Positions 1-64,000 of a DNA stretch of 64,000 nt are shown one piece after another; positions within the stretch are counted from its first letter, which is position 1, and each line of letters begins with the position of its first letter. Location: NCBI GenBank assembly GCA_964609585.1, contig CAZSRA010000004.1:27417-91416 (forward strand), read 5' to 3'. Both the position numbers and the translations under genes were made by a program. Under the pieces are notes generated by a model, which was given only the letters and a program-made list of their open reading frames with translations, was not told the origin of the DNA and ran no database searches. This stretch comes from an uncultured Candidatus Saccharimonadales bacterium. Its GTDB lineage: Bacteria > Patescibacteriota > Saccharimonadia > UBA4664.

Positions 1-1
1 G

Positions 2-241
2 GCCGCGACACACCAGCTTTTGAAGGAGCACGTGAACCAGGTGTTGGCACTTTTGACGCCGCGCGAACAGAAGATTTTGCGCATGCGGTTTGGTCTGGAA
101 GACGGGCGCTCGCACACACTTGAAGAAGTAGGCCAGGAGTTTGGCGTGACGCGCGAGCGAATTCGCCAGATTGAGGCGAAGGCTTTGGCGAAGCTGCGGA
201 AACACCGTGAGAGTAAGAAGTTGCGAGATTATTTGCGGTAG
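2..241 (+). CDS. rpoD: RNA polymerase sigma-70 family factor, C-terminal fragment (gene starts upstream of window)
   Basis: ORF open at window start; region 4.2 HTH motif [28 protein letters not shown]. Confidence 0.65.
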
Positions 242-285
242 TTTGTGCAAGGTGAGATGGGGTTCAATCGGGTATACTGAAAAAC

Positions 286-3078
286 ATGAAGAAGCCTATT
301 TTAGTCTTGGTTGATGGTTCGGCGGTGTTTCACCGCGGGTATCACGCGCTGCCGCCGCTTTCGACGCGGGAGGGGATTCCGACGAACGCGGTGCTGGGTT
401 TTGCCAACATTATCTTTAAGGTAATGGAGTCGCTGAAGCCGACATACGTAGTGGTGGCGTGGGATAAATCGAGCAAGACGTTTCGCAAGGAAATGTATGC
501 TGAGTATAAGGCGACGCGCACAAAGCAGCCGGATGATCTCTATGCGCAGATTCCGCACACGCGCGAGCTGGTGGAGGCGCTGAATTTGCCGTGGGTGGAG
601 CTGGAAAACTACGAGGCGGATGACATTATTGGGACGTTTGCACGGCAGGCAGAAGAGCGTGGCGACGTGGATATTGTGATCGCCACGGGCGATAAAGATC
701 AGCTACAGTTGATTGATAAAAGCACAGTGGTGGACATGTTTAATCCGCGGGGACTTGAGCCGACGCGGTACGACCTCGCCAAAATGCAGGAGCGGTACGG
801 GCTGACGCCGACGCAATTTATTGATTATAAGGCGCTGGTGGGGGATACGAGCGATAATATTCCGGGTGTGAAGGGGATTGGCGATAAGGGGGCGATTAAG
901 CTGCTGGCGGAGTATGGGTCGCTGGACGGGATTTATGAGCACGTAGACGAGATTAAGGGCAGTGTGGGTGAGAAACTGCGGGCCGAGAAGGATATGGCTT
1001 ATTTGAGCCATAAACTGAGCGTGATTGTGTGCGACGCGCCGGTGACATTGGATCTAGAGGCGGCGAAATTGCGACCGCACGATTATGGGCATTTGAAGGA
1101 GCTGTTTCGGAAGCTGGAATTTCGGAGCTTGATGGCGAAATTGCCGGTGCTGGAGGCTGTAGAGTCGGGGAAGGCGCCGGGTGGGGCGGCTTCGGCCACG
1201 GGGACATTGAGCTTGTTTGGCGAAGACACGGGCGAGTCGGCCAAAAAAGACCGCGAGCATCTGAAAACGGCGAAGTACTACACGGTGGAGACGACGGAGG
1301 CGCTGGAGAAGCTGGCACGGGAGTTGGAGCAGCAGGAGGTGTTTGCGTTTGATACGGAGACGACGGGCGTGGACACGTTGGCGGCGGATTTGGTGGGGAT
1401 TTCTGTGGCTTTTCGTGAGGGCGAAGCGTACTACATTCCCGTGGGGCATACGCAGGGTACGCAGCTCAAGCATGATGAGGTGCTGGCGCGGCTGAAGCCG
1501 ATTTGGGAGAATCCGAAGATTGGCAAGGTGGGGCACAACCTTAAATTTGACTACGAGATGCTGCGTAAATATGGGGTGAAAACGGCCAATATTGCGTTTG
1601 ATACGATGATTGCGGGCTTTTTGCTGAACTCAGCTGGCCGGTCGCAGTCGCTCGACGATATGGCATACGCGGAGCTGGGGATCGAGATGATTCCGATTTC
1701 GGAGATGATTGGCGCGGATAAAAAGTCGCAGGTGACGTTTGATACGACGTTGATTGAGGATGCCACGACCTATGCGGCGGAGGATGCCGATATGAGCTGG
1801 CGGCTGTATGTAAAGCTGCGGGAGCGGTTGCATCAGAATTCGAAGCTCAATGAGTATGGCTGGAGTATGGAGCGGCTGGCTACGGAGGTGGAGTGGCCGA
1901 TTGTGGGGATTTTGGCTGAGATGGAGCTCAAAGGTATTGAGCTGGACGTGCCGTTTCTCGCGGCCTTTGGGAAGCGATTGAGTGAGCGGATTGGGGAGCT
2001 CAAGGGCAAAATTTATGATCTGGCCGGCGAGGAGTTTAACCTTGGTTCGCCGGCGCAGATGGGACAGATTTTGTATGGTCGATTGGGGCTGACGGCGATT
2101 GGCATTAAGAAGGGTAAAACGGGTCTGAGTACGGCGGCGGCAGAGCTGGAAAAGATGAAGGATGCGCATCCGATTGTGCCGCTCATTATGGAATTTCGGG
2201 AAATGGATAAGCTCATGAGCACGTATGTGCTAGCGTTGCCGGACCAGGTGGCGGCGGACGGGCGGGTGCATACGAACTTTTCGCAGGCGATCGTGCCGAG
2301 TGGGCGGCTGAGCTCAAATAACCCGAATTTACAGAATATTCCGGTGCGTACGGAGCTTGGTCGGGAGATCCGGACCGCATTTGTGGCGCCGAAGGGCAGG
2401 GTGCTTGTAAGCGCGGATTATTCGCAGATTGAGCTGCGAGTGGCGGCAGCGATGGCTGGTGACGAGGACATGATGCAGACGTTTCGCGACGGGCTGGATC
2501 TCCACCAGCAGACGGCGGCGGAATTGTATGATGTGCCACTTGAGGAGGTGACGAAGGAGATGCGCAGTGCGTCGAAGACGATTAACTTTGGCGTGCTGTA
2601 TGGGATGAGTGCGCATGGCTTGAGTGTGGCCACGGGTATGGACCTGAAGCAGGCAAATGAATTTATTGAGCGATATTTTGAGGTGCGGCCGAAGCTGAAA
2701 GAGTTTATAGAAAAAACGAAGAAGATGGCGTATGACGAGCAGTATACGGCCACGATTTTTGATCGACGTCGGCCGTGCCCGGAGATTCGCACGAATAATT
2801 TTCATATAAAGCAGGCGGCGGAGCGGGTGGCGGTGAACGTGCCGATTCAAGGGACGGCGGCGGACATTTATAAACTGGCGATGATTGCACTGGTGAAGCG
2901 GCTGGATGATGATTGCCAGATGTTGCTGCAGATTCACGACGAGCTGATCGTGGAGGCGCCGGCGGAAAAAGGCGAGGCGGTGGCGGCGCTGATGAAAGAG
3001 GCTATGGAAGGCGTGATAGATCTGGGCGTGCCATTGGTGGTAGATACGGCTGTGGGGGTGAACTGGGGAGAATTATGA
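286..3078 (+). CDS. polA: DNA polymerase I (5'-3' exonuclease, 3'-5' exonuclease and polymerase domains)
   Basis: 930-aa ORF; polymerase motifs (DYSQIELR, QIHDELI). Confidence 0.95.
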   Translation: MKKPILVLVDGSAVFHRGYHALPPLSTREGIPTNAVLGFANIIFKVMESLKPTYVVVAWDKSSKTFRKEMYAEYKATRTKQPDDLYAQIPHTRELVEALNLPWVELENYEADDIIGTFARQAEERGDVDIVIATGDKDQLQLIDKSTVVDMFNPRGLEPTRYDLAKMQERYGLTPTQFIDYKALVGDTSDNIPGVKGIGDKGAIKLLAEYGSLDGIYEHVDEIKGSVGEKLRAEKDMAYLSHKLSVIVCDAPVTLDLEAAKLRPHDYGHLKELFRKLEFRSLMAKLPVLEAVESGKAPGGAASATGTLSLFGEDTGESAKKDREHLKTAKYYTVETTEALEKLARELEQQEVFAFDTETTGVDTLAADLVGISVAFREGEAYYIPVGHTQGTQLKHDEVLARLKPIWENPKIGKVGHNLKFDYEMLRKYGVKTANIAFDTMIAGFLLNSAGRSQSLDDMAYAELGIEMIPISEMIGADKKSQVTFDTTLIEDATTYAAEDADMSWRLYVKLRERLHQNSKLNEYGWSMERLATEVEWPIVGILAEMELKGIELDVPFLAAFGKRLSERIGELKGKIYDLAGEEFNLGSPAQMGQILYGRLGLTAIGIKKGKTGLSTAAAELEKMKDAHPIVPLIMEFREMDKLMSTYVLALPDQVAADGRVHTNFSQAIVPSGRLSSNNPNLQNIPVRTELGREIRTAFVAPKGRVLVSADYSQIELRVAAAMAGDEDMMQTFRDGLDLHQQTAAELYDVPLEEVTKEMRSASKTINFGVLYGMSAHGLSVATGMDLKQANEFIERYFEVRPKLKEFIEKTKKMAYDEQYTATIFDRRRPCPEIRTNNFHIKQAAERVAVNVPIQGTAADIYKLAMIALVKRLDDDCQMLLQIHDELIVEAPAEKGEAVAALMKEAMEGVIDLGVPLVVDTAVGVNWGEL

Positions 3079-3563
3079 GCGGGACAGCATCGGCGCAGGA
3101 CCAGCTTCTGCCCGCAACTTGTGAGGCTATTGTGGCGGCGGTGCAGGCAGTGGTGGCGGCTGAGCCGATGAAAAATATACAGGCGGTCGTATTGCCGAAT
3201 GGTACGGCCGTAGGCCAACAACTGGTGATTGATGCTACAGGGAAGGACGGCCGAGTAAATCGGTGTCGGTTGTCGATGTTGAATCCAGATATGGCGCCAG
3301 CGAGAGAAGTGGTGAGGATGGAATTTGAACACGATAAGGACGGTAAATTTGGTGTGCACCGGGTGTACTCAGTGCAAAGCGTGCGGCGGGTCAATTTGGA
3401 TTTAGTGCTACTTGAGAACTTTATGGCAGATAGCCCGGAGACAGTACGCGAGGAAGATTTTCGGCCGATTTTATCCGAGGCATATGTGCGAAAGACTGTT
3501 TTGAAGGCAGTGGAAGATTGGAGTAACTACCGGGCGTGGCAGCGCCAGCAAGGCGGGAAATAA
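3075..3563 (+). CDS. hypothetical protein (163 aa), translationally coupled between polA and fpg
   Basis: ATG overlaps polA stop (ATGA); stop overlaps fpg start (TAATG); no recognisable motif. Confidence 0.45.
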   Translation: MSGTASAQDQLLPATCEAIVAAVQAVVAAEPMKNIQAVVLPNGTAVGQQLVIDATGKDGRVNRCRLSMLNPDMAPAREVVRMEFEHDKDGKFGVHRVYSVQSVRRVNLDLVLLENFMADSPETVREEDFRPILSEAYVRKTVLKAVEDWSNYRAWQRQQGGK

Positions 3564-4435
3564 TGCCGGAAGGTCCGGAAGTAGAGACGATTCGAAGGGG
3601 GCTGGAAGAGCAGATTGTGGGCCAGGGGGTAGCTGGGGTTCGCGTTTTGTGGGAAAAGAGCTTTCAGGCGAGCACAGATGAGATTTCGAAGCTGGTGGTC
3701 GGGGCTCGTATAGCTCGGGTTCTGCGGCGTGCGAAGGTGCTTATTATTGAGCTGGATAATGAGTTTTCTTTGCTGTTTCATTTGAAGATGACGGGACAAA
3801 TGGTAATGGTGAAGGCGGACGGGGAACGATACGCAGGTGGGCATCCAAGCGATAGTATGGCTCTGGCGCTACCGGACAAAAGTACGCGTGTGGTGTTTGA
3901 ATTTGATTCGGGCGACAAGCTATATTTTAATGATCAGCGCAAGTTTGGCTGGGTGAAGCTGGTGCGCTCGGATGAGGTGGGTCTTGATGCATTGATTGCG
4001 AGACTAGGGCCGGAGGCATTGTCGGCGGAGTTTAGTGTGGAGTATTTGGCGGGGCAGCTGGCGCGACACGCGAAAGCGCCAGTGAAGGCGGTGATTTTGG
4101 ACCAGTCAACGCTCGGTGGAGTAGGTAATATTTACGCCGATGAATCGTTGCATTTGGCCAGGATTCATCCAGCTAGGCAGGCTGGAATTTTGACGCCGGA
4201 GGAAGTGAAGCGGCTTTGGAGCGCGGTGCGGGATATAATAGCGGCGGGAATTGAGCATGGCGGGACAAGTTTTGCGCATTATGTGAATTCGTTGGGCGGT
4301 AAGGGTGATTATTTGACCCAGGCGAGAGTGTTTCGACGCGAAGGCCAGCCGTGCCAAGTGTGCGGGACGACGATCGAGAAGATTCGAGTGGCGGGGCGGG
4401 GTACGCATATTTGCCCGAAGTGCCAGGTCTTATGA
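3563..4435 (+). CDS. mutM: formamidopyrimidine-DNA glycosylase (Fpg/MutM)
   Basis: N-terminal MPEGPEVE catalytic Pro2/Glu3; C-terminal zinc finger CxxC...CxxC. Confidence 0.9.
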   Translation: MPEGPEVETIRRGLEEQIVGQGVAGVRVLWEKSFQASTDEISKLVVGARIARVLRRAKVLIIELDNEFSLLFHLKMTGQMVMVKADGERYAGGHPSDSMALALPDKSTRVVFEFDSGDKLYFNDQRKFGWVKLVRSDEVGLDALIARLGPEALSAEFSVEYLAGQLARHAKAPVKAVILDQSTLGGVGNIYADESLHLARIHPARQAGILTPEEVKRLWSAVRDIIAAGIEHGGTSFAHYVNSLGGKGDYLTQARVFRREGQPCQVCGTTIEKIRVAGRGTHICPKCQVL

Positions 4436-5370
4436 CGATATTTTTTTACGGACCAAATACCTTTGAACTTCGCCGTCAGCTGCAAGAAATGATGACAACG
4501 TATGTAAAAAAGGCGGGGTCGGATTTTGGTTTGGAGAGAGTTGATGGGGGTAGTGTGCGTTCCCATGAGCTTCGGGCTGCGTTGCAGGCAGTACCGTTTT
4601 TGGCAAATTCGAGGCTCGTGATCGTGGAGGGGCTGGCGCTGAATAAGGGAGTTTCGGATAAGCTTGAAGCGATTATGGCTGAGGTACCGGTATCCACAGT
4701 GGTAGTGTTCGTGGACCGGGAAGTAGACCAGCGTACGAGTGTTTTTAAACAACTGGCTAAGGCGGATAAGGTGGTGAAATTTGAGCCACTGTCGGGGCCA
4801 AAGCTTTTAAGCTGGGTGAAGGCAGAGATTGAGAAATTGGGTGGCGCAGCAGCGCCGCTTACCGTGCGGGAACTGGTAGAGGTGGCTGGTGAGGATCAGT
4901 GGCGGCTTTCGGGCGAGATTAATAAGCTGGTGAATTTTAACCCTGAAGTGACCATAGAAGTGGTGCGAGAAATGGTAACACCGAGCGTAGAGCAATCGAT
5001 TTTTGAGCTTGTTGAGGCTATGACAGCTGGACGGGCGGATGTGGCTCTGGCAGGATATCATCGTTTGCTTGTTCGTAGGGAGAGTGAGATTTATATTTTG
5101 ACCATGGTGCAGTGGCAATTGCGAAATTTGCTTTTGGCGAAAGCAGCGCCCGGGAATATGAGTCCGCCGGAGCTTGCAAAAGCGGCTGGGATGAGTCCAT
5201 ATGTGGCCGGGAAGATGGCGACTGCTCAGGGTCGATTGCACGAGGAGGTTCTAACAGAAGCTTATGCAGCGGCGGCGGACTGCGAGTACGACATCAAGAC
5301 CGGTAGACTTAAAGCGGAAGTGGCGGTGGAGCAATTGATTTATCGTGTAGGGATGATGGCGAAGGTTTAA
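4432..5370 (+). CDS. holA: DNA polymerase III delta subunit
   Basis: ATGA overlap with fpg stop; ~312-aa protein consistent with the HolA delta-subunit family. Confidence 0.75.
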   Translation: MTIFFYGPNTFELRRQLQEMMTTYVKKAGSDFGLERVDGGSVRSHELRAALQAVPFLANSRLVIVEGLALNKGVSDKLEAIMAEVPVSTVVVFVDREVDQRTSVFKQLAKADKVVKFEPLSGPKLLSWVKAEIEKLGGAAAPLTVRELVEVAGEDQWRLSGEINKLVNFNPEVTIEVVREMVTPSVEQSIFELVEAMTAGRADVALAGYHRLLVRRESEIYILTMVQWQLRNLLLAKAAPGNMSPPELAKAAGMSPYVAGKMATAQGRLHEEVLTEAYAAAADCEYDIKTGRLKAEVAVEQLIYRVGMMAKV

Positions 5371-5579
5371 TAGCCGGCTTCGTAGTCGGCTTGTTTGATG
5401 TCTTCAAGTAGTGTCTCCATATCGCTAAGGAGTGTGGTGAGTTCTTGGAGCTCGCCTTTGGCTAGCCATGCATTGCCGGGCGTGGTGGCAAAGTCTCGCA
5501 GGTTGGCGGTGCGCGTGACGATGTCTTCGGCTAGTTCGAGAAGATGGGCGCGCAAAGGGTCGGATGGAGTTTTTGCCAT
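5367..5579 (-). CDS. small acidic hypothetical protein (70 aa)
   Basis: intergenic ORF downstream of EEP gene on same strand; no SD; speculative. Confidence 0.25.
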   Translation of the reverse strand: MAKTPSDPLRAHLLELAEDIVTRTANLRDFATTPGNAWLAKGELQELTTLLSDMETLLEDIKQADYEAGY

Positions 5580-5611
5580 GGGCTTAGTATATCAGTTCGG
5601 GTGGTTTGTGA

Positions 5612-6379
5612 TCAGCAATCGATTCTGGCAATAACGGCTTTGTGGTCGGAAACGAGCTGGTCATTTACTTCAATATGGCGAACCTTGAGATTGGGACTGG
5701 CAAAGAGGTAGTCGCAAATAATGCCCTGAACGTAGTGTGCGCTCGACAGTGTAGTGGTGGCTCCGGTGGCTGAGACGAGGTTGTACAAATCGGTGGTTTG
5801 CTGGAAAGCCTGAATGGCAGGACTGCCTGGCGAAAGGTTGAAGTCGCCACCAACGATGACGGGGCCTTCCAGGGCTTTGATATAGCTTGCAACTTCTTGG
5901 AGGCGTTCGGCTGAGGCTTCGTTGCCGCGAGGTTGATTAACCCAATGTCCATGGTGGTTGATGAGATTTAAGGTAGTGCCGTGGCTTGTAATGCTGACAT
6001 GCTGGAAGTTGCGAGTGAGGTTGCTATCGAAGCTTTCAAGTGAGGCTGGATTATCAAGATGGAGCGGTCCAGGGCCACCGGTATAGTGAGTGGAGGTGTG
6101 ATTAAATCGGTGTTTTGAGAAAATAGCGTTTCCATAACTAAGCTGGTGGCCGAACACATTGAAACTACAGCAGGGAGAGAAAAACACATGGTTGAAGTGG
6201 TTTTGAGTGCTGATGAGCTCTAGAGTGCGGAATTGTTTCCAGGGTGAATAGGGGCTGATATGCTCCGGATAGGTAAAGACCTCCTGGGTGAAGATAACAT
6301 CAGGGTTTTCTTGGTCGATGAGTTTTAGCAGGGAGTTTAGCAGGTGGCCTTGCCAAACGTTTACTTGCATTATTTTCAT
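5612..6379 (-). CDS. endonuclease/exonuclease/phosphatase (EEP) family protein
   Basis: 255-aa ORF with EEP-fold motifs (N-terminal MQVNVW..., C-terminal SDHKAV). Confidence 0.75.
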   Translation of the reverse strand: MKIMQVNVWQGHLLNSLLKLIDQENPDVIFTQEVFTYPEHISPYSPWKQFRTLELISTQNHFNHVFFSPCCSFNVFGHQLSYGNAIFSKHRFNHTSTHYTGGPGPLHLDNPASLESFDSNLTRNFQHVSITSHGTTLNLINHHGHWVNQPRGNEASAERLQEVASYIKALEGPVIVGGDFNLSPGSPAIQAFQQTTDLYNLVSATGATTTLSSAHYVQGIICDYLFASPNLKVRHIEVNDQLVSDHKAVIARIDC

Positions 6380-6383
6380 AGGA

Positions 6384-7019
6384 TCACACTGGTCCTATGG
6401 CTGACTTGGTGGCGGAGGCGGCAGTATAGGTTTTGGATTGCTTAAGCTTGCTGTAGTTGCCGAAGACTTCGGTGAGATGACGCTTCATGTAATCTTTGAG
6501 GCCGGAGATAGTAACGATATAGAGCCTGCCGCCGGGATTTAGGCTGGCATAGGCGTCGGCCAGGAAGATTTCAAGCAGCTCAGAGCCGATTTTGGCAGGG
6601 ACGTTAGAGACGATGAGGTCGAATTTTTGGCCCGCGGGTATGTCGCTGAGCCCATTTGAAAGGTAGGCTTGGGTGTTGGTGAGATGGTTGATTTGGGCAT
6701 TTTTGCGGGCGAAGTTTATGGCTACAAAGTCTTTGTCTATGAGATGAACGATGCCTGCCGGAGCAAGCTTGGCCAAAGCGAGGCCAAGCGGTCCGTAGCC
6801 GCAGCCTAAATCGAGAATATGGGCGTTTGGAGCGACTTCGATATGGTCGAGTAGGAGACGGGTTCCTTCATCGATTTGCTTGGGGCTAAAGAGCCCCCAC
6901 GTGGAATGAAAGGTGAGGTTTTGACCGCGAAGATTGGTTTGAAAGATGATATCGGCTTTGAGTTCTGGGATGGTCACGTATGACTCCATGACATAAAAAT
7001 GGGGCCTTGGTGGCCCCAT
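6384..7019 (-). CDS. class I SAM-dependent methyltransferase (RsmC/small-domain rRNA MTase-like)
   Basis: LDLGCGYGPLG SAM-binding motif, VSNVP motif. Confidence 0.75.
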   Translation of the reverse strand: MGPPRPHFYVMESYVTIPELKADIIFQTNLRGQNLTFHSTWGLFSPKQIDEGTRLLLDHIEVAPNAHILDLGCGYGPLGLALAKLAPAGIVHLIDKDFVAINFARKNAQINHLTNTQAYLSNGLSDIPAGQKFDLIVSNVPAKIGSELLEIFLADAYASLNPGGRLYIVTISGLKDYMKRHLTEVFGNYSKLKQSKTYTAASATKSAIGPV

Positions 7020-7029
7020 TTAGTTGAGA

Positions 7030-7506
7030 TTATTTCTCGGATTTTTCAGTGGTCTTTTTGGGGGTGGCTTTTTTGGCAACTGGTTTTTTGGCGGTTGTAG
7101 CTTTGGGGGTTGCCGCTTTTTTGGTGGCGGTTTTGGTGGTAGCAGCTTTCTTGCCGGCGCCTTTGGTGGTTTTGGTTTCGGCAGGAACGGTTTCAGTACC
7201 CGTAGCTTTAGCGACAGCATGAGCTAGCGCGCTTTTGCGGCGAGCGGCAGTATTTTTGTGCAACGTGTGCTTTTTAACGGCACGATCAATTTCGGAGTAT
7301 GCCTCGCTCAATTTTGTTTGAGTAAGTTTGGCGTCGCCGGTAGTGAGGGCATTGTGTAATGCCGTAATGTCTTGCTTGATAGCCCGCTTGACTTGCAGGT
7401 TGCGGCTACGACGAACGAGAGTCTGCTTTGCGCGCTTGATGGCTGATTTAATGATGGGCATGAAAGTTCCTAAAGTACCAAGGGAATATACTTGATTTTG
7501 AGGCAA
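7030..7506 (-). CDS. rpsT: 30S ribosomal protein S20 with ~65-aa Lys/Ala/Thr-rich C-terminal tail
   Basis: N-terminal ~90 aa S20 (MPIIKSAIKRAKQTLVRRSRN...); histone-H1-like KKAxT repeats at C-terminus. Confidence 0.85.
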   Translation of the reverse strand: MPQNQVYSLGTLGTFMPIIKSAIKRAKQTLVRRSRNLQVKRAIKQDITALHNALTTGDAKLTQTKLSEAYSEIDRAVKKHTLHKNTAARRKSALAHAVAKATGTETVPAETKTTKGAGKKAATTKTATKKAATPKATTAKKPVAKKATPKKTTEKSEK

Positions 7507-7587
7507 TTGTAAAGGTGGCTTTGGTCGAAGAGGATAGCCGTAAGCGGTTCTATTGACAAATAGCCTTAAATGAGGTAGATTATAGCA

Positions 7588-8850
7588 ATGGATTTAACTC
7601 CCAAACAGCAGACTTCTGAAGCGATTCGGCAAGCAGAATCGATCTTGATTCTGACGGGCCAACACCCTTCGGTTGACCAGGCGTCGGCCGTGGCAGCACT
7701 GGCGGCGATTTTGCGCAAGTTTGGTAAAAAGGTGAGTGCAGTGGTGAGCGATAACCCGCCAGCGGCGGTGCAATCGCTCGATCCGCATGCATTTGAGCGT
7801 GGGCTAGGTGGTTCGCGCGATTTTGTGCTGAAGGTGGATACCACGAAGGTCGAGGTTGATAAGCTCCGGTACGAGGCGGAAGGTGGCAAGCTCAATATCT
7901 ATTTGACGCCTTTTAAAGGTGGATTTGCTCCAAGTGATGTGACGTTTGGGTACGGCGCTTTTCATTATGATTTGGCGATCGTGCTTGGCGTGCCGACACG
8001 GGCGAGGATTGATCGGATTTATGAGCAGAACTTGGCTTCATTTGAGACGATTCCGATGGTGAATTTGGACTTTCACCGGTCGAATGAGAATTATGGCGCG
8101 GTGAATTTGATTGAGCCGAGTGCGTCGAGTTTGTGCGAGATGCTAGTAGCTTTGAGCGAGAGCTTGCAGAGCGGGATTATTGACGCGGAAATTGCGACGG
8201 CACTTTTGATGGGGATTGTGGCTTCGACAGACCGGTTTACCGCGACGCACACAAGCCCGAAGAGCCTAACGGTAGCGGCGCAGATGATGGCGGCAGGAGC
8301 TAGGCAACAAACCGTGGTACGGGCATTGTACCGCGAGGGTAAGGGAGAGTCGCGAGGGGAGCGTGGTGGCGACCGTGAACGTGGCGGGGAGCGTTCAGGC
8401 GACCGTGAACGTAGCGGTCAGGGTCAGCGTAATGCGGCGGCTCAGTCGCCTGTGGTACCGGCTCCGACGTCTGCTGCGGTCCGCGAACCGGCTGCTCAGC
8501 CTACCCCTGTGGTCCAGCCGACTCCTGCGGCTCCTGCTCCTGTTTCTGTGCCTGAACCGCCAGTAGTTGCGCCTGCGCCAGCTGCTGCGCCTGAGATGTC
8601 GACGCCTGCGACCTCGGTAGAGACTGCTCAGCCTGTGGCTCAAGAGCAAACGCGGCTCATGCAAGACGACGGTGCCATTATTCAGCCAGCTCATATAGAA
8701 ATGAGCGTACCAGAAGCAGTCCAGCCAGCTCAGATGGCGGCACCTCAGCCGCAGCTTGCCCCGGAGCGGCCCCAGGCTATGCCGGTAGCGGATTTTGCTG
8801 CGGCAGCCGAGATGTTTAATCGAGAACCGGTTGCAGACGACGCAAAATAG
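7588..8850 (+). CDS. DHH/DHHA1 family phosphoesterase (NrnA-like nanoRNase/pAp phosphatase) with long low-complexity RG/Pro-rich C-terminal tail
   Basis: DHH/DHHA1 motifs in first ~260 aa; C-terminal ~150 aa disordered (ERGGDRERGG repeats, PAAPAP). Confidence 0.75.
   Translation: MDLTPKQQTSEAIRQAESILILTGQHPSVDQASAVAALAAILRKFGKKVSAVVSDNPPAAVQSLDPHAFERGLGGSRDFVLKVDTTKVEVDKLRYEAEGGKLNIYLTPFKGGFAPSDVTFGYGAFHYDLAIVLGVPTRARIDRIYEQNLASFETIPMVNLDFHRSNENYGAVNLIEPSASSLCEMLVALSESLQSGIIDAEIATALLMGIVASTDRFTATHTSPKSLTVAAQMMAAGARQQTVVRALYREGKGESRGERGGDRERGGERSGDRERSGQGQRNAAAQSPVVPAPTSAAVREPAAQPTPVVQPTPAAPAPVSVPEPPVVAPAPAAAPEMSTPATSVETAQPVAQEQTRLMQDDGAIIQPAHIEMSVPEAVQPAQMAAPQPQLAPERPQAMPVADFAAAAEMFNREPVADDAK
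8365..8424 (+). repeat. 2 x 30-bp imperfect tandem repeat inside DHH gene encoding ERGGDRERGG/ERSGDRERSG
   Basis: gagcgtggtggcgaccgtgaacgtggcggg / gagcgttcaggcgaccgtgaacgtagcggt read directly. Confidence 0.8.
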
Positions 8851-8872
8851 GCTGACTGGTGAGGCCATTTTT

Positions 8873-9538
8873 ATGAACGGTCTTTTGTTGGTGAATAAGC
8901 CGGTGGGTATGAGCTCATTTGACGTGATTCGGCGGCTGCGGCGGCAAACGGGGGTGCGTAAGATTGGGCATGCAGGCACCTTGGACCCACTCGCGAGTGG
9001 ACTCATGTTGATGTTGTTTGGGACGGCGTGCAAAAAAGCAGAGCTACTAACTAAATTTGATAAACGCTATGAAGCGAAGATTCGCCTGGGTGCTAATAGT
9101 ACAACCGGGGATGCGGAGGGGGAGAAACTGCTGGTGAGTGAGCGGGTACCGACACTGGGCGAGGTTGAAGCGGCGCTTGCTCGGCTCACGGGTGAGGTTA
9201 CGCAGGTGCCGAGTATGTATTCGGCCATTAAGATTAACGGCAAGGAAGCATATAAGCGAGCGCGAGCAGGTGAGGCTGTTGAGATGCCGAGTCGGGTAGT
9301 GACGGTGTATGAGAATGTGATGCAGAACTATGAATATCCGGTTATCAGGCTAAATTCGAAGGTATCGAGCGGGACGTATATTCGGAGTTTGGCTCAGGAT
9401 CTGGGCGAACTTTTGGGGACGGGGGCGTATTTGGACGGTTTGGTGCGGACGGAGGTGGGGGATTATCGACTGGAGAATGCGATGGAGTTGGACGGCGCGG
9501 ATGGTGAAAATGTGGAAAAAGCCTTGCTCGATGTGTGA
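8873..9538 (+). CDS. truB: tRNA pseudouridine(55) synthase (short form, no PUA domain)
   Basis: LLVNKPVGMSSFDVIRR...GHAGTLDPLASGLMLMLFG catalytic Asp motif. Confidence 0.9.
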   Translation: MNGLLLVNKPVGMSSFDVIRRLRRQTGVRKIGHAGTLDPLASGLMLMLFGTACKKAELLTKFDKRYEAKIRLGANSTTGDAEGEKLLVSERVPTLGEVEAALARLTGEVTQVPSMYSAIKINGKEAYKRARAGEAVEMPSRVVTVYENVMQNYEYPVIRLNSKVSSGTYIRSLAQDLGELLGTGAYLDGLVRTEVGDYRLENAMELDGADGENVEKALLDV

Positions 9539-9870
9539 TTTGGAGTATCCTCATTTGTGGTGCCCACAATACGTCTCTTGACTTTTATAAATTAATATAG
9601 TAAAATATATAACGATCGATTCACGATTGGGCTTGCCTTAGGCGAGAACAGCCGTGAGACGACCGCGCCCGCACGGAGCTCCAGTCCCCGCCAACCCGTG
9701 TGGCCGCCTTGTACCTGTCTTTTATGCATAACGTGAGTTCTTGGACTGAGGCCGCTCTGGTTGACTTCAGTGAACTTACTTGTACGTTAGTTCAAAGGTC
9801 GGCGAGAATCCTCTCGTTTGATCAAGCCCCTATCTTGAGCTAGTGCCACTAGTTTCGGGAAGGACGCACC

Positions 9871-10095
9871 ATGACCACTACGGCTACCCGGCCCGGTTCG
9901 GCCTCGGCTTACGTCTGTGAGCACCCGACGCCCTGTCCGGAGGCCCACGCCCCCGACCGCGACGCCGCCTTCATCCGGGCGGCCCACCCGGAGCAGGGCT
10001 GGTCGTTGCTGTGCAACGGCATCGTCCTGTTCGAGGACACCGGCGAGCTCCTGCCCGACGGCAGGTCGATCGCCCCCCACCGGCCCACTGACTGA
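9871..10095 (+). CDS. DUF5999-like small protein (actinobacterial-type), 74 aa
   Basis: motif HPEQGWSLLCNGIVLFEDTGELLPDGRSIAPHRP recalled from Streptomyces-type DUF5999; ~68% GC with C-ending codons on + strand; SD GGAAGGA upstream. Confidence 0.6.
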   Translation: MTTTATRPGSASAYVCEHPTPCPEAHAPDRDAAFIRAAHPEQGWSLLCNGIVLFEDTGELLPDGRSIAPHRPTD

Positions 10096-10145
10096 TAGCC
10101 TACGGGCTGCCGGTGACGCTCGGGGAGGCGTACTCCCCACCTACG

Positions 10146-10184
10146 ACCCATCGACTACGCGCTTCGTGCGCGTGGTCGATGGGT
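10146..10184 (+). terminator. stem-loop after DUF5999-like gene (17-bp near-perfect stem, loop TTCG)
   Basis: acccatcgactacgcgc ttcg tgcgcgtggtcgatgggt. Confidence 0.5.
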
Positions 10185-10292
10185 TACCACCCCGAGTTAT
10201 CGATTGCAATACATCGATGTCTCAGGCTGGTTTTGTTCGATTGACCAGTGGCTATTGCCAGATACGTATAGAAGTGCTAATATACCCGAGTT

Positions 10293-10559
10293 ATGTTAAA
10301 ACCTGAATCTAAAACCAAGGTTATTTCAAGTCTTGCCACACACAAGACCGATACTGGCTCGCCTGAAGTGCAGGTCGGTATCTTTACTGAGCAGATTAAA
10401 GAGCTCACGAAGCATCTTCAAGTTCACAAAAAAGATGAGCACTCTCGTCGTGGCCTTTTGAAGATGGTGAGCAAGCGTCGCCGATTGCTTGATTACTTGA
10501 ACAAGCGTGACCCTTCTCGCTACCAGGACATTTTGAAGAAACTGGACCTGCGTCGGTAA
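10293..10559 (+). CDS. rpsO: 30S ribosomal protein S15
   Basis: 88-aa ORF with S15 signature. Confidence 0.95.
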
Positions 10560-10582
10560 TTTCTATTCGTTGCTTTTGAAAT

Positions 10583-10606
10583 AAAGGCGGCTTTAGCCGC
10601 CTTTAT
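10583..10606 (+). terminator. rho-independent terminator-like hairpin after rpsO
   Basis: aaaggcggc ttta gccgccttt perfect 9-bp stem. Confidence 0.6.
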
Positions 10607-10782
10607 GGATTTAGAACTACTGCTTTGGACTGGGCGTAATCTGTGGTATAATTGCCGTACAACACATCCAGGTTTTACCAACCTAGACGGTGCGCATGTG
10701 ATTTATATGTGTTAGAGCTTTGGGATTAATGGATCACTCGGTCCTCTGTTAATCTCTTGTCCCTGGTACGTATGCGCCGTCG

Positions 10783-12909
10783 ATGAAGGACTTTATGAAA
10801 CAAGAAATCATTCACCCTTTCGGGGGCAAGACTCAGACGTTTAAAACTGAGTTTTGTGGTCGTGAACTTACTATTGAAACCGGTAAGATGGGCTTTTTGG
10901 CCGATGGCGCCGTAACGGTGCGTTATGGTGACACGGTAGTGCTGGGTACGGCGGTGGTGAGTAATCAGCCGCGGGATGGGGTGGACTTTTTCCCACTTTT
11001 AATTGACTTCGAGGAGCGATTTTACGCTTCGGGGAAGATTTCGGGGAGTCGCTTCATTAAGCGCGAAGGTCGGGCGAGTGAGCATGCGACTTTGAGCGCG
11101 CGGTTGATTGACCGGCCGATTCGGCCGTTGTTTCCGAAGGGCTATCGCAATGACGTGCAGAGTGTGGCGATGGTGATTTCGGCTGATCTTGAGCTAGCAT
11201 CGAACATTATTGCCATGACGGCGGTGTCGACGGCTTTGATGCTTTCTGGTGCGCCGTTTGAGGGGCCGGTGGCTGGGGTACGCGTGGGGCTGATTGACGG
11301 TGAGCTGGTGGCATTTCCGACTGAGGAGCAACTGCAGAATTCCAAGCTCGATCTGACGGTCGCGGGCACGAAAGACGCCATTATGATGGTGGAAGCGGGC
11401 GCGATGGAAGTGGACGAGGAGACGATGATCAAGGCAATTGAGCTCGCACACAAGAGCATTCAGCCGTTGATTAAATTGCAGGAAGAGATCGTAGCGAAGC
11501 TGGGCGTGAAAGAGAAGCCATTTGAGCTGGTGACAGCCGATGAGGAGTTGGTAGCTGCGATTAAGCACTTTTTGACGGGTAAACTAGGGCCAGCAGTGCG
11601 ACACCAAGATCACTACGTGCGCCACGATGCGATTCGCAACCTGGAGAGCGAAGTGGTGGAGCAGTTTGGTGAGAATTATGAGCATGCAAAGATTGAGGTG
11701 GCGTTTCGTAAGACGATAGATTATGAGATTCGCCGGGCGATCGTGGAAGACGGTGAGCGGCCGGATGGTCGCAAAACGACCGAGGTGCGGCCGATTTCCT
11801 CGCAGGTGGGGCTGCTGCCGCGCACGCACGGGAGTGCTTTGTTTACGCGCGGTTCGACCCAGGTGTTGAACGTGACGACGCTGGCTTCGACGACGTTTGC
11901 ACAGTTGATCGACACGATGGAAGAGAACACGACGAAACGCTACATGCACCATTACAATGCGCCGGGTTACTCAGGTGGCGAGGTGAAGCCAATGCGTTCG
12001 CCGGGCCGTCGCGAGATTGGGCACGGGGCTTTGGCCGAGCGAGCGCTTTTGCCAGTGATTCCGTCGGTGGAAGATTTCCCGTACACGATTCGCACGGTGT
12101 CTGAAGTGCTGAGCCAGAATGGTTCGAGCTCGATGGCGAGCGTGTGTGGTTCGACGCTGTCGCTGATGGACGCGGGAGTACCAATCCGAAAGCCCGTGGC
12201 CGGTATTGCGATGGGGCTCATCACCAAGGGTGACGGCGACTACGTGATTTTGAGCGACATCCAAGGTGCTGAGGACTTTGCTGGCGACATGGACTTTAAG
12301 GTCGCAGGTACTAAAGACGGCATTACGGCCTTGCAGATGGACATTAAGGTGAAGGGGATTACGCCGGCGATTATGCGCGACGCCCTGGCGCAGGCTCACA
12401 CGGGTCGGGCGCACATTATGAGCAAGATGATGGAAGTGTTGGACGAGCCGCGAGCTGAAATGAGCCCGTTTGCCCCACGGATTTCGAAGCTGATGATTAA
12501 CCCGGACAAGATCAAGGACGTGATCGGTAAGGGCGGCGAGACGATTAACCGGATTATTGCAGAAACTGGCGTGGAGATCGACATTGAAGATTCGGGTCTG
12601 GTGATGATTGCTTCGGTGGATGCTGAGGGTGCTGAGCGGGCGATTGAGATCATTAAGGGTCTTACCGAGGATCCTGAGGTGGGTACGATTTATACGGGCA
12701 CCGTGGTGAAACTGATGGACTTTGGGGCCTTCGTGAACGTTATGCCGGGCAAAGACGGCTTGGTGCACGTGAGCCAAATGAGCGATCAGCGGGTGGAAAA
12801 GGTAAGTGATGTGGTAAAATTGGGCGACAAGGTGCGCGTGAAGCTGATGGAAATTGATGCGCAGGGACGACTTAATTTGAGCATGAAGGCAGCAGCCGAA
12901 AAAAAGTAA
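10783..12909 (+). CDS. pnp: polynucleotide phosphorylase (PNPase)
   Basis: 708 aa; two RNase PH domains, KH and S1 at C-terminus; long structured 5' UTR. Confidence 0.95.
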   Translation: MKDFMKQEIIHPFGGKTQTFKTEFCGRELTIETGKMGFLADGAVTVRYGDTVVLGTAVVSNQPRDGVDFFPLLIDFEERFYASGKISGSRFIKREGRASEHATLSARLIDRPIRPLFPKGYRNDVQSVAMVISADLELASNIIAMTAVSTALMLSGAPFEGPVAGVRVGLIDGELVAFPTEEQLQNSKLDLTVAGTKDAIMMVEAGAMEVDEETMIKAIELAHKSIQPLIKLQEEIVAKLGVKEKPFELVTADEELVAAIKHFLTGKLGPAVRHQDHYVRHDAIRNLESEVVEQFGENYEHAKIEVAFRKTIDYEIRRAIVEDGERPDGRKTTEVRPISSQVGLLPRTHGSALFTRGSTQVLNVTTLASTTFAQLIDTMEENTTKRYMHHYNAPGYSGGEVKPMRSPGRREIGHGALAERALLPVIPSVEDFPYTIRTVSEVLSQNGSSSMASVCGSTLSLMDAGVPIRKPVAGIAMGLITKGDGDYVILSDIQGAEDFAGDMDFKVAGTKDGITALQMDIKVKGITPAIMRDALAQAHTGRAHIMSKMMEVLDEPRAEMSPFAPRISKLMINPDKIKDVIGKGGETINRIIAETGVEIDIEDSGLVMIASVDAEGAERAIEIIKGLTEDPEVGTIYTGTVVKLMDFGAFVNVMPGKDGLVHVSQMSDQRVEKVSDVVKLGDKVRVKLMEIDAQGRLNLSMKAAAEKK

Positions 12910-12985
12910 AATCGGGCTGATGTGGCATGAGGCCTCTGGCGTTTTTTAAGGCGCGAGGGGCCAAAGGGCCGCAGCAACCAAAAGA

Positions 12986-13579
12986 GTGAGCATGCAGGAA
13001 GAAAAAACAGATAAAGCGGCACAGCTGGCGGAAATAGCTCAGGCGATTGAAGCCAATAATGTGACTCCCCATTTGCGGGCTACGGCTACCCAACTCGTGT
13101 TCGGGACGGGGAGTGTGGACGCGGAGCTAATGTTCATTGGCGAGGCACCGGGGAAGCAGGAAGATCTGCAAGGCGAGCCATTTGTAGGGGCGGCAGGCAA
13201 GTTTTTGAACGAGATGCTGGATTCGATTGGCCTGAAACGGGCGGACATTTACATTAGCAACATCGTGAAATACCGGCCGCCGGACAACCGGGACCCCACG
13301 CCGGAAGAAATAACTGAATTTGTGCCGTATCTGAAGCAACAGATCGCGGTGATACGGCCCAAATTGGTGATATTTCTGGGAAGGCATTCTATGAATGTGT
13401 TCTTGCCGGAGCTTAAGATTAGCCAGGCGCATGGCAAGCCGGTGCGCAAGGGTGGGCAAGTGTATTTGCCATTGTTCCACCCGGCGGCAGCGCTGTATAA
13501 CGGATCGATGCGTGAGACGTTGATGGCAGATTTTGCATTGATTCCGGTGATACTGGAAAAAATTGCTCAAGCTTCCTAA
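12986..13579 (+). CDS. uracil-DNA glycosylase, family 4
   Basis: GEAPGKQEDLQGEPFVGAAGKFL motif typical of family 4 UDG. Confidence 0.85.
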   Translation: MSMQEEKTDKAAQLAEIAQAIEANNVTPHLRATATQLVFGTGSVDAELMFIGEAPGKQEDLQGEPFVGAAGKFLNEMLDSIGLKRADIYISNIVKYRPPDNRDPTPEEITEFVPYLKQQIAVIRPKLVIFLGRHSMNVFLPELKISQAHGKPVRKGGQVYLPLFHPAAALYNGSMRETLMADFALIPVILEKIAQAS

Positions 13580-13658
13580 ATAAATACCACCACATTTAAT
13601 TTGAATAACAACAAAATTTGGCTGCTATATAGCGTAGTCTGAACGAAAGGACCATTCA

Positions 13659-15887
13659 TTGGAACCAAATAAACAACAACCATCAGCCCAAAATGACTCG
13701 GCTGGTACAAATAGCGCGAAGCCTCGGGTGAGTAACCCGGTGGCTGGTAATGCGCCGAAATTGCCCCCAAGGCCGGAGTTTGAGCAGGCGTCGCGTCCGG
13801 CACAGCGACCGTGGCAGGCTCGAACCCCGCGGGCTGACGGTGCGGCGGGCCAAGGTGGGCTGGCGCGACCGGCGGCTAGGCCAGTGGGGCAGCCACCGCG
13901 AAACGGTGCGGCGGGTGTGCGACCGGTGGGCGCTGTGGGTGCACGGCCGGCTGGCGTGCGACCAAATGGGCTAGCGCCGGCGAGTGCTCAGTCCGGCGGT
14001 GTTCGTCCGCAGGGCGGCAATGGTGGCGGTAATCGAGGCGGCGGGAATCGCCGGCGAGGTGGCCAATCACAAGTGCCAAATCACACGGATTTGATGCCCG
14101 CACTCGATGCGATGCCGGTGAACAAGAGCATTTTTAATGGCTTGGCGGGCGTGCAGCAATCGAAGAAGCAGTCCCGTGGACCGGCAAACCAGGTGACGAA
14201 CAGCCCGAAGCTGAAGGTGATGCCTTTGGGCGGCCTGGGTGAGATCGGCAAGAACATGATGGCGATTGAGTATGGCAACGAAATTATTATTTTGGATATG
14301 GGTTTTGCGTTTCCGGACGCGAATCAGCCGGGTGTGGATTACATTTTGCCAGATGTAACGTATCTTGAGAAGAATCGTCATAAGGTGAAGGCGATTGTAA
14401 TTACGCACGGTCACATGGACCACATTGGCGCTTCGGGTTATATGATTCCGAAGTTTCCGGTGCCGATTTATGGCTCACGATTGAGCTTGGGCATGGTAGC
14501 AAAGCAGATCGAAGAGTTTAAGATTCAGACGCCGCGGTTTGTGGTGATGGATCCAGACAAGCACGAAAAGGTGCAAATTGGTAATTTTAGTATTGAGCTG
14601 GTGCGGGTGACGCACACGATTTCGGACGCGACAGCGATTATTATTCGTACGCCGGTGGGCATCATCATCGATACCGGTGACTGGCGCATGGACCCGACGC
14701 CGCTTGACGGCAAAATGATGGACCTGGCGCGGTTTAAGGAGCTGGGCGACGAGGGCGTGCTGCTGCTCATGAGCGACTCCACAAGCTGCGACAAGGTGGG
14801 CCGTGGTGGTAGTGAAAAGCTGGTGGAGCCGACGATTCACGATTTGTTTGGTCGGGCGGACGGACGCATTATTATTTCCACGTTTTCGAGCTCGATTACG
14901 CGGGTGCAGTTGATCATTGAGGCGGCAGCGAAGTCGGGGCGGAAGCTGGCCTTGGTGGGCCGCTCGATGTTGTCGACGATTGAGTTGTGCGTGAAGATGG
15001 GGTACTTGAGCGTGCCGCAGGGGCTGTTGATTCGAGCCCAGGACCTTAGTAATCATCCGGACGGTCAGATTGTAGTGCTTTGTACGGGTTCGCAGGGTGA
15101 GGAAAATTCGGCCTTGTCGCGCATGAGCACGGGTGATCACCAAAATGTGAAGATTAAGCCGGGCGACACAGTGATCTTTAGCTCGAGCGTGATTCCGGGT
15201 AATGAAGTGGCGATTGTGAAGCTGGTAGATAATTTGATGCGCGAAGGGGCGAGCGTGTTTTCGCGCGCGACTGAGGCTTTGCGCGGGCACGGAACGGTGC
15301 ACGTGGGTGGTCACGCTTCGCGCGACGACGTGGCGGATCTCGTGAGTTTGGTGCGACCGAAGTTCTTTATGCCGATCCACGGTGAGTTTCACCACTTGGT
15401 GTACAACTCCGAGGTAGCAGTGGAAAACGGCGTGCCGCGAGAGAACTGCTTTGTGATGGATAATGGGGACGTGCTCGAGCTCACAGCAACGACAGCTCAA
15501 AAGGGTGCACGCATTCCGGCCGGCATGGTGATGGTGGACGGTGCGGGAGTAGGGGATGTGGAAGGTGTGGTGTTGCGCGACCGGTTGGCGCTGGGCGGCG
15601 AAGGTGTGTTTATGATCATTGCTACGGTGAGCCGGAAGACGGGGCGACTGGTGAGTAGCCCGGACATTATTTCGCGCGGCTTCATTTATATGAAGGAGCA
15701 CGAGGAGCTGATTAATTCGGCGCGGGCGGAAGTGCGTAAAGCGTTTGAAAAGCGGACAGTGACGGGCAATCCGAGCCGTGAAGACTGGGCGAAGTTTAAG
15801 CTGCGTTTGCGGGATGACATTGGCGACTTATTGTATTCAAAAACGAAGCGAAATCCCATGGTGCTGCCGGTAATTAACGAAGTTTAG
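13659..15887 (+). CDS. rnj: ribonuclease J (metallo-beta-lactamase/beta-CASP) with ~185-aa Arg/Gly/Pro-rich N-terminal extension
   Basis: HGHMDHIG motif, beta-CASP and C-terminal domain; catalytic part begins ~14215. Confidence 0.9.
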   Translation: MEPNKQQPSAQNDSAGTNSAKPRVSNPVAGNAPKLPPRPEFEQASRPAQRPWQARTPRADGAAGQGGLARPAARPVGQPPRNGAAGVRPVGAVGARPAGVRPNGLAPASAQSGGVRPQGGNGGGNRGGGNRRRGGQSQVPNHTDLMPALDAMPVNKSIFNGLAGVQQSKKQSRGPANQVTNSPKLKVMPLGGLGEIGKNMMAIEYGNEIIILDMGFAFPDANQPGVDYILPDVTYLEKNRHKVKAIVITHGHMDHIGASGYMIPKFPVPIYGSRLSLGMVAKQIEEFKIQTPRFVVMDPDKHEKVQIGNFSIELVRVTHTISDATAIIIRTPVGIIIDTGDWRMDPTPLDGKMMDLARFKELGDEGVLLLMSDSTSCDKVGRGGSEKLVEPTIHDLFGRADGRIIISTFSSSITRVQLIIEAAAKSGRKLALVGRSMLSTIELCVKMGYLSVPQGLLIRAQDLSNHPDGQIVVLCTGSQGEENSALSRMSTGDHQNVKIKPGDTVIFSSSVIPGNEVAIVKLVDNLMREGASVFSRATEALRGHGTVHVGGHASRDDVADLVSLVRPKFFMPIHGEFHHLVYNSEVAVENGVPRENCFVMDNGDVLELTATTAQKGARIPAGMVMVDGAGVGDVEGVVLRDRLALGGEGVFMIIATVSRKTGRLVSSPDIISRGFIYMKEHEELINSARAEVRKAFEKRTVTGNPSREDWAKFKLRLRDDIGDLLYSKTKRNPMVLPVINEV

Positions 15888-16021
15888 GACCAGTATCTGG
15901 GACGCAGAGGTCTCGATCGATTCGTTATAACAAGCATATTTGTGGCTTGTTTCAGGGCCGGTAGTTGCAAGCATTGAGCTATTGAGCAGGCTGCTTGACG
16001 GCCCGGCTTTGTGGTGGCGTG

Positions 16022-16067
16022 TTGCATAAACCTATCCAGAATGATATACTTAACATGTACGTTAAGT
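16022..16067 (+). promoter_or_regulatory. predicted promoter (TTGCAT-N17-TATACT with TG extension) overlapped by palindromic operator ACTTAAC-ATGTAC-GTTAAGT
   Basis: read directly; 7-bp perfect inverted arms at 16048..16067 just upstream of DUF3224 gene. Confidence 0.5.
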
Positions 16068-16087
16068 AAAATAGGATTTAGGTAATT

Positions 16088-16498
16088 GTGAATACAGATA
16101 AGAAATATGCGAAAGCAACTATGACGATAAGCGGGCACTCGGCTGAGCCATATGACGAGCCAAAAGAAGGCCCAAGTCTTATAAAGGGTCATTCTGAAGA
16201 GCGATATAGCGGCGAGATCGCGGGGGTGGGTGTGCTCGAATTTGTGCAGGCGAATCAACAAGATGGATCGGCCACTTTTACCGGGATTAAGCGGATAACC
16301 GGTACGCTCGACGGCAAGCAAGGCTCATTTTTGCTTCAAGATACAGGGACGGTAAAAGGGACGAAGCTTGATGGGGATTGGCTGATTGTGCCAGGGTCGG
16401 GTACGGGTGAGTTGGTTGGGCTTCGTGGTGATGGTGGGATTCATACTGCTGTAGACGCCGACAGTCACCCCGTGCATCTTAATTATTGGTTTGAATAA
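16088..16498 (+). CDS. DUF3224 domain protein
   Basis: 136-aa ORF assigned to the DUF3224 fold family from recalled family features; GTG start, alternative ATG at 16121. Confidence 0.55.
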   Translation: MNTDKKYAKATMTISGHSAEPYDEPKEGPSLIKGHSEERYSGEIAGVGVLEFVQANQQDGSATFTGIKRITGTLDGKQGSFLLQDTGTVKGTKLDGDWLIVPGSGTGELVGLRGDGGIHTAVDADSHPVHLNYWFE

Positions 16499-16530
16499 AC
16501 CTCGCAAAGGTCTCGCTCTGTGTGGCGGGC

Positions 16531-16576
16531 TTGCAAGGACATCAAACTAGGAGTATAGTTAACGAGTATGTTAACT
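16531..16576 (+). promoter_or_regulatory. predicted promoter (TTGCAA-N17-TATAGT) overlapped by palindromic operator AGTTAAC-GAGTAT-GTTAACT that covers the arsR-family start codon (likely leaderless transcript)
   Basis: inverted repeat 16557..16576 read directly; similar half-sites to the 16048 site. Confidence 0.5.
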
Positions 16577-16909
16577 AAAGATGTTAGCCCCGAAGAACTC
16601 AACCTTGTCTTTCTTGCTCTTGGCAACGAGAAACGGCGTGCGATTGTGAATACTCTTTCGTTTCGTCCGGCTACTGTTAGCCAATTGGCGCAAGAACATG
16701 GTTTGTCGCTGCCTTCCATTCACCGGCATATCCGTTCCTTGGAGGAGGCTGGGCTCATTCAGCGACGAAAGGTTGGCCATACCAATTTTGTGGCCATAAA
16801 ACGTGCCGCGCTGAAAGCCGCCCAGGCTTGGATGGGTCAATACCATTTGGAGTGGGGTGACGATGATGAGTCGCTCGAGAATTACATCGACATGCTTAGT
16901 AGAAAGTAA
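16568..16909 (+). CDS. ArsR/SmtB family transcriptional regulator (no metal-binding CxC motif)
   Basis: winged HTH ATVSQLAQEHGLSLPSIHRHIRSLEEAGLI. Confidence 0.75.
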   Translation: MLTKDVSPEELNLVFLALGNEKRRAIVNTLSFRPATVSQLAQEHGLSLPSIHRHIRSLEEAGLIQRRKVGHTNFVAIKRAALKAAQAWMGQYHLEWGDDDESLENYIDMLSRK

Positions 16910-16927
16910 CAAATTGAAGGAGTAACA

Positions 16928-17227
16928 ATGAAGAACTATCTTATCATCAACCACAGTGATGGCACGACTGCCCCGGCCGGCCAAGCGGAGTGGGGGAAGT
17001 ACTTTGAGGTATTGAAGGATAACCTTGTGGACGGTGGCAAGCCAATCACCAAAACCCAGGCTGTGATTAAAGACAACAAGGTTACCGAGGCGTCAGATAC
17101 GGTGGTTGGATATACCATTCTTAAGGCTGAAAGTCTTGATGAAGCGACTGAACTTGTGGTTAAGGCTAGTCCGCTGGCCAATAAGCCTGGCTGTGAAGTT
17201 CGTGTGTATGAAATGATGCAGATGTAA
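16928..17227 (+). CDS. YciI-like / Dabb-fold small protein
   Basis: 99 aa; good SD AAGGAG; pattern VGYTILKAESLDEATELV resembles YciI family. Confidence 0.45.
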   Translation: MKNYLIINHSDGTTAPAGQAEWGKYFEVLKDNLVDGGKPITKTQAVIKDNKVTEASDTVVGYTILKAESLDEATELVVKASPLANKPGCEVRVYEMMQM

Positions 17228-17416
17228 AACGGCTGAAAAAGACAGGGAAGTGGCACATGCTATCTGGCGTGGGCCATTTTTCTTTTGAGGGATGGATTGA
17301 GGCGTAGCTGAATAAAATTGCGCGACGTTATTCGATTTAGCTTCGAGCGGGAGCTGTCTGAACAATTTTTGAGTTCTGATTAGCTTATGCTTGCGATCTG
17401 ATATAATGACACAACG

Positions 17417-19630
17417 ATGGCTGCCAAGAAATCAACCAGGAAAACACGCAAGGCACCGGCCTCTAGGCGTTCTAAGGCAAAGGCGCGCAAGCTTTCGCCG
17501 GAAGCCCAGCGCGAAATATCGGCAGTGGTGCTAGGACTGCTAGCATTGTTGACAGCTTTTGCGTGCTTTAATTTTGGTGGCACGTTGCCGTCTGGAATGT
17601 TTCACGGTTTGCGAGTGGCGATGGGGTACGCGGCGTATCTTTTGCCGGTGATTTTTGGGGCTTTGGCGTGGATGCTGTTTCAGCCGGACAAATATACGGT
17701 GAAGGGGCTGAACTATTTGGGATTTGCGGGGTTGCTGGCTAGCTTGTCGGCATTGTTTCATATTGGGTTTGGGAGTACAGATGGTAGCCTGGCCGCTCAA
17801 AATGGTTTGGGCGGTGGGTATTTGGGGTATGGGATCTCGAGTTGGATGTTGATGGTGCTAAATAGCGTGGCGGCAAGTATTGTGCTGGTGGCGCTCATGG
17901 CAATTTTCTTGATTTTGGCGACGAACACGAATTTGAAAGCGCTGTTTGGCACGATTTTTGCCGGGTTTACCCGTGAGGGTAAAGAAAAGGAAGAGAAGGC
18001 GCCGGAGGTAAAGCCGGATCTTGCCCAGCTGACCGTGAACGACAACTCGGGTTCGCCGGTGACGACTTTGCCGATGCGCGGTGAGCTGAATGTGGGCGGG
18101 GCGAAGAAGACGGTGAGTGCTCCGATGCCGGAACAGCCGCAAGAGGCGCTAACGGCGAATTCGGAAGAGGCGTGGACGCCGCCGAGCTTGGATTTGCTCC
18201 AGGCAACGAGTACGAAGGCGGATGCCGGGGACGTGAAGGCGAACGCAACGACGATCCAGAGTACGATGGAGAGCTTCGGCATTCATGTGACGATGGGCGA
18301 GGTGAATGTGGGGCCAACAGTGACGCAGTATACGTTTATTCCGCCGGCGGGAGTGAAGCTTAACAAGATTACGGGGCTGGATACGAACTTGGCTTTGAGT
18401 TTGGCGGCGCACCCGATTCGGATTGAAGCGCCGATTCCGGGAAAGAGCGCAGTGGGAGTGGAGATTCCAAATAAGGCGATTGCAACGGTGCGGCTGCGCG
18501 ATGTGCTGAGCGCGCCGGAGATTAAATCACAGAAGACGCCGCTGACGTTTGTGCTGGGGCGGGACGTGAGTGGGACGCCGATGAGCTCAGATCTGGCGGC
18601 GATGCCGCACCTTTTGATCGCTGGGGCTACGGGCTCGGGTAAGTCGGTGATGATTAACGCGCTTTTGACGAGCCTGCTGTACCGGAATTCGCCGGCGGAT
18701 ATGAAGTTGATTTTGGTGGACCCGAAGCGGGTGGAGTTAGGGTTATATAACGATATTCCGCATCTTTTGACACCGGTGATTGTGGAGCCGGAGAAGTGTA
18801 TTTCGGCACTGAAATGGGCGGTGGCGGAGATGGAGCGCCGGTACAAGCTGCTGGCGGAGATGGGTAATCGCAACATTGTGGAGTACAACACGGCGCACAA
18901 GGGTGAAGCGATGCCATATATCGTAATTGTGATTGATGAGCTGGCGGACCTGATGGTGCTGGCGGCGGCGGATGTGGAGACATTGATTGTGCGATTGGCG
19001 CAGATGGCGCGCGCCGTGGGCATCCACTTGGTGCTGGCGACGCAGCGGCCCAGTGTGGATGTGATTACGGGTATTATTAAGGCGAATATCCCGGCGCGGC
19101 TGGCGTTTAGCGTAGCGAGCCAGATTGATTCGCGGACGATTTTGGACCAGATGGGGGCGGAAAAGCTTTTGGGTAAGGGTGACATGCTGTTTTCGAGCCC
19201 GGAATACATTAAGCCAAGGCGGATTCAGGGTGTGTATGTGGACGATAAGGAGACGAAGGCGGTTACGGATTATTTGCGGTCGGCGCGCTCGCCACAGTAC
19301 AACGATGAGGTGCTGGCGCAGAAGGTGTCGATTGGTAAAGGCGGTGGCGGAGGCGGCGGGGGCGACATGGGCGAGCCGGACGACGATATGTTTAATGAGG
19401 CGGCGGAGGCGGTGTTTCGAGCCGGGAAGGCGAGTGCGAGTATGCTGCAGCGGCGGTTGCGGATCGGATATGCTCGGGCGGCGCGGTTGTTGGATCTTTT
19501 GGAGGAGCGCGGGATTATTGGGCCGGCGGATGGGGCGCGGCCAAGGGACGTGTTGATTTCGAGTTTGGATCAGATTGGGTCTGGCGGTGATGGTGATGTG
19601 ATGCGGCAGGCGGAGCCTTACGAGGAGTAG
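17417..19630 (+). CDS. ftsK: DNA translocase FtsK/SpoIIIE
   Basis: N-terminal TM segments, Walker A GATGSGKS, gamma winged-helix C-terminus; Gly8 run. Confidence 0.9.
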   Translation: MAAKKSTRKTRKAPASRRSKAKARKLSPEAQREISAVVLGLLALLTAFACFNFGGTLPSGMFHGLRVAMGYAAYLLPVIFGALAWMLFQPDKYTVKGLNYLGFAGLLASLSALFHIGFGSTDGSLAAQNGLGGGYLGYGISSWMLMVLNSVAASIVLVALMAIFLILATNTNLKALFGTIFAGFTREGKEKEEKAPEVKPDLAQLTVNDNSGSPVTTLPMRGELNVGGAKKTVSAPMPEQPQEALTANSEEAWTPPSLDLLQATSTKADAGDVKANATTIQSTMESFGIHVTMGEVNVGPTVTQYTFIPPAGVKLNKITGLDTNLALSLAAHPIRIEAPIPGKSAVGVEIPNKAIATVRLRDVLSAPEIKSQKTPLTFVLGRDVSGTPMSSDLAAMPHLLIAGATGSGKSVMINALLTSLLYRNSPADMKLILVDPKRVELGLYNDIPHLLTPVIVEPEKCISALKWAVAEMERRYKLLAEMGNRNIVEYNTAHKGEAMPYIVIVIDELADLMVLAAADVETLIVRLAQMARAVGIHLVLATQRPSVDVITGIIKANIPARLAFSVASQIDSRTILDQMGAEKLLGKGDMLFSSPEYIKPRRIQGVYVDDKETKAVTDYLRSARSPQYNDEVLAQKVSIGKGGGGGGGGDMGEPDDDMFNEAAEAVFRAGKASASMLQRRLRIGYARAARLLDLLEERGIIGPADGARPRDVLISSLDQIGSGGDGDVMRQAEPYEE

Positions 19631-19829
19631 GCTGGTTCGCTAGGTTTGTTTCACGGAGCTGGTGGGTTCGGCTGCGGCCATAAACTCCTTCTTTGCGAGC
19701 GAACTCGACCTTCTGGCTGGGTGTAAGTTTTGTCTTGTCGGGCGCGGTCTGCGGGCGGAGTTTGTGGCCTGCGCTCTACCCCTTATGCCTTTATCTCTAT
19801 CTCGGCGGGATAGCTGGTAAGATAGGGGC

Positions 19830-20789
19830 ATGGCAGATGATTTGAAAAAAATGACGGTGGGGCCAACGCTAAAGGCTAGGCGACAGGCATTGCGACTGAG
19901 TTTGGCGCAGGTTGAGCTGGATACGAAGATTCGGGGAAAATTTTTGACAGCGCTGGAATCGGGCAATTATGCGAGTTTGCCAAATGATATTTATTCGCGT
20001 GGATTTGTGCAGCATTACGCTAACCATTTGGGCCTGGACGGTGCGGCTGTGGCGGCGGCATATGTGAGTGAGCGAGGTGGGGTAGAGCAGGCGGACACGA
20101 AGCGACCGAGGCTGGCGCGGTCGAGGCGGCTGGTGTTTACCGGACGCATTGTGGCGGTATTTGCGGTGCTTGGGCTGGTGGTAGCGGTATTGTGGTATTT
20201 GCTCTGGCAATTTTCGGTGCTGGCGGCGCCACCAAGTTTGAGTGTGAGCTCGCCCGATGCTGACCTTGTGCTAACAGGAGAAGATATGACGGTGGGCGGA
20301 CACGCAACTCCAGGCTCGGATGTGACGGTGAATGATTCGCCGGTACTCACGGATACGGATGGGAATTTTAGTGAAAAGGTGGCTTTGCAAGACGGGGTGA
20401 ATATTATCCGCATTGCAGCTCGGAGCAAGCTGGGGAAGTCCACGGTGATTACGCGAAATGTGCTGGCAAAGTTACCGAAGGTGGATCCGGCGGCAGCAAC
20501 GGTCCCGGCGGCGGTGTTTGATGGAGTGGCGGTGGCGGTGAGCGTGCGAGAGACGACTTCGATTGTTGTGGTGGTTGATGGAGCAGAGGCATTTCGTGGG
20601 ACGTTTGTGGCGGGCAAGAGCTTGGTGTTTACTGGCAAGACAGACGTGAATGTAACGACGGGGAATGCGGGCGCGACGAGCATTATGATGACGAATAGCG
20701 TGGCGGTGAATAAGAAATTGGATCCGTTGGGCAAGGAAGGCGAGATTCGGCGGGGTCAGGATTTCGCGAAGGATACGGTAATTCCCTAG
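19830..20789 (+). CDS. RodZ-like HTH (XRE) membrane protein with DUF4115-like C-terminus
   Basis: N-terminal HTH LSLAQVELDTKIRGKFLTALE, single TM, C-terminal beta-rich domain. Confidence 0.6.
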   Translation: MADDLKKMTVGPTLKARRQALRLSLAQVELDTKIRGKFLTALESGNYASLPNDIYSRGFVQHYANHLGLDGAAVAAAYVSERGGVEQADTKRPRLARSRRLVFTGRIVAVFAVLGLVVAVLWYLLWQFSVLAAPPSLSVSSPDADLVLTGEDMTVGGHATPGSDVTVNDSPVLTDTDGNFSEKVALQDGVNIIRIAARSKLGKSTVITRNVLAKLPKVDPAAATVPAAVFDGVAVAVSVRETTSIVVVVDGAEAFRGTFVAGKSLVFTGKTDVNVTTGNAGATSIMMTNSVAVNKKLDPLGKEGEIRRGQDFAKDTVIP

Positions 20790-20853
20790 GCCCATTTGAG
20801 GCCTTAAATGGGGTCATATGCTACACTAAGCGCGACAAGGGAGGTTTTAGATT

Positions 20854-21351
20854 ATGGCTAAAGATTTTTCGTTTGATGTGGTGAGTGATTACGACGTGGC
20901 CGAGATGGGCAATGCCGTGGATCAGGCGCAGCGTGAGCTAGGTCAGCGATTTGATTTTAAGGGGACGGCCGCTAAGCTGGAATTTTCGGACGGGAAGACC
21001 GGGGTACAGATTGAGGGTGAATCGCGCAACCAGTTGGATTCAATTTTGGACATGTTTCAGAGCAAGTTGGTGAAGCGAGGGGTGTCACTGAAGGTATTGG
21101 ATATGAGCCGCGAGCCAGTGCAGGGCGGCAAGGAAATGCGCTGGAACGTGCCTTTTAAGAAGGGACTTGATCAGGACAAGGCGAAGCAGATTACTAAGTT
21201 GATTCGCGATCAGTATCCTAAGGCGAAGGCTCAGATTCAGGGGGATGCGGTGCGGGTGAGTTCTACGAGTAAGGATGACTTGCAGGGGGTAATGGCGGCG
21301 CTTAGGGAGGCGATATTTGATTTTCCGCTGGATTTTCAGAACTATCGTTAA
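20854..21351 (+). CDS. yajQ: YajQ family nucleotide-binding protein (UPF0234)
   Basis: 165 aa, MAKDFSFDVVSDYD... typical YajQ. Confidence 0.85.
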   Translation: MAKDFSFDVVSDYDVAEMGNAVDQAQRELGQRFDFKGTAAKLEFSDGKTGVQIEGESRNQLDSILDMFQSKLVKRGVSLKVLDMSREPVQGGKEMRWNVPFKKGLDQDKAKQITKLIRDQYPKAKAQIQGDAVRVSSTSKDDLQGVMAALREAIFDFPLDFQNYR

Positions 21352-21443
21352 GGGTTTTTGAGTTCTTCTGGGGAAATGTTGACTTACGGTTTTTGTTCGG
21401 TTACCATAGACCCATATAGATAACCAGATCAAAGGACGATACA

Positions 21444-22508
21444 ATGAGCACTGAAGTAGCGGAGAAGGTAGTGATGGAATCCAAGGCAGAGAAGGCGGCT
21501 AAACCGGATAAGACGACAGCCGAGAAAACCGAACGGCTAAAAGCGATTGATCTGGCTATGGCGCAGATTGAGAAGCAGTTTGGTGCTGGTTCTATTATGA
21601 AGCTGGGTGAGGCGCACAAGATTGATGTAGCGACGATTCCCACTGGCTCGTTGTCGCTGGACCTAGCTTTGGGTGGGGGATTGCCGCAGGGTCGGATTAT
21701 TGAGATTTATGGGCCGGAATCGAGCGGTAAAACTACTCTCGCTTTGCACGCGGTGGCTGAAGTGCAGAAGTCGGGCGGAGTGGCTGCGTTTATTGACGCA
21801 GAACACGCTTTGGATCCGGAATATGCGGCGCGGATTGGGATTAATTTGGATACGCTTCTCATTTCGCAACCAGATACTGGTGAGCAGGCACTGGAGATCG
21901 TAGAGACGCTGGTGCGGTCTTCGGCCGTGGATATTGTAGTAGTAGATTCCGTGGCGGCCTTGGTACCGAGAGCTGAAATTGAAGGCGACATGGGTGATGC
22001 TCATGTGGGCCTGCAGGCACGACTTATGAGCCAAGCTTTGCGTAAGCTTACAGGTGTCATTTCGAAGAGTAAGACGACCGTGGTGTTCATTAACCAGTTG
22101 CGTCTCAAGATTGGCGTGATGTTCGGCAACCCTGAGACGACGGCTGGTGGGCAGGCACTTAAGTACTATGCTTCGGTGCGAATGGATATTCGTGGATCGG
22201 AGCAGATTAAGGACGGTGATTTGTCGATCGGTAAGCATGTGAAGGTGAAGATCGTTAAAAATAAGGTGGCAGCGCCTTTTAAGGTGGCTGAGTTTGACAT
22301 CATGTTTAACGAGGGCATTTCCACCGCTGGCGATTTGATTGATCTAGCGGTGAAGTTTGATCAAGTAGCTAAGAGTGGCGCTTGGTATTCTTATAAAGAT
22401 GAGAAGATTGGGCAGGGCCGGGAAGCGGCTAAGCAATTCTTGAAGGATCATCCCGAGATCATGAAGACGCTGGATGCTAATATTCGTAAGCTGGCTCAGG
22501 CCAAGTAA
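21444..22508 (+). CDS. recA: recombinase RecA
   Basis: Walker [11 protein letters not shown]1/L2 loops. Confidence 0.97.
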
Positions 22509-22511
22509 GTA

Positions 22512-23129
22512 GTGCCGGTAGTCACCGACATCAAAAAGCAGCGACGGGTTGGTTCGAATAGATTCAATGTGTCGATTGACGGAGTTTATGCGTTTACGAT
22601 TTCAGACTTAGATTTAAGTATGAGTAGTTTGCGAATTGGGAGCGAGCTTACTCCAGCAGAGTTGGAAGAATATAAACAAAATGCAGATGAAGCCAAGGCT
22701 TATGCCTTGGCTCTTCGCTTTTTGGGTGTACGCCTAAGAAGCCGGCGAGAGTTGCAGGATTATTTGGTGCGCAGGGGCTGTGAACCAGACGAGTCGGAGG
22801 TGGCGCTGGAACGCTTAGAAAGATTGGATCTCGTAGATGATACGCGTTTTGCTAGGGCTTGGATTGCCGATAGACAAGCACTTAGGCCTCGGAGCAAGTT
22901 GCGGCTAGCGCAAGAATTGATGGCAAAGGGTGTGGCACGAGAAATAATTGACCAGGTTCTTCGTGAAGTGGAGCCTGATGGTGAGCTAGAAGCACTGAAG
23001 ACATTGATTGGACGTAAGCGTCGATTGGCGCAGTATCAAGACGCGAACAAGCTTACGGCCTACTTGCAGCGACAAGGTTATCGCTGGGAGCTTATTAAAA
23101 ATGCCTTGGAGGTGGTGGAATTAAACTAA
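22512..23129 (+). CDS. recX: regulatory protein RecX
   Basis: GTG start 4 nt after recA; RecX three-helix repeats. Confidence 0.8.
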   Translation: MPVVTDIKKQRRVGSNRFNVSIDGVYAFTISDLDLSMSSLRIGSELTPAELEEYKQNADEAKAYALALRFLGVRLRSRRELQDYLVRRGCEPDESEVALERLERLDLVDDTRFARAWIADRQALRPRSKLRLAQELMAKGVAREIIDQVLREVEPDGELEALKTLIGRKRRLAQYQDANKLTAYLQRQGYRWELIKNALEVVELN

Positions 23130-23272
23130 GTGCAGGCTGATAAAGCTTAGTTGGCGGTGACGAGGCGGTAAACAAGAACAAATGCTACAGCCCAAATAGC
23201 TAGAATAATTAACACAGGGAACTTCTGTTTATCTAAGGCGAGTTTAGCTTAAGGGATTTGTGAAAGCAATCA

Positions 23273-23809
23273 CTAAACTTCGGGCAAAGAATCGCTTGAG
23301 AGTAGGGGGCCGGTGGCTGTGGCATCGCGAACCGTGATCCGTTCTGGGGTGATGTCGAGAATTTGAGAGCGATCGATTAAGAGACTTGAACCAAACCAGG
23401 CTTGGAAGAGCGATTTGTAGACATGAAGCTTTTGAACTCGATTTGTATCAAGGTTGATCGTATAGTCACTTACGATTCCGAGTTTGTGATCGGAATCGGT
23501 TACAACTGGCTGGCCGATTGGGGAGTAATGGGTGCTCATGTTTGCCGTAAATCGAACAATATCGCTGGGATCAGTTAGTGCGTCCTCGTCGTCAATAATG
23601 AGGCAGTCGGGAGCGTATTGGCGAATATCGCTAGGCATGAGGAGGAGTCGCCTGGCGCGCGAACTTTGGCATAGGAGCGCTACTATTTCAAGAGTGCTGA
23701 TTTCAAGAATCGGTTGATTGACTAAGGCCACTGCTTGACCCGTTTGCAGACTAATAATAGGTTGGCCTGTAAGCTGGCTGAGCAGAGAATACATGCGCTC
23801 ATTGTACAC
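23273..23809 (-). CDS. PRC-barrel domain protein (two PRC-like repeats)
   Basis: GQAVALVNQPILEI... and GQPVVTDSDHKLGIVSDYTINLD motifs. Confidence 0.4.
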   Translation of the reverse strand: MYNERMYSLLSQLTGQPIISLQTGQAVALVNQPILEISTLEIVALLCQSSRARRLLLMPSDIRQYAPDCLIIDDEDALTDPSDIVRFTANMSTHYSPIGQPVVTDSDHKLGIVSDYTINLDTNRVQKLHVYKSLFQAWFGSSLLIDRSQILDITPERITVRDATATGPLLSSDSLPEV

Positions 23810-23841
23810 CTCGAATCTGGTCGTTTAGGACAAGAGTTTGG

Positions 23842-23870
23842 TTGACTATATTGGCAAACTTGGTTACAAT
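23842..23870 (+). promoter_or_regulatory. predicted sigma70 promoter of rpsF-ssb-rpsR operon (TTGACT-N17-TACAAT)
   Basis: read directly; followed by ~90-nt leader with two hairpins (23899..23925, 23929..23945). Confidence 0.5.
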
Positions 23871-23964
23871 TGGTTAGTTTTACAACTAATTAACCTTTTT
23901 ACGTGCGTAGTAAAAACGTACGTAACTGCGGGTTTTAAACCCCGGTTTCCAAAGAAAGGAAGCA

Positions 23965-24330
23965 ATGCAAAAAACATACGAATTAGTAGTGCTCTTGCAC
24001 CCCGACCTTGAGATTGACGTGGAAGCGCCGATCGCGAAGGTAGAGGGGCTTGTAGCGGCTGTGGACGGGAAGGTCCTGAAGCGTGATAACTGGGGCAAAA
24101 AGCGCCTGGCTTATCGAATTGCGCGTCAGGATTTTGCGATTTATGTCTACTTTGAACTGGAGCTCGAGCCTGAAAAGGTGCAGGAGCTTGATCGAACTAT
24201 TTTGATCACTGAAGAGGTGTTGCGACACATTTTGGTGGTGCACGAGGAAAATCCGACTCGTAGTGAAGCGAAGGCGAATGAGAAGGCTGAGAAGAAGCCT
24301 GAAGTAACGGTCGAAGAGGGAGCTGAATAG
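23965..24330 (+). CDS. rpsF: 30S ribosomal protein S6
   Basis: 121-aa ORF matching S6 family; conserved rpsF-ssb-rpsR gene order. Confidence 0.9.
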   Translation: MQKTYELVVLLHPDLEIDVEAPIAKVEGLVAAVDGKVLKRDNWGKKRLAYRIARQDFAIYVYFELELEPEKVQELDRTILITEEVLRHILVVHEENPTRSEAKANEKAEKKPEVTVEEGAE

Positions 24331-24333
24331 AAG

Positions 24334-24798
24334 ATGGCAAAGAGCTTTAACCAAGCAATCATCATGGGTAATCTAACGCGTGACCCAGAGCTACGGTCGA
24401 CGCCAGGCGGTCAGCAGGTGGCATCATTTTCGGTTGCTACGAACCGGACCTGGATGGACGGTAGTGGCGAACGCAAAGAGGCCGTAGAATACCATGAGAT
24501 TGTGGCTTGGGGAAAGCTCGGAGAACTGGCGGCTCAGTATCTAGCCAAGGGTCGTAAAGTGATGGTGGTGGGCCGCTTGCAGACCCAGAGCTGGGAAAAA
24601 GATGGAGTGAAGCGTCAGCGTACTGAGATTGTGGCAAGTGACGTTAACTTCTTGGACGGTCCCGGCGGGGCGCCCATGGGTGGCGGTGCAACCGGCTCTT
24701 CTGCTGGGGGATCAGCTCACTCGTCCAAGTCTGACGACGTGGTGATCCAGGATCTGGACGCTAACTCTAATATTAATCTAGACGATATTCCGTTTTAA
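24334..24798 (+). CDS. ssb: single-stranded DNA-binding protein
   Basis: OB fold, Gly-rich tail ending DDIPF. Confidence 0.9.
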   Translation: MAKSFNQAIIMGNLTRDPELRSTPGGQQVASFSVATNRTWMDGSGERKEAVEYHEIVAWGKLGELAAQYLAKGRKVMVVGRLQTQSWEKDGVKRQRTEIVASDVNFLDGPGGAPMGGGATGSSAGGSAHSSKSDDVVIQDLDANSNINLDDIPF

Positions 24799-24809
24799 CT
24801 TAAGGAAAT

Positions 24810-25031
24810 TTGATGGCTAATTTTTATTCAAAAAAGGTTTGTCGGTTTTGCGCCGAGAAGGTTGAATACATTGATTATAAGGACGTGAAGCTTTTGCAGC
24901 GCTATCTTTCGAGCTACGGCAAGATTGAGGGCCGTAAGCGCACTGGTAATTGCTTGCGCCACCAGCGTCGAGTCGCTGTGGCTTTGAAGCGTGCACGCCA
25001 CATTGCTTTACTACCGTTTACGGTTCGGTAA
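24810..25031 (+). CDS. rpsR: 30S ribosomal protein S18
   Basis: 73-aa ORF matching S18 family; completes the rpsF-ssb-rpsR arrangement. Confidence 0.9.
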
Positions 25032-25037
25032 TCCGGC

Positions 25038-25607
25038 ATGGCAACGGTTTACGGGCACACAGATCTGAAGATTGGGGTACTGGTGGAGCTGGATGGCGCA
25101 CCGTACCGTGTAACTGATTATTCGCACCATGCGATGGGTCGCGGCGGAGCAGTCGTTCAGGTGAAGCTAAAGAATTTGCTCACTGGTGGTGTAGTGGAGA
25201 AATCTTTCCGGAGCTCGGATAAGATTCAGCCGGCTGATGTGTCGCGGGTGAATATGCAGATGCTGTACCGCGAAGGCGACAATTTAGTGTTTATGAACAA
25301 CGAAACCTACGACCAGGAAACGGTGAGTACGGACGTGCTCGGCGATCAGGCGAAATATGTGGCCGATGGTACGGCCGTGCAGCTGCAGATGTTTAACGGG
25401 CGCGTGATTGGCCTCGATATTCCGAACGCGGTTTATTTGGAAGTAGTGGCGACTGAGCCGGGTGTGCGCGGGGATACTGCGACGGCGGCGCTGAAGCCGG
25501 CAACGCTTGAGACAGGTGTGCAGCTGATGGTGCCGCTTTTCATCAACGAAGGTGACAAGATTAAGGTGAATACGCTTTCAGGAGCTTATTTGGAGCGTCA
25601 GAAGTAA
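25038..25607 (+). CDS. efp: elongation factor P
   Basis: 189 aa, KOW-like N domain. Confidence 0.9.
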   Translation: MATVYGHTDLKIGVLVELDGAPYRVTDYSHHAMGRGGAVVQVKLKNLLTGGVVEKSFRSSDKIQPADVSRVNMQMLYREGDNLVFMNNETYDQETVSTDVLGDQAKYVADGTAVQLQMFNGRVIGLDIPNAVYLEVVATEPGVRGDTATAALKPATLETGVQLMVPLFINEGDKIKVNTLSGAYLERQK

Positions 25608-25615
25608 GGGCTGAT

Positions 25616-26374
25616 ATGGCCAAGCTACGGCTGGACGTTTTGATGGTGGAGCGGGGACTGGCAGCAACACGCAGCCAGGCTCAGGCTTTGATTATGGCGG
25701 GACAGGTGTCGGCGGATGGCAAGCGGTTGGATAAGCCGGGTATGTCGATTGATGCGGGTGCCGCGCTGCATGTGAAGGATCAGCCACGGTATGCGAGCCG
25801 GGCCGGGGATAAGCTGGCCTCGGTGGCCGAGGGGTTTAACCTCGACTTTGGAGGCAAGATAGTGCTCGATGTGGGCTCATCTACGGGTGGTTTTACCGAT
25901 TTTGCATTGCAAAATGGGGCGACAAGAGTGTACTGCGTGGATGTGGGGACGGGCCAGTTGGCGTATAAACTGCGTCAGGACGAGCGGGTGGTGGTGATGG
26001 AGCAGACGGATATTCGGGACGTGACGGTGGGCGAGGGGCCAAAGGGCATTCCGGAGCCTGCAGATATGGCGGTGATGGATGTGTCGTTTATATCGCTGAC
26101 GAAGGTGCTTGAAGTTACTGGAGCGTTGGTGAAGCCTGGTGGGGCGATTGTGGCGATGGCAAAGCCGCAATTTGAGGCGGGTAAGTTGCTTGCGGACAAA
26201 TATCACGGTGTGATTCCGATAGGGCCTGAACGCGATGAGGTGTTGAGGGAGCTGCGAGAGTGGATCCGCGAACAGTTTGAGATTGTGGCCGAGGCTGATT
26301 CGGGTTTGAGTGGCGCTGAGGGGAATGTGGAGCATTTTTTTAATTTGAGGAATATTACGGGCAATGGCGAATAA
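25616..26374 (+). CDS. tlyA: TlyA family rRNA 2'-O-methyltransferase (S4 + FtsJ-like)
   Basis: S4 domain then [16 protein letters not shown] motif. Confidence 0.85.
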
Positions 26375-28241
26375 ACCAGACTACTACAAGCAGGCAGCCG
26401 AAGATCGATTAGGTTTCTGGGAGGCGCAGGCTAAGCGCTTAAGCTGGGCTACGCCCTGGACGCAGGTGCTGGACTGGCAACCGCCGTTTGCGAAATGGTT
26501 TGTGGGTGGGAGCTTGAATGTGGCTTATAACTGTGTGGACCGACACGTGGAAGCGGGCAATGGTGACCGGGTGGCGATTTATTTTGAGGGTGAACCGGGC
26601 GACAGGCGGATAATAACGTATGCGGATTTGCAGGCGGAGGTGAGCCGGGCGGCAAATGCTTTAACGGCGCTTGGGGTGGTGAAGGGCGACCGGGTGGCGA
26701 TTTATATGCCAATGATTCCAGAAGCGGCGGTCGCGATGCTGGCGTGTGCTCGGATTGGCGCGCCGCATACGGTGGTGTTTGGCGGGTTTTCGCCGGATTC
26801 GTTGCGGACGCGGATTGAGGACGTGGGTGCGAAACTGGTGATTACGGCCGACGGCGGTTACCGCAAAGGGGTGCCCAGCGCGTTGAAACCGGCTGTGGAC
26901 GAAGCAGTGGCTGAGGTGCCAGCGGTAGAGCATGTGCTGGTGGTGAAGCGCACAGGACAGTCGGTGGCTTGGACGGAGGGGCGCGACGTGTGGTGGGACG
27001 ACGTGGTGGGCAGGGCGAGCTCTGAGCACACACCGGAGGCGCACGACTCTGAGCATCCACTGTTTGTGCTCTATACATCCGGAACGACGGCTAAGCCGAA
27101 GGGCATAATGCATACGACTGGTGGGTATCTAGCGCAGACTGCTTTTACCCACAAAATTGTTTTTGATCTGGAAAATGATAGGGACGTGTACTGGTGCACG
27201 GCTGATGTGGGCTGGATCACTGGGCACTCGTATGTGGTGTATGGGCCGCTTGCGAACGGGGCGACGCAGGTGATGTATGAAGGAACGCCGGACACGCCGA
27301 ATCAGGGGCGTTGGTGGGAAATTATCCAGAAATATGGGGTGACGATTTTGTATACGTCGCCGACGGCGGTGCGGACTTTCATGAAATGGGGCGATGACAT
27401 TCCGGCGCGGTACGATTTGAGCTCGATCCGGCTGCTGGGTTCGGTGGGGGAACCGATTAATCCGGAGGCATGGCTGTGGTACCGAAAGCACATTGGTGCT
27501 GGTACGGCCCCGATCGTGGATACATGGTGGCAGACGGAGACGGGTGCGATCGCGGTGAGTCCGCTGCCGGGTGCTGAGGCCAAACCAGGAGCGGCCATGA
27601 GGGCGCTGCCGGGCATGAGCGTGGATGTAGTGGATGAGGCTGGTAAGCCGGTGCCTAAGGGCGAGAGCGGCTACATTGTGCTCACTGAGCCGTGGCCGTC
27701 GATGTTGCGCGGCATTTGGGGCAATCCTGAACGGTATAAGGATACGTACTGGTTGCGTTTTGCAGGTATGTACTTCCCGGGCGACGGGGCTAAGCGCGAT
27801 GAGGATGGCGACATTTGGCTGCTCGGCCGGGTGGACGACACCATGAACGTGAGTGGGCACTTGCTTTCGACGGCTGAGATTGAGTCGGCGCTAGTGAGCC
27901 ACGCGGCGGTGGCTGAGGCAGCGGTGGTGGGTGCGAGCGACGCCACGACGGGCCAGCGGGTGGTGGCATTTGTGATTTTGCGGGCAGATGCGGACGCTAG
28001 TGATCTGGCGGTGCTGGTGGAGGCCTTGCGCAAGCATGTGGGCCGTGAGATTGGCCCGATTGCCAAGCCGAAGCAGATTATCGTGGTGCCAGAATTGCCG
28101 AAGACGCGCTCGGGCAAGATTATGCGCCGACTGCTGCGCGATGCGGTGGAGCATCATGCTATGGGCGATGTGACGACGCTGATGGATAGTTCGGTGATGG
28201 AGGCGATTGCGGCGGCGTTGAACTCAACGAACGCTGCTTAA
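26364..28241 (+). CDS. acs: acetyl-coenzyme A synthetase (AMP-forming)
   Basis: [14 protein letters not shown]-binding motif, 625 aa. Confidence 0.9.
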
Positions 28242-28248
28242 AGTTTTT

Positions 28249-28998
28249 TTAAGCGTACTGCTCGATGATGGCAGCGAGGCCGTCTTCATTTACGGGTAGG
28301 GCTATGACGTCTGCGACAGCTTTGAGGCCCGGCGTAGCATTGCCCATAGCTACTTTTAAACCGACGGAATTGAAGAGGTGGATATCGTTGTCGCCGTCGC
28401 CTACACCGATGGCCTGATCGGGATGAATCTTGAGCGCGCTTAGGACTTTGGCCACAGCCTGCTCTTTGGTGGCATTGCGATGAGTGATGAGCATGGCAAA
28501 GTTTTCGCCAGACCAGTCGGGGGCTAGACTGGCGGCGACATCTGGGATGGTTTCGAAAGTTTGCTTCAAGGCGATTGCAGTGGCGGCCGGAACTTGGCCA
28601 ACGAAAATAATGCCAACATGTTTTGTCCGATGGATGCGAGCGGTGATGTCGGAGACATGGACGGGGTCATCGTCGAGCGTAATTTTATAGGGATGAGTCT
28701 CAAGGATAGCTAAAATGGCTGTAACTGCGGTGGGTGCGAGGTAAGTGCGATGGATAATGTTGCCACTGGTAGGATCAATAATGACAGTGCCGCCGGAGAT
28801 AACGCAGAGATTGGTTATTTGGAGCGCCTTGATGATGGGCAGGGCGTAGCTTGGGGTGCGGCCAGTGGCGGCAAACATTTGAATGCGGTTTTGGTATTTG
28901 GTGATAGTGTCGACGAGGCGGCGGGATGGGAAGCCGTCCCAAGAGTTTGGAATGGCAGTGCCATCGAGGTCGAAGACTATGGCTTTATAACTAGACAT
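28249..28998 (-). CDS. Cof-type HAD-IIB family hydrolase
   Basis: FDLDGT motif, GDGDND motif. Confidence 0.8.
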   Translation of the reverse strand: MSSYKAIVFDLDGTAIPNSWDGFPSRRLVDTITKYQNRIQMFAATGRTPSYALPIIKALQITNLCVISGGTVIIDPTSGNIIHRTYLAPTAVTAILAILETHPYKITLDDDPVHVSDITARIHRTKHVGIIFVGQVPAATAIALKQTFETIPDVAASLAPDWSGENFAMLITHRNATKEQAVAKVLSALKIHPDQAIGVGDGDNDIHLFNSVGLKVAMGNATPGLKAVADVIALPVNEDGLAAIIEQYA

Positions 28999-30064
28999 TG
29001 AACCGAAACTCTACGACATCGCCATCTTGCATAATGTAGTCTTTGCCCTCGAGGCGGGCTTTGCCGGCAGCTCGAGCAGCGGGTAGTGAGCCGGTGGCTA
29101 TGAGGTCGGGGTAGCTGACGATCTCCGCCTTAATGAAGCCTTTTTGGAAATCGGTGTGGATGATACCAGCGGCTTCGGGGGCGGTGGCACCTTGGGGGAT
29201 AGTCCAGGCTCGAACTTCTTTAGGGCCGGCGGTGAGGTAGGTTTGGAGGCCAAGGGTTTCAAAGCCGGTACGTGCTAGCTGGGAAAGGCCAGATTCAGCA
29301 GCGCCGAGGTCTTTAAGGAGCTCGGATGCTTCTTCATCCGGCAAGTCGATGAGCTCCGATTCTATTTGTGCGCACAAGAAGATTGCGCGGGCTGGGCTTA
29401 CGATTGAGAGCAGTTCTTGTTGAATACTTTTATTGTTCAAATCTTGTTCATTTATATTGAACACATAAATAAATGGCTTGGCAGAGAGTAATTGTAGATC
29501 CTGCAAAAGAGTCAGATCTATTTTTGATCCATACAAAACTTGTCCAGAATCGAGAATTTGGCGAGCTTTGGTGGTAGCTTCGAGGGCTGCAGCGAAGGTT
29601 TTGGGATCGCGTTTGGCGTCGCTTTCGAGACGTTTGAGACGAGCATCAATGGTGGCGAGATCAGCCAGGATTAACTCGGTGTTGATGGTTTCGATGTCGC
29701 GTTTGGGGTCGGTGGTGTCGTCCACGTGGAGTACATTGGGATCGGAAAAAGCGCGAACGACTTGCACAATGGCGCTGCATTCGCGGATGTGGCTGAGGAA
29801 TTTATTGCCCATGCCCTGACCAACACTTGCACCCCGGACGATGCCGGCAATGTCGACGAAGGTGACGGGAGCGGGGACGATTTTTTCGGTTTGGTAGAGC
29901 TTGGCGAGCTCGTTTAGGCGTGGATCAGGAAGGGCCACGATACCAACATTGGGTTCGATGGTGGCGAAGGGGTAGTTTGCGGCTAGAACGTTATTTTTGG
30001 TGAGGGCGTTGAAGAGGGTAGATTTGCCGACGTTGGGGAGGCCGACGATACCGAGGGATAGCAT
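28991..30064 (-). CDS. ychF: redox-regulated ATPase YchF (Obg family)
   Basis: GLPNVGKST G1 motif, TGS-like C-terminus. Confidence 0.9.
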   Translation of the reverse strand: MLSLGIVGLPNVGKSTLFNALTKNNVLAANYPFATIEPNVGIVALPDPRLNELAKLYQTEKIVPAPVTFVDIAGIVRGASVGQGMGNKFLSHIRECSAIVQVVRAFSDPNVLHVDDTTDPKRDIETINTELILADLATIDARLKRLESDAKRDPKTFAAALEATTKARQILDSGQVLYGSKIDLTLLQDLQLLSAKPFIYVFNINEQDLNNKSIQQELLSIVSPARAIFLCAQIESELIDLPDEEASELLKDLGAAESGLSQLARTGFETLGLQTYLTAGPKEVRAWTIPQGATAPEAAGIIHTDFQKGFIKAEIVSYPDLIATGSLPAARAAGKARLEGKDYIMQDGDVVEFRFNV

Positions 30065-30122
30065 GTAAGATACCTATTCATTTTTGAACTTAAGATAGAC
30101 ATTATCTCATAATGAAGTCGTG

Positions 30123-30151
30123 AGTGACAAATGTTGGCTTATATAGCATAA
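30123..30151 (+). promoter_or_regulatory. predicted promoter GTGACA-N17-CATAAT upstream of 30203 gene
   Basis: read directly; SD GGAAGGTGA before ATG. Confidence 0.4.
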
Positions 30152-30202
30152 TATGCCGGCACCTACAAAATACCCAACAATCTTTCTGCAACTTCTCGGA
30201 AG

Positions 30203-31114
30203 GTGATGATTATGGAAGAGGGACAACTTCTCGAACTTCCCGTGCTGCCGGCCTTTGGGCTGCCGATGAATGTGAGCCTCGTTGCTAGATTCGGCGGACA
30301 CGCAAGTGCCCTCGATTTCGGTACGCCGGAGGAGGGGGCGACTCTGTTGCGCGAGACTGACCTGCTTGCGCCTGAAGCTCCCGGCTGGGATAGGTGGCTG
30401 TTGACCAACTACAACAAGGTGGCTCATGGTGACCTCGGGACCTACCGAAAGCTGGTTGCTGAGGCGGAACACAGTCCAGTAGGGGATTACGTTAGGGCAA
30501 TGATCGAAGGTCTGTTCTGGCACGGGCATGGTCTGAAGGTGATCCTGCTGGACGTCCCGGAGTCGTCGCTCTCGCGATCGGTTCTGCGCGCCGTGATGCG
30601 CCAGGGCGAGGTTCAGTCGAAGCGGCTACCCTTTGACCGGGCCGTGGAAAGTTTTCATGGTCTTTTGGTCGAGGCGATGCTTGTGAACATCCAGCGTGAA
30701 CATTATGTGCTGGTGAATCTCGCTCCGACGATCGAAGGAGCTATCGCGAACACGCCGAGACTGCGCGGACGGACGCCGGTACGAGTGCTCATACTGATGG
30801 GCGCTTACCATCAGGCCATGGGGCAAGAGATCAAATCGTGTCAGCGTGAGCTGGGTGTTGCTGGGTTCAGTTATACCGAATACGTCCAGCCTGGATTTGA
30901 GGGCTTGAGTATGACGAAATTCGGCAATGTGTGTCGCAGTGGAGTGGTGCCGAGTAGGGAACTGGCCGCCAGAGTGTTCGCTCATAATCTCGTGAGCGCC
31001 CGGCATTCCTTCTCGGACATCGAGCATAGCGGCGCCCAGAGCGCACACGTGCAGGCGATCGTCGACAGCATGTCGATGGCCGACATCCGGAATCTGTACA
31101 ACGAATCTCGGTGA
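30203..31114 (+). CDS. hypothetical protein (303 aa), compositionally atypical (about 59% GC, many C-ending codons on + strand)
   Basis: long ORF with SD; no family recognised. Confidence 0.5.
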   Translation: MMIMEEGQLLELPVLPAFGLPMNVSLVARFGGHASALDFGTPEEGATLLRETDLLAPEAPGWDRWLLTNYNKVAHGDLGTYRKLVAEAEHSPVGDYVRAMIEGLFWHGHGLKVILLDVPESSLSRSVLRAVMRQGEVQSKRLPFDRAVESFHGLLVEAMLVNIQREHYVLVNLAPTIEGAIANTPRLRGRTPVRVLILMGAYHQAMGQEIKSCQRELGVAGFSYTEYVQPGFEGLSMTKFGNVCRSGVVPSRELAARVFAHNLVSARHSFSDIEHSGAQSAHVQAIVDSMSMADIRNLYNESR

Positions 31115-31129
31115 GGAGTGTAGTGTGAA

Positions 31130-31177
31130 GGGGTCGCGGCGGACGAAGTCTGCTGCGACCCCGTTTCGTTTCTTGTG
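31130..31177 (+). terminator. rho-independent terminator (GGGGTCGC...GCGACCCC stem + T-rich)
   Basis: ggggtcgcggcggacgaagtctgctgcgacccc gtttcgtttctt. Confidence 0.6.
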
Positions 31178-31220
31178 CGTAAACCATAAGTGCGTTACTC
31201 TAGCATATAGATATATGTAG

Positions 31221-31736
31221 GTGTATGTGCCACAGGTAGACATAAAAAATAAGCGCTCTAAGAAGCCAATATTCGTGGGAGTGGGAGCTCTCGGCATTGT
31301 TGTGATTATCGTTGGCGGGGTGTTGTGGTATGTGGGCCATCCTGCGGTTACGACTCAGACTGTATTGACACAGGCGGCGGACAAAGAGTTTTCCGGTGAC
31401 GGAAAAGGTGCGATTGCGCAATTGGAGCAACAGTTGAGTCATGCGAAAACCAATGAAGACAAGGTGAATATCTACTTGGCTATTGGAGTCGCCTACGAAA
31501 ATGAGCATGATAGTAAATCGGCGCTGGCGGCATATCAGAAGGCGGGGGCGATTAGCGCAAGCTATGGGACAAACGATTCTATAGCCAGGGCAGCTGCGGA
31601 AACGGGTGATAAGCCAATGGCAATTGATTACTATAAGCGCAATCTTGCCTTGATAAACGAGGGTAAAGCCAAAGAGAGTAGCGGTGATGCTCCGACGATT
31701 GAGCAAGCGATTAAAGACCTGGGGGGTACCCCATGA
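31221..31736 (+). CDS. N-terminally membrane-anchored small protein with TPR-like helical C-terminus (171 aa); partner of secreted protein A
   Basis: N-terminus PQVDIKNKRSKKPIFVGVGALGIVVIIVGGVLW homologous to N-terminus of 33778 ORF; ATGA overlap with next gene. Confidence 0.5.
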   Translation: MYVPQVDIKNKRSKKPIFVGVGALGIVVIIVGGVLWYVGHPAVTTQTVLTQAADKEFSGDGKGAIAQLEQQLSHAKTNEDKVNIYLAIGVAYENEHDSKSALAAYQKAGAISASYGTNDSIARAAAETGDKPMAIDYYKRNLALINEGKAKESSGDAPTIEQAIKDLGGTP

Positions 31737-33667
31737 GGAGTCGTCTTGTAGTCGTAGCTGCGGTGGTGTTGTTTGCTATCGGGGTGGTAATCCCGGCCGG
31801 ATCTGCGGAAGCGGCGCCGTTTGCTCGAGCTGCAAATCACGGCTTTTTTACCAATCGATGTGATAACGGAGGCGGATCGGTCATAACGAGCGGTGTTCAC
31901 CCGACGGCCGCACCGTTGTACAACGGTAAGCCCTTCACTGCTAGCTTTATATCGCAGGTGCTTGGTTATCTGAGTGGTAGTGGTGGGAATAAGACGGGTG
32001 CTGAATTCCTGATTCTAACCATGCTCGGATATCCGGCTGGAACACCCAAGGCGACGGCGACCTTTGGGTTTGTTCAAACGAACTGGGTGAATTTGGTACA
32101 TGGTTATAGCGATAGAGGATGGATTCAGTGGAACGTCGCCTATAGTTTTACGTCTGATACATATTACCAAGGCGTGTATTCGTCGGTGGGTGGAATTTGT
32201 GACGGCATTGCTGGGTTCCCGGATGACGATGCTTGGTATTCACATTCGGCGACGGCTAATCCGGCGATTGTTTTTCACCAACCTGGGACAACTAGCTTCT
32301 ATGCCATACAGGAGTCGTGTGCAAATCCGCTCGGTGACTTTAATTTGCCGCCGTTGCCGATTCCAACGCCTGTTCCAAACTATAATGTGACTTTGTCGGC
32401 GGATACGAATGGTTCACCCTCCACGGTGGTGGCGGGGCAAAGCTATCGTATAGGCGTGGCAGTGAGCAATAGTGGGCCGGCGGCTTCGACCGTGGGCGAC
32501 ATTGAAGTGATGATGCCAGCAGCAGGCGTGGTGCAAGCTTGTGGGCCAACCTGTAATGACCCGGGCCAGAATGTGCTACTTTATGGTCCGACGGGCCCGG
32601 GAGGGCACAGTTACCGGGCGGCATCGACGATCCCGGGGACGGTCGGGCGCAACTGGGATTGGTCGGTGAATCCGCTGGGAGCAGGGGCGGGTGCCGGTAG
32701 TGTATTGAACTGGACGGTGGCACCGGGGACGCCAGTGGGGACGGTAATTACGTTTGATGTGTATTACTATAAGCAGAATTTGGCTGGCGGGGTGCAGCAT
32801 GTGACGGTAAGCTTCCGCGTGGTGTCGCAACGGACTCCGAGTATATCGGCTGCAAATAGCGACGTTCATGCAGGCGGTGGGCTGTGCGGGCAAGCATTGT
32901 CTGGCGGTAACGTGACGACGAGTCCGGGCGGAGCCTCATATGGCCAGTATGTAGTGTCGGCAACGGGCTCGATTAACAGTTTGTTTTCGAATAACGCCAG
33001 CAGTGGGGTCACGGATACGTTGAAGCTAGGCAATTTTGGCAGCTATGCTCAGGTATGTCGAGCGGATTTGTGGACGGCGGCTAAGGCGGGATGGCCGAGT
33101 GGGCCCGGTATTCATACCATTGGCGGATTGGGTGTCGCGTCGTTTGTGCTGGCGGGTAATGAAGGTGGGGTTTATTACTTCAACGGCACACACTTGAACC
33201 TGCACGGGGCGGTGGGTAATCCGATAGCTCCGGGCGTGCCGCCAGCTCCGGTGACGATTGTGACGCTCCAGCCGGGTGCAGTTGTCGAGATTGACGGCAA
33301 TATTACACTCAATAATACGGTGTATCCGCCGCACAGCGCGCCGTCGCTTGGGATTATTTCGGCGGGAGACATTTTGATTGATCCGGCGGTGACGCATGTG
33401 GATGCGTATTTGTTTTCTTCGGCAGGGACGATTGATACTTGTAACCCGATTGGGTCCTGTTCTACGCCCCAGTTGGTCGTGAACGGGTTTTTGATGGCCA
33501 AGAACATTTTGTTTAGTCGGGCGGGGGTCGTGAATACGAACGGCAATGCGGTGTCGGAAGCGATTAATCTGACGCCTCAAATTTACCTCAATCCGCCTAA
33601 ATATTTTGACGCGAGTGTGGATGATGTATTGCTCCAGGGGCAGGGTGAGCGAGCGCCTTTGTTCTGA
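31733..33667 (+). CDS. large secreted protein A (644 aa): signal peptide, variable N-terminal region (DUF11/Ig-like stretch), conserved ~270-aa C-terminal domain shared with 34208 ORF
   Basis: signal peptide MRSRLVVVAAVVLFAIGVVIPAGSAEA; C-terminal identity with paralog. Confidence 0.6.
   Translation: MRSRLVVVAAVVLFAIGVVIPAGSAEAAPFARAANHGFFTNRCDNGGGSVITSGVHPTAAPLYNGKPFTASFISQVLGYLSGSGGNKTGAEFLILTMLGYPAGTPKATATFGFVQTNWVNLVHGYSDRGWIQWNVAYSFTSDTYYQGVYSSVGGICDGIAGFPDDDAWYSHSATANPAIVFHQPGTTSFYAIQESCANPLGDFNLPPLPIPTPVPNYNVTLSADTNGSPSTVVAGQSYRIGVAVSNSGPAASTVGDIEVMMPAAGVVQACGPTCNDPGQNVLLYGPTGPGGHSYRAASTIPGTVGRNWDWSVNPLGAGAGAGSVLNWTVAPGTPVGTVITFDVYYYKQNLAGGVQHVTVSFRVVSQRTPSISAANSDVHAGGGLCGQALSGGNVTTSPGGASYGQYVVSATGSINSLFSNNASSGVTDTLKLGNFGSYAQVCRADLWTAAKAGWPSGPGIHTIGGLGVASFVLAGNEGGVYYFNGTHLNLHGAVGNPIAPGVPPAPVTIVTLQPGAVVEIDGNITLNNTVYPPHSAPSLGIISAGDILIDPAVTHVDAYLFSSAGTIDTCNPIGSCSTPQLVVNGFLMAKNILFSRAGVVNTNGNAVSEAINLTPQIYLNPPKYFDASVDDVLLQGQGERAPLF
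32858..33667 (+). repeat. ~0.8-kb segment duplicated at 35237..36064 (C-terminal domains of the two large secreted paralogs, high nucleotide identity)
   Basis: e.g. agcgacgttcatgcaggcggtgggctgtgcgggcaagcattgtctggcggtaacgtgacgacgagtccg vs agcgacattcatgcaggtggcgggctgtgcgggcaggcattgtctggcggtaatgtgacaacgagtccg. Confidence 0.85.
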
Positions 33668-33777
33668 TCGGTATGGGCTCCGAGGGGATGTGCAGCTGAA
33701 CTGAGAAGGGGGGTATAGAGGCTGCAAGGCCATAAAGGTTATGGTAAACTTACGTGAGTATAGTTTGTGAGTGTTAG

Positions 33778-34227
33778 ATGCCCCAAGTTGAAATAGTTCC
33801 TCATGGTTCGAAAAAGCCGGTGGCTACTATTGGAGCTGGTGTAGCTGGCGTGATTTTGGTGGCGATTGTGATAGCGGCAGTGATGTGGCTGAACCGGCCG
33901 AAGCCGAAGTCGACGCTACCGATAACTCGGGTAGTGACACCGAAGAACACCACTTATTACGCCGTAGTGAGTGCCGCAGATGTCGCAAAAGCTCACGAGA
34001 CTCTGGCGGCGGAGGGGACTGTGCAATCATTTGACGGGAAGACGATAGGGTTTTTAGCGAATGGTTCGAAGCAAACTTTGAAGCTTGTGGTCACGCCTTC
34101 TACTCGATACACAAAAGGTGCCAGTTATGCGCCGGCCCAGGCTAGCGGTTTGAAGGGTGGCTCGCGTGCTATTGTGACCTACAATTCGAGAACTAATGAA
34201 GTGATGAGTGTGGCTTATGATCTCTAG
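33778..34227 (+). CDS. N-terminally membrane-anchored small protein (149 aa); partner of secreted protein B
   Basis: PQVEIVPHGSKKPVATIGAGVAGVILVAIVIAAVMW similar to 31221 ORF N-terminus. Confidence 0.5.
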   Translation: MPQVEIVPHGSKKPVATIGAGVAGVILVAIVIAAVMWLNRPKPKSTLPITRVVTPKNTTYYAVVSAADVAKAHETLAAEGTVQSFDGKTIGFLANGSKQTLKLVVTPSTRYTKGASYAPAQASGLKGGSRAIVTYNSRTNEVMSVAYDL

Positions 34228-36064
34228 AAGGAGAACATGGCGACTTCGGCGGCCGATGACGATGGTGGTGGCGATAGCTGAGATCATATGGACGTTGGGA
34301 ATAGTGGTGCCGGCACAACCGGCATTTGCTGCGCAGGTGATTCAGAATTTGGCAACGAGCTCATCGCCTTCATTGCAGACACGATGGTATAGCTTGCGTG
34401 GATACGGCAGTATTCCGAAATGGGAACTGAACTGGCCGCAGCGAAGCGAGAATTGTCCATTTAACGGCAAGACCTATAAGACTTTGCCGTGGCAAGCTTA
34501 TGATCCGTTTAACTTATTTTTTAATGGCAACTACATGGATATCAGCAGTAACTGCGCTGATCGTTATACAGACGCGGGTACAGCGATTGGTGGGGGAGCC
34601 TGGATTTATCCAAGTGCACAAGGGGGCTGGGCAATGCCCGGGGGGCCACAATTTATAAATTGGCAGTCGGGGGCGTTTCCGGCTTTTTCGACGGTAATGA
34701 ATGGGTGTTTCAACGGTTCGCTGCCGGGCGGAAATGCAGCTGCGATTTGGGGAGCGGCTGGTCCTGATACGAGCGACCAGTTTTATGCGAGCGGCCCGAT
34801 TGGCACCATCCCCGGATTTGCTAATGGCTTATATTACGATAACTATCCTGGCGGTATACCTCAGGCTACAAAGCTGTTTTCAAATGGAGTAACGCTCGTA
34901 CGAGATAGCTTCAACTTGAACGCGACGGACATGATAAGGCTCAATCAGGGAAGCACCTCGTTGTTTATGCAAGCCTACGCGGATGACTGGTTGCAGGTTT
35001 ACCTTAACGGAGTTGCTGTGGGTGCATATACGACGACGACGGCGAGTAGAATGTCGCTTGATCTGACTGCGGTGAAGGGTTTGCTGGTGCCCGGGCAGAA
35101 TTGGATTGGGGTAATGGCTGCGGATAAGGCGGTGTTTGATGCGGCGGATCCGGGTGGTCGTGGGGCTGGGGTCTGCTACAACTTGCAGTACAAATACAGC
35201 GATGCCATTAGTAATCCGGGCTTACAGGGACTTAATAGCGACATTCATGCAGGTGGCGGGCTGTGCGGGCAGGCATTGTCTGGCGGTAATGTGACAACGA
35301 GTCCGAACAATCCGCCGAATCCTCCAGTGTCGTATGGGCAATATGTAGTGTCGGCAACGGGTTCGATTAATAATTTATTTTCGAATAATGCAAATAGTGG
35401 GGTGAATGACAAGTTAAAGGCGGGGAGCTCGGGAGGGTATGCGCAGGTGTGCCGAGCGGACTTATTGACGGCTGCTCGGGCAGGATGGCCGAGTGGGCCT
35501 GGGATTCATACCATTGGAGGTCTTGGAGCTGCATCTTTCAATCTGACAGGGACTGAGAGCGGGGTTTATTACTTTAATGGTACGCATTTGAACCTGCACG
35601 GGGCGGTGGGTAATCCGGTGGCTCCGGGTGTGCCGCCGAGCCCGGTGACGATTGTGACCTTGAATCCGGCGGCGGTGGTGGAGATCGATGGCAACATTAC
35701 GCTCAATAATACGGTGTATCCGCCGCATTCGGCGCCGTCGCTGGGGATTATTTCGGCATCGGATATTTTGATTGACCCGGCGGTGACGCATGTGGATGCT
35801 TATTTGTTTTCTTCGGCGGGGACGATTTATACGTGTAATGCAGCGCCGTCGGCTTGCTCGACGCCTTTACTAACGGTAAACGGGTTTTTGATGGCGAAAG
35901 ACCTTTCTTTTGGCCGGGTAGGGCCGTTTAACACTATGGGGTCGCCGATTACTGAGAGTATTGTGATGACGCCTCAAATCTACCTTAATCCGCCGAAGTA
36001 TTTTGATGTGAGTGTGGACGACGCTGTGTTGCAAGGGCAAGGTGAAAAACCCCCGCTATTTTAG
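34208..36064 (+). CDS. large secreted protein B (618 aa): signal peptide, distinct N-terminal region (PA14-like stretch AYADDWLQVYLNGVAVG), conserved C-terminal domain shared with protein A
   Basis: start uncertain (34208/34217/34256); overlaps preceding gene. Confidence 0.6.
   Translation: MWLMISRRRTWRLRRPMTMVVAIAEIIWTLGIVVPAQPAFAAQVIQNLATSSSPSLQTRWYSLRGYGSIPKWELNWPQRSENCPFNGKTYKTLPWQAYDPFNLFFNGNYMDISSNCADRYTDAGTAIGGGAWIYPSAQGGWAMPGGPQFINWQSGAFPAFSTVMNGCFNGSLPGGNAAAIWGAAGPDTSDQFYASGPIGTIPGFANGLYYDNYPGGIPQATKLFSNGVTLVRDSFNLNATDMIRLNQGSTSLFMQAYADDWLQVYLNGVAVGAYTTTTASRMSLDLTAVKGLLVPGQNWIGVMAADKAVFDAADPGGRGAGVCYNLQYKYSDAISNPGLQGLNSDIHAGGGLCGQALSGGNVTTSPNNPPNPPVSYGQYVVSATGSINNLFSNNANSGVNDKLKAGSSGGYAQVCRADLLTAARAGWPSGPGIHTIGGLGAASFNLTGTESGVYYFNGTHLNLHGAVGNPVAPGVPPSPVTIVTLNPAAVVEIDGNITLNNTVYPPHSAPSLGIISASDILIDPAVTHVDAYLFSSAGTIYTCNAAPSACSTPLLTVNGFLMAKDLSFGRVGPFNTMGSPITESIVMTPQIYLNPPKYFDVSVDDAVLQGQGEKPPLF
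35237..36064 (+). repeat. second copy of the ~0.8-kb duplicated C-terminal-domain segment
   Basis: see 32858..33667. Confidence 0.85.
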
Positions 36065-36121
36065 GGCGCGAGTATTTCGCGAGTATTTCGCTTACATAAT
36101 GGTTATGGTAGAATTTGGATC

Positions 36122-37162
36122 ATGGGACTTTTCGTAAAAGAAGCAGAATTTTTCGGACTAGACATTGGATCAACGGCGATTCGGCTGGTGCAGCTGCGAC
36201 GAGCAGGGGATCATCCGGCGCTGGTGGCTTATGGATCGGTGCCGGTGCCGTTAAATCTGACGTCGAGTGACTCGAAGCTGGATCAGGATAAGATCGTAGA
36301 GCTCGTGAAGCAAGTGGTGCATGAGAACCGGGTGGCTTTGAAGAATGTGGTAGTGGGGCTGTCGGCAAATAAGGTGTTTGCCACGGTCATAACGACACCG
36401 AAACTCGATAACGCCCAGCTTGCGAAGGCGATTCGATACCAGGCTGAGCAATATATTCCGATGGCGCTTGATCAGGTGAAGCTTGATTGGTCGGTGATAG
36501 ACCAGAGTAAAGATGGTAAGCAGCTCGAAGTGCTGCTTGTGGCGGCGCCAAATTCGGCGATTGACAAGTACGTGGGAATTTTGGAGAAGGCGGGACTTGA
36601 GCCGCTAGCCTTGGAGCCAAATGCAACGGCGGTGGCTAGGGCTTTGATTCCGGTGAACAACTTGGCGGTGGTGGTAGTGGATTTTGGATCGCTGGATTCG
36701 GATATCTCCATTGTATGGAACAACGGGCCACGGTTGATTCGTTCGGTGTCGGTGGGGAGTACTACGCTGGTGCGATCGGTGGCGCAGAATTTGGGACTCG
36801 ACGAGGTGCAGGCGAATCAATTTACCTTTAAATTTGGTCTGACGCAGTCGAAGCTTGAGGGCCAGGTGTTTAAGGCAATCAAGCCGACATTAGACAACTT
36901 GGTGTCGGAAGTGGATAAATCTACGAAGTACTTTTTGGGGCGATACCCAGACGTGAAACTGGAGAAGCTGGTGATAACGGGGGCGGCGTCGAGTTTGCCG
37001 GAGCTAGGTCCATTTTTGGCCAATTCAACGGGACTACCGGTAGAGTTTGGCAACGCATGGACCAACGTGTCGTATCCGTCGGCGCTGCAGGATAAACTGA
37101 TGGGACTTTCGGTGGAATATGCGGCGGCAGTCGGACTGGCCGGCCGGGGGTACATGGGATGA
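36122..37162 (+). CDS. pilM: type IV pilus assembly protein PilM (actin-like ATPase fold)
   Basis: 346-aa first gene of the PilM/N/O/B block; N-terminal FGLDIGSTAIRLVQL actin-fold ATPase motif typical of PilM/FtsA-like proteins. Confidence 0.85.
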   Translation: MGLFVKEAEFFGLDIGSTAIRLVQLRRAGDHPALVAYGSVPVPLNLTSSDSKLDQDKIVELVKQVVHENRVALKNVVVGLSANKVFATVITTPKLDNAQLAKAIRYQAEQYIPMALDQVKLDWSVIDQSKDGKQLEVLLVAAPNSAIDKYVGILEKAGLEPLALEPNATAVARALIPVNNLAVVVVDFGSLDSDISIVWNNGPRLIRSVSVGSTTLVRSVAQNLGLDEVQANQFTFKFGLTQSKLEGQVFKAIKPTLDNLVSEVDKSTKYFLGRYPDVKLEKLVITGAASSLPELGPFLANSTGLPVEFGNAWTNVSYPSALQDKLMGLSVEYAAAVGLAGRGYMG

Positions 37163-37749
37163 CAATGCTCATTAACCTTTTGCCGGATCTGCGTCAGGCT
37201 AAGCTAAAGGAGCGCCATCGTCGTCAATTGGTGACGGGCGTGTCGGTGACGGTGTGGATTGCCTGCGGAGCCATTGTGGCGCTGCTGTTTGTGTACATGG
37301 GCGGGCAAAAGGTGATTATTGCGACGACGACGAAGAGTGTGTCGGACAAAGAAGCGTCATTGCAGTCGATATCGGGTCTGGAGGATGCTTTAACGGCTAG
37401 CCAGCATTTGTCGAGCTTGTCGAGTTTGTATGCTAAACGCGTGTACATGAGTAAATTTTTTGATGTCTACATGCAGGCTAATCCCGCGACGGTAGCTCTG
37501 AGCTCGATGCAGATTGATTCATCGAATATCTTGACGATCCTCGGGACAGCTCCGAGCTATGCAGAGGTGGCAAAGCTAGCTCGTGCGCTCGAAGGGTCTA
37601 ACGTGACGGTGGGCGCGGGAGCGGCGGAGGCGAATGCGCCTTACTTTAGCAATGTAAGCATTCTGAGTCTTGATAACAGTGCTAAGACGGGCGTGAGTTT
37701 TACTATTAGCGCCACTTTGGCGGCAGGAGTAACCAGTGGCAGCAACTAA
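37159..37749 (+). CDS. pilN: type IV pilus assembly protein PilN
   Basis: N-terminal INLLP motif and TM helix; ATGA overlap with pilM. Confidence 0.7.
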   Translation: MTMLINLLPDLRQAKLKERHRRQLVTGVSVTVWIACGAIVALLFVYMGGQKVIIATTTKSVSDKEASLQSISGLEDALTASQHLSSLSSLYAKRVYMSKFFDVYMQANPATVALSSMQIDSSNILTILGTAPSYAEVAKLARALEGSNVTVGAGAAEANAPYFSNVSILSLDNSAKTGVSFTISATLAAGVTSGSN

Positions 37750-38380
37750 GACAACGGTTAAAGCAGAGAATTTATCAAATAATAATTTGATGATTGTGAT
37801 GCTGTTGATATCGCTTCTGGCGGTGGGCGTGTCGGTGCTTGTGGGCAAATCTTTGGTGACAACGATCGTACGCGATACAACAGTAGTGAAAAAGGAAAGC
37901 GCAGCCGATAAACAGCTTTCGTCCGATAAAGATGCGGCGCCGAAGCTGGTAGACGCATACGGGCAGCTCAATGACAAGACTAAACTTGTGGCAGACGCAT
38001 TGCCAACAGAGCCGGATTTTCCGAGCCTGATCGTGACACTTGAGAATATGGCAAAAACAGCGGGTGTGACGCTTAAAAGTGTGACACCTGCTCAAGCGGG
38101 TGCGTCGTCGGTGGATGCGTCGGCCGGGGCTACGGCCGCTGCTTCTACGGACACAAGTGTGGCGCCGACTCCTCAGAGCTATAAGTTTGGCATTAGTTTT
38201 AGTGGGACGTACGCTAGTTTGACAAAGTTTTTGACGGTTATAGAGACTTCGGCCCGGCCGATGCGGGTGCTCGATATGCAGCTCGCTGGTGGCGGAAGCG
38301 CTTTGAGCGGGCAGTTTGACGTCGAAACCTTCTATCAAGGTAAGGCTCAATTGCCCTTCGGTAAGGAGACGGTGAAATGA
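37736..38380 (+). CDS. pilO: type IV pilus assembly protein PilO-like
   Basis: single TM, coiled coil, position after pilN. Confidence 0.6.
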   Translation: MAATKTTVKAENLSNNNLMIVMLLISLLAVGVSVLVGKSLVTTIVRDTTVVKKESAADKQLSSDKDAAPKLVDAYGQLNDKTKLVADALPTEPDFPSLIVTLENMAKTAGVTLKSVTPAQAGASSVDASAGATAAASTDTSVAPTPQSYKFGISFSGTYASLTKFLTVIETSARPMRVLDMQLAGGGSALSGQFDVETFYQGKAQLPFGKETVK

Positions 38381-38631
38381 AACAAAAAGATATTATCTCT
38401 TTAGTGTTCGCAGTTGGGATTCTTTTGGTGGCCGGCTACATTGGCTATACGCAGCTTTTGCCAAAGCAGGCTACGGGTCCAACCACGGTGACCGTAGACA
38501 AGGTAGGGGTAATTCCTGATAGCTTGGACGCTTCGGGGCTTGCGGCCATTAATGATCCCACCAAGGTGGTGGATTTTAATGCGCCGGTGGATTTGTCGGG
38601 CTTGAACAATCAAGCACCGTTTGGTCCCTGA
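38377..38631 (+). CDS. small single-TM protein in pilus operon (PilP-analogue candidate)
   Basis: 84 aa, overlaps pilO stop, TM helix. Confidence 0.4.
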   Translation: MKQKDIISLVFAVGILLVAGYIGYTQLLPKQATGPTTVTVDKVGVIPDSLDASGLAAINDPTKVVDFNAPVDLSGLNNQAPFGP

Positions 38632-38653
38632 AGGAGTTTGATAATGGTTAAGT

Positions 38654-40438
38654 TTGCGAGGTCTGATGCTATCGGTTGAGAGCCAGCAGCGGATAGAAGA
38701 ACTTCTACTTGAGGGTAAACTGCTCAAGCCGGAAGATCTTGAGACGGCTAAAGTGGATGCGCTAAAGGCGTCTAAGCCGCTCATTGCCTACATTGCTGAA
38801 AAAAATTTGGTGGGCGAAGAGGATCTGACGCGGATTTCAGCGCAGGCTATGGGGGTGCCTTACGCAAATTTGAACGCGTTAACGGTACCAGATGACATTA
38901 CGAAGTTGCTCGCGAAAGAGACGGCCGAAACGTATCTGGCGGTGCCATTTGGCATGCAGCAGGGACGGTTGGCCGTGGGTATGCTCGACCCGACCAATAT
39001 CCAGGCTGTGGACTTTTTGAGCCGCAAGGTGGGACACAACATTACGGTGTATTTGGCGTCGCGGGGATCGATTGATCATGTGCTGGCGCAGTTCCATAGC
39101 GATGTGGCGGCGGATGTGGCGAGCGCGATGGATGTCGCGAGTGTGGACGATCACCCGAAGGTGGAGGCAAAGAATGCCAAGGGGCTGCAGAATTTGGTGC
39201 AGGATGCGCCGATTACGCGCGCCTTGAACGCGATTTTGGATTATGCGGCGCAGAGCCGGGCGAGTGATATTCACATTGAGCCGCGCGAGCATGAGCTGAA
39301 GATTCGTTACCGGATTGACGGTATTTTGCAGGAGACGATGACGCTACCGAAGAGCATTGAGCCGGCGCTGATTTCGCGCATTAAGATTTTGAGCAATTTG
39401 CGGATTGATGAGCACCGGATTCCGCAGGACGGGCAATTTCAGATTAGCTCGAATGGGCACGAGATTGACCTGCGTATTGCGATTTCGCCAGTGGTGTGGG
39501 GCGAGCAGGTGGTGGTGCGGCTTTTGGACAAGAGCGGGACAGTGCTGACGCTGGAGAGTCTGGGTTTTCGAGGCCGGGCGGCGCGACTGATTGATGAGGG
39601 AATTCATAAGCCGCATGGGATGACGCTTTCGACGGGGCCGACGGGTTCGGGAAAGAGTACGTCGCTGTACGCGATTGTGCAGGAACTCAAGGATGTGTCG
39701 ATCAACATTGTGACGCTGGAAGATCCGGTGGAGTACAAGATGGACGGGATTAATCAGATTCAGGTGAATAATGATGTGGGCCTGACGTTTGCGAGCGGGC
39801 TGCGGAGTATTTTGCGGCAGGATCCGAATGTGGTGCTGGTGGGGGAGATTCGCGATAAAGAGACGGCGGATCTGGCGGTGCAGGCGGCGCTGACGGGACA
39901 CGTGGTGCTTTCGACGATTCACACGAACTCGGCGGCCGGGGTGTTGCCGCGTATGCTCGACATGGGGATCGAGCCGTTTTTGATCGCGAGTACGATTAAT
40001 ACGGTGATTGGGCAGCGGCTGGTGCGAAAATTGTGCGAGAAATGCAAGGAATCATTTGAAACGAACGAGGCGCAGACAAAGTCGATTATGGCGACTTTGG
40101 GCGATGTGCTGCCGAAGACGAAGAGTGAGCTGGAACGGGTAAAGAAGGACGTGGGCTATGAGGTGGTGCCAACGGCCGACCAGAAGACGTTTACGGTGTA
40201 CAAGGCGGTGGGTTGCAAGGAGTGTGTGAAGGGGTACAAGGGGCGGATTGGTATTTATGAGGTGTTTGCCATGACGCCGGCGATGGAGAAATTGCTGCTT
40301 GAGCATTCGACGACGAGCGAGGTGCAGAATCAGGCATCGAAAGATGGCATGCTAACGATGAAGCAGGATGGGTACTTTAAGGCTTTGAATGCGCTGACGA
40401 CTTTGGAAGAGGTAGCGCGGGTGGCGGCGGACTTTTAG
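38654..40438 (+). CDS. pilB: type IV pilus assembly ATPase PilB (GspE family)
   Basis: Walker A GPTGSGKST, GspII_E N-domain, tetracysteine motif. Confidence 0.9.
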   Translation: MRGLMLSVESQQRIEELLLEGKLLKPEDLETAKVDALKASKPLIAYIAEKNLVGEEDLTRISAQAMGVPYANLNALTVPDDITKLLAKETAETYLAVPFGMQQGRLAVGMLDPTNIQAVDFLSRKVGHNITVYLASRGSIDHVLAQFHSDVAADVASAMDVASVDDHPKVEAKNAKGLQNLVQDAPITRALNAILDYAAQSRASDIHIEPREHELKIRYRIDGILQETMTLPKSIEPALISRIKILSNLRIDEHRIPQDGQFQISSNGHEIDLRIAISPVVWGEQVVVRLLDKSGTVLTLESLGFRGRAARLIDEGIHKPHGMTLSTGPTGSGKSTSLYAIVQELKDVSINIVTLEDPVEYKMDGINQIQVNNDVGLTFASGLRSILRQDPNVVLVGEIRDKETADLAVQAALTGHVVLSTIHTNSAAGVLPRMLDMGIEPFLIASTINTVIGQRLVRKLCEKCKESFETNEAQTKSIMATLGDVLPKTKSELERVKKDVGYEVVPTADQKTFTVYKAVGCKECVKGYKGRIGIYEVFAMTPAMEKLLLEHSTTSEVQNQASKDGMLTMKQDGYFKALNALTTLEEVARVAADF

Positions 40439-40461
40439 ATTGGTTTGGTTTTGGGGCTAGG

Positions 40462-40552
40462 CCTAAGGTTTCAAAACGGAGGTTTTTGAGGCTTTGAAAG
40501 CTTAGGTCTGGCCGGTCCCGCAGATGCGGGGCCGGGCGCAGACGAAGGAGGG
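40462..40552 (-). repeat. cassette 3' repeat copy 1 (~95 bp: CCTAAGGTTTCAAAAC...CTTAGG imperfect hairpin + GC hairpin + purine-rich tail abutting stop codon)
   Basis: aligned by eye with copies at 41267 and 42238. Confidence 0.7.
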
Positions 40553-41167
40553 TCAGGCGATGGCGGCGTTCGTGTACTGGCAGAAGGATCTGACGGGTCG
40601 CTGACCGTTGAGCCAGTTGAACGCATCTTGGAGCGCGCCGGGGAGCGTCGTGATGACGAGTGGAGGTACGCCTCCGCTTGCCTGGTGGAAGATCGCTGGT
40701 GTGCACACGAAGCTCGTTTGCGAGGAGTTCGGTGTGACCCCGATCATCACCAGGCCGGGGTAGTCGGGATCGGCGGTGATGACGAGAACGAGGCAGTCAT
40801 TGCGCCAGCGCTCCAGCTTGATGCTGGGACTGGCCTGCGGACTGCTGCTGCCGGGATCCTGGTAATGGAACCCGGCGTTCGATAGTGCTTGCTGGTTGTC
40901 CCAGTTCAGGATCGTGGCGCCGACGACGGCGGGCGAGGTCGATGCGGGCCTGCAGGCGGCTTTGATCTTGATGTCGCTTGCCGAGATGCTCGCGGTCGCA
41001 TCGGTTGATGTGCTTGAGCTGGGCTTGTCGCCTGCGGTGGGCGTGGTCGTAACGACCGAGGTCGAGTGCGCCGGGTGGTTGTGGGCGCTGTAAGCGGCGA
41101 CGCTGGCACCCGTGAGAGCGACAGCTGCGAGGATCACAGCGGCCAGATTGCTACGCCGAGTTCGCAT
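40553..41167 (-). CDS. secreted protein (204 aa; Sec signal, S/T-rich linker, 4-Cys C-terminal domain), paralog of 41371 ORF, ~65% GC
   Basis: ATG at 41165-41167 with SD GAAGG; signal MRTRRSNLAAVILAAVALTGASVAA. Confidence 0.5.
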   Translation of the reverse strand: MRTRRSNLAAVILAAVALTGASVAAYSAHNHPAHSTSVVTTTPTAGDKPSSSTSTDATASISASDIKIKAACRPASTSPAVVGATILNWDNQQALSNAGFHYQDPGSSSPQASPSIKLERWRNDCLVLVITADPDYPGLVMIGVTPNSSQTSFVCTPAIFHQASGGVPPLVITTLPGALQDAFNWLNGQRPVRSFCQYTNAAIA

Positions 41168-41215
41168 ACGCGAGCCTTCTTTCTTCGTCTGGGTTGTCAA
41201 AAATGGACGATTAAT

Positions 41216-41244
41216 ATTTTAGAATAAACCATTTGATTTGTCAA
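41216..41244 (-). promoter_or_regulatory. near-consensus sigma70 promoter TTGACA-N17-TAAAAT (minus strand) for cassette gene a
   Basis: reverse complement of attttagaataaaccatttgatttgtcaa. Confidence 0.55.
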
Positions 41245-41266
41245 TTTTATGATAATTAAAAACAAG

Positions 41267-41370
41267 CCTAAGATTTCAAAAAAGGAGCTTGGGTGCTCTT
41301 GAAGCCTTAGGCTTGCGCCGGTCCCCGCGCGCCGAAGGCGCGGGGACCGGCATGCAAGACGGGAAGGGAA
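41267..41370 (-). repeat. cassette 3' repeat copy 2 with perfect 14-bp GC hairpin (gccggtccccgcgc...gcgcggggaccggc)
   Basis: hairpin and flanking CCTAAG...CTTAGG arms read directly from sequence. Confidence 0.7.
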
Positions 41371-42012
41371 CTAGCTCCTGGTGCAGTCGGACCCGCCGTT
41401 GGCGAGCCAGACGTCCAGCTTGGTGAGCGCGACGTCGACGTTTGCGGCGTCCAGCGGCAGGCTCACGTTGCACATGAACCCCTCCGGCCTCTTGGTGCGC
41501 GTGGAGTCTTCGTACATGCCGATCAGGAGGATCGTCGGGTTCGCGCCGGTGGTGACCAGCATCGAGGTGCAGCCCTGCGTCTCCTTCCAGTCCTCCCAGC
41601 CATCGGTGTCCGAGCTGACGTTGTGGAAGCCGAAGCCGGCGCTCGTGAGCGGCTGAGCGGGGATCTGGCCGAGCTTCGTACCGGAGGGCGGGCTGAACTG
41701 CGTTGCGGTGGGGCAGCCGGTGACCTGGTCGATCGTGGCCTCGAGGCCCTGGGCGGTCGGGTCCAGCGTGATCGCCGACGGCGACGTGGTCGGCACGGCG
41801 GTCGAGTGGGCGGGGGACGGGGAGGCCGCGGCGTTGGCCGACTGGGACGCGGAGGCGTTGGTGGTCGGCGCCGGAGCGACGACGTTCTGGCCGCCAGCGA
41901 AGCGCGGGTTGACGTTGGGCTTCGCGCCCCTGGATCCGCTGCAGGCAGCGGTGCTGAGGGCGGTGGCCAGGAACAGGCCGATGAGGCTGGAGGCGCGCTT
42001 CGAGATTCGCAT
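41371..42012 (-). CDS. putative lipoprotein (213 aa; lipobox-like LSTAAC, S/T/P/A-rich linker, Cys-containing C-terminal domain), paralog of 40553 ORF, ~66% GC
   Basis: shared motifs with paralog (GF.(Y/F)...; LV.T(A/G).P..L(L/V)IG; F(V/M)C; WL(N/A)G); SD GAAGGGAAC. Confidence 0.5.
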   Translation of the reverse strand: MRISKRASSLIGLFLATALSTAACSGSRGAKPNVNPRFAGGQNVVAPAPTTNASASQSANAAASPSPAHSTAVPTTSPSAITLDPTAQGLEATIDQVTGCPTATQFSPPSGTKLGQIPAQPLTSAGFGFHNVSSDTDGWEDWKETQGCTSMLVTTGANPTILLIGMYEDSTRTKRPEGFMCNVSLPLDAANVDVALTKLDVWLANGGSDCTRS

Positions 42013-42104
42013 GGTGTGCGAGTTCCCTTCTTAAAGTGTCTTGCGGGGTCAAGGTAGCGATCGCTCGAGTAAATCTAGGGACTACAATGAGCAGATCGTT
42101 AACT

Positions 42105-42133
42105 ACTTTAGCATAAGTAGTATCATTTGTCAA
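42105..42133 (-). promoter_or_regulatory. near-consensus sigma70 promoter TTGACA-N17-TAAAGT (minus strand) for cassette gene b
   Basis: reverse complement of actttagcataagtagtatcatttgtcaa. Confidence 0.55.
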
Positions 42134-42237
42134 ATTTACGCAAGCTGAGTTTCGAATGGATCGCTTAGTTGAGATTCTGGAAAGGGCTTGGAGAATAATT
42201 GCGAAGTATGTACGTAGCGGACATTTGACAGGGTAGA

Positions 42238-42338
42238 CCTAAGGTTTCAAAACTCTTGGGGTCTTGGTAGGCCGTTTGAAAACTTGGGTCTAGCCGGCCC
42301 CGCATGGTACACGGGGCCGGAGGTCAGATGAAGAAAGA
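42238..42338 (-). repeat. cassette 3' repeat copy 3 (hairpin ccggccccg...cggggccgg)
   Basis: hairpin arms and flanking CCTAAG motif read directly from sequence. Confidence 0.7.
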
Positions 42339-42500
42339 TCACCTGGAGAGGGACGGCCAGTGGCCGGTCCAGAAGGCCACTCCCGCCATCATCGCCAGAA
42401 CAAAGAGCATCCCGGCGGTGAAGAGGAGTTGTGGCTGTTGCGATGCAACGAGGCCGCGCCAGAAACCGCCGATGGCGGCTTTGAGGTTCTTGTTTCGCAT
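42339..42500 (-). CDS. small membrane peptide (53 aa) MRNKNLKAAIGGFWRGLVASQQPQLLFTAGMLFVLAMMAGVAFWTGHWPSLSR
   Basis: short form chosen because consensus promoter lies inside the longer 105-aa ORF. Confidence 0.35.
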   Translation of the reverse strand: MRNKNLKAAIGGFWRGLVASQQPQLLFTAGMLFVLAMMAGVAFWTGHWPSLSR

Positions 42501-42559
42501 TGCGAGACCTTGCTTTCTGGTTTGGGTTTGAAATGCTTGGGATGAGCAGACCGTCATAT

Positions 42560-42587
42560 ACTTTAGCATAAGTAGTTTAAATGTCAA
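42560..42587 (-). promoter_or_regulatory. near-consensus sigma70 promoter TTGACA-N16-TAAAGT (minus strand) for cassette gene c
   Basis: reverse complement of actttagcataagtagtttaaatgtcaa. Confidence 0.5.
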
Positions 42588-42670
42588 GTTTGCGACAATA
42601 CATAACCAGAGAAGGCAGTGTACAACCCCATACTCCTTGTGCTTTAATGGAGTCATCTTAGAGGTGAAAT

Positions 42671-43741
42671 GTGGAGAGAAGTGCCCTCAAAATTGAATTG
42701 ATGCTGGAGCAGGTGATTAAGTTTGATGCGTCGGACTTGCACCTTCAGGTGGGTCTGCCGCCGATGTTACGGGTGGATGGTTCACTCAAGCAGATTGAGG
42801 ACACGCCGGTACTTGAGCCTGCGGACGTAGAAAAGCTGGTATTTTCGATTTTGGACGATGATCAAAAAGAGATTTTGATCAAAGACAAGGAAGTGGATTT
42901 TTCGTTTGCGTTTGGAAACTATGGGCGATTCCGGGTAAATGCGTTTCACGAGCGCGGGAATGTGGCGGCAGCGCTGCGCCTGATTCCGAGCAAGGTGCGG
43001 ACATTAGAAGAACTCCAGATGCCGAAGGTGTTGCAGGACTTTACGAAGTTTCCGCGCGGGTTGGTGCTGGTGACGGGGCCGACGGGCTCGGGTAAATCGA
43101 CGACGCTCGCGGCTATGGTGGACAAGATTAATGCTGAGCAATCGAAGCACATTTTGACGATTGAGGACCCGATTGAGTACGCGCATAGTTCGAAAAAATC
43201 GATCGTGGTGCAGCGGGAAATTCACTACGATACGTACTCGTTTGCGGCAGCTCTACGCTCGAGCTTGCGGCAAGACCCGGATGTGGTGTTGATCGGTGAG
43301 ATGCGCGATCTTGAGACGATTGCGGCGGCAGTGACGATCGCGGAGACGGGGCACTTGGTGCTGGCCACCCTGCACACGAACAGCGCGGCTCAGAGTATTG
43401 ATCGTATGATCGACGTATTTCCGCCTCACCAGCAGCAGCAGATTCGGGTGCAGCTGGCAGGTATGCTTCAGGGGATTTGTTCGCAGCGGTTGGTGCCGGG
43501 GATTGGCGGTGGCCGCGTGATAGCGGCTGAGATTTTGGTGGCGACAGGTGCGGTGCGTAACATTATTCGTGAGGGCAAGACGCATCAGCTGGACGCAGTG
43601 ATTCAGACGGGCGCGGAATACGGCATGCAGAGCATGGACCGGCAGCTGGTGGCGCTCGTGCAAGAGGGCAAGATTACCTATGATGAGGCCAAGAATTTTG
43701 CGATTGATTTGCAAGAGCTCGACCGTTTAATGCGAGGTTAG
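42671..43741 (+). CDS. pilT: twitching motility ATPase PilT
   Basis: Walker A GPTGSGKSTT, 356 aa; alternative start 42701. Confidence 0.9.
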   Translation: MERSALKIELMLEQVIKFDASDLHLQVGLPPMLRVDGSLKQIEDTPVLEPADVEKLVFSILDDDQKEILIKDKEVDFSFAFGNYGRFRVNAFHERGNVAAALRLIPSKVRTLEELQMPKVLQDFTKFPRGLVLVTGPTGSGKSTTLAAMVDKINAEQSKHILTIEDPIEYAHSSKKSIVVQREIHYDTYSFAAALRSSLRQDPDVVLIGEMRDLETIAAAVTIAETGHLVLATLHTNSAAQSIDRMIDVFPPHQQQQIRVQLAGMLQGICSQRLVPGIGGGRVIAAEILVATGAVRNIIREGKTHQLDAVIQTGAEYGMQSMDRQLVALVQEGKITYDEAKNFAIDLQELDRLMRG

Positions 43742-43880
43742 GAAGAGAAAGCATTTACATGGCACATTACTTCATCGACATTTACGCTCCGCACTCATCG
43801 TACGTTAAAGTACGCTTCGTTTGCGGTACGCATCTCTCCTTGTACTGCACTCATGTAAATGCTTCCTCGGAGGCTAAGTC

Positions 43881-45107
43881 ATGATTACGTTTGTTTATAC
43901 GGCGCATAAGACCGAGACGGGCGAGACAGTAAAAGCAGAAGTGCAGGCCGAAAATGAGCGAGCGGCGGCGAAGCTGCTGGTGGCTCAGGGGTTGTTTCCG
44001 ATTTCGATTGATCCGAAGGATGGTGCCGGGTTTTTAGCCAAATCTGGGTTTGGAACTCGGGTGGGCGCCAAGGACCGAGTGATTTTTACGCGGCAGCTGT
44101 CTACGCTGATTAATGCGGGATTGCCGTTGACGCAGTCGCTGCGGACGGTGAGTGAGCAGGTGCAAAATAAAACTTTGCACGATGTATCGGTGGCGGTGGT
44201 ATCGAGCGTGGAATCGGGGACGAGTTTGAGTCAATCGTTTGCTCAATACCCGAAGATTTTTAGTGACATTTATGTGAGCTTGGTGGCGGCGGGGGAGTCG
44301 TCGGGGTCGCTGGATAAATCTTTGGAACGGATCGCAATGCAACAGGAGAAGGATGCGGCGATCGTGGGCAAGATTCGCAGTGCGCTGATTTATCCGATTA
44401 TTGTGCTTTTGGTGATTGCGGCGGTGCTAGTGTTTATGCTTACGACGGTGTTGCCGCAGGTGGGTGGGCTGTACAAGGATTTGCATAAGCCGCTGCCGAC
44501 TTTGACGCAGATTTTGCTTGCGATTTCGAATTTTATTATGCACTTTTGGTTCATTGTGATAATCGGGTTGGTGGCTGGCGGGTTTGCGCTGAAGAATTAT
44601 ATACAAACGGAGCAAGGGCGGGCGGTAGCAGACCGAGTGAAGTTGGATGTGCCGCTATTTGGGAAGATTTATCGCAAGGTCTACATGGCGCGGTTTGCTA
44701 GGACGCTGGGGACGATGCTGCAGAGTGGTATCCCGATGCTGGAGGCGCTGCGGATTGTGAAGAATGCCATTGATAACGTGCATGTGGAAGCGGTGCTAGA
44801 GAAGAGTATGCAAGGGGTGAAGGGCGGCAAGGCGCTGTCGACGACGCTGGAGAATGAAGAAACGTTTATAAAGCTGGTGCCGCAGATGATTAAGATTGGC
44901 GAGCAGTCGGGGGCGATTGATTCTATGCTGGACCGGGTGGCGACGTACTACGAGAATGAGGTGGACGAAGAGGTGAAGAACATTTCGACGACGATTGAGC
45001 CGCTTTTGATGGTGGTGCTGGGTGTGACGGTGGGCGGTGTGATTGCGGCGATTTTGATGCCGGTGTACTCGTTGGTGGGGAACGGGTCGGTGGATAATTT
45101 GAAGTAG
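43881..45107 (+). CDS. pilC: type IV pilus platform protein PilC (GspF family)
   Basis: two T2SSF repeats, 408 aa. Confidence 0.9.
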   Translation: MITFVYTAHKTETGETVKAEVQAENERAAAKLLVAQGLFPISIDPKDGAGFLAKSGFGTRVGAKDRVIFTRQLSTLINAGLPLTQSLRTVSEQVQNKTLHDVSVAVVSSVESGTSLSQSFAQYPKIFSDIYVSLVAAGESSGSLDKSLERIAMQQEKDAAIVGKIRSALIYPIIVLLVIAAVLVFMLTTVLPQVGGLYKDLHKPLPTLTQILLAISNFIMHFWFIVIIGLVAGGFALKNYIQTEQGRAVADRVKLDVPLFGKIYRKVYMARFARTLGTMLQSGIPMLEALRIVKNAIDNVHVEAVLEKSMQGVKGGKALSTTLENEETFIKLVPQMIKIGEQSGAIDSMLDRVATYYENEVDEEVKNISTTIEPLLMVVLGVTVGGVIAAILMPVYSLVGNGSVDNLK

Positions 45108-45137
45108 GTTGGGATTGAGGGAATAATTGCGCCTTGT

Positions 45138-45236
45138 GGGCGGTTCGGGGATTGCTCCCCGAACCGCCCGGTTGGTGTGACTCGGGCCTAGGGTCCGAGT
45201 CACAGGACGGGGGTCCGGCTGAGGGTTACCAGCCGG
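45138..45236. terminator. three consecutive hairpins between convergent pilC and PD40-SGNH gene (14-bp, 9-bp, 7-bp stems)
   Basis: gggcggttcgggga ttgc tccccgaaccgccc; gtgactcgg...ccgagtcac; ccggctg...cagccgg. Confidence 0.55.
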
Positions 45237-47583
45237 TACCGGTGAGGACGGAGATCGCGGTTGCCGCGATCTTGGACTGACCGGTGGTGCTGCCGCTGCC
45301 CGGGGTGGGGTGCGGGTAGCCGTAGATCCGGTTGGTGGAGATGTAGCCACCTGCGACCGGGCTCGTGCCCAGGGCGGAGGTGGCGGTGAGGTCAACGTAC
45401 TTGACGTTGGTTCCGCTCACGTAGGTGTGGTCGCCGTTGAGCTCGACTACCACGCTGTGGATGCCCTTGGTGCTGCCGGAGTCGGCGTAGCAGGAGTTGC
45501 CAGTGCTATCGACGACATTCGGGTAGCCGACGTTCAGAATCCTGACACCCGGCGAGGCAGCGGCTGCCACCGTCTCCATGCCTTGCAGGTTGCTCTGGAT
45601 GAGCCCGGAAACGGTGAAGCCGGTGCCGGGGTCGGGAACCGTGAGGTTGTCGTAGACGGAGTTGGCGTCCGGGCAGTTGGTGATGCCGCTGGTGACGGCC
45701 CAGGGTTTGACGCTGGGCGTGTTCCAGTTCGCGAGGTACCAGTTGGCCAGGACGTCAGTCCAGTTGGTGTCGTCGGCGCCGCCGGTCATGCTGACGACGT
45801 TCCAGGAGTCGTACCGCGTGTATAACGCGAGACTGAGCTTTGCGGATTGGGTGTCTCCGCTGGCCCAGGCTGCGGTTCCCGGGGTCGCCAGGTCGCTGCC
45901 GAAACTACTGGTTGGGGCTCCGCTGCGAGCGATCAGGTAGGCCGGCATCCCATCGGAGCCGGTTGCTCCCATACTGATTTGCCAGACTGAAGGGGCGTGC
46001 GTGGAGCTGTTGTAGCTGGCCACGGCCGTGTTCACCCAGGATGCGGTCGCGTCGTTGGGCGTGGGGTCGTTGCTGGGGAGGTACGAAGCACCATCGGCGC
46101 AACTGATGGTCTTGCCGAGGTACTTCACTGCGGCGTCCGCTTGAGTGGGACACTGTGGCTGATCCGATGCCTCGTGGTGGCCGCTGCTGAACGAGTCGCC
46201 GACGGCAGCCCAGATGGGGGCCTTCGGTGTGTGTACCCTGAGAGGTGTGCTCCAGCTACCGGCGGTTCCGCCGGTGCTCACTGGGCGCACCCACAGGTAC
46301 CAGTCTTGGTCGGGCTGCGTGCCGCCGCCCCAGGTGGTGCCGGTACCCGAGTACTTGCCAAGGAAGCTGATCGGTCCCTTCTTCGTGCTCATGTTGGTGA
46401 TGGTTTGGAGGTAGCTCGTGTTCGGAGCGGTCGTGCTCGACGTCGACCATCCGAGGTCGAACCGCTGGTTGCCGGTGGCCGAGAGACTTACCGTCACCTG
46501 GCGGGTGTACGGTGCGTCGCTGGCCGACGGGGCACTGAACGTCGCGGTGCTATTGGACGGCGGGGCTGGGGGCCAGGCCGCGTTGACGAGGGAGAACCAC
46601 GACTGGACATGGCCGCTGGAGGCGGTCAGGTCGGTGGCAGTGCCACCGCTCGAGCTGATGCTGAACACGTCTTCGGAGCCGCTCGTCGTGTTGTTGCTGG
46701 CGAAATACACCGTGCTGCCGTTGGCCGACACGCGCGGCAGTTCGTCAGTGCGCGAGTAGGACTCCGTCGTCAGGGCGTTGCGGGTCACGGTTGTCGTGCT
46801 GAATCCGTTTGACGAACCAAAGTACGAAAGGCCGCCTCCGTTCTCATCACTGTTGAAGTAGATCCGCGATCCATCCGGCGACCAGGCAGGCTCGACATCG
46901 TTGTATGAGCCAAGCGCCGAAGTGAGGCGATGCTGGTTGGTGCCGTCTGCGTTCATGATCCAGATCTGTGTCTGGTTCGTGCCGCTCGGGTCGACGAGGT
47001 CGTAGGTGAGCTTGGTGCCGTCCGGTGACCACGCGACGTCGAGATCGCTCACGTTGTTGGTCGTGAGCTGAACCACACCGCCGGTGCCGTCCGACCTGAC
47101 CTTGTAGACGTTGGTGTTGATCCCGCCCGGCACGGAGTAGCGCCGGGTGAACGCGATCCAGGAACCGTCCGGCGACCAGTGCGGGTTGTCCTCGGTGAAG
47201 TTGTCCGTCGAACCGGCCTGGGTGAGGGTTGTGATACCCGATCCGTCCGAGTTGGCGAGGTAGATCCCCGAGTAGCTGGTTGGGTAGCCAACGTAGGCGA
47301 CCCGCGACCCGTCTGGGGAGACGTCCGGCTGGCTCGGCGATTGTGTGCTCTCGATGATCGTCGAGACCGTACCGGTGGAGCCATCGCGCTTGGCGATGAT
47401 GCCGTTTCCACCGGAATCCATACCGTCGTACATGATGTCGCCAGCGGCGACATCGGCGTGAGCCATCGGCGCCGTGGCGACGATGTTGAAGACCGGGAGT
47501 CCGATGACGGTTCCGATCGCTAGCGCGAAGGCGAGCAAGATTGCTCGCAGTCCGCTGCTAGGTGGTGTCGGTCGTTGAGACAC
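45226..47583 (-). CDS. secreted PD40 (TolB-like) beta-propeller + SGNH/GDSL hydrolase fusion protein (785 aa), ~65% GC
   Basis: GTG start with SD AAAGGAGT; signal peptide; four SPDGS(R/W/K)(V/I/L)x(Y/F) PD40 repeats; GDSL block IWAAVGDSFSSG. Confidence 0.6.
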   Translation of the reverse strand: MSQRPTPPSSGLRAILLAFALAIGTVIGLPVFNIVATAPMAHADVAAGDIMYDGMDSGGNGIIAKRDGSTGTVSTIIESTQSPSQPDVSPDGSRVAYVGYPTSYSGIYLANSDGSGITTLTQAGSTDNFTEDNPHWSPDGSWIAFTRRYSVPGGINTNVYKVRSDGTGGVVQLTTNNVSDLDVAWSPDGTKLTYDLVDPSGTNQTQIWIMNADGTNQHRLTSALGSYNDVEPAWSPDGSRIYFNSDENGGGLSYFGSSNGFSTTTVTRNALTTESYSRTDELPRVSANGSTVYFASNNTTSGSEDVFSISSSGGTATDLTASSGHVQSWFSLVNAAWPPAPPSNSTATFSAPSASDAPYTRQVTVSLSATGNQRFDLGWSTSSTTAPNTSYLQTITNMSTKKGPISFLGKYSGTGTTWGGGTQPDQDWYLWVRPVSTGGTAGSWSTPLRVHTPKAPIWAAVGDSFSSGHHEASDQPQCPTQADAAVKYLGKTISCADGASYLPSNDPTPNDATASWVNTAVASYNSSTHAPSVWQISMGATGSDGMPAYLIARSGAPTSSFGSDLATPGTAAWASGDTQSAKLSLALYTRYDSWNVVSMTGGADDTNWTDVLANWYLANWNTPSVKPWAVTSGITNCPDANSVYDNLTVPDPGTGFTVSGLIQSNLQGMETVAAAASPGVRILNVGYPNVVDSTGNSCYADSGSTKGIHSVVVELNGDHTYVSGTNVKYVDLTATSALGTSPVAGGYISTNRIYGYPHPTPGSGSTTGQSKIAATAISVLTGTGW

Positions 47584-47714
47584 GACTTACTCCTTTGGCT
47601 GTCAAGCGACAAACAATCTCGGCCCTTAGCCGAGAGAGGCCCGCTGCGAGGTACAGCGGACTAAGCGAATATGCGGGATTAAAGAGGATATGTAAATGAT
47701 TTTTGGTCTAGTAA

Positions 47715-47744
47715 TTGACAGTCCCAAAGCATAAGTGGGATACT
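47715..47744 (+). promoter_or_regulatory. predicted promoter TTGACA-N18-GATACT (TG-extended) upstream of major pilin
   Basis: read directly from sequence. Confidence 0.35.
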
Positions 47745-47790
47745 GTATCCAAGTTGTAATATTTCAACACACTAACGAAAGGTGATTTAG

Positions 47791-48273
47791 GTGAGAAACC
47801 TCCTTAAGAAAGAAAAGGGTTTTACCCTTATAGAAATCGTGCTTGTCTTGGCCATTGCGGGTCTTTTGCTCGTGATTGTGTTCTTGGCGGTGTCTGGGGC
47901 TCAGAAGAGTCGGCGAGATACGCAGCGGAAGAACGACTTGAGCCGAGTAGCAGCTCAGCTGGAAAGTTTTGCTTCGAATAATAATGGATGCTACCCAGGA
48001 TCGGGTGGTCTAGGGGGTTGTCCTGCAGGTATATCAACATTTGCTGTTTTTGCAGCTAGTACCTACATCACAGGAGCAAATTTGACTGATCCGCTGCAAG
48101 GTGGTGCATATACTTATGCTGGACTAGTAACTCCAACTTCTGCTGTTGCTGCTGGCTTCCAGTATCAAATTGGAGCTGGTACTACTTGCGATGGAGTCGC
48201 AAATGCTAGTGCTCGAGTATATAGCTTGCGACTAGGTCTTGAGCAGGGCACTGGCTGCCGGGACAACAAGTAA
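47791..48273 (+). CDS. pilA: type IV pilin (major pilin candidate), class III signal KG|FTLIE
   Basis: GTG start with SD; GFTLIEIVLVLAIAGLLLVIV; two Cys pairs. Confidence 0.8.
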   Translation: MRNLLKKEKGFTLIEIVLVLAIAGLLLVIVFLAVSGAQKSRRDTQRKNDLSRVAAQLESFASNNNGCYPGSGGLGGCPAGISTFAVFAASTYITGANLTDPLQGGAYTYAGLVTPTSAVAAGFQYQIGAGTTCDGVANASARVYSLRLGLEQGTGCRDNK

Positions 48274-48301
48274 TCCAAAAAACGGATTCGCGATTTCCAA
48301 A

Positions 48302-48328
48302 AAAAAGAGGCCTTCGGGCCTCTTTTTA
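48302..48328 (+). terminator. rho-independent terminator after pilin gene
   Basis: agaggcc ttcg ggcctct ttttt. Confidence 0.75.
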
Positions 48329-48342
48329 GGTATAATCTTCTT

Positions 48343-48774
48343 ATGCTTCGTGAGTCGAGGGGTTTTACTATTATTCAGCTTATTACTGCTATGACGGTGG
48401 TAGGGCTTTTGGTAGTGGGGTTGGTGGTGCATGAATTGAAGATTGCGCAGCAGGATGATCAGCGGAAGGGGAATTTGGCGCTGGTGGAAGGGCTGGTGAG
48501 CCGGTATGCGGAGAATCATTTGGGGCGGTATCCGTCGACGAAGGAGGCGAGCATACTGGGCACAGATTTTCAGATGCAATTTGATGGTTTGCGGCTTTTG
48601 GACCCGAAGACGGGGCATTATTATGTGTTGGGATCGGATTTTGGGCCTTGTAATGGTGGTGCGGACACGCCGGACCGGGGGCCGGGATATGTGAGCTATA
48701 AGAGTCCGGGGGATAATGGCCCGTATGCTTTGAGGATTTGTTTGGAAAAGGGAGAATTTTACGTTGGCAATTAG
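48343..48774 (+). CDS. pilin-like protein with Gln at position +5 (G|FTIIQL) instead of the conserved Glu
   Basis: TATAAT at 48331-48336 only ~6 nt before ATG (possible leaderless); prepilin-like hydrophobic N-terminus. Confidence 0.55.
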   Translation: MLRESRGFTIIQLITAMTVVGLLVVGLVVHELKIAQQDDQRKGNLALVEGLVSRYAENHLGRYPSTKEASILGTDFQMQFDGLRLLDPKTGHYYVLGSDFGPCNGGADTPDRGPGYVSYKSPGDNGPYALRICLEKGEFYVGN

Positions 48775-49555
48775 CTACGGGCTCGTGGAGGTGCTGTTTG
48801 GGCTGATTTTTGGATCGGCGATCAATGCGATGGTGTGGCGGCTGAAGGTGGGGCGGAGCTGGGCGCGGGGTAGGAGTGTGTGCTCGGAATGTGGACATAC
48901 GCTGGCTGCGAAGGATTTGGTGCCGGTGCTGTCGTGGATTGCTTTGGGCGGAAAGTGCCGGTATTGCCGGAAGCCGATTGCCGATCACCCGGTAGTGGAG
49001 CTGGTGACGGGAGTAGTGTTTGGCGTGTCGGCGTATGTGCTAGCGCCGACGAGTCTGGCGGGCTGGGTGGGGCTCGGGTTTTGGCTGGTGCTTGTGGTGA
49101 TGCTTTTGGTGCTGGCGGTATACGACGCGCGGTGGATGATTTTGCCGGATGTGGTGATGGTGCCAACGATCGTGGTGGCGCTCGTGTATACGGTGGTGAT
49201 GGCGGTGATGGCTCGTAGCCCGCAGGTGGCGCTGGGGGCATTTGAGGCGGCGGTGGCGGTCGGCGGGGCTTTTTATGGGCTGGTAGTGGTGACAAAGGGT
49301 CGCGGGATGGGTGGTGGCGATATAAAGCTAGCGTTTGCGATGGGACTGGTGCTGGGCTTGCAGGGTACGGCGATAGCGATGTTTGTGGCTTTTAATGTGG
49401 CGGCGGTGGTAGGCTTGGTGTTGATTGCGAAGCGCAAGCGGGGCCGGCGTGATCATATGCCGTTTGGGCCGTATTTGGTGGGGGGGACGATGGTGGCGTT
49501 TTTGTTTGGGCGGCAGATTGTGGCATGGTATCTGAAATTAAATGGGTTATATTGA
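48764..49555 (+). CDS. pilD: prepilin peptidase (A24 family) PilD
   Basis: N-terminal CxxC...CxxC, catalytic Asp motifs (VYDARWMILPD, GGGDIK). Confidence 0.85.
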   Translation: MAISYGLVEVLFGLIFGSAINAMVWRLKVGRSWARGRSVCSECGHTLAAKDLVPVLSWIALGGKCRYCRKPIADHPVVELVTGVVFGVSAYVLAPTSLAGWVGLGFWLVLVVMLLVLAVYDARWMILPDVVMVPTIVVALVYTVVMAVMARSPQVALGAFEAAVAVGGAFYGLVVVTKGRGMGGGDIKLAFAMGLVLGLQGTAIAMFVAFNVAAVVGLVLIAKRKRGRRDHMPFGPYLVGGTMVAFLFGRQIVAWYLKLNGLY

Positions 49556-49564
49556 TAAGTACTT

Positions 49565-50209
49565 ATGGCTATGAAGAGACAAGCTGGTTTTACGCTGATT
49601 GAGCTCATTTTGGTGATGGCGATTTCGTCGATGTTGGCGGTGATAGCCTTTGCTGGGCAGCGGGGACTGCGGAGTCAGAGTCAGTTTGACGCTGACGTGA
49701 ACAAGCTGGTATCGACGATTGCGGATGCGCGCAACGAGGCGACGGCGGCGGTGAATATGGCGGGACCGGGCAATGGGTCGAAGAATTGTTTGATTAATAC
49801 GGTGCCAGGGGCTCAATACGTGTTTGCGGGAGTGGTGTGGAGTGCGATTGATGCGCCGGGAGGCGCGACGTTTCGCCTGGACTTTTATGCCGCCGACCGG
49901 AATGCGGCGCCAGCGGTAGCATGTGTGTTTGATACCCGCACGATTAGCGTGACGTCGGCGGTGATGCGCGTAAATGTGGCACCGGGGACGGGTGTGGCGA
50001 AGTCGGTATTTATACGTGACAACACGGGTAATTTGAACGTGTGCGCCGTGACGGCGGCGGCAACGAATGTGCTCACGAGCTTTACGGCTGGGAACTGCGT
50101 GGCGGGAGCGGCTGGTAATACGGCACTGGTGGTGAATTTGAGCGATGCCGATGGGCATACGTCGAAGGTGCAGGTAGATCCGAGCGGACTGGCACGGCGA
50201 ATTAACTAG
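49565..50209 (+). CDS. minor pilin / pseudopilin (FimT/GspH-like), prepilin motif G|FTLIE
   Basis: MAMKRQAGFTLIELILVMAISSML. Confidence 0.7.
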   Translation: MAMKRQAGFTLIELILVMAISSMLAVIAFAGQRGLRSQSQFDADVNKLVSTIADARNEATAAVNMAGPGNGSKNCLINTVPGAQYVFAGVVWSAIDAPGGATFRLDFYAADRNAAPAVACVFDTRTISVTSAVMRVNVAPGTGVAKSVFIRDNTGNLNVCAVTAAATNVLTSFTAGNCVAGAAGNTALVVNLSDADGHTSKVQVDPSGLARRIN

Positions 50210-50230
50210 CCCCGGCGTGTCCATGGTATA

Positions 50231-50821
50231 TTGAAGGTACTTATGCTTATGAACAGGGTTAGAGCGGTGCAGAGAGGCGAGCGGGGTTTTACTTTGATAG
50301 AGCTCCTGGTGGCGATGTCTGTGTTTAGCTTTATGTTGGTGATTGTGGTGACGGGTTTCATTAACATCGTGCGGCTTCATGATGAAGCTTTGGCTGCAAA
50401 CTTGGCCCAGGATAATGCGCGGGTAGCAATGGACGAACTGGTGAGAGGGGTGAGGAATTCTACGGGTGCAGCTTCGGCGACGGGTACCGGTGCCTCGGGT
50501 GTTTTGTGTTTGAATAGCTTAACGGGTTTGCCGGTAGCATACTATGTGCAGGGGGGCGTGCTGATGCGGGCGAACGATTGTGCAGCCCATAGTAATCCGG
50601 CGGCTATTACGTCGAGCTCGGTGTTTGTGTCTGACTTTACGCCGGCACAGCTGTCGCAGGGGCCAAAGGTGGTGAGGCCGCTGGTGCAGATGTCGGTGAC
50701 GGTGGGTTCAAATAACGGCACAACGGCAGGCTCGGGGGCGGCGCTTACGTGTGGTAGCACTAATGCGGACCGGACGTTTTGCTCGGTTGTAACGTTAACT
50801 TCGGAGGCGGCACCACGATGA
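50231..50821 (+). CDS. minor pilin (PilW-like), prepilin motif G|FTLIE
   Basis: RGERGFTLIELLVAMSVFSFML; start may be 50249. Confidence 0.6.
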   Translation: MKVLMLMNRVRAVQRGERGFTLIELLVAMSVFSFMLVIVVTGFINIVRLHDEALAANLAQDNARVAMDELVRGVRNSTGAASATGTGASGVLCLNSLTGLPVAYYVQGGVLMRANDCAAHSNPAAITSSSVFVSDFTPAQLSQGPKVVRPLVQMSVTVGSNNGTTAGSGAALTCGSTNADRTFCSVVTLTSEAAPR

Positions 50822-51876
50822 GACTACGAGAATTGCATATTTCGCGAATTACTTTGTCAGGTTCTGCGAGCCTCGAGCCCGGCCGGGATGGCTTTGTTTC
50901 GTTATTTACGGCGATTATGTTGAGTCTGTTGCTCATGGTGATTACGGTGAGTTTGGTGTCGCTAGAGGCACTGCAGTTGCGCAAAGCCGAAGACTCCGAG
51001 CAAACGCTTCGAGCGTACTATGCGGCAGAAGCGGGGGTTGAGGACGCCGTGAGCAAGGTGCTTAATAGCCCTTCGCGGGTGGCTCAGCCGTGTACCACTA
51101 ATACGAGCTACGATATTCCGGGTGCGGCGGGGTGGACGTGTCAGCAGATTACGTTTTCGGGAGCGCCTTCCGGTAAATTGACGGCAGATACGGCCACAAC
51201 GGTGGATCCGGGCCATGTGACGGGGCCGGGTTATAATAGCGCGATTGTGGAGTGGAATCAGGCGTCGAGCGGATCGTTTAGTGTGGGCGCGAGTTTGCCA
51301 TCTCAGGCCGGGTATACGGCTGCGGCACCACCGCTTGAGATCTCGATTGCATCGTACCCGTCGGCCGGGTTTAAGGCGAGTGATATTGGCGGGTCGGTGA
51401 AGTTGCAGAACGCTTTGATTGTGCCCAGGGGTAATACGGGTGCGTATCAGGTAAACTTTGCCGGATTGCTCGGGGGCGGGCAGTGGAATGGGAATTGTGG
51501 CGCTTTGGGACGCAGTTATACGATTAGTGGTAAGGCTTATACAGCAGCCTATAACTGCTATGCGGTGATTACGAATTTGACTACGGCTAAGGATTATTTG
51601 TTTCGGATTCGGTCACGGTATTTGCCCACGACGTACCGGATGACGTTTATGACGAGTGCAAATGGTGGGGGATCGGTAGTGCCAGTGCCGGATGGGATGG
51701 CTACCATTGATGTGACAGCCCAGGCTGGACAGACATACCGCCGGGTGATTTCAAAACTGCCTTTGGGAGTGGGAGCTGAGGCGACTTTGAACTACGTGAT
51801 TTATTCGGATACCAATGTGTGCAAGAACTTTACGGTACTCGATAACGTGGCACCACCGCCAAATACAGGGTGTTAA
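50818..51876 (+). CDS. PilX-like minor pilin/pilus-associated protein (non-canonical prepilin N-terminus)
   Basis: ATGA overlap with previous gene; hydrophobic segment GFVSLFTAIMLSLLLMVITV. Confidence 0.45.
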   Translation: MRLRELHISRITLSGSASLEPGRDGFVSLFTAIMLSLLLMVITVSLVSLEALQLRKAEDSEQTLRAYYAAEAGVEDAVSKVLNSPSRVAQPCTTNTSYDIPGAAGWTCQQITFSGAPSGKLTADTATTVDPGHVTGPGYNSAIVEWNQASSGSFSVGASLPSQAGYTAAAPPLEISIASYPSAGFKASDIGGSVKLQNALIVPRGNTGAYQVNFAGLLGGGQWNGNCGALGRSYTISGKAYTAAYNCYAVITNLTTAKDYLFRIRSRYLPTTYRMTFMTSANGGGSVVPVPDGMATIDVTAQAGQTYRRVISKLPLGVGAEATLNYVIYSDTNVCKNFTVLDNVAPPPNTGC

Positions 51877-52409
51877 TCATGAAGAAGTTTTTGGCTTCAC
51901 AGAGCGGTGATACGATTATTGAAGTGACGATGGCGCTGGCGATTTTGGCGGTAGTGCTGATGAGTGCGACGCTGGTGACGACGCGAGCTTTTCGGCTTGG
52001 GCAAACGGCGCGAGAGCGGACAACGATGGCGGAGGCAGCGCAGGGGCAGGCGGAAGAACTGCGGAGTTTTCGGGATAATCATACGTGGTCGGAGTTTTTG
52101 TATGGGGGTTCCATTGCGGGGGTGGCCTACAATGGGGTACTGACGATTCCGGGTGGTCCGGGATGTCATGTTTCGACGCCTTGTGCGCATATGTTGTATC
52201 GAACGTTTGCTGCGGGGGCGGTGGAATTTGTGCCTTCAGCCTCGCCGGTGGCGGGTCCGGTGCCTACGTCTTACTTGGAGATTTCGGTAACGCCGTTGAC
52301 GGCTCCACCGGTTACGAGCGTGAGCGTAACGGTGAGCTACGGCTTTACTGAGCTTGGTGGCTCCAATGTGGACGCGGGCCACATAAAGACAACGCTTACT
52401 CAGCTTTAG
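51870..52409 (+). CDS. minor pilin (PilV-like), prepilin motif G|DTIIE
   Basis: QSGDTIIEVTMALAILAVVLM. Confidence 0.5.
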   Translation: MLIMKKFLASQSGDTIIEVTMALAILAVVLMSATLVTTRAFRLGQTARERTTMAEAAQGQAEELRSFRDNHTWSEFLYGGSIAGVAYNGVLTIPGGPGCHVSTPCAHMLYRTFAAGAVEFVPSASPVAGPVPTSYLEISVTPLTAPPVTSVSVTVSYGFTELGGSNVDAGHIKTTLTQL

Positions 52410-53325
52410 GGCGGCTGTGGAACTTTTCGTGGACGGCTTTGAGCTGAGGATCGGTGATATGGGTGTAGATTTGAGTGGTAGCGATGTTGGCGTGTCCGAG
52501 AAGGCCCTGGACACTACGGATGTCGGCGCCGTTGATGAGTAAGTCGGTAGCGAAGCTATGGCGCAGGGTGTGGGGTGTGACGTCCTTGGTGATACCGGCA
52601 GCTACGGCGTAGCGTTTTACGAGGCGCTGGACGCTACGGACGGTGAGACGGGTATACATACCGCCTTCAGCGTCATCCTGGGTGCCGGAGTAGTGGATGA
52701 AGAGGGGTTTGCCGGAGTCTCCTCGGGTTTTTAGATAGCGATCGATCCAGGTGGCAGCTTGCTCGGAAATGAAGATGGGGCGGTCTTTTTGACCCTTGCC
52801 GCGGACCATGAATTCGCGGCGGTCGAGATTAATGTGGTCGATGTTTAGATCCACGAGCTCGGATACGCGCAGGCCGCCGGAAAAGAGGAGCTCGATGATG
52901 GCGCGGTCGCGCAGGCCTACGGGATTGCTCGTGTCGATGGCGTCGAGGAGGCGCTCGACTTCCTCGGTTTCGAGGAAGGTGACTTTGGGACGGACGGTTT
53001 TGGCGAGCTCGATTTTGGCGGAGTCGAGGGCTGCAATGTCCCGCTTGGCGAGGTATTTGAGGAAGCTCCGTAGGGCTATGAGGTGATAGTTTTGGGTGGT
53101 TTTGGTGAGCTCGTGGCCGGTGGAATCCTTGGTGCGATTGAGGTGGAGGCGCCATTGGCGGATCATTTCAGCGTCGAGTTTTTGGATGTCGCAGTCGCCA
53201 GAGAATTCGACTAGGCGCTGGAGGTAATGATCGTAGTTGCTGATGGTTTTTTGGCTACGGTTTTGCTCCACTTCGAGATGTTCGAGGAAGTCGGTGACGA
53301 GTTCGGAGAGAGGGAGCGTGGCCAT
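52396..53325 (-). CDS. xerD: tyrosine site-specific recombinase XerD/XerC family
   Basis: C-terminal HTLRHSFAT...LLGHANIATTQIYTH with catalytic Tyr. Confidence 0.85.
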   Translation of the reverse strand: MATLPLSELVTDFLEHLEVEQNRSQKTISNYDHYLQRLVEFSGDCDIQKLDAEMIRQWRLHLNRTKDSTGHELTKTTQNYHLIALRSFLKYLAKRDIAALDSAKIELAKTVRPKVTFLETEEVERLLDAIDTSNPVGLRDRAIIELLFSGGLRVSELVDLNIDHINLDRREFMVRGKGQKDRPIFISEQAATWIDRYLKTRGDSGKPLFIHYSGTQDDAEGGMYTRLTVRSVQRLVKRYAVAAGITKDVTPHTLRHSFATDLLINGADIRSVQGLLGHANIATTQIYTHITDPQLKAVHEKFHSRPKAE

Positions 53326-53484
53326 GGATTTATGGTATCACGTTGTTGCAAGGAGGGCGCGTTGGAGGTCGAAAGGTAGGCTTTGCTCGAGGAAACCGGT
53401 GCGCTGGCCGATTTCGACGGCGTGGTGGGGATATGCCCTTCTTGTGGACGGGTCAATTGGCTGGTCTCCTGGTACAATTGCGGT

Positions 53485-55374
53485 ATGGAAAGTAACGTGG
53501 TGCCAATGCGGCCAGTGATTATGAAGACGGTCGTAGTGTGTCTGGGGCTCGCTATGGCGCCGTGGCTCACGGGAGGCCAGGAGCCGCTGGGCCGATTGAT
53601 CGCCGGGTTTGCTTTGTTGCTTGGGGTGCTTTTGGTGTGGCGGCAGCCGGTGGCTCGGAAGTTGAAACGGGGACCACTCGTGGTGAGCTTTGGGCTGTTG
53701 ATTGGGGCGGGGGTATTGTCGCTATTATGGACTGCCAACCGGTATTCGAGCGTGGTGTGGATCATGCAGTGGGTAATGATGGGGCTCGCTTTTCGCTTGT
53801 CTTATGCTGTTTCTAGCGACCGCGTTGGTCGGCTGTGGGTAGTCAGAATGTACTTAGTGTCCGCGGCACTGTTTTGTGTGGCGGCTATTTGGATGTATTT
53901 TGTGAGTAGCTATGGTCGGCTGACAGGGACGTTTTACTGGCCCAATCCTGCGGCTGGTTATCTATTACCCGCGATTATGTTGGGCGTTGATGGGGTGAGG
54001 CGATCTAAGGTTGGCCGTGCTCTCTATGCATGGATGGCTGCGACGGTTTTGTTTGTGGCCGCGTTTTTGCTAGCAGATTCCCGGGCAGCGAGCGTAGTTT
54101 TGTTCATTATTTTGGTATTGTTTTTGCTTTTAGTGAAGCTTTCTCGACGTTTTTGGGTAAATTTTGTGTTCGTTTTTGTAATGGCGTTTGGAGTGAGTTT
54201 TGGGATGGTAAAGTTGAGCTCTGTGGTGGTTCAGCATAGTGACAAGGTTGCACCGGGATCGCGACTCGTTGAGGCGGCATCGGGTAGTTCTGTGAGCGGT
54301 AGTGACCGCTTGTATTTTCTGGGTAGTGCATTTGAAATGTGGTTTACCCATCCTTTGGGCGGCGTAGGGGCAGGGGCTTTTGGAGATATTCATCCGAGAT
54401 ACCAGCAGCGGGTAGTGAGCGCTTCAGCTAATGTTCATAACATCTACGTGCAGGTTCTGGCTGAGCTTGGGCTGGTGGGGGCTGTGGCGCTGGCGGCTGT
54501 GCTTTTGGCTCTTATGCTTGGGTTGCTAAGGGGACTCGTGGCGCATCCGGAATTAATGCCAGTGGCGATTGGACTGATGGGTTTGCTTTTGCATGCAGGA
54601 CTCGACATCGACGCCAGTTATCCAGCTCTGTTGAGCCTAGTGGGTGTATTTTTTGGCCTATTGCATACTCAAAGAAACGAACCGTGGGTAAAAACGAAAC
54701 CTTTTACACCAATGTTGGCTATGGTGATTTTGGTGCCAGTGGTGAGCTTGTATTTTAGTCAGACCTGGGCCGAGCGGGGAAGGGTGGCACAAGCTGATGG
54801 GGACTATGAGCTGGCGACTGAAGATTTTGCGCGGGCGACGACGGGGCTGGTTTACAACCCGGATTTTGTGACGGCGGAGGGGATTAACCAGTTGCAATTG
54901 GGCGAGCTGGATTTGGCGTTGAGCGGGGCGCGGCGGGCGGAGGCGCTGGATCCGAACGATGGGCAACACCATCAGTTGGAGGGTCGCATACTCGTGCGCC
55001 AAGGTGATTTGAAGGGGGCGGAAGCGGCTTTTCGGGTAGCATTGGCGCTTGATCGACTCAACCATCCGGACTACGCGCTTGATCTCGCGGCAACTTTGGA
55101 GCTTGAGCACAGGCCCACGGAAGCAGTGCAAGTGGCCCAGACCATGCTCGACCAGTATCCGGCGGCGGTTGTGAGTAATCGTTCCGCTGACGAAACGGTG
55201 GGGCCGAATCTGGCCAACTTGGAGGCGCTGGTGGGTAATGTGGCATTGGAGCAGGGAGATTTGGTCAAAGCACGGTCGGCGGCGGCTCAGGCCTTGAAGC
55301 TTGATCCGCAGAGTTTGCGAGGGCGAGCATTGATGCATCAGGTAGAGAAAGCAGTAAGTAACTCTAGCCAGTAG
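53485..55374 (+). CDS. O-antigen ligase (Wzy_C) family membrane protein with C-terminal TPR repeats
   Basis: ~12 TM helices, Wzy_C-like central loop, TPR-like C-terminus. Confidence 0.6.
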   Translation: MESNVVPMRPVIMKTVVVCLGLAMAPWLTGGQEPLGRLIAGFALLLGVLLVWRQPVARKLKRGPLVVSFGLLIGAGVLSLLWTANRYSSVVWIMQWVMMGLAFRLSYAVSSDRVGRLWVVRMYLVSAALFCVAAIWMYFVSSYGRLTGTFYWPNPAAGYLLPAIMLGVDGVRRSKVGRALYAWMAATVLFVAAFLLADSRAASVVLFIILVLFLLLVKLSRRFWVNFVFVFVMAFGVSFGMVKLSSVVVQHSDKVAPGSRLVEAASGSSVSGSDRLYFLGSAFEMWFTHPLGGVGAGAFGDIHPRYQQRVVSASANVHNIYVQVLAELGLVGAVALAAVLLALMLGLLRGLVAHPELMPVAIGLMGLLLHAGLDIDASYPALLSLVGVFFGLLHTQRNEPWVKTKPFTPMLAMVILVPVVSLYFSQTWAERGRVAQADGDYELATEDFARATTGLVYNPDFVTAEGINQLQLGELDLALSGARRAEALDPNDGQHHQLEGRILVRQGDLKGAEAAFRVALALDRLNHPDYALDLAATLELEHRPTEAVQVAQTMLDQYPAAVVSNRSADETVGPNLANLEALVGNVALEQGDLVKARSAAAQALKLDPQSLRGRALMHQVEKAVSNSSQ

Positions 55375-55431
55375 CGTGAGGCTACTTGGATAGGTATAAT
55401 GCCTGATATGTATTTGATTGGACGGCACTAA

Positions 55432-56031
55432 ATGATACAAGGATTGATTTCTAGCCTGGGCGTTGGGGGTATTGGGCTCGGGGTGTTTTTGAATGGGCTG
55501 GGCGTTCCGGGACTCAGCGAAGTGCTTTTGCCTTTGGGTGGGGCAGCTGTGAGCCATGGGCGGATGAATCTCGTGGTGCTGCTACTCGTGGCTTTGGTGT
55601 CGCAGCTAGTGGGGCTAAGCGCTGCATATTTCATTGCCAAGTACGGTGGGCACGCCTTGATTGTGAAGTACGGGAAGTATATCCTCGTGTCGCACCGGGA
55701 GCTCGCGGCCGTGGAGAAGACGTTTGAAAAGTACGGGCAGTGGCTGGTGCTGTTTGGCGCGTTTATTCCGGGAATTCAGGGATTTATTGGCTATGTAGCG
55801 GGGCTCGCGGAAATGAACTTTGCCCGGTTTGTGATCGCGGCGCTGGTGGGTAAACTGGTATGGATCGGGGGTTTGGTGTACTTGGGATCAGTACTTGGGA
55901 GTCACGTAGGAGCAATTCTTGCCAGCATGCGGCAGGTGGGCGTGTTAGTATTGGCGGCAGTACTGGGCGTGGGATTCTGGTACCTATATACACACCGGCA
56001 GCGTCGCCGCGATAAAGGAGCGAAAAATTGA
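55432..56031 (+). CDS. dedA: DedA/SNARE-associated family membrane protein
   Basis: 199-aa hydrophobic ORF with several predicted TM helices; assignment from overall similarity to the DedA/SNARE-associated family. Confidence 0.8.
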   Translation: MIQGLISSLGVGGIGLGVFLNGLGVPGLSEVLLPLGGAAVSHGRMNLVVLLLVALVSQLVGLSAAYFIAKYGGHALIVKYGKYILVSHRELAAVEKTFEKYGQWLVLFGAFIPGIQGFIGYVAGLAEMNFARFVIAALVGKLVWIGGLVYLGSVLGSHVGAILASMRQVGVLVLAAVLGVGFWYLYTHRQRRRDKGAKN

Positions 56032-57320
56032 AGATTAAACAGACAACGCTCGAGAATGGCCTGCGGATTGTAACAGCGAGTTTGGCCGATGCACGGAGCG
56101 TGACGGTAAACATTATGGTAGGTGCAGGCTCTCGATTTGAAGATTATCAGGCGAATGGTGGGGTTTCTCATTTTTTGGAACACCTGCTATTTAAGGGCTC
56201 GAAGAAGTATCCGACAGCGCAGGTGATCGCAGAGGCCGTGGATGCGGTGGGTGGCTACAATAATGCTTATACGACCGAAGATGTGACGGCGTTTTACATT
56301 AAAGTGCCGGCACGCCACGGGGCTTTGGCGCTGGACATTTTGAGCGATATGGTGCAAGCGCCGTTGCTCGATCAGACAGAACTCGATCGTGAGCGCAGTG
56401 TGATTGTGGAAGAAATGAACGTGTTTCGCGATGATCCGTCGCGGTTTATTGGTACGCTCGTGCCGGGGCTGATCTTTCCTGATAATCCGTTGGGCCGGGA
56501 TGTAATTGGTACGGAAGCAGTAATTAATAGTATTTCCCGCGAGGCAATTGCTGAGTATCTAGCGAAGCATTACCGGCCGAATAATCTGGTGGTGGCGGTG
56601 GCTGGAGCGGTGGACCACGATGAGGTGGTGGCTCAGGTGAAGGTCCGGCTTGGCGATATGCAAACGGGAGAGCTGGCGGAGATTGTGCCGGTACCGGCGG
56701 CTTCTGACAAGGATCTGGTGGTAACGCATTCTAAACCCACGGCGCAGGCTCATTTTATGGTGGCTGCGCGCGGGTATGCTTATGAGGACGCGGATGAGCC
56801 GGCTTCGCGGCTGGTGGCGGCGATTTTGGGTCGCGGGATGAGTTCGCGGTTGTTTTTGAACGTGCGCGAGCGGCAAGGACTGGCTTACACGGTGTTTGCA
56901 GAGGTGAATCCCTTTGTGGATACGGGGTTGTTTGAGGCGTATGCGGGTGTTAATCTCGATAAGATCCAGCAAGCTTTGGATTCGGTGCTGCATGAGCTGG
57001 CGCTGATTCGGACCGAACTGGTGGGTGAGGCTGAGCTGCAAAAGGCGAAGCAGCAGCTGACAGCGGGGCTGGAGATGAGCCTGGAGAGTAATGGTAGCGT
57101 GGCGGACCGGATTGGTTCGCAACTGGTGCTTTTGGGTAAGGTGAAGCCGATTGAGGAGACGATTGCTGGGATTGAAGCGGTAACGGCGGAGGATGTGTTG
57201 CGGGTCGCGAAGGCGATGCTTGCGCCAGAGCAACTGCGGTTTGCTATTATTGCTCCGGAGCCTGAGGCTGCCGCGAAGCATTTCGTAGATTATATTACAA
57301 CAACAAAGGAGAAGTTATAG
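56028..57320 (+). CDS. M16 family zinc peptidase (insulinase-like)
   Basis: HFLEHLLFKG inverted zinc-binding motif HxxEH. Confidence 0.85.
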   Translation: MKIKQTTLENGLRIVTASLADARSVTVNIMVGAGSRFEDYQANGGVSHFLEHLLFKGSKKYPTAQVIAEAVDAVGGYNNAYTTEDVTAFYIKVPARHGALALDILSDMVQAPLLDQTELDRERSVIVEEMNVFRDDPSRFIGTLVPGLIFPDNPLGRDVIGTEAVINSISREAIAEYLAKHYRPNNLVVAVAGAVDHDEVVAQVKVRLGDMQTGELAEIVPVPAASDKDLVVTHSKPTAQAHFMVAARGYAYEDADEPASRLVAAILGRGMSSRLFLNVRERQGLAYTVFAEVNPFVDTGLFEAYAGVNLDKIQQALDSVLHELALIRTELVGEAELQKAKQQLTAGLEMSLESNGSVADRIGSQLVLLGKVKPIEETIAGIEAVTAEDVLRVAKAMLAPEQLRFAIIAPEPEAAAKHFVDYITTTKEKL

Positions 57321-57322
57321 CT

Positions 57323-57811
57323 ATGGAACGATCATTAATTGTAGTAAAACCCGATGGCGTACAGCGGTCGCTTGTGGGTCGGTTGTTGCAGCGATTTGAA
57401 GACGCGGGCCTGAAAATGGTGGGCATGAAGATGGTGTGGATCGACGGCGATTTTGCCAAGAAGCACTATTTTGACCTAGCTGAGCGTCGCGGTGAGCATG
57501 TACTGAAGAATATGGTAGATTTAATGACTGAAGGCCCGGTGGTGGCGGTGGTGCTAGAGGGCGTGGAAGCGGTGGAGAACGTGCGTCGGATTGTGGGCGC
57601 AACAGAGCCAAAGTCGGCCGCACCCGGCACGATACGTGGTGACTTTGCGCACCACAGTTTTGGATACACGGACGAGAAGGGCAAAGGCATTCGGAACTTG
57701 ATCCATGCTTCGGGGAATGTGGATGAAGCCAAGCAGGAAATTGCGTTGTGGTTTAAAGACGACGAGATTCATGAGTATAAGACGGATCAGGAAAAGCATC
57801 ACAGTTTCTAA
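57323..57811 (+). CDS. ndk: nucleoside diphosphate kinase
   Basis: IVVKPDGVQRSLVGRLL, catalytic His region; extended C-terminus. Confidence 0.9.
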   Translation: MERSLIVVKPDGVQRSLVGRLLQRFEDAGLKMVGMKMVWIDGDFAKKHYFDLAERRGEHVLKNMVDLMTEGPVVAVVLEGVEAVENVRRIVGATEPKSAAPGTIRGDFAHHSFGYTDEKGKGIRNLIHASGNVDEAKQEIALWFKDDEIHEYKTDQEKHHSF

Positions 57812-57839
57812 ACGCTGAGCTTTTAAATAGTTCCTTGAG

Positions 57840-57866
57840 CCCGCACGTAAGTCGTGCGGGTTTTTA
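57840..57866 (+). terminator. rho-independent terminator after ndk
   Basis: cccgcacg taagt cgtgcggg ttttt. Confidence 0.75.
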
Positions 57867-57994
57867 GGTCTCAAAATGTTGGCTGTCTCTTGAGGGATTG
57901 TCGCTTTGCCTACGGGATGCTAGGGTATTGCTCTGGCGAGGATCGTCGTGATCTGAGAGTGGGCCAGCGGAATACCCGAGGAAAAGGGTGCACA

Positions 57995-58369
57995 GTGACA
58001 GCAACACGCAAGGAGTTTGTCCCGGCATGGTTGAAGGCCTGTTTGGCTGCCCAGATCTCTGAGGCGGCTGACCGGCTACGGGAAGCGATTTCTTGGGGTC
58101 ATGAGATCCGGGTCGGCTACGACGTAGCCGGTCAGGTGATCGCCACCCTGGTTCGTTACTATGTGGTGGGTCGAGAGGGGAACGAAGAGGCTCGTTATCG
58201 GCTCAACGCCGAGCAGACAACGGCGGCCTTGTTCCTGATGACGGTGATGTCGCTTTACGCGGCGATGGATCCTGAACTACAACTTCCTCTCGACGCGTGC
58301 CTGAAGGAGCAGCGCGTGTGGACGTCGCGGGGCTGTGAGTCATTCGAGGGAGTGGTTGTCGGTCTCTAG
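57995..58369 (+). CDS. hypothetical protein (124 aa), compositionally atypical (C-ending codons on + strand), adjacent to tRNA-Arg
   Basis: GTG start with SD AAGGG; followed by hairpin 58381..58405. Confidence 0.4.
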   Translation: MTATRKEFVPAWLKACLAAQISEAADRLREAISWGHEIRVGYDVAGQVIATLVRYYVVGREGNEEARYRLNAEQTTAALFLMTVMSLYAAMDPELQLPLDACLKEQRVWTSRGCESFEGVVVGL

Positions 58370-58380
58370 GATCGTCGGAG

Positions 58381-58415
58381 GCCCCGGTTCGTATGGAACC
58401 GGGGCTGACTTTGTC
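58381..58415 (+). terminator. terminator-like hairpin (gccccggttc gtatg gaaccggggc) + T-rich
   Basis: stem arms and loop gtatg read directly from sequence. Confidence 0.5.
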
Positions 58416-58452
58416 TATCGGGAGATGAAAGATTGTATCGTTGGTTAAAATC

Positions 58453-58528
58453 TGGTGCCCCAGGAGGGAATCGAACCCCCGACGCTCTCCTTAGGACGGA
58501 GACGCTCTATCCACTGAGCTACTGAGGC
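58453..58528 (-). tRNA. tRNA-Arg (anticodon CCU), CCA encoded
   Basis: reverse complement GCCTCAGTAGCTCAGTGGATAGAGCGTCTCCGTCCTAAGGAGAGCGTCGGGGGTTCGATTCCCTCCTGGGGCACCA folds as cloverleaf; anticodon loop GTCCTAA. Confidence 0.85.
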
Positions 58529-58564
58529 GTGGGTGGAATTATAGCAGAATGATACAATCTAAGC

Positions 58565-59131
58565 ATGAGCAAGAAACAATCGGTTGTAGGACCGGGGAAA
58601 CAATTTCCTGGACAGCATGAAGGTGAAGAGGTGTTGTTTGTATTTCGGCAGCATCCGCTCGTGATGCGTAGTAGTTTAATTTTTGGGTTGCTCGTGATTG
58701 TGCTGGCGGTGTTGCCGTTTGATTTTCCGCAGATTTATACGGTGGAATGGTTGTCGGGGCTTTTGATGAAGGTTTTGATATTCGTGGTGATCGCGGTATT
58801 TTTGAGCTGGTTTTACCGATGGGTGGGTTGGTACTACACGCTTTATATTGTGACGGACCGGCGGATTCTGGCGATTAAGCAAAAAGGACTGTTTGATCGC
58901 AAGGTGGACGAGTGGCAGTTGGATGGGATTTCGAACGTGAACTACCACATTGGTGGGTTTCAGGCGGTGCTGTTTGGGTTTGGGGACATTACGGCGCGGA
59001 CGTACATTGGGGATCTGGAGATGCGCAAGATTCATAAGCCGGCCGAGGTGCATTCTCAGCTCGTGGACGCGGTGAGGCGAGCGGGCGGTGGGGCAACGAT
59101 GCGCAGCGGGTCGACACAGGAGGGGAACTAA
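58565..59131 (+). CDS. bacterial PH-domain (YdbS/YdbT-like, DUF304) membrane protein
   Basis: two TM helices followed by bPH_2-like domain. Confidence 0.65.
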   Translation: MSKKQSVVGPGKQFPGQHEGEEVLFVFRQHPLVMRSSLIFGLLVIVLAVLPFDFPQIYTVEWLSGLLMKVLIFVVIAVFLSWFYRWVGWYYTLYIVTDRRILAIKQKGLFDRKVDEWQLDGISNVNYHIGGFQAVLFGFGDITARTYIGDLEMRKIHKPAEVHSQLVDAVRRAGGGATMRSGSTQEGN

Positions 59132-59142
59132 GTTAGCATGAT

Positions 59143-60285
59143 ATGCATATAGCCGAGGAGTTTATTTTGCCGAGTAAAGATGACGAAGTTAAGGTTGAAT
59201 CTAAGGTAGAGAAGGCAAAGAAGCCGGAGTCTGAGGTGAAGCCTGCGGCGAAGGAAAAGGCTGAGAAGGCCGAGAAGCCTAAAGACGTCGATGTTGAGAC
59301 CGAAGTTAAAGAGGATGAGTCCGAGAAGGCAAAGCCTGAAGCCCATGAGACTGTTTCTCGCGTGAAGACGCGCGATATGCGAGGGATTGGCATGAAAGTG
59401 GCGGCGGTCGTGGTTGCCCTCGTGGCTGTGGTGACAACAGTATTTGGGGTCTTGCTCTACGGCTATCACAGTGACAATCTGGCCGTCCAAGCGGTGGCAT
59501 CGATCATTCCTTATCCAGTTGAGCGAGTAAATGGCGATTTTGTAACGTATAAATCCTTCTTGTTTGAAGTAAATGCGAATGAGCGGGCGTACCAGAATAA
59601 TGCCAAACTCAACAATCAGCCCGCAACGGACTTTAACTCGGCAGAGGGCAAGAAGTTGGTAGTACAGATTAAGCAACATGCACTTGATAAACTCTCAAGC
59701 GACTCGTTGATGGCGCACCTGGCCTCGCAAAAGAAGGTGACAGTGAGTGACAAGAACGTCAATGATCTCGTGAACCAGCTTTATAGTCGGTACGGCGGTA
59801 AGGACACTTTGCTAAAGACCTTGCAGCAGATCTACGGCTGGAACTTGAATGACCTAAAGGGCGTGGTTTATAAGCAATTGCTGGCCAAGGCAGTACAGGA
59901 CAAGGTTACTTCTGACCCGGCGGTTGATGCTGCTGCGAAGGCAAAAGCTCAAGATGTCGTAAAGCAGATTAAAGCTGGTGGCGACTTCGGCGAGCTTGCG
60001 AAGAAATACTCTCAGGCGTCGGATGCGGCGAGCGGTGGGGATCTAGGCTTCTTTACTAAGGGCCAGTTGCCGGATGAACTGCAGAAGGCAGCAGAAGCTT
60101 TGCAGCCTGGTCAGGTGTCGGACCCAGTGAAGGACCAGTACGGTTACGAGATCTTGAAGGTTGTTGAAAAGAAGGATGATGGTTCGATTCACGCCCTGCA
60201 TATTCTGATTAAGACTGTAGACTTTACCGAGTACTTCCAGAACCTTCAGAACAAGGCTAAGATCAACAAGTATTTGAAGGTTTAG
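59143..60285 (+). CDS. parvulin-type peptidyl-prolyl cis-trans isomerase (PrsA/SurA-like) with Lys/Glu-rich N-terminal region
   Basis: PpiC domain GGDLGFFTKGQLPDELQKAAEALQPGQVSDPV. Confidence 0.75.
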   Translation: MHIAEEFILPSKDDEVKVESKVEKAKKPESEVKPAAKEKAEKAEKPKDVDVETEVKEDESEKAKPEAHETVSRVKTRDMRGIGMKVAAVVVALVAVVTTVFGVLLYGYHSDNLAVQAVASIIPYPVERVNGDFVTYKSFLFEVNANERAYQNNAKLNNQPATDFNSAEGKKLVVQIKQHALDKLSSDSLMAHLASQKKVTVSDKNVNDLVNQLYSRYGGKDTLLKTLQQIYGWNLNDLKGVVYKQLLAKAVQDKVTSDPAVDAAAKAKAQDVVKQIKAGGDFGELAKKYSQASDAASGGDLGFFTKGQLPDELQKAAEALQPGQVSDPVKDQYGYEILKVVEKKDDGSIHALHILIKTVDFTEYFQNLQNKAKINKYLKV

Positions 60286-60301
60286 TTCGGCGGCGGCGAT
60301 T

Positions 60302-60877
60302 ATGACTACGGATTGGCAGGGGGCGGCGCAGCGGCTGGAAAACGGTGAGATAGGCATAATTCCTACGGATACGCTGTATGGGATCGTAGGATCAGCATTG
60401 AAGCCGGCGGTGGTTGAGCGGATTTATAAGCTGAGGGACCGCGACCTTGATAAGCCGATGATCGTTTTGGTGGCGGATTGGGCGGATATTGAGCGGTTGG
60501 GAGTGCGGGTTGAGGGGCGAGTTCGACAGATGCTCGAAAAGGTGTGGCCGGGGGCAGTGAGCGTAGTGTTGCCGGCGGCTATTTCGGGACTAAGATATTT
60601 GCACCGGGGGACCAACGGTATTGCGTTTCGGATGCCGGCGAAGCCGAGTTTGCGAGCGATGCTTCAGGAGACGGGACCGATCGTGGCGCCGAGTGCAAAC
60701 TTGGCAGGCAAGGAGCCGGCGGTGTCTGTAGGGGAGGCGAGGGAGTATTTTGGCGATGAGGTATTTTACGTAGATGAAGGTACATTACATAATGCGGCTT
60801 CGGCCTTAGTGGACGCTCGAGTAGAACCGATGCGAGTGTTGCGGTCGGCCCCGGGATTTAAGCAGGAGATGATATGA
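60302..60877 (+). CDS. tsaC: L-threonylcarbamoyladenylate synthase (TsaC/YrdC family)
   Basis: IIPTDTLYGIVGSAL motif. Confidence 0.8.
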   Translation: MTTDWQGAAQRLENGEIGIIPTDTLYGIVGSALKPAVVERIYKLRDRDLDKPMIVLVADWADIERLGVRVEGRVRQMLEKVWPGAVSVVLPAAISGLRYLHRGTNGIAFRMPAKPSLRAMLQETGPIVAPSANLAGKEPAVSVGEAREYFGDEVFYVDEGTLHNAASALVDARVEPMRVLRSAPGFKQEMI

Positions 60878-61446
60878 GTGATGCGGAGCCATTAAAAATT
60901 GCGGTTTTAGCTGGGACTAAGCGGGCGCAACGGGAGTCAATTAAGGCGGCGCGGTTTGTGGCTGAGATGGGTCGTGAGCTAGAGGGCGTGGAAATAAGGT
61001 TTGTGGATCCCGAGGATTTTGATTTTCCGGGGGATGGTAATGATCCGGAAGGTAAGGACCCACGTTACGGTGAGATTACGGCTTGGGCGGATGCGTTTTT
61101 CATTGTAACGCCGGAATATAACCATTCGTTTCCGGGCTCGCTTAAGCGGATGCTGGATTCGGAGTTGGAAAATTATATTCATAAGCCGGTGGCATTTGCT
61201 GGGGCTTCAAATGGGCGTTGGGGTGGCGTGCGAGCGATCGAAGCCCTAAATACTACGGTGCGAGAGATGGGGCTGGTGAGTACGTTTACGGATGTGCATT
61301 TTCCGAAGGTGCAGGAATTGTTTGATGACGAAGGAAAGCTGCTGGAGCCGGTCTACCGGAAGCTGGTGGGGAAGGCTTATAACGAGTTGATTTGGATGGC
61401 TAGGACTTTGAAGTGGGGGCGGGAGCATTTGGGCGATAAGGGCTAG
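60874..61446 (+). CDS. NADPH-dependent FMN reductase family (flavodoxin-like) oxidoreductase
   Basis: ATGA overlap with tsaC; KIAVLAGTKRAQ...FIVTPEYNHSFPGSLK. Confidence 0.75.
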   Translation: MSDAEPLKIAVLAGTKRAQRESIKAARFVAEMGRELEGVEIRFVDPEDFDFPGDGNDPEGKDPRYGEITAWADAFFIVTPEYNHSFPGSLKRMLDSELENYIHKPVAFAGASNGRWGGVRAIEALNTTVREMGLVSTFTDVHFPKVQELFDDEGKLLEPVYRKLVGKAYNELIWMARTLKWGREHLGDKG

Positions 61447-61576
61447 AGTTTGAGCTCTGCGCTCTATCCTTTGTGTGCGAACGGCGAGTTTTAGTTGCCA
61501 GGACGGCGTAAACCTGGTACGATTTGACGGTTCAGCCAGTGCCCAGAACGTGGGTGCGGTTAAGCATTACATCTTT

Positions 61577-61653
61577 GGGCTCGTGGTGTAGAGGCCTAAC
61601 ATGCCTCCCTGTCACGGAGGAGATCGCCGGTTCGAATCCGGTCGAGCCCGCCA
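61577..61653 (+). tRNA. tRNA-Asp (anticodon GUC), CCA encoded
   Basis: GGGCTCGTGGTGTAGAGGCCTAACATGCCTCCCTGTCACGGAGGAGATCGCCGGTTCGAATCCGGTCGAGCCCGCCA; anticodon loop CTGTCAC. Confidence 0.9.
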
Positions 61654-61666
61654 GCAATTATCTGAC

Positions 61667-61693
61667 AAAAAAGGCTTTAGATAGCCTTTTTTT
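61667..61693 (+). terminator. rho-independent terminator after tRNA-Asp
   Basis: aaaaaaggct ttagat agccttttttt. Confidence 0.7.
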
Positions 61694-61827
61694 GTACTAA
61701 TAACCTCCTTAATCCTCAGCAATTTATTGTAATGTTTTGATTTATGCATGATAATGTGTTGATCGTTTTTTGAAGCGATCGCAATGCACCGCGCAGGTGT
61801 TGCTCCTACTCGCGAGAAGAGGCTTCC

Positions 61828-62298
61828 ATGCTATTTCTGATCTTGGTCCTTCCGTTCTGCGCTTTGTTCGCGGGGTTGTGTTTGCATCTTGCAAGATATG
61901 TGAGCAAGGAAGGATGGCGCAACCCGGAAGTTGTCCTCATTATCTTGGGATGTTTTTATCCCATGGGCAAGCTGCTGGAGGCTTTTCCGACTACACCGGA
62001 ATACATTAGGGGACATCTCGCCGATGTGGGTGCCATTCCGGCAACAGTTCTCCTTTACCCGTTGTTGCTGGACAAACTTTCTCGGGATTCGCCAAACCGG
62101 CTATATGGGCGACGTTTTTCGGTGCTGGTAGGCTTTCTGGGGGCAGTTGGATGGGAACTCGGGCAATTCTATGTGCACCGGTATTTTCATCGTATCAACG
62201 GTGACCGGTGGGATTTGATCATCTACTGCGGGATGGCTGGATTCACCTGGCTGCTCGTTGAAGCTCAGGAGCGACGCGAAAAACGGATTCGGGAATAA
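61828..62298 (+). CDS. hypothetical integral membrane protein (156 aa)
   Basis: 4 predicted TM helices; no family recognised. Confidence 0.45.
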   Translation: MLFLILVLPFCALFAGLCLHLARYVSKEGWRNPEVVLIILGCFYPMGKLLEAFPTTPEYIRGHLADVGAIPATVLLYPLLLDKLSRDSPNRLYGRRFSVLVGFLGAVGWELGQFYVHRYFHRINGDRWDLIIYCGMAGFTWLLVEAQERREKRIRE

Positions 62299-62416
62299 CC
62301 CGAAAAACAGCGAGGGGGCGAGGTGGTTGAGTTGAAGCCACTAGCCCGGAGGACCCTGAATTTTCAAGGCCCTCTTTTTTGTTTTCATACATGTTAATTG
62401 TGGATGTGGTAGCGTC

Positions 62417-63874
62417 TTAACTATCTAGACTCACTCGTAAAGCTAATACTTGCTCAAAACCGATAACCCAGCCAGTTTGGCGGATGCTGCGATAGAGTGG
62501 AGTTTGGAGGAGGTTGCCGCGGCTGTCGTAGACTTCGGGGAAGCCTTTGTGGCGAAGGATGGCGGTTTTGTAGGCGGTGATTTGGGCGTCGGCTGCTTCG
62601 AGGTATGTTTTGGCCTTGGTTTGGCGATAGAGGAGCAGCAGGGTCTTGATATATTCCATGCCCCAGAAGCTCCAGACGGCGTCGCCCCCGTAGGATGCTA
62701 CGGAGAGGCGTACGACGAGGAATTGGCGGCTGGCGCGGGTTTCGTGTTGGTAGCGAACGCCTAAGGGCTGGTCGATCTTTTGAGCCTGGAGGTAGGCGAT
62801 GCTGCGTTCGAAATAGGGGCGTTCTTTGGGGTTTTCGATTGAGAGAAAACCAGTGAAAAGCACTGCTAGCCAATCGGAGGAATAGTAATGGTTTTCGTGG
62901 CCAGCGGGTGACAGGTCTTCGAGGAAGTAGCCGCCTTCTTCGTACCAAAAGGTTTCGAGGATGGTGGTTTTGATTAAGGCTAGGCGATCTAAGTCTTTGG
63001 GAATGAGCCCGAGCTCCATAGCAAGTTGGGTGGTTTTCCAAAAGATAACGTTGTCGTAAAAGGCGCAGGAGCGTTTGGTGATGTCTTTGGCGCCGGAGAG
63101 CACGGCATCGGTGCGAATGAGGTTCATTGTGGGGTCGAAGACGGTGGTGTGGTAATGAGTGTAGAGAGCTTGGAGAGTTTGCGTGTAGTCGCCGAGGAGG
63201 GCGAGGCCAGCTAGCTTCGTGGCGGCTTTGTGCGGGTGGGGCGCGGAGTATTGGTAGAGCTTGGCGCTGGATTCCTTGCCGGTGAGTGCAGCAAGGGCGT
63301 AGAGGAGGCCGTAGACCGTGTCGGAGGGGTAGGCGTGGAAGTTGACGCAAGTGGCGGCTAGAGGGCCGGTGGGTACGATGGTGGTGGTGGGGACGCGGTA
63401 TTTGGAGAAGACGCCGAGACCGTAGGCGACGGTTTGGAGGTAAACGAGCTGACGGTTTTGCCAATCAATTTCGGTACTCGGTATGTTGGGGTCGAGCAGG
63501 GGATAGTAGAAGACGCCGAGGTTGCGTACGAAGAGGCTGTTGAAATGGTCGCCGGAGGTCACGAGGAGTTTGGTGGGATTAAAACGGAGCGCGTGGATGT
63601 CTGCGATGATTGTCTCTACGTTTTGGCCGACGGAAGCGGGGCTCGAAAGGTAGCGGGTATGGAGAATGTGGATACCGCATTTGGCCACAGCAAAAGCGCG
63701 CCACCACCAGTTTTGTCTGACAGTGAGTTTGTGGTTGCGATCGCGAGCTTCGATGACGGCATTGATCATGCGGGCGCGGTAAGGCAAGCGGATAATGCTG
63801 AAGCGACTGAACGGGCTCGTGAGGTGACTGTACGCTACAACGAGCGCCAGGGCAGCAGCGGGAAGAAAAAGCAT
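62417..63874 (-). CDS. glycoside hydrolase-like protein (possible (alpha/alpha)6-barrel, GDE_C/GH63-like)
   Basis: 485-aa ORF; function assignment weak, based on recalled motif patterns only. Confidence 0.4.
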   Translation of the reverse strand: MLFLPAAALALVVAYSHLTSPFSRFSIIRLPYRARMINAVIEARDRNHKLTVRQNWWWRAFAVAKCGIHILHTRYLSSPASVGQNVETIIADIHALRFNPTKLLVTSGDHFNSLFVRNLGVFYYPLLDPNIPSTEIDWQNRQLVYLQTVAYGLGVFSKYRVPTTTIVPTGPLAATCVNFHAYPSDTVYGLLYALAALTGKESSAKLYQYSAPHPHKAATKLAGLALLGDYTQTLQALYTHYHTTVFDPTMNLIRTDAVLSGAKDITKRSCAFYDNVIFWKTTQLAMELGLIPKDLDRLALIKTTILETFWYEEGGYFLEDLSPAGHENHYYSSDWLAVLFTGFLSIENPKERPYFERSIAYLQAQKIDQPLGVRYQHETRASRQFLVVRLSVASYGGDAVWSFWGMEYIKTLLLLYRQTKAKTYLEAADAQITAYKTAILRHKGFPEVYDSRGNLLQTPLYRSIRQTGWVIGFEQVLALRVSLDS

Positions 63875-64000
63875 TAGAGATAGGCTTTATCGATATAGCA
63901 CCAGCGCCATTCTTTTTCGCCAGCGGGTGCTGCGTGGAAGGATTCCATGACGGCGTGGCCCGTGGTTTCAAAGTGCTTGGTGGCATGTAGGCCGACCGAG
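63874..64000 (-). CDS. UBP-type zinc-finger (zf-UBP) protein, C-terminal fragment (gene continues beyond window)
   Basis: reverse-strand translation ...HATKHFETTGHAVMESFHAAPAGEKEWRWCYIDKAYL*; TAATG stop/start overlap with 62417..63874 gene. Confidence 0.55.
   Translation of the reverse strand, partial: SVGLHATKHFETTGHAVMESFHAAPAGEKEWRWCYIDKAYL

Follow-up and report, generated by a model that had tools for sequence, protein, structure and literature searches.

The 64-kb stretch of DNA analysed here (the window) comes from a member of the Saccharimonadia (TM7, candidate phyla radiation). We conclude that it probably lies inside one replichore of this organism, with the + strand as the leading strand, and that it carries an unusually strong replication-associated mutational asymmetry. 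Over the whole window the + strand contains 21743 G, 13036 C, 13897 A and 15324 T (33.97, 20.37, 21.71 and 23.94%, respectively), which gives a GC content of 0.543, a GC skew of +0.250 and an AT skew of -0.049. At 34,779 G+C the binomial standard deviation of the skew is about 0.005, and the observed value is therefore far outside chance. In bins of 2 kb the GC skew was positive in 32 of 32, ranging from +0.13 to +0.36, and its sign did not reverse anywhere within the 64 kb.

Some further properties of the + strand can be recorded alongside these values. G exceeds C by two-thirds whatever the direction of the genes. Purines make up 55.7% of the strand overall and 68-79% of its four-fold sites. 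Intergenic DNA has a GC skew of +0.17, in the same direction as the genes, both overall and in each class of flanking orientation; taken singly, some short gaps have zero or slightly negative skew. Scans with Rfam and for tandem repeats turned up only two tRNAs and a small number of short repeats in the window, and neither a polC nor a dnaE gene was found within it. The FtsK-orienting motif GGGNAGGG had 10 of 10 copies on the + strand, yet 13.4 are expected there from composition, so that the motif gives no independent evidence of direction.

Genes are co-oriented with the G-rich strand. Among 62 curated protein genes, mostly backed by Pfam matches, 51 lie on the + strand (47.4 kb) and 11 on the - strand (10.3 kb), so that the + strand holds 82% of the genes (binomial p=2.8e-7) and also 82% of the coding bases. 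An earlier, sequence-only reading had placed about 80% of the genes there and had described + genes as G3-rich and - genes as C3-rich, and the gene-by-gene values bear out both statements. Read in their own sense, + genes had a mean GC3 skew of +0.455 (sd 0.19) and - genes of -0.528 (sd 0.15), with complete separation of the two groups (Mann-Whitney U=561=51x11, p=2.5e-7). Third-position skew, the quantity which that reading had proposed to compare between strands, is thus clearly unequal. The genes it had named are real and on the strands it had given: polA, acs and pilB on +, and the EEP, methyltransferase, rpsT, ychF, HAD and xerD-like genes on -. Other genes on the G-rich strand include rpsO, rpsF, ssb, efp, recA, pnp and ftsK.

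The skew depends on the physical strand and on the class of site. Pooled four-fold skew in the genes' own sense was +0.589 for all curated + genes and -0.540 for all curated - genes. When six compositional or ORFan outliers were set aside to leave the native genes, it became +0.605 [0.564, 0.645] in 48 + genes and -0.752 [-0.799, -0.682] in eight - genes. Decomposition of the native four-fold skew gave a physical-strand component of 0.68 and a coding-strand component of -0.07, in agreement with the earlier claim that G is enriched over C on the + strand regardless of gene orientation. The physical-strand component was 0.57-0.68 at four-fold sites, 0.50 at all third positions, 0.17 in intergenic DNA, 0.09 at codon position 1 and 0.06 at position 2, a gradient that matches what is predicted for a mutational bias filtered by constraint. 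On the putative leading strand G occupies 54-59% of four-fold sites. At two-fold sites T makes up 0.64-0.72 of C+T, and G makes up 0.63-0.70 of A+G, which is the classical keto-rich leading strand. Four-fold AT skew behaves differently: its replication-type component is close to zero (+0.06), and its coding-strand component is -0.16, i.e., T>A tracks the coding strand.

Codon usage in the window is determined mainly by strand. The first principal component accounts for 50% of the variance and correlates with strand at r=0.91. As the sequence-only reading had listed, + genes prefer GCG (fraction 0.48 vs. 0.05 in - genes), CCG (0.64 vs. 0.11), ACG (0.62 vs. 0.09), GTG (0.72 vs. 0.12) and CAG (0.74 vs. 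0.25), and - genes prefer ATC (0.62 vs. 0.17 in + genes), CTC (0.56 vs. 0.10), GCC (0.56 vs. 0.12), ACC (0.62 vs. 0.11) and GAC (0.59 vs. 0.41). Its warning that codon-ending differences between strands are not evidence of transfer was justified, since all lagging-strand genes would be called foreign in a codon-usage screen that ignores strand. Codon-based screens for transfer or for expression should therefore treat each strand separately. The window has 154 ORFs of 100 aa or more, as compared to about 62 genes; long spurious antisense ORFs arise because the G-rich sense strand leaves its antisense poor in stop codons.

Table 1. Location and third-position composition of representative and exceptional features (skews of genes in their own sense).
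Feature	Position	Strand	Remarks
G-rich physical strand, putative leading strand	1..64000	+	GC skew +0.25 throughout
polA	286..3078	+	Co-oriented; GC3 skew +0.60, four-fold +0.68; anchor for comparison with relatives
Fpg	3563..4435
EEP-family nuclease/phosphatase	5612..6379	-	Native lagging-strand gene; GC3 skew -0.62
MTS-type methyltransferase	6384..7019	-	Native lagging-strand gene; GC3 skew -0.59; on - strand in relatives as well
rpsT	7030..7506	-	Native lagging-strand gene; four-fold skew -0.71
DUF5999 gene, actinobacterial type	9871..10095	+	GC3 0.91, GC3 skew -0.22
UDG-superfamily glycosylase	12986..13579
ftsK, with gamma domain	17417..19630	+	Co-oriented; GC3 skew +0.61
PRC-barrel protein	23273..23809	-	Lagging-strand gene; GC3 skew -0.46
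HAD hydrolase	28249..28998	-	Lagging-strand gene; four-fold skew -0.80
ychF	28991..30064	-	Lagging-strand gene; four-fold skew -0.80
ORFan	30203..31114	+	GC3 skew lowered, still positive (+0.17)
Secreted or lipoprotein-like protein, weak paralogue of next	40553..41200	-	GC3 0.78, skew -0.35
Secreted or lipoprotein-like protein, weak paralogue of previous	41371..42012	-	GC3 0.95, skew -0.26
PD40 beta-propeller protein, inside pilus cluster	45226..47583	-	Compositional outlier; GC3 0.83, skew -0.37
xerD-like tyrosine recombinase	52396..53325	-	Lagging-strand gene; four-fold skew -0.85
ORFan	57854..58369	+	GC3 skew lowered, still positive (+0.24); encloses 57995..58369 of the earlier reading
Hypothetical 485-aa protein	62417..63874	-	Lagging-strand gene; GC3 skew -0.69

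It was suggested earlier that three + strand ORFs with C-ending codons are foreign or recently inverted. This stood for one of them only: the DUF5999 gene is the sole gene among the 51 on the + strand with C3>G3, and it is Streptomyces-like. The two ORFans (Table 1) keep G3>C3, show no evidence of inversion and have no homologues beyond themselves. Reduced skew is also found in ssb, rpsO, the pilin gene at 47791..48273, ppiC and arsR, which are as low as the flagged ORFs, and low skew is therefore not specific to foreign origin; high expression is suspected behind several of these cases. Three - genes with GC3 of 0.78-0.95, absent from the earlier reading, were the outliers of that strand, and their C-richness exceeds what the strand effect alone explains. 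The two weakly paralogous genes among them are probably foreign. For the PD40 protein a tblastn search against plasmids gave only weak domain matches scattered across taxa; the same search with ORF 41371..42012 gave zero matches. After accounting for strand, actinobacterial-type genes stand out clearly, and in the relatives they are seen at differing stages of adjustment to the composition of the recipient. Actinobacteria are known hosts of Saccharibacteria.

Among relatives, the strength of the skew is a heritable, graded trait. Across 15 genomes that share the syntenic block polA-fpg-holA-MTS(-)-rpsT(-)-DHH-truB, the physical-strand component ran from 0.16 to 0.75, and the window, at 0.68, ranked second highest. 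High-skew genomes group together in a PolA tree, and five additional metagenome relatives agreed with the pattern. From low to high skew, the C fraction at four-fold sites of five leading-strand orthologues falls from 0.44 to 0.12 and the G fraction rises from 0.27 to 0.61, with no shift in A or T. The four-fold purine fraction goes from 0.40 to 0.73, and four-fold G+C is high in all relatives (63-85%). The proteins follow as well: as skew increases, the Val + Gly content of the five orthologues climbs from 12.7% to 18.6% (Spearman 0.86, p=2e-5, uncorrected for phylogeny). Presence of genes in the polA neighborhood (the hypothetical gene at 3081..3563, EEP and UDG) had no consistent association with skew, and no DnaA signature motif was found in any relative's locus examined.

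The sequence-only reading had proposed a replication signature on one replichore with co-oriented genes. The uniformly positive physical-strand skew and the co-orientation of genes agree with it, and its replication part we infer by analogy with known bacterial strand bias, because no origin, terminus or sign reversal is present in the window or in the loci of about 20 relatives (1-23 kb each). Which way replication runs, and what chemistry lies behind the bias, are likewise best put conditionally. The asymmetry would strip C from the leading strand, which amounts to a loss of G on the lagging strand. Lost C would become T at two-fold sites, with G favored over A, and would end up as G at four-fold sites, whose G+C stays high. 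Constrained positions follow weakly, but enough to shift amino-acid usage, and most genes would be co-oriented with replication. As to the cause, DNA might stay single-stranded for longer, or a step of repair or bypass might be altered.

A toy four-state model, with an approximately five-fold excess of C-to-T on the leading strand and a bias favoring G+C, recovers the four-fold gain of G as well as both ratios at two-fold sites, and gives the composition of low-skew relatives when the asymmetry is switched off. However, it over-predicts T, as T>A is expected at four-fold sites where the observed replication-type AT component is about zero, and it expects intergenic skew to be at least as high as four-fold skew when the observed value is much lower. 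The low intergenic skew is not fully explained, and constraint on short intergenic regions would have to be assumed. Because four-fold sites are without A/T asymmetry and intergenic skew is only +0.17, the pattern is more than plain C-to-T deamination. A five-parameter equilibrium model of four-fold, two-fold and intergenic sites jointly was rejected for its poor fit, and its parameters hit their bounds when intergenic data were left out. The role of equilibrium modeling here is that of a proof of principle and a record of what stays unexplained.

Replication-linked asymmetry could instead arise through chemistry other than cytosine deamination, a reading that we take seriously but consider rather unlikely. 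G might be lost from the lagging strand through oxidised guanine, by G-to-T and G-to-C changes, or uracil might be converted to an abasic site and then bypassed with insertion of C or T; either route would produce leading-strand C-to-G and C-to-A besides C-to-T. Such routes would fit the replacement of four-fold C by G, not T, between low- and high-skew relatives, the replicative AT component near zero and the excess T of the deamination-only model, and the window encodes both a UDG-superfamily glycosylase and Fpg. On the other hand, low-skew relatives carry repair genes too (all have fpg, and one, L007, has UDG), the transition asymmetry at two-fold sites is of the classical kind, and in the toy model a fixation bias favoring G+C turns C-to-T loss into G gain; composition alone is unable to separate these mutation paths. 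Selection maintaining the synonymous-site bias, for example through strand-specific sequence signals or nucleic-acid structure, seems very improbable. Four-fold skew is indeed far above intergenic skew, lower skew is found in ssb, rpsO, the pilin gene and ppiC, and skew is weaker where the preceding 5' base is G (+0.18 vs. +0.70 to +0.75 otherwise). Nevertheless, no known selective agent flips codon preference by gene orientation, these reductions are better read as ordinary codon selection opposing mutational bias, and the drift seen in amino-acid usage is as mutation pressure predicts.

It is hardly credible that the skew is a by-product of coding or transcription, with sense strands made G-rich by coding or by transcription-coupled damage and repair and with most genes on one strand. 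The predominance of genes on the G-rich strand would agree with this, as would the T>A that tracks the coding strand at four-fold sites and the G-richness of codon position 1 in both gene sets (+0.33 in + genes and +0.14 in - genes). The sense strands of - genes, however, are C-rich at synonymous sites (-0.75) and so reinforce the G excess of the + strand instead of lowering it, GC skew has only a small coding-strand component, and the skew of intergenic DNA has the same sign. The four-fold sign in - genes refutes such an origin for the G/C component, and Pfam matches exclude mis-stranding of these 8-11 genes. A G/C disparity running in one direction along the whole chromosome, with most or all of it replicated one way by a unidirectional theta mode or from adjacent origin and terminus, is unlikely in our view. 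Its magnitude and flavor resemble those of Ca. Chazhemtobacterium aquaticus Ch65 (PMC7143001), both lineages are CPR with genomes of roughly 1 Mb, neither the window nor any relative's locus showed a reversal, and all relatives have polA on their G-rich strand. Ch65 genes, however, do not favor the G-rich strand. Moreover, a closed Saccharibacteria genome has an ordinary two-armed cumulative skew (PMC6031116), which makes bidirectional replication the default expectation for Saccharibacteria, and in a replichore of about 0.5 Mb one would expect 64 kb to be free of reversal.

What causes GC skew is a matter of continuing debate. Close uncultivated relatives with conserved gene order, whose strand components at synonymous sites span a more than four-fold range, are a natural comparative series for the replication or repair genes that set skew strength. 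The drift in protein composition with skew can also mislead CPR phylogenies. A bolder proposition, which we regard as quite doubtful, is that this Saccharimonadia family shares the chromosome-wide, one-directional disparity of the order UBA1400. If so, a second CPR class would have acquired or kept a non-canonical, largely unidirectional replication mode, here together with strong gene co-orientation. In a less radical version, leading-strand C loss may have been raised about five-fold by a discrete and heritable alteration of replication or repair, and the graded relatives would then allow mapping of a genetic determinant of GC skew.

Returning to replication-associated asymmetry, the feature is of a known kind, most likely ordinary replication-strand bias, at an extreme value, where extreme is judged against the typical value in SkewDB and against Ch65. 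As in classical bacterial GC skew, G exceeds C by physical strand and most strongly at synonymous sites, two-fold sites are keto-rich and genes are co-oriented. The magnitude differs: (G-C)/N on the + strand is 13.6%, as compared to a bacterial value "typically around 2.5%" (SkewDB, PMC8941118). Overall skew reaches 0.25 and four-fold skew 0.6-0.75, and, again unlike the classical case, four-fold sites are almost without A/T asymmetry. The heavy and light strands of vertebrate mtDNA also have very large skews, ascribed to C and A being deaminated on whichever strand is single-stranded for the longest time, and there too a gene's codon and amino-acid usage varies with its coding strand. In mtDNA, however, GC and AT skews are both large, whereas the four-fold sites of the window are skewed in G/C only, and the replication mode differs. 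Firmicutes-type PolC genomes share the approximately 80% of genes carried by the leading strand and the leading-strand purine excess, but their leading strand has A>T (PMC5291525). In non-PolC bacteria the leading strand would be expected to have T>A. In the window AT skew is negative overall and T exceeds C at two-fold sites; at four-fold sites the replicative AT component is slightly positive and T>A tracks the coding strand.

Our search of a limited literature collection found no Saccharibacteria-specific report of extreme skew and no published distribution of maximum skew values, and the only CPR precedent found was that of Ch65, with 14.97% G, 29.83% C, 27.87% A and 27.33% T on one strand, |skew| 0.33 and no A/T disparity (Kadnikov et al., 2020, PMC7143001). 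Together with Collierbacteria and Beckwithbacteria (|skew| 0.14-0.16) it belongs to the Microgenomates order UBA1400, in which the G/C disparity spans the whole chromosome (PMC7143001). Of its 838 genes, 449 are on the C-rich strand and 389 on the G-rich strand (PMC7143001), a slight excess opposite to the strong co-orientation seen here. Ch65 is from Microgenomatia and not Saccharimonadia, and its defining trait is a cumulative skew that is monotonic along a closed chromosome, whereas the comparison here covers 64 kb of a 95,991-bp contig. Nevertheless, the likeness extends to a CPR affiliation, a small genome, |GC skew| of the same order with A and T nearly balanced, and a trait common to related lineages and missing from a more distant one.

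The + strand of the window consists of 33.97% G, 20.37% C, 21.71% A, and 23.94% T, which gives a GC skew of +0.250 and an AT skew of -0.049 over its whole length. Expressed as (G-C)/N the excess is 13.6%, the typical value being around 2.5% in SkewDB (PMC8941118). The strong strand asymmetry claimed from the sequence-only reading is therefore real, and GC skew is positive in all 32 bins of 2 kb (range +0.13 to +0.36). Its estimate that about 80% of genes lie on the + strand also holds: in a curated set of 62 protein genes, the majority having Pfam support, 51 are on + (binomial p = 2.8e-7), as is 82% of the coding sequence. When per-gene GC3 skew ((G-C)/(G+C) at third positions, in gene sense) was compared with strand, as had been proposed, the two groups separated fully (mean +0.455 in + genes and -0.528 in - genes; zero overlap, Mann-Whitney U = 561 = 51x11). 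The codon preferences it listed were quantitatively reproduced, GTG accounting for 0.72 of Val codons in + genes vs. 0.12 in - genes; ACC makes up 0.11 vs. 0.62 of Thr codons. The first principal component of relative synonymous codon usage takes up 50% of the variance and correlates with strand at r = 0.91.

PolA is 62-83% identical in amino acids to its counterparts in metagenome-assembled genomes that bear the label Candidatus Saccharimonadia, Saccharimonadales or Patescibacteria, with a top identity of 86% against soil and rhizosphere metagenome contigs. The window accordingly belongs to the chromosome of a member of the Saccharimonadia (TM7, candidate phyla radiation). Its genes include polA, fpg, holA, truB, rpsO, pnp, a UDG-family glycosylase, RNase J, ftsK, recA, recX, rpsF, ssb, efp, acs, ychF, a xerD-like recombinase, ndk, two tRNA genes, and a type IV pilus cluster (pilM/N/O/B/T/C/D and pilins). 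The large pilus locus comprises pilM, pilN, pilO, pilB, pilT, pilC, a prepilin peptidase, at least three pilins with the N-methyl motif and a PilX-like protein, and three large secreted proteins lie ahead of these genes. The rpsT ORF, at 158 aa, is far longer than the S20 domain.

Coordinates of features in the window
Feature	Coordinates	Strand	Remarks
polA	286..3078		
Tandem duplication inside rpsT	7101..7170	-	imperfect, 30 bp
Tandem duplication inside DHH-family gene	8356..8417		imperfect, 30 bp
DUF5999 gene	9871..10095 (region 9539..10292)	+	E=2.7e-32; between truB and rpsO
ORF facing RNase J	14475..15701		408 aa, antisense
Intergenic spacers (examples)	16910..17416, 42013..42670		
ORFan	30203..31114	+	GC3 skew +0.17
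Type IV pilus locus	31221..52409		
Large secreted proteins	31733..33667, 33778..34227, 34208..36064		no Pfam match
Secreted/lipoprotein-like gene	40553..41200	-	GC3 0.78
Secreted/lipoprotein-like gene	41371..42012	-	GC3 0.95
PD40 beta-propeller gene	45226..47583	-	785 aa; GC3 0.83
Pilin	47791..48273		
ORFan	57854..58369	+	GC3 skew +0.24; contains 57995..58369

It was suggested that G exceeds C on the physical + strand whatever the gene orientation. Once six outliers (in composition, or as ORFans) had been set aside, GC skew at four-fold sites of the native genes, in own sense, was +0.605 [0.564, 0.645] in + genes (S+) and -0.752 [-0.799, -0.682] in - genes (S-). The physical-strand component, (S+ - S-)/2, is 0.68 and the coding-strand component, (S+ + S-)/2, is -0.07, which bears the suggestion out. 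A transcription or gene-orientation artefact as source of the G/C component is ruled out by this split. For A/T the order is reversed (0.06 physical, -0.16 coding); hence the four-fold excess of T over A belongs to the sense strand, and what distinguishes the chromosome strands is almost purely G versus C. By codon position, the physical-strand GC component is 0.09 at position 1, 0.06 at position 2, and 0.50 over all third positions. Intergenic skew is +0.17 (6.3 kb of spacer in total) vs. 0.6-0.75 at four-fold sites. At two-fold sites of the leading strand, T is preferred over C (0.64-0.72) and G over A (0.63-0.70). Four-fold skew in + genes is only +0.18 after a 5' G vs. +0.70 to +0.75 otherwise, a damping for which either mutational context or an avoidance of runs of G may be responsible; + genes avoid GGG and CGG, with a weaker mirror effect in - genes. 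We read this damping, and the lower skew of ssb, rpsO, ppiC, and the tabulated pilin, as ordinary codon selection opposing the bias.

The most useful aspect of the finding is that relatives form a graded series. The order polA-(hyp)-fpg-holA-(EEP)-MTS(-)-rpsT(-)-DHH-truB-(DUF5999)-rpsO-pnp (hyp, hypothetical; MTS, methyltransferase) is kept in 15 other genomes, whose polA loci carry L-numbers here. Measured on one shared set of five leading-strand and two lagging-strand orthologues, their four-fold physical-strand component runs from 0.16 (L009) to 0.75 (L008), the window standing at 0.68. From low to high skew, the four-fold sites of leading-strand genes lose C (0.37-0.44 to 0.12) and gain G (0.27-0.36 to 0.57-0.61), with no parallel shift in A (0.06-0.19) or T (0.09-0.23); the purine fraction goes from 0.40 to 0.73 and two-fold C/(C+T) from about 0.55 to 0.28-0.30. 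High-skew relatives differ from low-skew ones in that their leading strand has lost C. Raw skew of these 4-23-kb loci spans 0.007 to 0.30, and five extra metagenome relatives are consistent (four at 0.19-0.23, one at 0.04). PolA is always on the G-rich strand where there is skew, and no sign reversal was seen in any polA locus examined. A PolA neighbour-joining tree puts the three lowest-skew genomes in one group and the high-skew genomes in its sister group, within which the low-skew L004 (0.22) is nested.

The bias extends to proteins. Those encoded on the + strand are richer in Val (9.4% vs. 6.0%) and Gly (8.8% vs. 5.7%) and poorer in Thr, Ile, Leu, and His, comparisons confounded by gene function. 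The orthologues of the relatives corroborate the difference: Val+Gly content rises from 12.7% to 18.6% and tracks four-fold skew (Spearman 0.86), as does skew at codon positions 1 and 2 (0.77, 0.77), all phylogenetically uncorrected. There are 154 ORFs of at least 100 aa vs. about 62 genes, and many long ones are antisense to + genes. Because the sense strand is C-poor, the antisense strand is short of stop codons, and the resulting spurious ORFs are a trap for gene callers.

Three + ORFs had been called foreign or recently inverted, a call that proved only partly right. A foreign origin is supported for the DUF5999 ORF, whereas the other two keep a positive, if reduced, skew. The DUF5999 ORF (GC3 0.91, GC3 skew -0.22, robust z -3.9) is the sole + gene with more C than G at third positions. 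Its composition equals that of Streptomyces copies, and its 57-residue core is 68-75% identical to them vs. 54-67% to the copies of L008, L010, and L026, which follow truB (between truB and rpsO in L010 and L026, at the locus end in L008). All 151 plasmid records encoding a relative are from Actinomycetota (146 Streptomyces). The L008 copy (GC3 0.64, skew +0.39) looks adjusted to host composition. Spacers flanking the ORF have zero skew. Taken together, these findings point to transfer of genes out of actinobacteria, perhaps more than once into the same site. The other two ORFs had no homologues but themselves among 5.8 billion proteins and gave no evidence of inversion; they are lineage-specific ORFans, and both show coding-like GC periodicity. 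Both proteins are on record on an NCBI contig of 95,991 bp, and a Logan contig from run SRR9179560 carries the first as well. The clearest GC3 outliers (window median 0.60) are the three GC3-rich - genes in the table, which the sequence-only reading had not singled out; two of them are weak paralogues (27% identity, E=3e-5). All three are less skewed than native - genes and break up the pilus cluster at two points, between pilB and pilT and between pilC and the tabulated pilin; they were probably acquired.

A strong replication-linked mutational bias, then filtered by selection, probably accounts for the pattern. Such a bias predicts strand-following, a constraint gradient, keto-rich two-fold sites, gene co-orientation, and heritability, and the observations fit. 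A closed Saccharibacteria genome has an ordinary two-armed skew (PMC6031116). Given both, we take the + strand as likely to be the leading strand of one replichore. The core of the one-replichore claim made earlier, strand-following and co-orientation, is supported, and its link to replication is a probable one. In a toy four-state model, a roughly five-fold excess of C-to-T on the leading strand with fixation bias to G+C reproduced the four-fold gain of G and both two-fold ratios; without asymmetry, C equals G at about 0.41-0.43, near the low-skew relatives. However, the model predicts T over A at four-fold sites, which is absent in the data, and intergenic skew at least as high as four-fold skew, where 0.17 is observed. 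Either short spacers would thus be constrained, or the chemistry would include strand-biased transversions adding to C-to-T loss, through bypass of abasic sites after uracil removal or through oxidised guanine on the lagging strand. Composition alone is compatible with both, and we hold the transversion chemistry to be a possible but rather doubtful alternative.

GC skew itself is textbook, and no report of extreme skew in Saccharibacteria was found in the literature searched. The closest specific precedent is Ca. Chazhemtobacterium aquaticus Ch65, a candidate phyla radiation bacterium, with the related UBA1400 Microgenomates (PMC7143001). One Ch65 strand has 14.97% G and 29.83% C with A and T balanced, cumulative skew runs monotonically along its whole closed chromosome, and the authors proposed unidirectional replication (PMC7143001). 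The window, 64 kb of a chromosome, shares the magnitude and the G/C-only flavour, which would suit a one-directional disparity of the whole chromosome. However, 82% of its genes are on the G-rich strand, whereas Ch65 has 449 genes on the C-rich strand and 389 on the other (PMC7143001), and we consider such an arrangement improbable here. In a lineage without an earlier description of it, the asymmetry is an extreme instance of a feature already known in kind.

Follow-up and report, generated by a model that had tools for sequence, protein, structure and literature searches.

DUF5999 is an uncharacterised, highly conserved small protein. Two of its members, SCO1375 of Streptomyces coelicolor and Vnz_04640 of Streptomyces venezuelae, are activated alongside WblA by the response regulator OrrA, which acts directly through a palindromic promoter site; over-expression of the homologue in S. 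venezuelae gave no visible phenotype, and the family is described as restricted to, or predominantly found in, Actinomycetota (bioRxiv 10.64898/2026.01.30.702861). We found that the named homologues come from Catenulispora, Streptomyces and Micromonospora, consistent with an actinobacterial family. In a plasmid collection, 151 Streptomyces-type plasmids carry a DUF5999 gene, and on conjugative plasmids it adjoins whiB and traB.

Actinobacteria are also the partners of a very different group of bacteria. Cultured members of the Saccharimonadales live on them. The hosts of soil Saccharibacteria are, to our knowledge, almost all unknown. Chromosomal hotspots of horizontal gene transfer, bounded by core genes, are a general concept in bacterial genomics. 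Natural competence and an epibiotic life on Actinobacteria are reported for Saccharibacteria (PMC10187176, PMC10633639).

Here we analyse a 64-kb stretch of DNA (the window) from the soil-type genome of an uncultured, ultra-small Saccharimonadales bacterium in which a DUF5999 gene lies between the core genes truB and rpsO. We know of no earlier report of DUF5999 outside Actinomycetota, and the window gene would be the first. We consider it likely, as a structural and evolutionary claim, that a recently acquired actinobacterial coding sequence sits here in an older, variable slot. The locus resembles host-to-epibiont transfer in competent Saccharibacteria in its Saccharimonadales-like recipient, its actinobacterial donors and its lack of a mobile-element signature. 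It differs in its cargo, a tiny protein of the OrrA-regulon type rather than a metabolic or cell-surface gene. As in hotspots of gene transfer, a fixed core-gene interval holds differing accessory genes in relatives, with no integrase inside. Unlike those hotspots, the slot is tiny, with one or two small genes in 0.5-1.2 kb, comes with a conserved promoter and a predicted insulating hairpin of its own, and appears to have been refilled repeatedly by one actinobacterial family from different donor orders.

Results

The DUF5999 gene lies on the + strand at 9871-10095 and encodes 74 residues plus a stop codon. A sequence-only reading of this DNA had assigned its product to DUF5999, and a profile search confirms it as a true member: the protein covers the whole Pfam PF19462 model (positions 1-57 of 57) and scores 111 bits (E=2.7e-32), where the gathering cut-off is 27.5. 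All 18 columns that are invariant in a 70-sequence family alignment are retained, with C16, H18, C22, P23, D29, QGW, LLCNG, F54, D56, G58 and P62 present. The residues by which we define membership (C-x-H-x3-CP/D/QGW-LLCNG/F-D-G/P) thus occur in a stand-alone protein of the ~60-90 aa class; homologues, among those listed, are mostly 64-120 aa.

Compared with the SCO1375/Vnz_04640 family, the window protein has the same full-length profile match, the same length class and every invariant residue, and it is 80% identical to chromosomal Catenulispora-type members. The differences lie in where and how it is encoded: in a Saccharimonadales genome, in a truB-rpsO context rather than an actinobacterial synteny, and behind a predicted AT-rich, sigma-70-type promoter rather than one of the OrrA-dependent type. 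The protein is predicted to be small and beta-rich and, because the C-x-H-x3-C...C motif is invariant, probably holds a Cys3-His metal site. For the fold, a sequence profile search of the PDB returned chance-level matches only, and searches of NCBIfam and PHROGs returned no informative matches. An overlapping ORF on the opposite strand (9787-10140, 117 aa) has no family match.

The coding sequence is strongly foreign by composition. Its GC content is 72%, higher than the ~68% first given for it, with GC3 0.89, C3 0.55 and G3 0.35. Across all long + strand ORFs of the window, G3 ranges over 0.22-0.61 and C3 over 0.07-0.28, so the preference for C-ending codons that had been noted here, against G-ending + strand neighbours, holds when third positions are counted. 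The GC skew at the ORF (-0.12 to -0.14) is the sole clearly negative value among 300-nt segments of at least 63% GC; the segment at 8401 comes to -0.05. High GC is confined to 9860-10180 and a 40-nt patch at 9660-9700; the DNA between them (9700-9860) has ~50% GC, and 9580-9620 has 17%.

The nearest genes to the window coding sequence are 80-81% identical in amino acids and 82-84.5% in nucleotides, over the coding sequence only. They lie on contigs of 66-69% GC, in the synteny Rce1-like/GCS2/SBP_bac_11/DUF5999/APH that is also seen in Catenulispora sp. GAS73. Outside the coding sequence, the flanks in the window have no nucleotide similarity to the actinobacterial loci. Synonymous divergence (dS) between the window gene and the Catenulispora-type genes is 0.43-0.57 (0.43 against L008). 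L092, the closest relative sampled, differs from the window by a dS of 1.17 at pnp, 1.41 at rpsO and 1.69 at truB. Window-specific substitutions are biased from GC to AT (12 versus 5), and at third positions they include C-to-T (6) and C-to-G (4) changes, towards host composition. We read these as the first visible signs of amelioration.

Atypical composition is thus combined with nearest relatives in the donor group and a patchy presence among relatives of the recipient. Because composition, nearest neighbours and dS agree, the proposal of a relatively recent horizontal acquisition from an actinobacterium stands. By these measures a Catenulispora-like actinobacterium supplied the coding sequence fairly recently, once this lineage had parted from that of its closest sampled relative. 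Even the nearest actinobacterial genes reach just 84% nucleotide identity, so the true donor is unsampled and 'recent' is a relative term; the domain spans only 57 residues, which makes phylogenetic resolution weak. Omega for the window gene against its actinobacterial relatives is 0.19-0.28 (0.28 against L008), values that average over both lineages, and the gene appears to be under purifying selection in the epibiont. A tblastn search of a phage database found no DUF5999, which leaves a phage vector without support.

The interval that holds the gene is itself unusual, as had been supposed: 754 bp separate truB from rpsO in the window, against ~36-80 nt in more distant Saccharibacteria (L014, L015, L047 and L107). 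On its left is truB, encoding tRNA pseudouridine-55 synthase (8873-9538, + strand; Pfam TruB_N, E=4.3e-45), at the position of which the Logan assembly calls a 221-aa gene. On its right is rpsO, encoding ribosomal protein S15 (10293-10559, + strand; Pfam Ribosomal_S15, E=3.2e-33), with pnp annotated downstream (10783-12909). The PNPase is 83% identical to that of an uncultured Saccharimonadales MAG and 63-64% identical to those of Saccharibacteria MAGs. Only core genes are found within ~8 kb on each side (polA, holA, S20, an nrnA-like DHH gene, truB, S15, pnp, UDG, RNase J and ftsK).

The sequence-only reading had described this interval as a 0.7-kb foreign islet, with its own promoter, Shine-Dalgarno sequence and hairpin, bounded by ATCGATT motifs. 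Comparison with relatives dismantles the islet, beginning at its left end. At 9578-9606 (+ strand), an AT-rich, promoter-like site of the sigma-70 type (TTGACT-17-TAAAAT) matches 10 of 12 consensus positions. It aligns with TTGACT-17-TATTAT at 4791-4819 of L092, with both hexamers conserved upstream of different cargo. The window gene does have a promoter-like site and a good Shine-Dalgarno sequence (GGGAAGGA, 9857-9864, + strand, 6 nt before the ATG), but the promoter is not its own: it is homologous to that of L092 and belongs, by this alignment, to the host lineage. It is the presumed driver of the cargo gene.

A leader element follows at 9656-9722 (+ strand), in which GAGACGACCGC is followed by the inverted repeat CCGCACGG-N19-CCGTGTGG and a T-run. 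Its first part (9656-9710) recurs at 1322-1400 of L095, directly 3' of the L095 truB stop codon, with a chance expectation in the window of 0.02. None of the other loci fetched has the element, the 17 actinobacterial loci among them. It may be the terminator of truB or an attenuator, a function left uncertain because its fold is no better than that of shuffled sequences (z = -0.8). The DNA at 9720-9860 has ~50% GC and matches nothing, and the imported DNA lacks a defined left boundary.

The right end is sharper. A GC-rich (~72%) 3' untranslated stretch at 10096-10145 (+ strand) has no homology to L092 or to actinobacterial loci and was probably imported along with the coding sequence. Nucleotide homology to L092 resumes exactly at 10146 and continues through rpsO and pnp. 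The first element to reappear is the hairpin at 10146-10184 (+ strand), with a 17-bp stem (arms 10146-10162 and 10168-10184, 94% complementary) and no U-tract; the 3' region folds far better than shuffled sequences (z = -5.3 to -5.5). It is homologous to 5707-5745 of L092, where compensatory AT-to-CC and AT-to-GG changes keep the stem, and a long hairpin occupies the same position in all five relatives examined. The hairpin noted after the ORF is therefore real, but it belongs to a flank conserved with L092 and not to the cargo. It is probably a terminator or insulator that opens the conserved right flank ahead of the rpsO promoter. A second, weaker hairpin containing ATCGAT palindromes, detected as an inverted repeat (10186-10231, + strand), is also conserved with L092. 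A promoter scan placed the native rpsO promoter, TTGCCA-17-(TG)CTAATAT, at 10255-10283 (+ strand), and it is conserved in L012, L013, L092 and L095. These promoter, terminator and leader functions are all predictions from sequence alone. An Rfam scan of 9400-10800 (E up to 10) gave nothing in 9540-10290 better than E=7.8, far below gathering scores.

These parts bear on the idea of a simple de novo insertion, in which a 0.7-kb actinobacterial fragment with its own promoter and terminator, bounded by ATCGATT, entered a tight junction once. The narrow truB-rpsO gap of more distant Saccharibacteria and the foreign coding region would suit such an event. It does not account for a promoter of 17% GC that L092 shares, for a hairpin and everything rightward of it that are homologous to L092, or for a leader found in L095 and in none of the actinobacterial loci. 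Furthermore, a truB-rpsO interval of 0.5-1.2 kb is found in all five to six of the closest relatives as well. We regard a simple insertion as very improbable. The foreign DNA amounts to at most ~0.3-0.45 kb.

The supposed boundary motif fares no better. ATCGATT occurs at 9615 and 10199, and because its count in the window (9 + 5 copies) is near chance, the pair is not significant. Degenerate counterparts of both copies stand at conserved sites in L092 around different cargo, and we rejected ATCGATT as an insertion scar. A 10-nt direct repeat, CCCGAGTTAT, at 10191 and 10285 is partly present in L092; we estimate that ~0.3 such repeats would be expected by chance.

What lies at this site in relatives is not an identical islet but other DUF5999 alleles or other small genes. 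L095 has a DUF5999 gene of host-like composition (GC3 0.62, G3 > C3), the nearest relatives of which are Micromonospora-type genes in a Chorismate_bind/DUF5999 synteny. In L092 the site holds a DUF5999-like ORF that is divergent and extended and was recovered from three metagenomes (L092, L093 and L130 are 99.6-99.7% identical to one another); this ORF has no match in the plasmid collection. L094 has a different actinobacterial-type small ORF, and L012 and L097 have small membrane ORFs. Since the flanking elements are common to relatives that hold other cargo, the DNA from truB to the rpsO promoter reads as a variable slot of long standing, in which cargo turns over and small actinobacterial genes have arrived repeatedly. 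The event in the window would then be a replacement of cargo in an old slot. That these relatives keep borrowed genes of the same kind between the same two housekeeping genes suggests repeated sampling of one actinobacterial protein by these bacteria. Some 7 related loci were compared, a number that under-samples the history of gain, loss and replacement.

One alternative is a single ancient acquisition: one DUF5999 cassette in the ancestor of the clade, inherited vertically since, with the copies in the window, L092 and L095 diverging at different rates. The locus is occupied in both rpsO-defined subclades, the window shares its non-coding leader with L095 and its promoter and hairpin with L092, and the window and L092 ORFs both begin with MTTT and share a CEH...CP...LCNG motif. 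However, GC3 of 0.89 and a reversed skew are hard to reconcile with long residence, given that the window and L092 are saturated at synonymous sites (dS 1.2-1.7) and that the window gene is only 0.43 from Catenulispora-type genes. Nor do the alleles group together. The window and L095 proteins are 57% identical in the domain, and they were never nearest neighbours in 1000 bootstrap resamples of a nearest-neighbour test. Of 259 actinobacterial-type proteins, ~94% are closer to the window protein than the L095 protein is, and ~85% are closer to the L095 protein than the window protein is. The window and L095 proteins each have their nearest relatives in a different chromosomal synteny, and each synteny is specific to one order. 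We find a single acquisition improbable and favour the slot with turnover.

The join between foreign and host DNA could in principle be an artefact, with actinobacterial reads spliced into a Saccharimonadales contig during assembly or binning. There is a sharp compositional contrast across ~300 bp, the exact window protein was found in one sample only, and an exact look-up of the window S15 returned the Logan contig only. However, the join recurs in the deposited 96-kb contig and in a second assembly (Logan run SRR9179560), which is 100% identical over 9400-10400. Assembly support was one of the points that the earlier reading had left to be checked, and it is present, with the limit that the two assemblies are not fully independent because the reads behind the Logan assembly may also be those of the deposited MAG. 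Host-lineage sequence flanks the gene on both sides within one short contig, and the flanks go unmatched in every actinobacterial contig fetched. Other metagenomes contain comparable arrangements (L092, L093 and L130; L095), and the window-specific substitutions drift towards host composition. An artefact is extremely unlikely.

We also looked for the machinery of mobile elements. There is no integrase, transposase or target-site duplication among the genes within ~8 kb of each side. A tRNA scan found none nearby, the nearest being 48 kb away, and the only repeats are short and at chance level; this is not the picture of a mobile element or genomic island. The flanking elements and the segments of the supposed islet have no further copies in the 64-kb window, so a repeated cassette or MITE system is unsupported. 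The locus bears a superficial likeness to integron cassettes, in that a resident promoter lies ahead of a short ORF that can be exchanged, and a long, imperfect hairpin comes after it. It differs from them in having a single cassette, no integrase within ~8 kb, and a hairpin that is part of the conserved flank common to L092 rather than of the cargo. With attC core motifs checked by eye, we do not class it as an integron cassette.

Discussion

We propose the following history. Before the import, the slot would have had a host-type promoter and leader on its left and a strong hairpin insulating rpsO on its right. The coding sequence, probably with ~50 nt after it, would then have come from a Catenulispora-like actinobacterium and replaced earlier cargo. 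Actinobacterial donors and the lack of a mobile-element signature fit DNA uptake by transformation, and the likely route of entry would be natural transformation with actinobacterial DNA followed by illegitimate or homology-facilitated recombination. Transcription would probably start from the host-lineage promoter at 9578-9606 and end at the 10146-10184 hairpin, with translation from the Shine-Dalgarno sequence.

What the protein might do in an epibiont is a matter of guesswork. It could be a copy of a developmental or regulatory factor of the host, acting to disturb or to sense what state the actinobacterium is in; we would place this guess somewhere between unlikely and rather unlikely. A more specific reading is that soil Saccharimonadales maintain a dedicated slot, with resident promoter, leader and insulating hairpin, that captures small regulatory proteins from the current actinobacterial host. 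DUF5999 would be favoured as cargo, as a mimic of the OrrA/WblA circuit with which to manipulate or read the host. We think this unlikely to be right as a whole. If it were true, the slot allele (Catenulispora-type in the window, Micromonospora-type in L095) would report the host of an uncultivated epibiont. If alleles track donor order, as they appear to do, they would provide a cheap genomic clue to host identity. Repeated capture would also single out DUF5999 as a candidate contact point of the epibiont with its host, and it gives a new way into the function of this family.

The imported gene might instead be a neutral passenger, a real import without function in the epibiont, arising as a passing by-product of DNA uptake and destined to decay. 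Even then the locus would be a clean, small-scale case of cargo turnover in a reduced-genome hotspot of gene transfer. High turnover is suggested because cargo differs among relatives. The annotated parts of the window (~0.3-20 kb, and five ORFs at 40.5-48.3 kb) encode no WhiB- or OrrA-like partner, and the lack of an over-expression phenotype for the Streptomyces homologue points the same way. We nevertheless hold a passenger to be rather unlikely. The ORF is intact with its invariant residues complete, omega is low even as an average over both lineages, and a good Shine-Dalgarno sequence and a conserved host promoter stand upstream. Moreover, three related epibiont lineages have DUF5999 at the same locus and drew it from no fewer than two donor orders, which argues for selection rather than accident. 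Finally, the copy in L095 was kept intact for as long as it took its composition to become host-like.

A foreign gene between truB and rpsO

The truB-rpsO interval of the window holds a complete gene of actinobacterial origin. The interval measures 754 bp between truB (8873-9538) and rpsO (10293-10559), as the sequence-only reading had estimated (~0.7 kb). It contains a 74-residue ORF on the + strand (9871-10095) that the same reading took to be DUF5999-like. Indeed, the ORF is intact and matches Pfam family PF19462 over the full length of the model (E=2.7e-32; 111 bits, cut-off 27.5 bits). An antisense ORF overlapping the gene has no family match in the Pfam search, and scans between truB and rpsO found neither Rfam families nor tRNAs.

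The composition of the gene is foreign. It is 72% GC, higher than the ~68% first given, with GC3 0.89, C3 0.55 and G3 0.35. All long + strand ORFs of the window have G3 0.22–0.61 and C3 0.07–0.28, so that the C-ending codons do run against their neighbours. Minus-strand genes are the mirror image, which reveals a strong G-rich + strand skew across the whole window, and the DUF5999 gene breaks it: no other 300-nt segment of 63% GC or more has a clearly negative GC skew (here -0.12 to -0.14). At fine scale, the only GC-rich stretches between truB and rpsO are 9860-10180 and a patch at 9660-9700; GC content is 17% at 9580-9620 and ~50% at 9700-9860. Third-position strand asymmetry is very strong over 1-64000 (+ genes G3 ~0.4–0.6 and C3 ~0.1–0.2, minus genes reversed), which suggests that the entire window belongs to a single replichore whose GC skew is unusually high.

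The join is the same in a second assembly: a Logan contig from run SRR9179560 is 100% identical over 9400-10400. The exact protein was found only in its own organism, on the 96-kb deposited contig and this 3.3-kb Logan contig.

A DUF5999 family search returned 5,584 matches, every named one actinobacterial, chiefly Catenulispora and Streptomyces. The next-best proteins are 80–81% identical to that of the window and their genes share 82–84.5% nucleotide identity, confined strictly to the coding sequence. These genes lie on 66–69% GC contigs in the order Rce1-like, GCS2, SBP_bac_11, DUF5999, APH. Catenulispora sp. GAS73 has exactly the same order, which identifies the nearest genes as chromosomal orthologues of Catenulispora-like actinobacteria. 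Copies on actinobacterial plasmids (151, of which 146 are from Streptomyces) are just 60–71% identical, and no copy was found in a phage collection. On the Streptomyces linear plasmid SAP1 (L131 4510-5228), DUF5999 is immediately 3' of a whiB-family gene, and on pFRL2 (L132 5004-8233) it is ~1 kb upstream of traB; these neighbourhoods tie the family to Wbl regulators and conjugative-transfer regions.

An older slot with varying cargo

Horizontal transfer is thus correct for the coding sequence. The proposal of an islet inserted de novo did not survive comparison with relatives. The truB-rpsO spacing is ~36–80 nt in more distant Saccharibacteria (loci L014, L015, L047, L107), but 0.5–1.2 kb throughout the clade to which the window belongs, with differing contents. 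The islet is a recent cargo swap within an older, clade-wide slot. The window's PNPase shares 83% identity with its counterpart in L012 (an uncultured Candidatus Saccharimonadales MAG), 63–64% with those of the Saccharibacteria MAGs L014 and L015 and <60% with all else.

The closest sampled relative, L092 (rpsO 97% and pnp 93% identical), carries an orphan ORF of ~200 residues (5044-5646), also present in L093 and L130. It sits inside a 65–67% GC patch and is itself 64% GC, with C3 > G3. A highly divergent DUF5999 domain occupies the first 80 residues (E=2.4e-4, below the Pfam threshold; motif KCEH...CP...AVLCNGV); the C-terminal extension of the ORF has no homologue but itself among 5.8 billion proteins. 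The locus was recovered from three metagenomes at 99.6–99.7% identity. L095 (rpsO 85%) holds a bona fide DUF5999 gene (Pfam E=1e-29) of host-like composition (GC3 0.62; G3 0.42 > C3 0.21). L094 (rpsO 85%) has a 93-residue ORF (1849-2130) without Pfam family. It shares 46% identity and the motif VAQE.GDHPE....RMRWA with a small ORF of Nonomuraea gerenzanensis that carries no annotation, and represents a second sort of actinobacterial-type small gene taken into the slot. L012 (rpsO 84%) and L097 contain small hydrophobic ORFs.

The truB genes of window, L092, L094, L095 and L012 share merely 67–75% identity, the window-L092 pair included, in contrast to S15 (97%) and PNPase (93%) of that pair. 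Either truB beside the slot evolves much faster than the genes next to it (omega 0.13), or it was exchanged.

Both flanks are those of the recipient lineage. The promoter-like elements and Shine-Dalgarno sequence credited to the gene are present (TTGACT-17-TAAAAT, 9578-9606; GGGAAGGA, 6 nt 5' of the ATG), but the promoter is not the gene's own: this AT-rich region aligns to L092 4791-4819, with TTGACTTTT and the -10 box kept, and lies ~250 nt 5' of the GC-rich ORF in both. Likewise, an inverted-repeat search confirmed the 17-bp hairpin (10146-10184), whose region folds much better than shuffles (z about -5.4), but it is no part of the islet, since nucleotide homology with L092 restarts exactly at its base (10146) and extends unbroken, at 80% identity, across rpsO and pnp. 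The two hairpins differ by paired, stem-preserving substitutions (CCCATCGAC/GTCGATGGG versus CCCCCCGAC/GTCGGGGGG). Every relative has a long hairpin (13–20 bp), even where its sequence differs, between cargo and the conserved rpsO promoter (in the window TTGCCA-17-TAATAT with upstream TG, 10255-10283). These conserved flanks confine foreign DNA to at most about 9720-10145. Judged from sequence, the most fitting description of the locus would be a resident promoter, then cargo open to exchange, then a hairpin acting as insulator before the rpsO promoter. The ATCGATT motifs proposed as flanking marks have no statistical meaning, and neither mobile-element genes, within about 8 kb on either side, nor significant repeats were found.

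Window (9656-9722) and L095 have in common a 55-nt leader element (GAGACGACCGC..CCGCACGG-N19-CCGTG(T/C)GGCCGCC, then a T-run), directly 3' of truB in L095 and in no other locus compared, 17 actinobacterial DUF5999 loci included. It may be a truB terminator or attenuator; its fold is no better than shuffles.

Timing and number of captures

The window gene differs from its nearest actinobacterial genes by dS 0.43–0.57 (omega 0.19–0.28). Between window and L092, dS (omega) is 1.17 (0.04) for pnp, 1.41 (0.02) for rpsO and 1.69 (0.13) for truB. Had the gene been resident before that split its foreign third-position composition should have vanished, and it is still there. Measured against the consensus of five Catenulispora-type genes, window-specific differences comprise 12 GC-to-AT and 5 AT-to-GC changes; at third positions six are C-to-T and four C-to-G, and T3 is 0.09 versus 0.00–0.01 in the actinobacterial genes. 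Composition has begun shifting toward the G- and T-rich + strand of the host, which fits a real resident and is not expected of a chimera.

Identity of rpsO divides the clade into two halves, (window, L092) and (L094, L095, L012), and DUF5999-type cargo occurs in each. A single ancient acquisition with vertical inheritance is less favoured than at least two separate captures. Across the 57-residue domain, the window protein shares 57% identity with that of L095 and 39% with that of L092. When 261 sequences are ordered by their likeness to the window protein, L095 comes 257th, and the two are mutual nearest neighbours in 0 of 1000 bootstrap resamples; domain identities, ranking and resampling gave no support for the epibiont copies as one lineage. 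The nearest relatives of the L095 protein are Micromonospora- and Stackebrandtia-type (68–78% identical), the closest in the Chorismate_bind/DUF5999 synteny of Micromonospora. Low similarity, two donor syntenies and opposite states of amelioration together favour at least two captures, within the limits of a short domain. Judged from few relatives and this short domain, small genes of actinobacteria have entered the slot on more than one occasion, with two or more donor orders supplying DUF5999; the donor itself lies outside the sampled genomes.

Protein and proposed mechanism

The AlphaFold model (mean pLDDT 79.6; 86–92 across residues 21–70) predicts a C-x-H-x3-C loop followed by a four-stranded beta unit. 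C16, H18, C22 and C48 are invariant among 70 aligned homologues, which suggests a Cys3-His metal site. Sequence-profile and structure comparison found no similar solved structure. The only functional source found reports that the orphan response regulator OrrA directly activates the functionally uncharacterised homologues SCO1375 (S. coelicolor) and Vnz_04640 (S. venezuelae), alongside WblA; over-expression of the homologue in S. venezuelae had no visible effect (bioRxiv 10.64898/2026.01.30.702861).

Saccharibacteria are described, in PMC10187176 and PMC10633639, as naturally competent epibionts of Actinobacteria. Actinobacterial DNA would be taken up and integrated by illegitimate or homology-facilitated recombination, ousting earlier cargo; the gene would then be transcribed from the resident promoter and its transcript terminated at the hairpin. 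That the epibiont retains DUF5999 to interact with a conserved actinobacterial partner, by mimicry or by sensing host state, is the favoured guess, speculative and of rather low probability. A horizontally acquired gene within a transfer hotspot is known in kind; DUF5999 outside Actinomycetota is a new, potentially useful instance. The allele in the slot is a possible host marker, and the slot offers a lead toward the function of the family.

Neighbouring features

The genes around the slot are core housekeeping genes (polA, holA, S20, DHH phosphoesterase, truB, S15, pnp, UDG, RNase J, ftsK), with no recombinase among them. At 8300-8850 the DHH-family protein has a long low-complexity C-terminal tail of ERGGDRERGGERSGDRERSG repeats and then a Pro/Ala-rich stretch, giving a local GC peak of 66%; L012 has the tail in different form. 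An exact 10-nt direct repeat, CCCGAGTTAT, flanks the rpsO promoter on both sides, at 10191-10200 just 3' of the hairpin and at 10285-10294 overlapping the rpsO start codon; both copies are present in degenerate form in L092. The 223-nt rpsO-pnp spacer, with weak, sub-threshold Rfam matches only, holds a GC-rich hairpin beside A/T runs (AAATAAAGGCGGCTTTAGCCGCCTTTAT, 10575-10602) immediately 3' of rpsO, resembling the rpsO terminator/pnp leader arrangement of other bacteria.

More GC-rich genes (63–66%) at 45226-47583 (-), 40553-42133 (-) and 47791-48273 (+) obey the host skew. One encodes a 785-residue protein with a hydrophobic N-terminal segment and PD40 beta-propeller repeats; the other two ORFs have no Pfam matches, and one is probably no real gene. 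All three adjoin a gene that resembles those of type IV pilins and carries an N_methyl motif.

What the first reader, a model, noticed from the sequence alone, without database searches (positions are those of the whole stretch)
16022..17227. ArsR-family regulon with two matching palindromic operators; the regulator gene is probably leaderless
Two 20-bp sites with the same architecture are present: ACTTAAC-ATGTAC-GTTAAGT at 16048..16067 and AGTTAAC-GAGTAT-GTTAACT at 16557..16576. Both have 7-bp inverted arms with a 6-bp spacer. The first overlaps the -10 region and TSS of the DUF3224 gene. The second overlaps the -10 region and the ATG of the ArsR/SmtB-family regulator, placing the -10 hexamer ~9 nt upstream of the start codon, which implies a leaderless mRNA. 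The regulator lacks the metal-binding Cys motif, so it probably senses something other than metals. The operon continues into a YciI-like gene. This is a small, self-contained, predicted auto-regulated circuit.
Basis: seen in the sequence. Interest (0 to 1): 0.55.

Follow-up and report, generated by a model that had tools for sequence, protein, structure and literature searches.

The report
ArsR autorepressor with two conserved operators
A small three-gene cassette in a Saccharimonadia (TM7) genome carries two copies of a palindromic DNA site that is almost certainly the binding site of its own ArsR-type repressor; the same site is conserved in front of related regulators across many phyla, so the circuit is real but of a familiar kind.

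Summary
The core TTAAC-N6-GTTAA occurs exactly twice in 64 kb (0.03 expected). Each starts inside a sigma-70-like -10 hexamer with a -35 hexamer 17 bp upstream.

Comparison makes this strong. The same palindrome, really 9-6-9 (ATASTTAAC-N6-GTTAASTAT), sits at the regulator's start in 76 of 82 related loci and nowhere else in 449 kb. In an unbiased metagenome scan, 55 of 120 sites abut an ArsR homologue. The closest relative (84% identity) keeps both operators with DUF3224-ArsR-YCII synteny.

In the window and about 14 close relatives, the only usable ATG lies inside the operator, 9 nt after the -10. This supports a leaderless mRNA but does not prove it.

The regulator has the ArsR fold (closest 3F6O), no cysteine and no conserved metal site. 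Its conserved partner is a divergent YCII-like protein. DUF3224 is a lineage-specific addition.

The likely mechanism is dimer binding over -10/+1, which represses both promoters until an unknown non-metal signal relieves it. Binding, transcription start and inducer are untested.

New here: the operator is shared with the large, uncharacterised ArsR clade linked to SRPBCC/AHSA1 genes, and it encodes their N-termini (MLS, MVKY).

The parts
16022..16027 (+). P1 -35-like hexamer TTGCAT (DUF3224 promoter)
   Evidence: Read from the sequence. It lies 17 bp before TATACT. TTGCA is conserved in relative L081 while the flanks diverge.
16045..16050 (+). P1 -10-like hexamer TATACT, overlapping the left arm of operator O1
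   Evidence: It has the same register as in 76 related regulator promoters.
16046..16069 (.).
   Evidence: Exact core match, one of only two in 64 kb. Conserved upstream of DUF3224 in L081.
16088..16498 (+). DUF3224 gene (136 aa, GTG start), with a predicted ~30-nt leader carrying AGGA/AGGT
   Evidence: Pfam DUF3224 8.5e-30. PDB relatives 2Q03 and 2OOJ are uncharacterised. An orthologue sits in the same position in L081.
16531..16536 (+). P2 -35-like hexamer TTGCAA (arsR promoter)
   Evidence: Promoter scan. TTGACA-like hexamers at 16-18 bp spacing, with at least 5 of 6 matches, occur in 57 of 76 related loci.
16554..16559 (+). P2 -10-like hexamer TATAGT, overlapping the left arm of operator O2
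   Evidence: TATAGT or TATACT occupies this position in 52 of 76 related loci.
16555..16578 (.). Operator O2: ATAGTTAAC-GAGTAT-GTTAACTAA (9-6-9 palindrome). It contains the arsR start codon at 16568-16570.
   Evidence: The same element is present in 76 of 82 related loci with at most 1 mismatch and 69 of 82 exactly, with no other exact copy in 448,600 bases of L001-L080.
16568..16909 (+). ArsR/SmtB-family winged-helix regulator (113 aa, no Cys); probably translated from a leaderless mRNA
   Evidence: HTH_5 and HTH_20 are above threshold. Profile match to 3F6O is 2e-23. The AF2 model has pLDDT 89.8 and TM 0.73/0.84 to 3F6O. This is the only usable start codon.
16919..16922 (+). GGAG Shine-Dalgarno sequence, 5 nt before the YCII-like start
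   Evidence: Read from the sequence.
16928..17227 (+). Divergent YCII-like protein (99 aa; DxGNPF motif; invariant C-terminal Met); the conserved operon partner of the regulator
   Evidence: tblastn finds a homologue in 69 of 80 loci, immediately after the regulator wherever I inspected it. 52 of 62 members hit Pfam YCII weakly. The AF2 model has pLDDT 86 with best TM to YciI HI0828 (0.56) and TftG (0.53).
17256..17281 (+). Weak terminator-like hairpin plus T-run, ending the cassette before the FtsK promoter
   Evidence: Terminator scan. It is no more frequent than in shuffles, so this assignment is tentative.

Best explanation
The region is a three-gene cassette, DUF3224 | arsR-like regulator - YCII-like protein, driven by two sigma-70-type promoters. 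Each promoter carries one copy of a 9-6-9 palindrome (consensus ATASTTAAC-N6-GTTAASTAT) that runs from inside the -10 hexamer to about +11. The ArsR-fold regulator most likely binds each palindrome as a homodimer, one recognition helix per half-site. This would occlude the -10/+1 region, repressing its own operon (negative autoregulation) and DUF3224. An unknown, non-metal, non-thiol signal would lower its DNA affinity. At the regulator's own promoter the start codon lies inside the operator, 9 nt after the -10. Its mRNA is therefore probably leaderless, or has a leader of at most 2 nt, and the first codons (ATG TTA ACT = M-L-T) are the right half-site itself. What the sequence and comparisons show: the sites, their register with the promoter elements, their cross-phylum conservation at this regulator family, the conserved partner gene, the fold, and the lack of Cys or other conserved metal ligands. 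What is inferred: DNA binding by this protein, repression, the transcription start, and the nature of the inducer.
For: The core occurs exactly twice in the window against 0.03 expected.

Among 80 genome loci found through the protein alone, plus the window and L081, the palindrome lies at the regulator's start in 76 of 82 (at most 1 mismatch; 69 exact). There is no other exact copy in 448,600 bases of L001-L080.

The position matrix gives TTGACA-17-TATA[G/C]TTAAC-nnnTAG-GTTAA[C/G]TAT. The right-arm flank is conserved although it is not a promoter element. The variable S position is symmetric in 61 of 76 loci. Two loci, L045 and L067, carry a symmetric variant, TTCAC-N6-GTGAA.

In an unbiased metagenome scan for the DNA pattern, 55 of 120 sites sit at the start of an ArsR homologue.

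Relative L081 (regulator 84% identical) keeps both operators and the gene order in a different genomic context. Its flanking intergenic DNA has diverged, and the S bases of O2 have swapped in both arms.

Operator-embedded ATG: it is at core position +9 in 15 loci and is the only possible start in the window, L003 and L009. 48 of 87 homologue clusters begin MLS or MLT.

A related clade starts at +8 with MVKY or MVNY, which is ATG GTT AAG/C TAT.

Fold: AF2 pLDDT 89.8, best match 3F6O, then CzrA, SrnR, HlyU and NolR. Conserved residues include no Cys and no alpha5-type ligand set.

Rv2034, a characterised non-metal ArsR autorepressor, protects a palindrome spanning -30 to +3 of its own promoter (PMC3338718). 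This gives a precedent for the mechanism.

Other window genes also show a -10 hexamer 5-10 nt before the ATG with no SD, so leaderless starts appear common in this genome.
Against: There is no experimental evidence of binding, repression or the transcription start for any member carrying this operator; I found none in the searchable literature.

No terminator is predicted between DUF3224 and arsR. Read-through from P1 could therefore give a leadered arsR mRNA, and a GGAG lies 14 nt upstream of the ATG. That GGAG is not conserved in relatives.

The A of the ATG is the 9th base after the -10, slightly beyond the usual 7-8.

The DUF3224 operator is documented in only two genomes.

Only 64 kb of the genome was available, so the full regulon is unknown.
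Confidence: 0.8

Rival explanations
1. The operators are real, but arsR is mainly expressed from a leadered transcript, either by read-through from the DUF3224 promoter or from an upstream start. It would then be translated conventionally, with GGAG at 16550-16553 serving as a distant Shine-Dalgarno. In that case 'leaderless' is wrong or a minor route.
For: No terminator-like site is predicted between 16498 and 16568. GGAG lies 14 nt before the ATG. The downstream YCII-like gene uses a normal SD, so the organism does use SD-led translation (29 of 62 ORFs).
Against: The -35/-10 pair immediately upstream is conserved in nearly all relatives. The GGAG is not conserved: it is AGAG in L081 and absent in L001-L011. 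A 14-nt spacing is poor for an SD. Most relatives have no upstream co-directional gene carrying an operator, yet keep the same geometry.
Confidence: 0.25
2. The palindromes are bound by some other transcription factor encoded elsewhere, and the adjacent ArsR gene is merely one of its targets.
For: No binding data exist. 65 of 120 metagenome sites have no detectable ArsR homologue at the site.
Against: The only genes that travel with the site across Patescibacteria, Actinomycetota, Proteobacteria, Cyanobacteria and haloarchaea are the ArsR gene and its small partner; the flanking genes differ. Many of the sites without an ArsR lie on short contigs, or about 900 nt from an ArsR gene in front of an SRPBCC gene.
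Confidence: 0.05
3. The inverted repeats act as RNA hairpins, serving as attenuators or translation-blocking structures, rather than as protein-binding DNA.
For: Each repeat can form an 8-bp stem with a 6-nt loop of -7.3 kcal/mol.
Against: The fold is no better than shuffled sequence (z = -1.1 and -0.7). With the conserved -10 lying inside the left arm, the left arm would not be transcribed, and the transcribed part alone does not fold. There is no Rfam match. The spacer sequence is not conserved, but its length is fixed at 6, as expected for a dimer site.
Confidence: 0.03
4. The ArsR / YCII-like pair is a toxin-antitoxin-like module. This follows the proposal for ArsR-SRPBCC pairs such as Rv2034/Rv2035 and MAB_3862. 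The regulator would be the antitoxin and the small partner the toxin or co-repressor.
For: A preprint calls MAB_3862 (PDB 7R22) an antitoxin, and 7R22 matches the profile at 1.9e-14. The module is a compact, autoregulated two-gene unit found in varied genomic contexts.
Against: Nothing indicates toxicity of a YCII-like protein. The partner families (SRPBCC, YCII, DUF3224, GST, MFS) look like small-molecule-handling proteins. Similarity to the Rv2034 group is distant, and the operator is different.
Confidence: 0.05
5. The two matches are coincidental AT-rich promoter sequence with no specific function.
For: The left arm overlaps a -10 hexamer, which is AT-rich anyway.
Against: 0.03 were expected and 2 observed. 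The palindrome is conserved in 76 of 82 loci with a conserved right arm that is not a promoter element. Both sites are conserved in L081.
Confidence: 0.01

Closest known systems
Rv2034 of Mycobacterium tuberculosis (ArsR-like autorepressor; homologue MAB_3862, PDB 7R22)
   Same: It is an ArsR-fold dimeric autorepressor that does not respond to metals. It footprints a palindrome covering -30 to +3 of its own promoter, sits in an operon with a small SRPBCC-type protein, and has additional target promoters (PMC3338718).
   Different: The operator is different: CCGTAAGT-N4-ACTTACGG, against ATASTTAAC-N6-GTTAASTAT here. Similarity is only distant (the profile hits 7R22 at 1.9e-14, against 2e-23 for 3F6O). 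Rv2034 has a functionally important Cys61, whereas this protein has no Cys. The partner here is YCII-like, not SRPBCC.
RHA00566 of Rhodococcus sp. RHA1 (PDB 3F6O) and the ArsR regulators linked to SRPBCC/AHSA1 genes
   Same: This is the closest solved structure: 37-39% identity and TM 0.73/0.84, with the HMM profile match running through the C-terminal region. Members of this clade carry the same TTAAC-N6-GTTAA operator at their own start and in front of SRPBCC genes, often with the ATG inside the operator.
   Different: Those regulators are only 31-41% identical to this one, are followed by SRPBCC/AHSA1 genes rather than a YCII-like gene, and start at core position +8 (MVKY/MVNY) rather than +9 (MLS/MLT). 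None of them appears to be characterised; a 2014 Frankia paper notes that the ArsR-AHSA1 link 'has not been elucidated'.
Classical metal-sensing ArsR/SmtB repressors (SmtB, CzrA, CadC, ArsR)
   Same: They share the winged-helix fold, dimeric binding to an inverted repeat overlapping the promoter, and autoregulation (established knowledge of the family).
   Different: This protein has no alpha3 Cys motif and no Cys at all, and no conserved alpha5 ligand set. It has an extra C-terminal helix. The signal is therefore not expected to be a metal or a thiol-reactive species.
SrnR of Streptomyces griseus (PDB 7P6F)
   Same: It has the ArsR fold (TM about 0.7). From my own knowledge, not checked here, SrnR is reported to work with a small co-encoded partner, SrnQ. 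That would be a precedent for a two-protein ArsR switch.
   Different: The partner families are not related, the sequence identity is low (22-24%), and SrnR is linked to nickel. Nothing here shows an interaction between the regulator and the YCII-like protein.

Membership tests
ArsR/SmtB family of winged-helix repressors | HTH_5/HTH_20 winged-helix domain with alpha1-alpha2-alpha3-alphaR-beta1-beta2-alpha5 topology | tested here: met
   Pfam HTH_5 scores 39.1 bits (cut-off 22) and HTH_20 scores 38.6 (cut-off 27). The AF2 model shows H8-18, H21-32, H37-43, H48-60, E64-69, E72-77 and H79-89, plus an extra H103-112. The top fold matches are all ArsR-family structures.
ArsR/SmtB family of winged-helix repressors | Inverted-repeat operator overlapping the regulator's own promoter (autoregulation) | tested here: met
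   This was tested at the sequence level only. The palindrome overlaps -10/+1 at the regulator's own promoter and is conserved in 76 of 82 loci. Physical binding was not tested.
ArsR/SmtB family of winged-helix repressors | Metal or metalloid sensing site (alpha3 CXC, alpha3N or alpha5 ligands) | tested here: not met
   The 113-aa protein has no cysteine. The invariant residues are R23, R24, L30, P34, L40, A41, L48, H52, H54, L58, E59, A61, R66, K68, G70, G97, L103, N105 and Y106. H52 and H54 lie in the recognition helix, and there is no alpha5 D/H/H/E set. NCBIfam HTH_metalloreg scores 53.5, below its cut-off of 55.
ArsR/SmtB family of winged-helix repressors | Derepression by an effector that lowers DNA affinity | not testable with these tools
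   This needs EMSA or ITC with candidate ligands.
SRPBCC/AHSA1-linked ArsR clade (3F6O type) | Near-full-length similarity by HMM profile, running into the C-terminal region (W..(Y/F)....W...(E/D).L..(Y/F)) | tested here: met
   The profile matches 3F6O at 2e-23 over residues 6-109.
SRPBCC/AHSA1-linked ArsR clade (3F6O type) | Co-transcribed SRPBCC/AHSA1 gene | tested here: not met
   The downstream gene here and in 69 of 80 relatives is YCII-like. SRPBCC partners are found only with the 31-41%-identical clade.
SRPBCC/AHSA1-linked ArsR clade (3F6O type) | TTAAC-N6-GTTAA operator at the regulator's start (a feature defined here, not in the literature) | tested here: met
YCII (PF03795) for the downstream protein | Pfam score at or above the gathering threshold | tested here: not met
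   The window protein scores 20 bits against a cut-off of 24. 52 of 62 family members match at E<=0.01, best 4.6e-6.
YCII (PF03795) for the downstream protein | Ferredoxin-like alpha/beta fold of YciI/TftG | tested here: inconclusive
   The AF2 model has pLDDT 86. The highest TM scores are to HI0828 (0.56) and TftG (0.53), but Foldseek E-values are about 1e-3, and other ferredoxin-like proteins such as PII and CutA score similarly.
YCII (PF03795) for the downstream protein | Conserved His/Asp catalytic dyad | tested here: not met
   There is no invariant His. D35 is conserved within a DxGNPF motif.
DUF3224 (PF11528) | Pfam score at or above the gathering threshold | tested here: met
   103.6 bits against a cut-off of 25, covering 126 of 126 profile positions.
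Leaderless mRNA | Primary 5' end at, or within a few nt of, the start codon | not testable with these tools
   Only the geometry is available. The -10 ends 8 nt before the A of the ATG. A pyrimidine precedes that A in 13 of the 15 loci with the ATG at core position +9 (exceptions L032 and L033), read from the sequences.
Leaderless mRNA | No Shine-Dalgarno sequence in a usable position | tested here: met
   The 13 nt before the ATG are the left arm and spacer. The only purine-rich run (GGAG) lies 14 nt upstream, before the -10, and is not conserved.

The most novel reading that the evidence does not exclude
TTAAC-N6-GTTAA, with the start codon embedded in it, may be the ancestral cis-signature of a very large, uncharacterised, non-metal ArsR clade found in bacteria and on haloarchaeal plasmids. 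This clade is linked to SRPBCC/AHSA1, YCII-like and DUF3224 genes. In this reading the co-transcribed small ligand-binding protein, not the regulator itself, is the sensor or anti-repressor, giving a two-protein switch. The YCII-linked branch would have been exchanged between Saccharibacteria and the Actinomycetota they live on.
Probability: 0.2. Interest if true: 0.65.

Novelty: new member of a known kind. Interest (0 to 1): 0.42.

Why it matters
The circuit itself is a textbook design: an autorepressor whose palindromic operator covers its own promoter. Its value lies in what it opens up. First, it gives a precise, testable operator (ATASTTAAC-N6-GTTAASTAT) for an ArsR branch with no known signal or target. 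The same operator extends to the very common ArsR-SRPBCC/AHSA1 operons of soil bacteria, whose regulatory link I found noted as unresolved. Regulons of these regulators can now be predicted by motif search in any genome. Second, it is a clean case of DNA doing double duty. The right half-site is also the first codons of the regulator (MLS/MLT, MVKY/MVNY). This explains the oddly conserved N-termini and explains why a gene caller misplaced the start, as in L081. Third, it adds a predicted leaderless, autoregulated gene in a candidate-phyla-radiation (CPR) bacterium, where very little is known about transcription control.

Tried and rejected
- **Rfam.** A search of 15800-17500 at E<=1 found nothing.
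- **RNA folding.** The repeats fold no better than shuffles, and the part expected to be transcribed does not fold. I rejected the RNA-hairpin reading.
- **Other DUF3224 genes.** I looked for the operator in front of more distant DUF3224 genes (about 55% identity, mostly actinobacterial contexts; L082-L088) and found none. DUF3224 is therefore not a general regulon member.
- **Synteny.** I tested whether RNase J and FtsK flank the module in relatives. They do not.
- **Literature.** Searches for ArsR+YciI, DUF3224, ArsR+SRPBCC, ArsR+AHSA1, ArsR+GTTAA+inverted repeat, and Saccharibacteria+leaderless found no description of this operator or subfamily. The one ArsR-yciI paper concerns an unrelated arsenic cluster in Cupriavidus.
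- **Solved structures for the partner.** A PDB sequence search for the YCII-like protein gave only a marginal hit, PA1349 at E 0.22.
- **Homologue search for the partner.** The word-indexed search returned only 7 proteins, so the structure was predicted from a shallow alignment.
- **Rv2034 operator.** I checked whether it is the same element. It is not.
- **Whole-regulon search.** I could not scan a whole genome for further sites.
Full report
**1. The observation**

ACTTAAC-ATGTAC-GTTAAGT is at 16048..16067 and AGTTAAC-GAGTAT-GTTAACT is at 16557..16576.

- The exact core TTAAC-N6-GTTAA occurs only at these two positions in the 64-kb window. Dinucleotide-preserving shuffles give a mean of 0.03 matches, and none of 100 gives two.
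- Allowing one mismatch adds a single unrelated hit.
- The longer pattern TASTTAAC-N6-GTTAASTA, with up to three mismatches allowed, still finds only these two.
- Each site begins inside a -10-like hexamer that has a -35-like hexamer 17 bp upstream: TTGCAT(16022-27)-17-TATACT(16045-50) and TTGCAA(16531-36)-17-TATAGT(16554-59). The scan tool reports the second promoter; I read the first from the sequence.

The genes are as described:

| Coordinates | Gene | Evidence |
|---|---|---|
| 16088-16498 | DUF3224 | Pfam 8.5e-30 |
| 16568-16909 | ArsR-type regulator | HTH_5 and HTH_20 above threshold |
| 16928-17227 | 99-aa YCII-like protein | 20 bits, cut-off 24 |

The cassette lies between RNase J and FtsK.

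**2. Organism**

The names that sources give to homologues place the window in Saccharimonadia (Patescibacteria, TM7).

**3. Conservation of the regulator's own operator**

I aligned 41 homologues of the regulator (A1) and fetched 80 genome loci through the protein alone. Printing the DNA around each predicted start showed the same palindrome in nearly all of them.

- With the window and L081 included, 69 of 82 loci have an exact TTAAC-N6-GTTAA at the regulator's start, and 76 of 82 have it with at most one mismatch.
- There is no other exact copy anywhere in the 448,600 bases of L001-L080.
- The position matrix reads TTGACA-17-TATA[G/C]TTAAC-nnnTAG-GTTAA[C/G]TAT.
- The arms are therefore 9 bp (ATASTTAAC / GTTAASTAT), and the spacer has a fixed length but a variable sequence.
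- The outer right arm (S-T-A-T) is well conserved although it is not a promoter element.
- 57 of 76 loci have at least 5 of 6 matches to TTGACA at 16-18 bp from the -10.
- The variable S position is symmetric in 61 of 76 loci.
- Two loci, L045 and L067, carry a symmetric variant, TTCAC-N6-GTGAA.

By record title, the loci come from about 47 Saccharimonadia or other Patescibacteria assemblies and about 19 Actinomycetota (Acidimicrobiia, Thermoleophilia). A few are labelled Chloroflexota, Dormiibacterota or Proteobacteria.

**4. An unbiased test from the DNA side**

I scanned the metagenome collection for TASTTAAC-N6-GTTAASTA.

- In 55 of them an ArsR homologue starts within or right at the site.
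- Most of these regulators are only 31-41% identical to the window protein. They start at core position +8 with ATG GTT AAG/C TAT, which encodes MVKY or MVNY (34 of 34 in that group).
- They are followed by SRPBCC/AHSA1 genes.
- In several loci (L097, L165, L170, L191) a second copy of the site lies about 900 nt from the ArsR gene. In L097, L165 and L170 it sits in front of an AHSA1-type gene. The same site also precedes Polyketide_cyc2, MFS and GST genes in other loci.
- Annotated replicons from cultured organisms show the same thing. Ralstonia wenshanensis has TATAGTTAAC-CACATG-CTTAAC with the ATG in the spacer. Nostoc sp. C052 and the haloarchaeon Halostagnicola larsenii have exact cores upstream of ArsR-SRPBCC pairs. 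Sinorhizobium sp. RAC02 has a symmetric variant, TCAAC-N6-GTTGA.

The operator therefore belongs to a broad ArsR clade. The profile finds 3,191 cluster representatives at E<=1e-10 but only 19 at E<=1e-30, so the YCII-linked branch is small.

**5. The DUF3224 operator**

None of the 80 genome loci and none of the 120 metagenome loci encodes DUF3224. More distant DUF3224 genes lack the site.

The nearest relative of the regulator is L081, a Logan contig whose regulator is 84% identical. It has the same DUF3224-ArsR-YCII order in a different context, with NUDIX upstream and PNPOx downstream, and it has both operators.

Pairwise alignments of the two intergenic regions show that the -35, the -10 and the palindrome are conserved while the rest has diverged. 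In O2 the S bases have changed in both arms: AGTTAAC...GTTAACT in the window against ACTTAAC...GTTAAGT in L081.

The two-operator circuit is therefore real but lineage-specific. The core unit is the regulator plus the YCII-like gene, for which tblastn finds a homologue in 69 of 80 loci, immediately after the regulator wherever I inspected it.

**6. Leaderless start**

In the window the reading frame is closed upstream by TAG at 16556-58, and the next start codon is more than 60 nt downstream, inside the conserved N-terminal helix. ATG 16568 is therefore the only usable start. Its A is the 9th base after the -10 hexamer.

- The same geometry (ATG at core +9) holds in 15 loci: the window, L081, L001-L011, L032 and L033, the last being ambiguous.
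- In 13 of these 15 (all but L032 and L033) a pyrimidine precedes the A. This fits the usual pyrimidine(-1)/purine(+1) preference at transcription starts, which is established knowledge for E. coli RNA polymerase and is inferred here.
- 48 of 87 homologue clusters begin MLS or MLT, which is ATG TTA A[GC]T.
- In most other relatives the ATG lies 2-10 nt after the right arm (core +18 to +26). That gives a predicted leader of 10-15 nt with AGG in the spacer.
- The gene caller for L081 chose a downstream ATG (105 aa) and missed the operator-embedded start.
- A crude survey of the window finds other genes with a -10-like hexamer 5-10 nt before the ATG and no SD, for example FtsK (TATAATgacacaacgATG). 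Leaderless starts therefore seem common in this genome.

Two caveats apply. No terminator is predicted between DUF3224 and arsR, so a leadered read-through transcript is possible. No 5'-end data exist.

**7. The proteins**

*Regulator.* The model has pLDDT 89.8, the ArsR topology and an extra C-terminal helix. Its best structural match is 3F6O, an uncharacterised Rhodococcus RHA1 protein (TM 0.73/0.84, 37% identity). CzrA, SrnR, HlyU and NolR follow. The protein has no cysteine, and the invariant residues include no alpha5 ligand set. A metal or thiol-based signal is therefore unlikely.

*Partner.* It is a divergent YCII-like protein with a DxGNPF motif, an invariant C-terminal Met and no conserved His. 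52 of 62 members hit Pfam YCII weakly. The model has pLDDT 86, and its best TM scores are to YciI HI0828 and TftG, but at weak E-values.

*DUF3224.* It matches only uncharacterised structures.

**8. Rivals**

- An RNA-hairpin role is not supported. The fold of -7.3 kcal/mol is no better than shuffles, the left arm lies upstream of the expected transcription start, and there is no Rfam hit.
- A different, unlinked regulator is unlikely, because only the ArsR gene and its partner travel with the site.
- A toxin-antitoxin reading, as proposed for the distant Rv2034/MAB_3862 group, has nothing in its favour here.

**9. Comparison with what is known**

The mechanism matches classical ArsR/SmtB autorepression. 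It is closest to Rv2034, a non-metal ArsR autorepressor that footprints a palindrome over -30 to +3 of its own promoter. Rv2034's operator and sequence are different.

I found no paper describing this operator, this YCII-linked branch or DUF3224. A 2014 Frankia study notes that the ArsR-AHSA1 link is unresolved.

**10. Verdict**

This is a new, well-defined member of a known kind of circuit.

The added value is threefold: the operator consensus, its reach into the large ArsR clade linked to SRPBCC genes, and the overlap of operator and N-terminal codons. Binding, repression, the transcription start and the inducer remain to be shown.

Noticed in passing
window 17402-17419; also 286, 19830, 36122, 48343, 58565: Several other genes have a -10-like hexamer 5-10 nt before the ATG and no Shine-Dalgarno. 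Examples are FtsK (TATAATgacacaacgATG), 48343 (TATAATcttcttATG) and 36122 (TAGAATttggatcATG). Leaderless mRNAs may be common in this Saccharimonadia genome alongside SD-led genes (a crude survey).
   Followed up: partly
window 13659-14250: RNase J carries an N-terminal extension of about 190 aa, rich in G, R, P and A and of low complexity, before its metallo-beta-lactamase domain. Pfam domains start at residue 197. The DNA there is locally GC-rich at 0.63-0.68.
   Followed up: no
window 15900-17400: The cassette has lower GC (0.45-0.51) than its flanks (0.55-0.60). RNase J and FtsK are not next to the module in any relative, and in L081 the flanks are NUDIX and PNPOx genes. This looks like a mobile or inserted cassette. 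The family is shared between Saccharimonadia and Actinomycetota, and the nearest DUF3224 homologues that carry names are actinobacterial.
   Followed up: partly
window 16928-17227 and alignment A2: The YCII-like partner family always ends in Met (..YEAxPM-stop), has a DxGNPF motif, and lacks the His of the YCII His/Asp dyad. The invariant C-terminal Met is unexplained.
   Followed up: no
L081 2319-2663: The automated gene call starts the regulator at a downstream ATG (105 aa) and misses the operator-embedded ATG. That ATG gives the conserved MLSKDVS N-terminus. Operator-embedded starts in this family may be mis-annotated elsewhere too.
   Followed up: partly
L045 and L067 (~2970-3000); L211 (~1460-1490): Some loci carry symmetric operator variants in which both arms have changed together: TTCAC-N6-GTGAA in L045 and L067, and TCAAC-N6-GTTGA in Sinorhizobium. 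The N-terminus MVEY (ATG GTT GAA TAT), seen in 6 of 150 relatives, fits the second variant. I did not analyse which residue of the regulator tracks these changes.
   Followed up: no
L212 (Halostagnicola larsenii plasmid, ~1440-1470): An exact TTAAC-N6-GTTAA core lies upstream of an ArsR-SRPBCC pair on a haloarchaeal plasmid. The regulator-operator pair therefore crosses the bacteria/archaea boundary, where the promoter architecture differs.
   Followed up: no
L089, L097, L128, L176, L191 (metagenome loci): A recurrent longer palindrome, TATACTTAACCTATAGGTTAAGTATA, with identical spacers occurs in several unrelated contigs. Some copies have an ArsR gene about 900 nt away (L097, L191), and some sit next to an AHSA1-type gene (L089, L097, L128). 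It may mark a well-conserved sub-lineage.
   Followed up: partly
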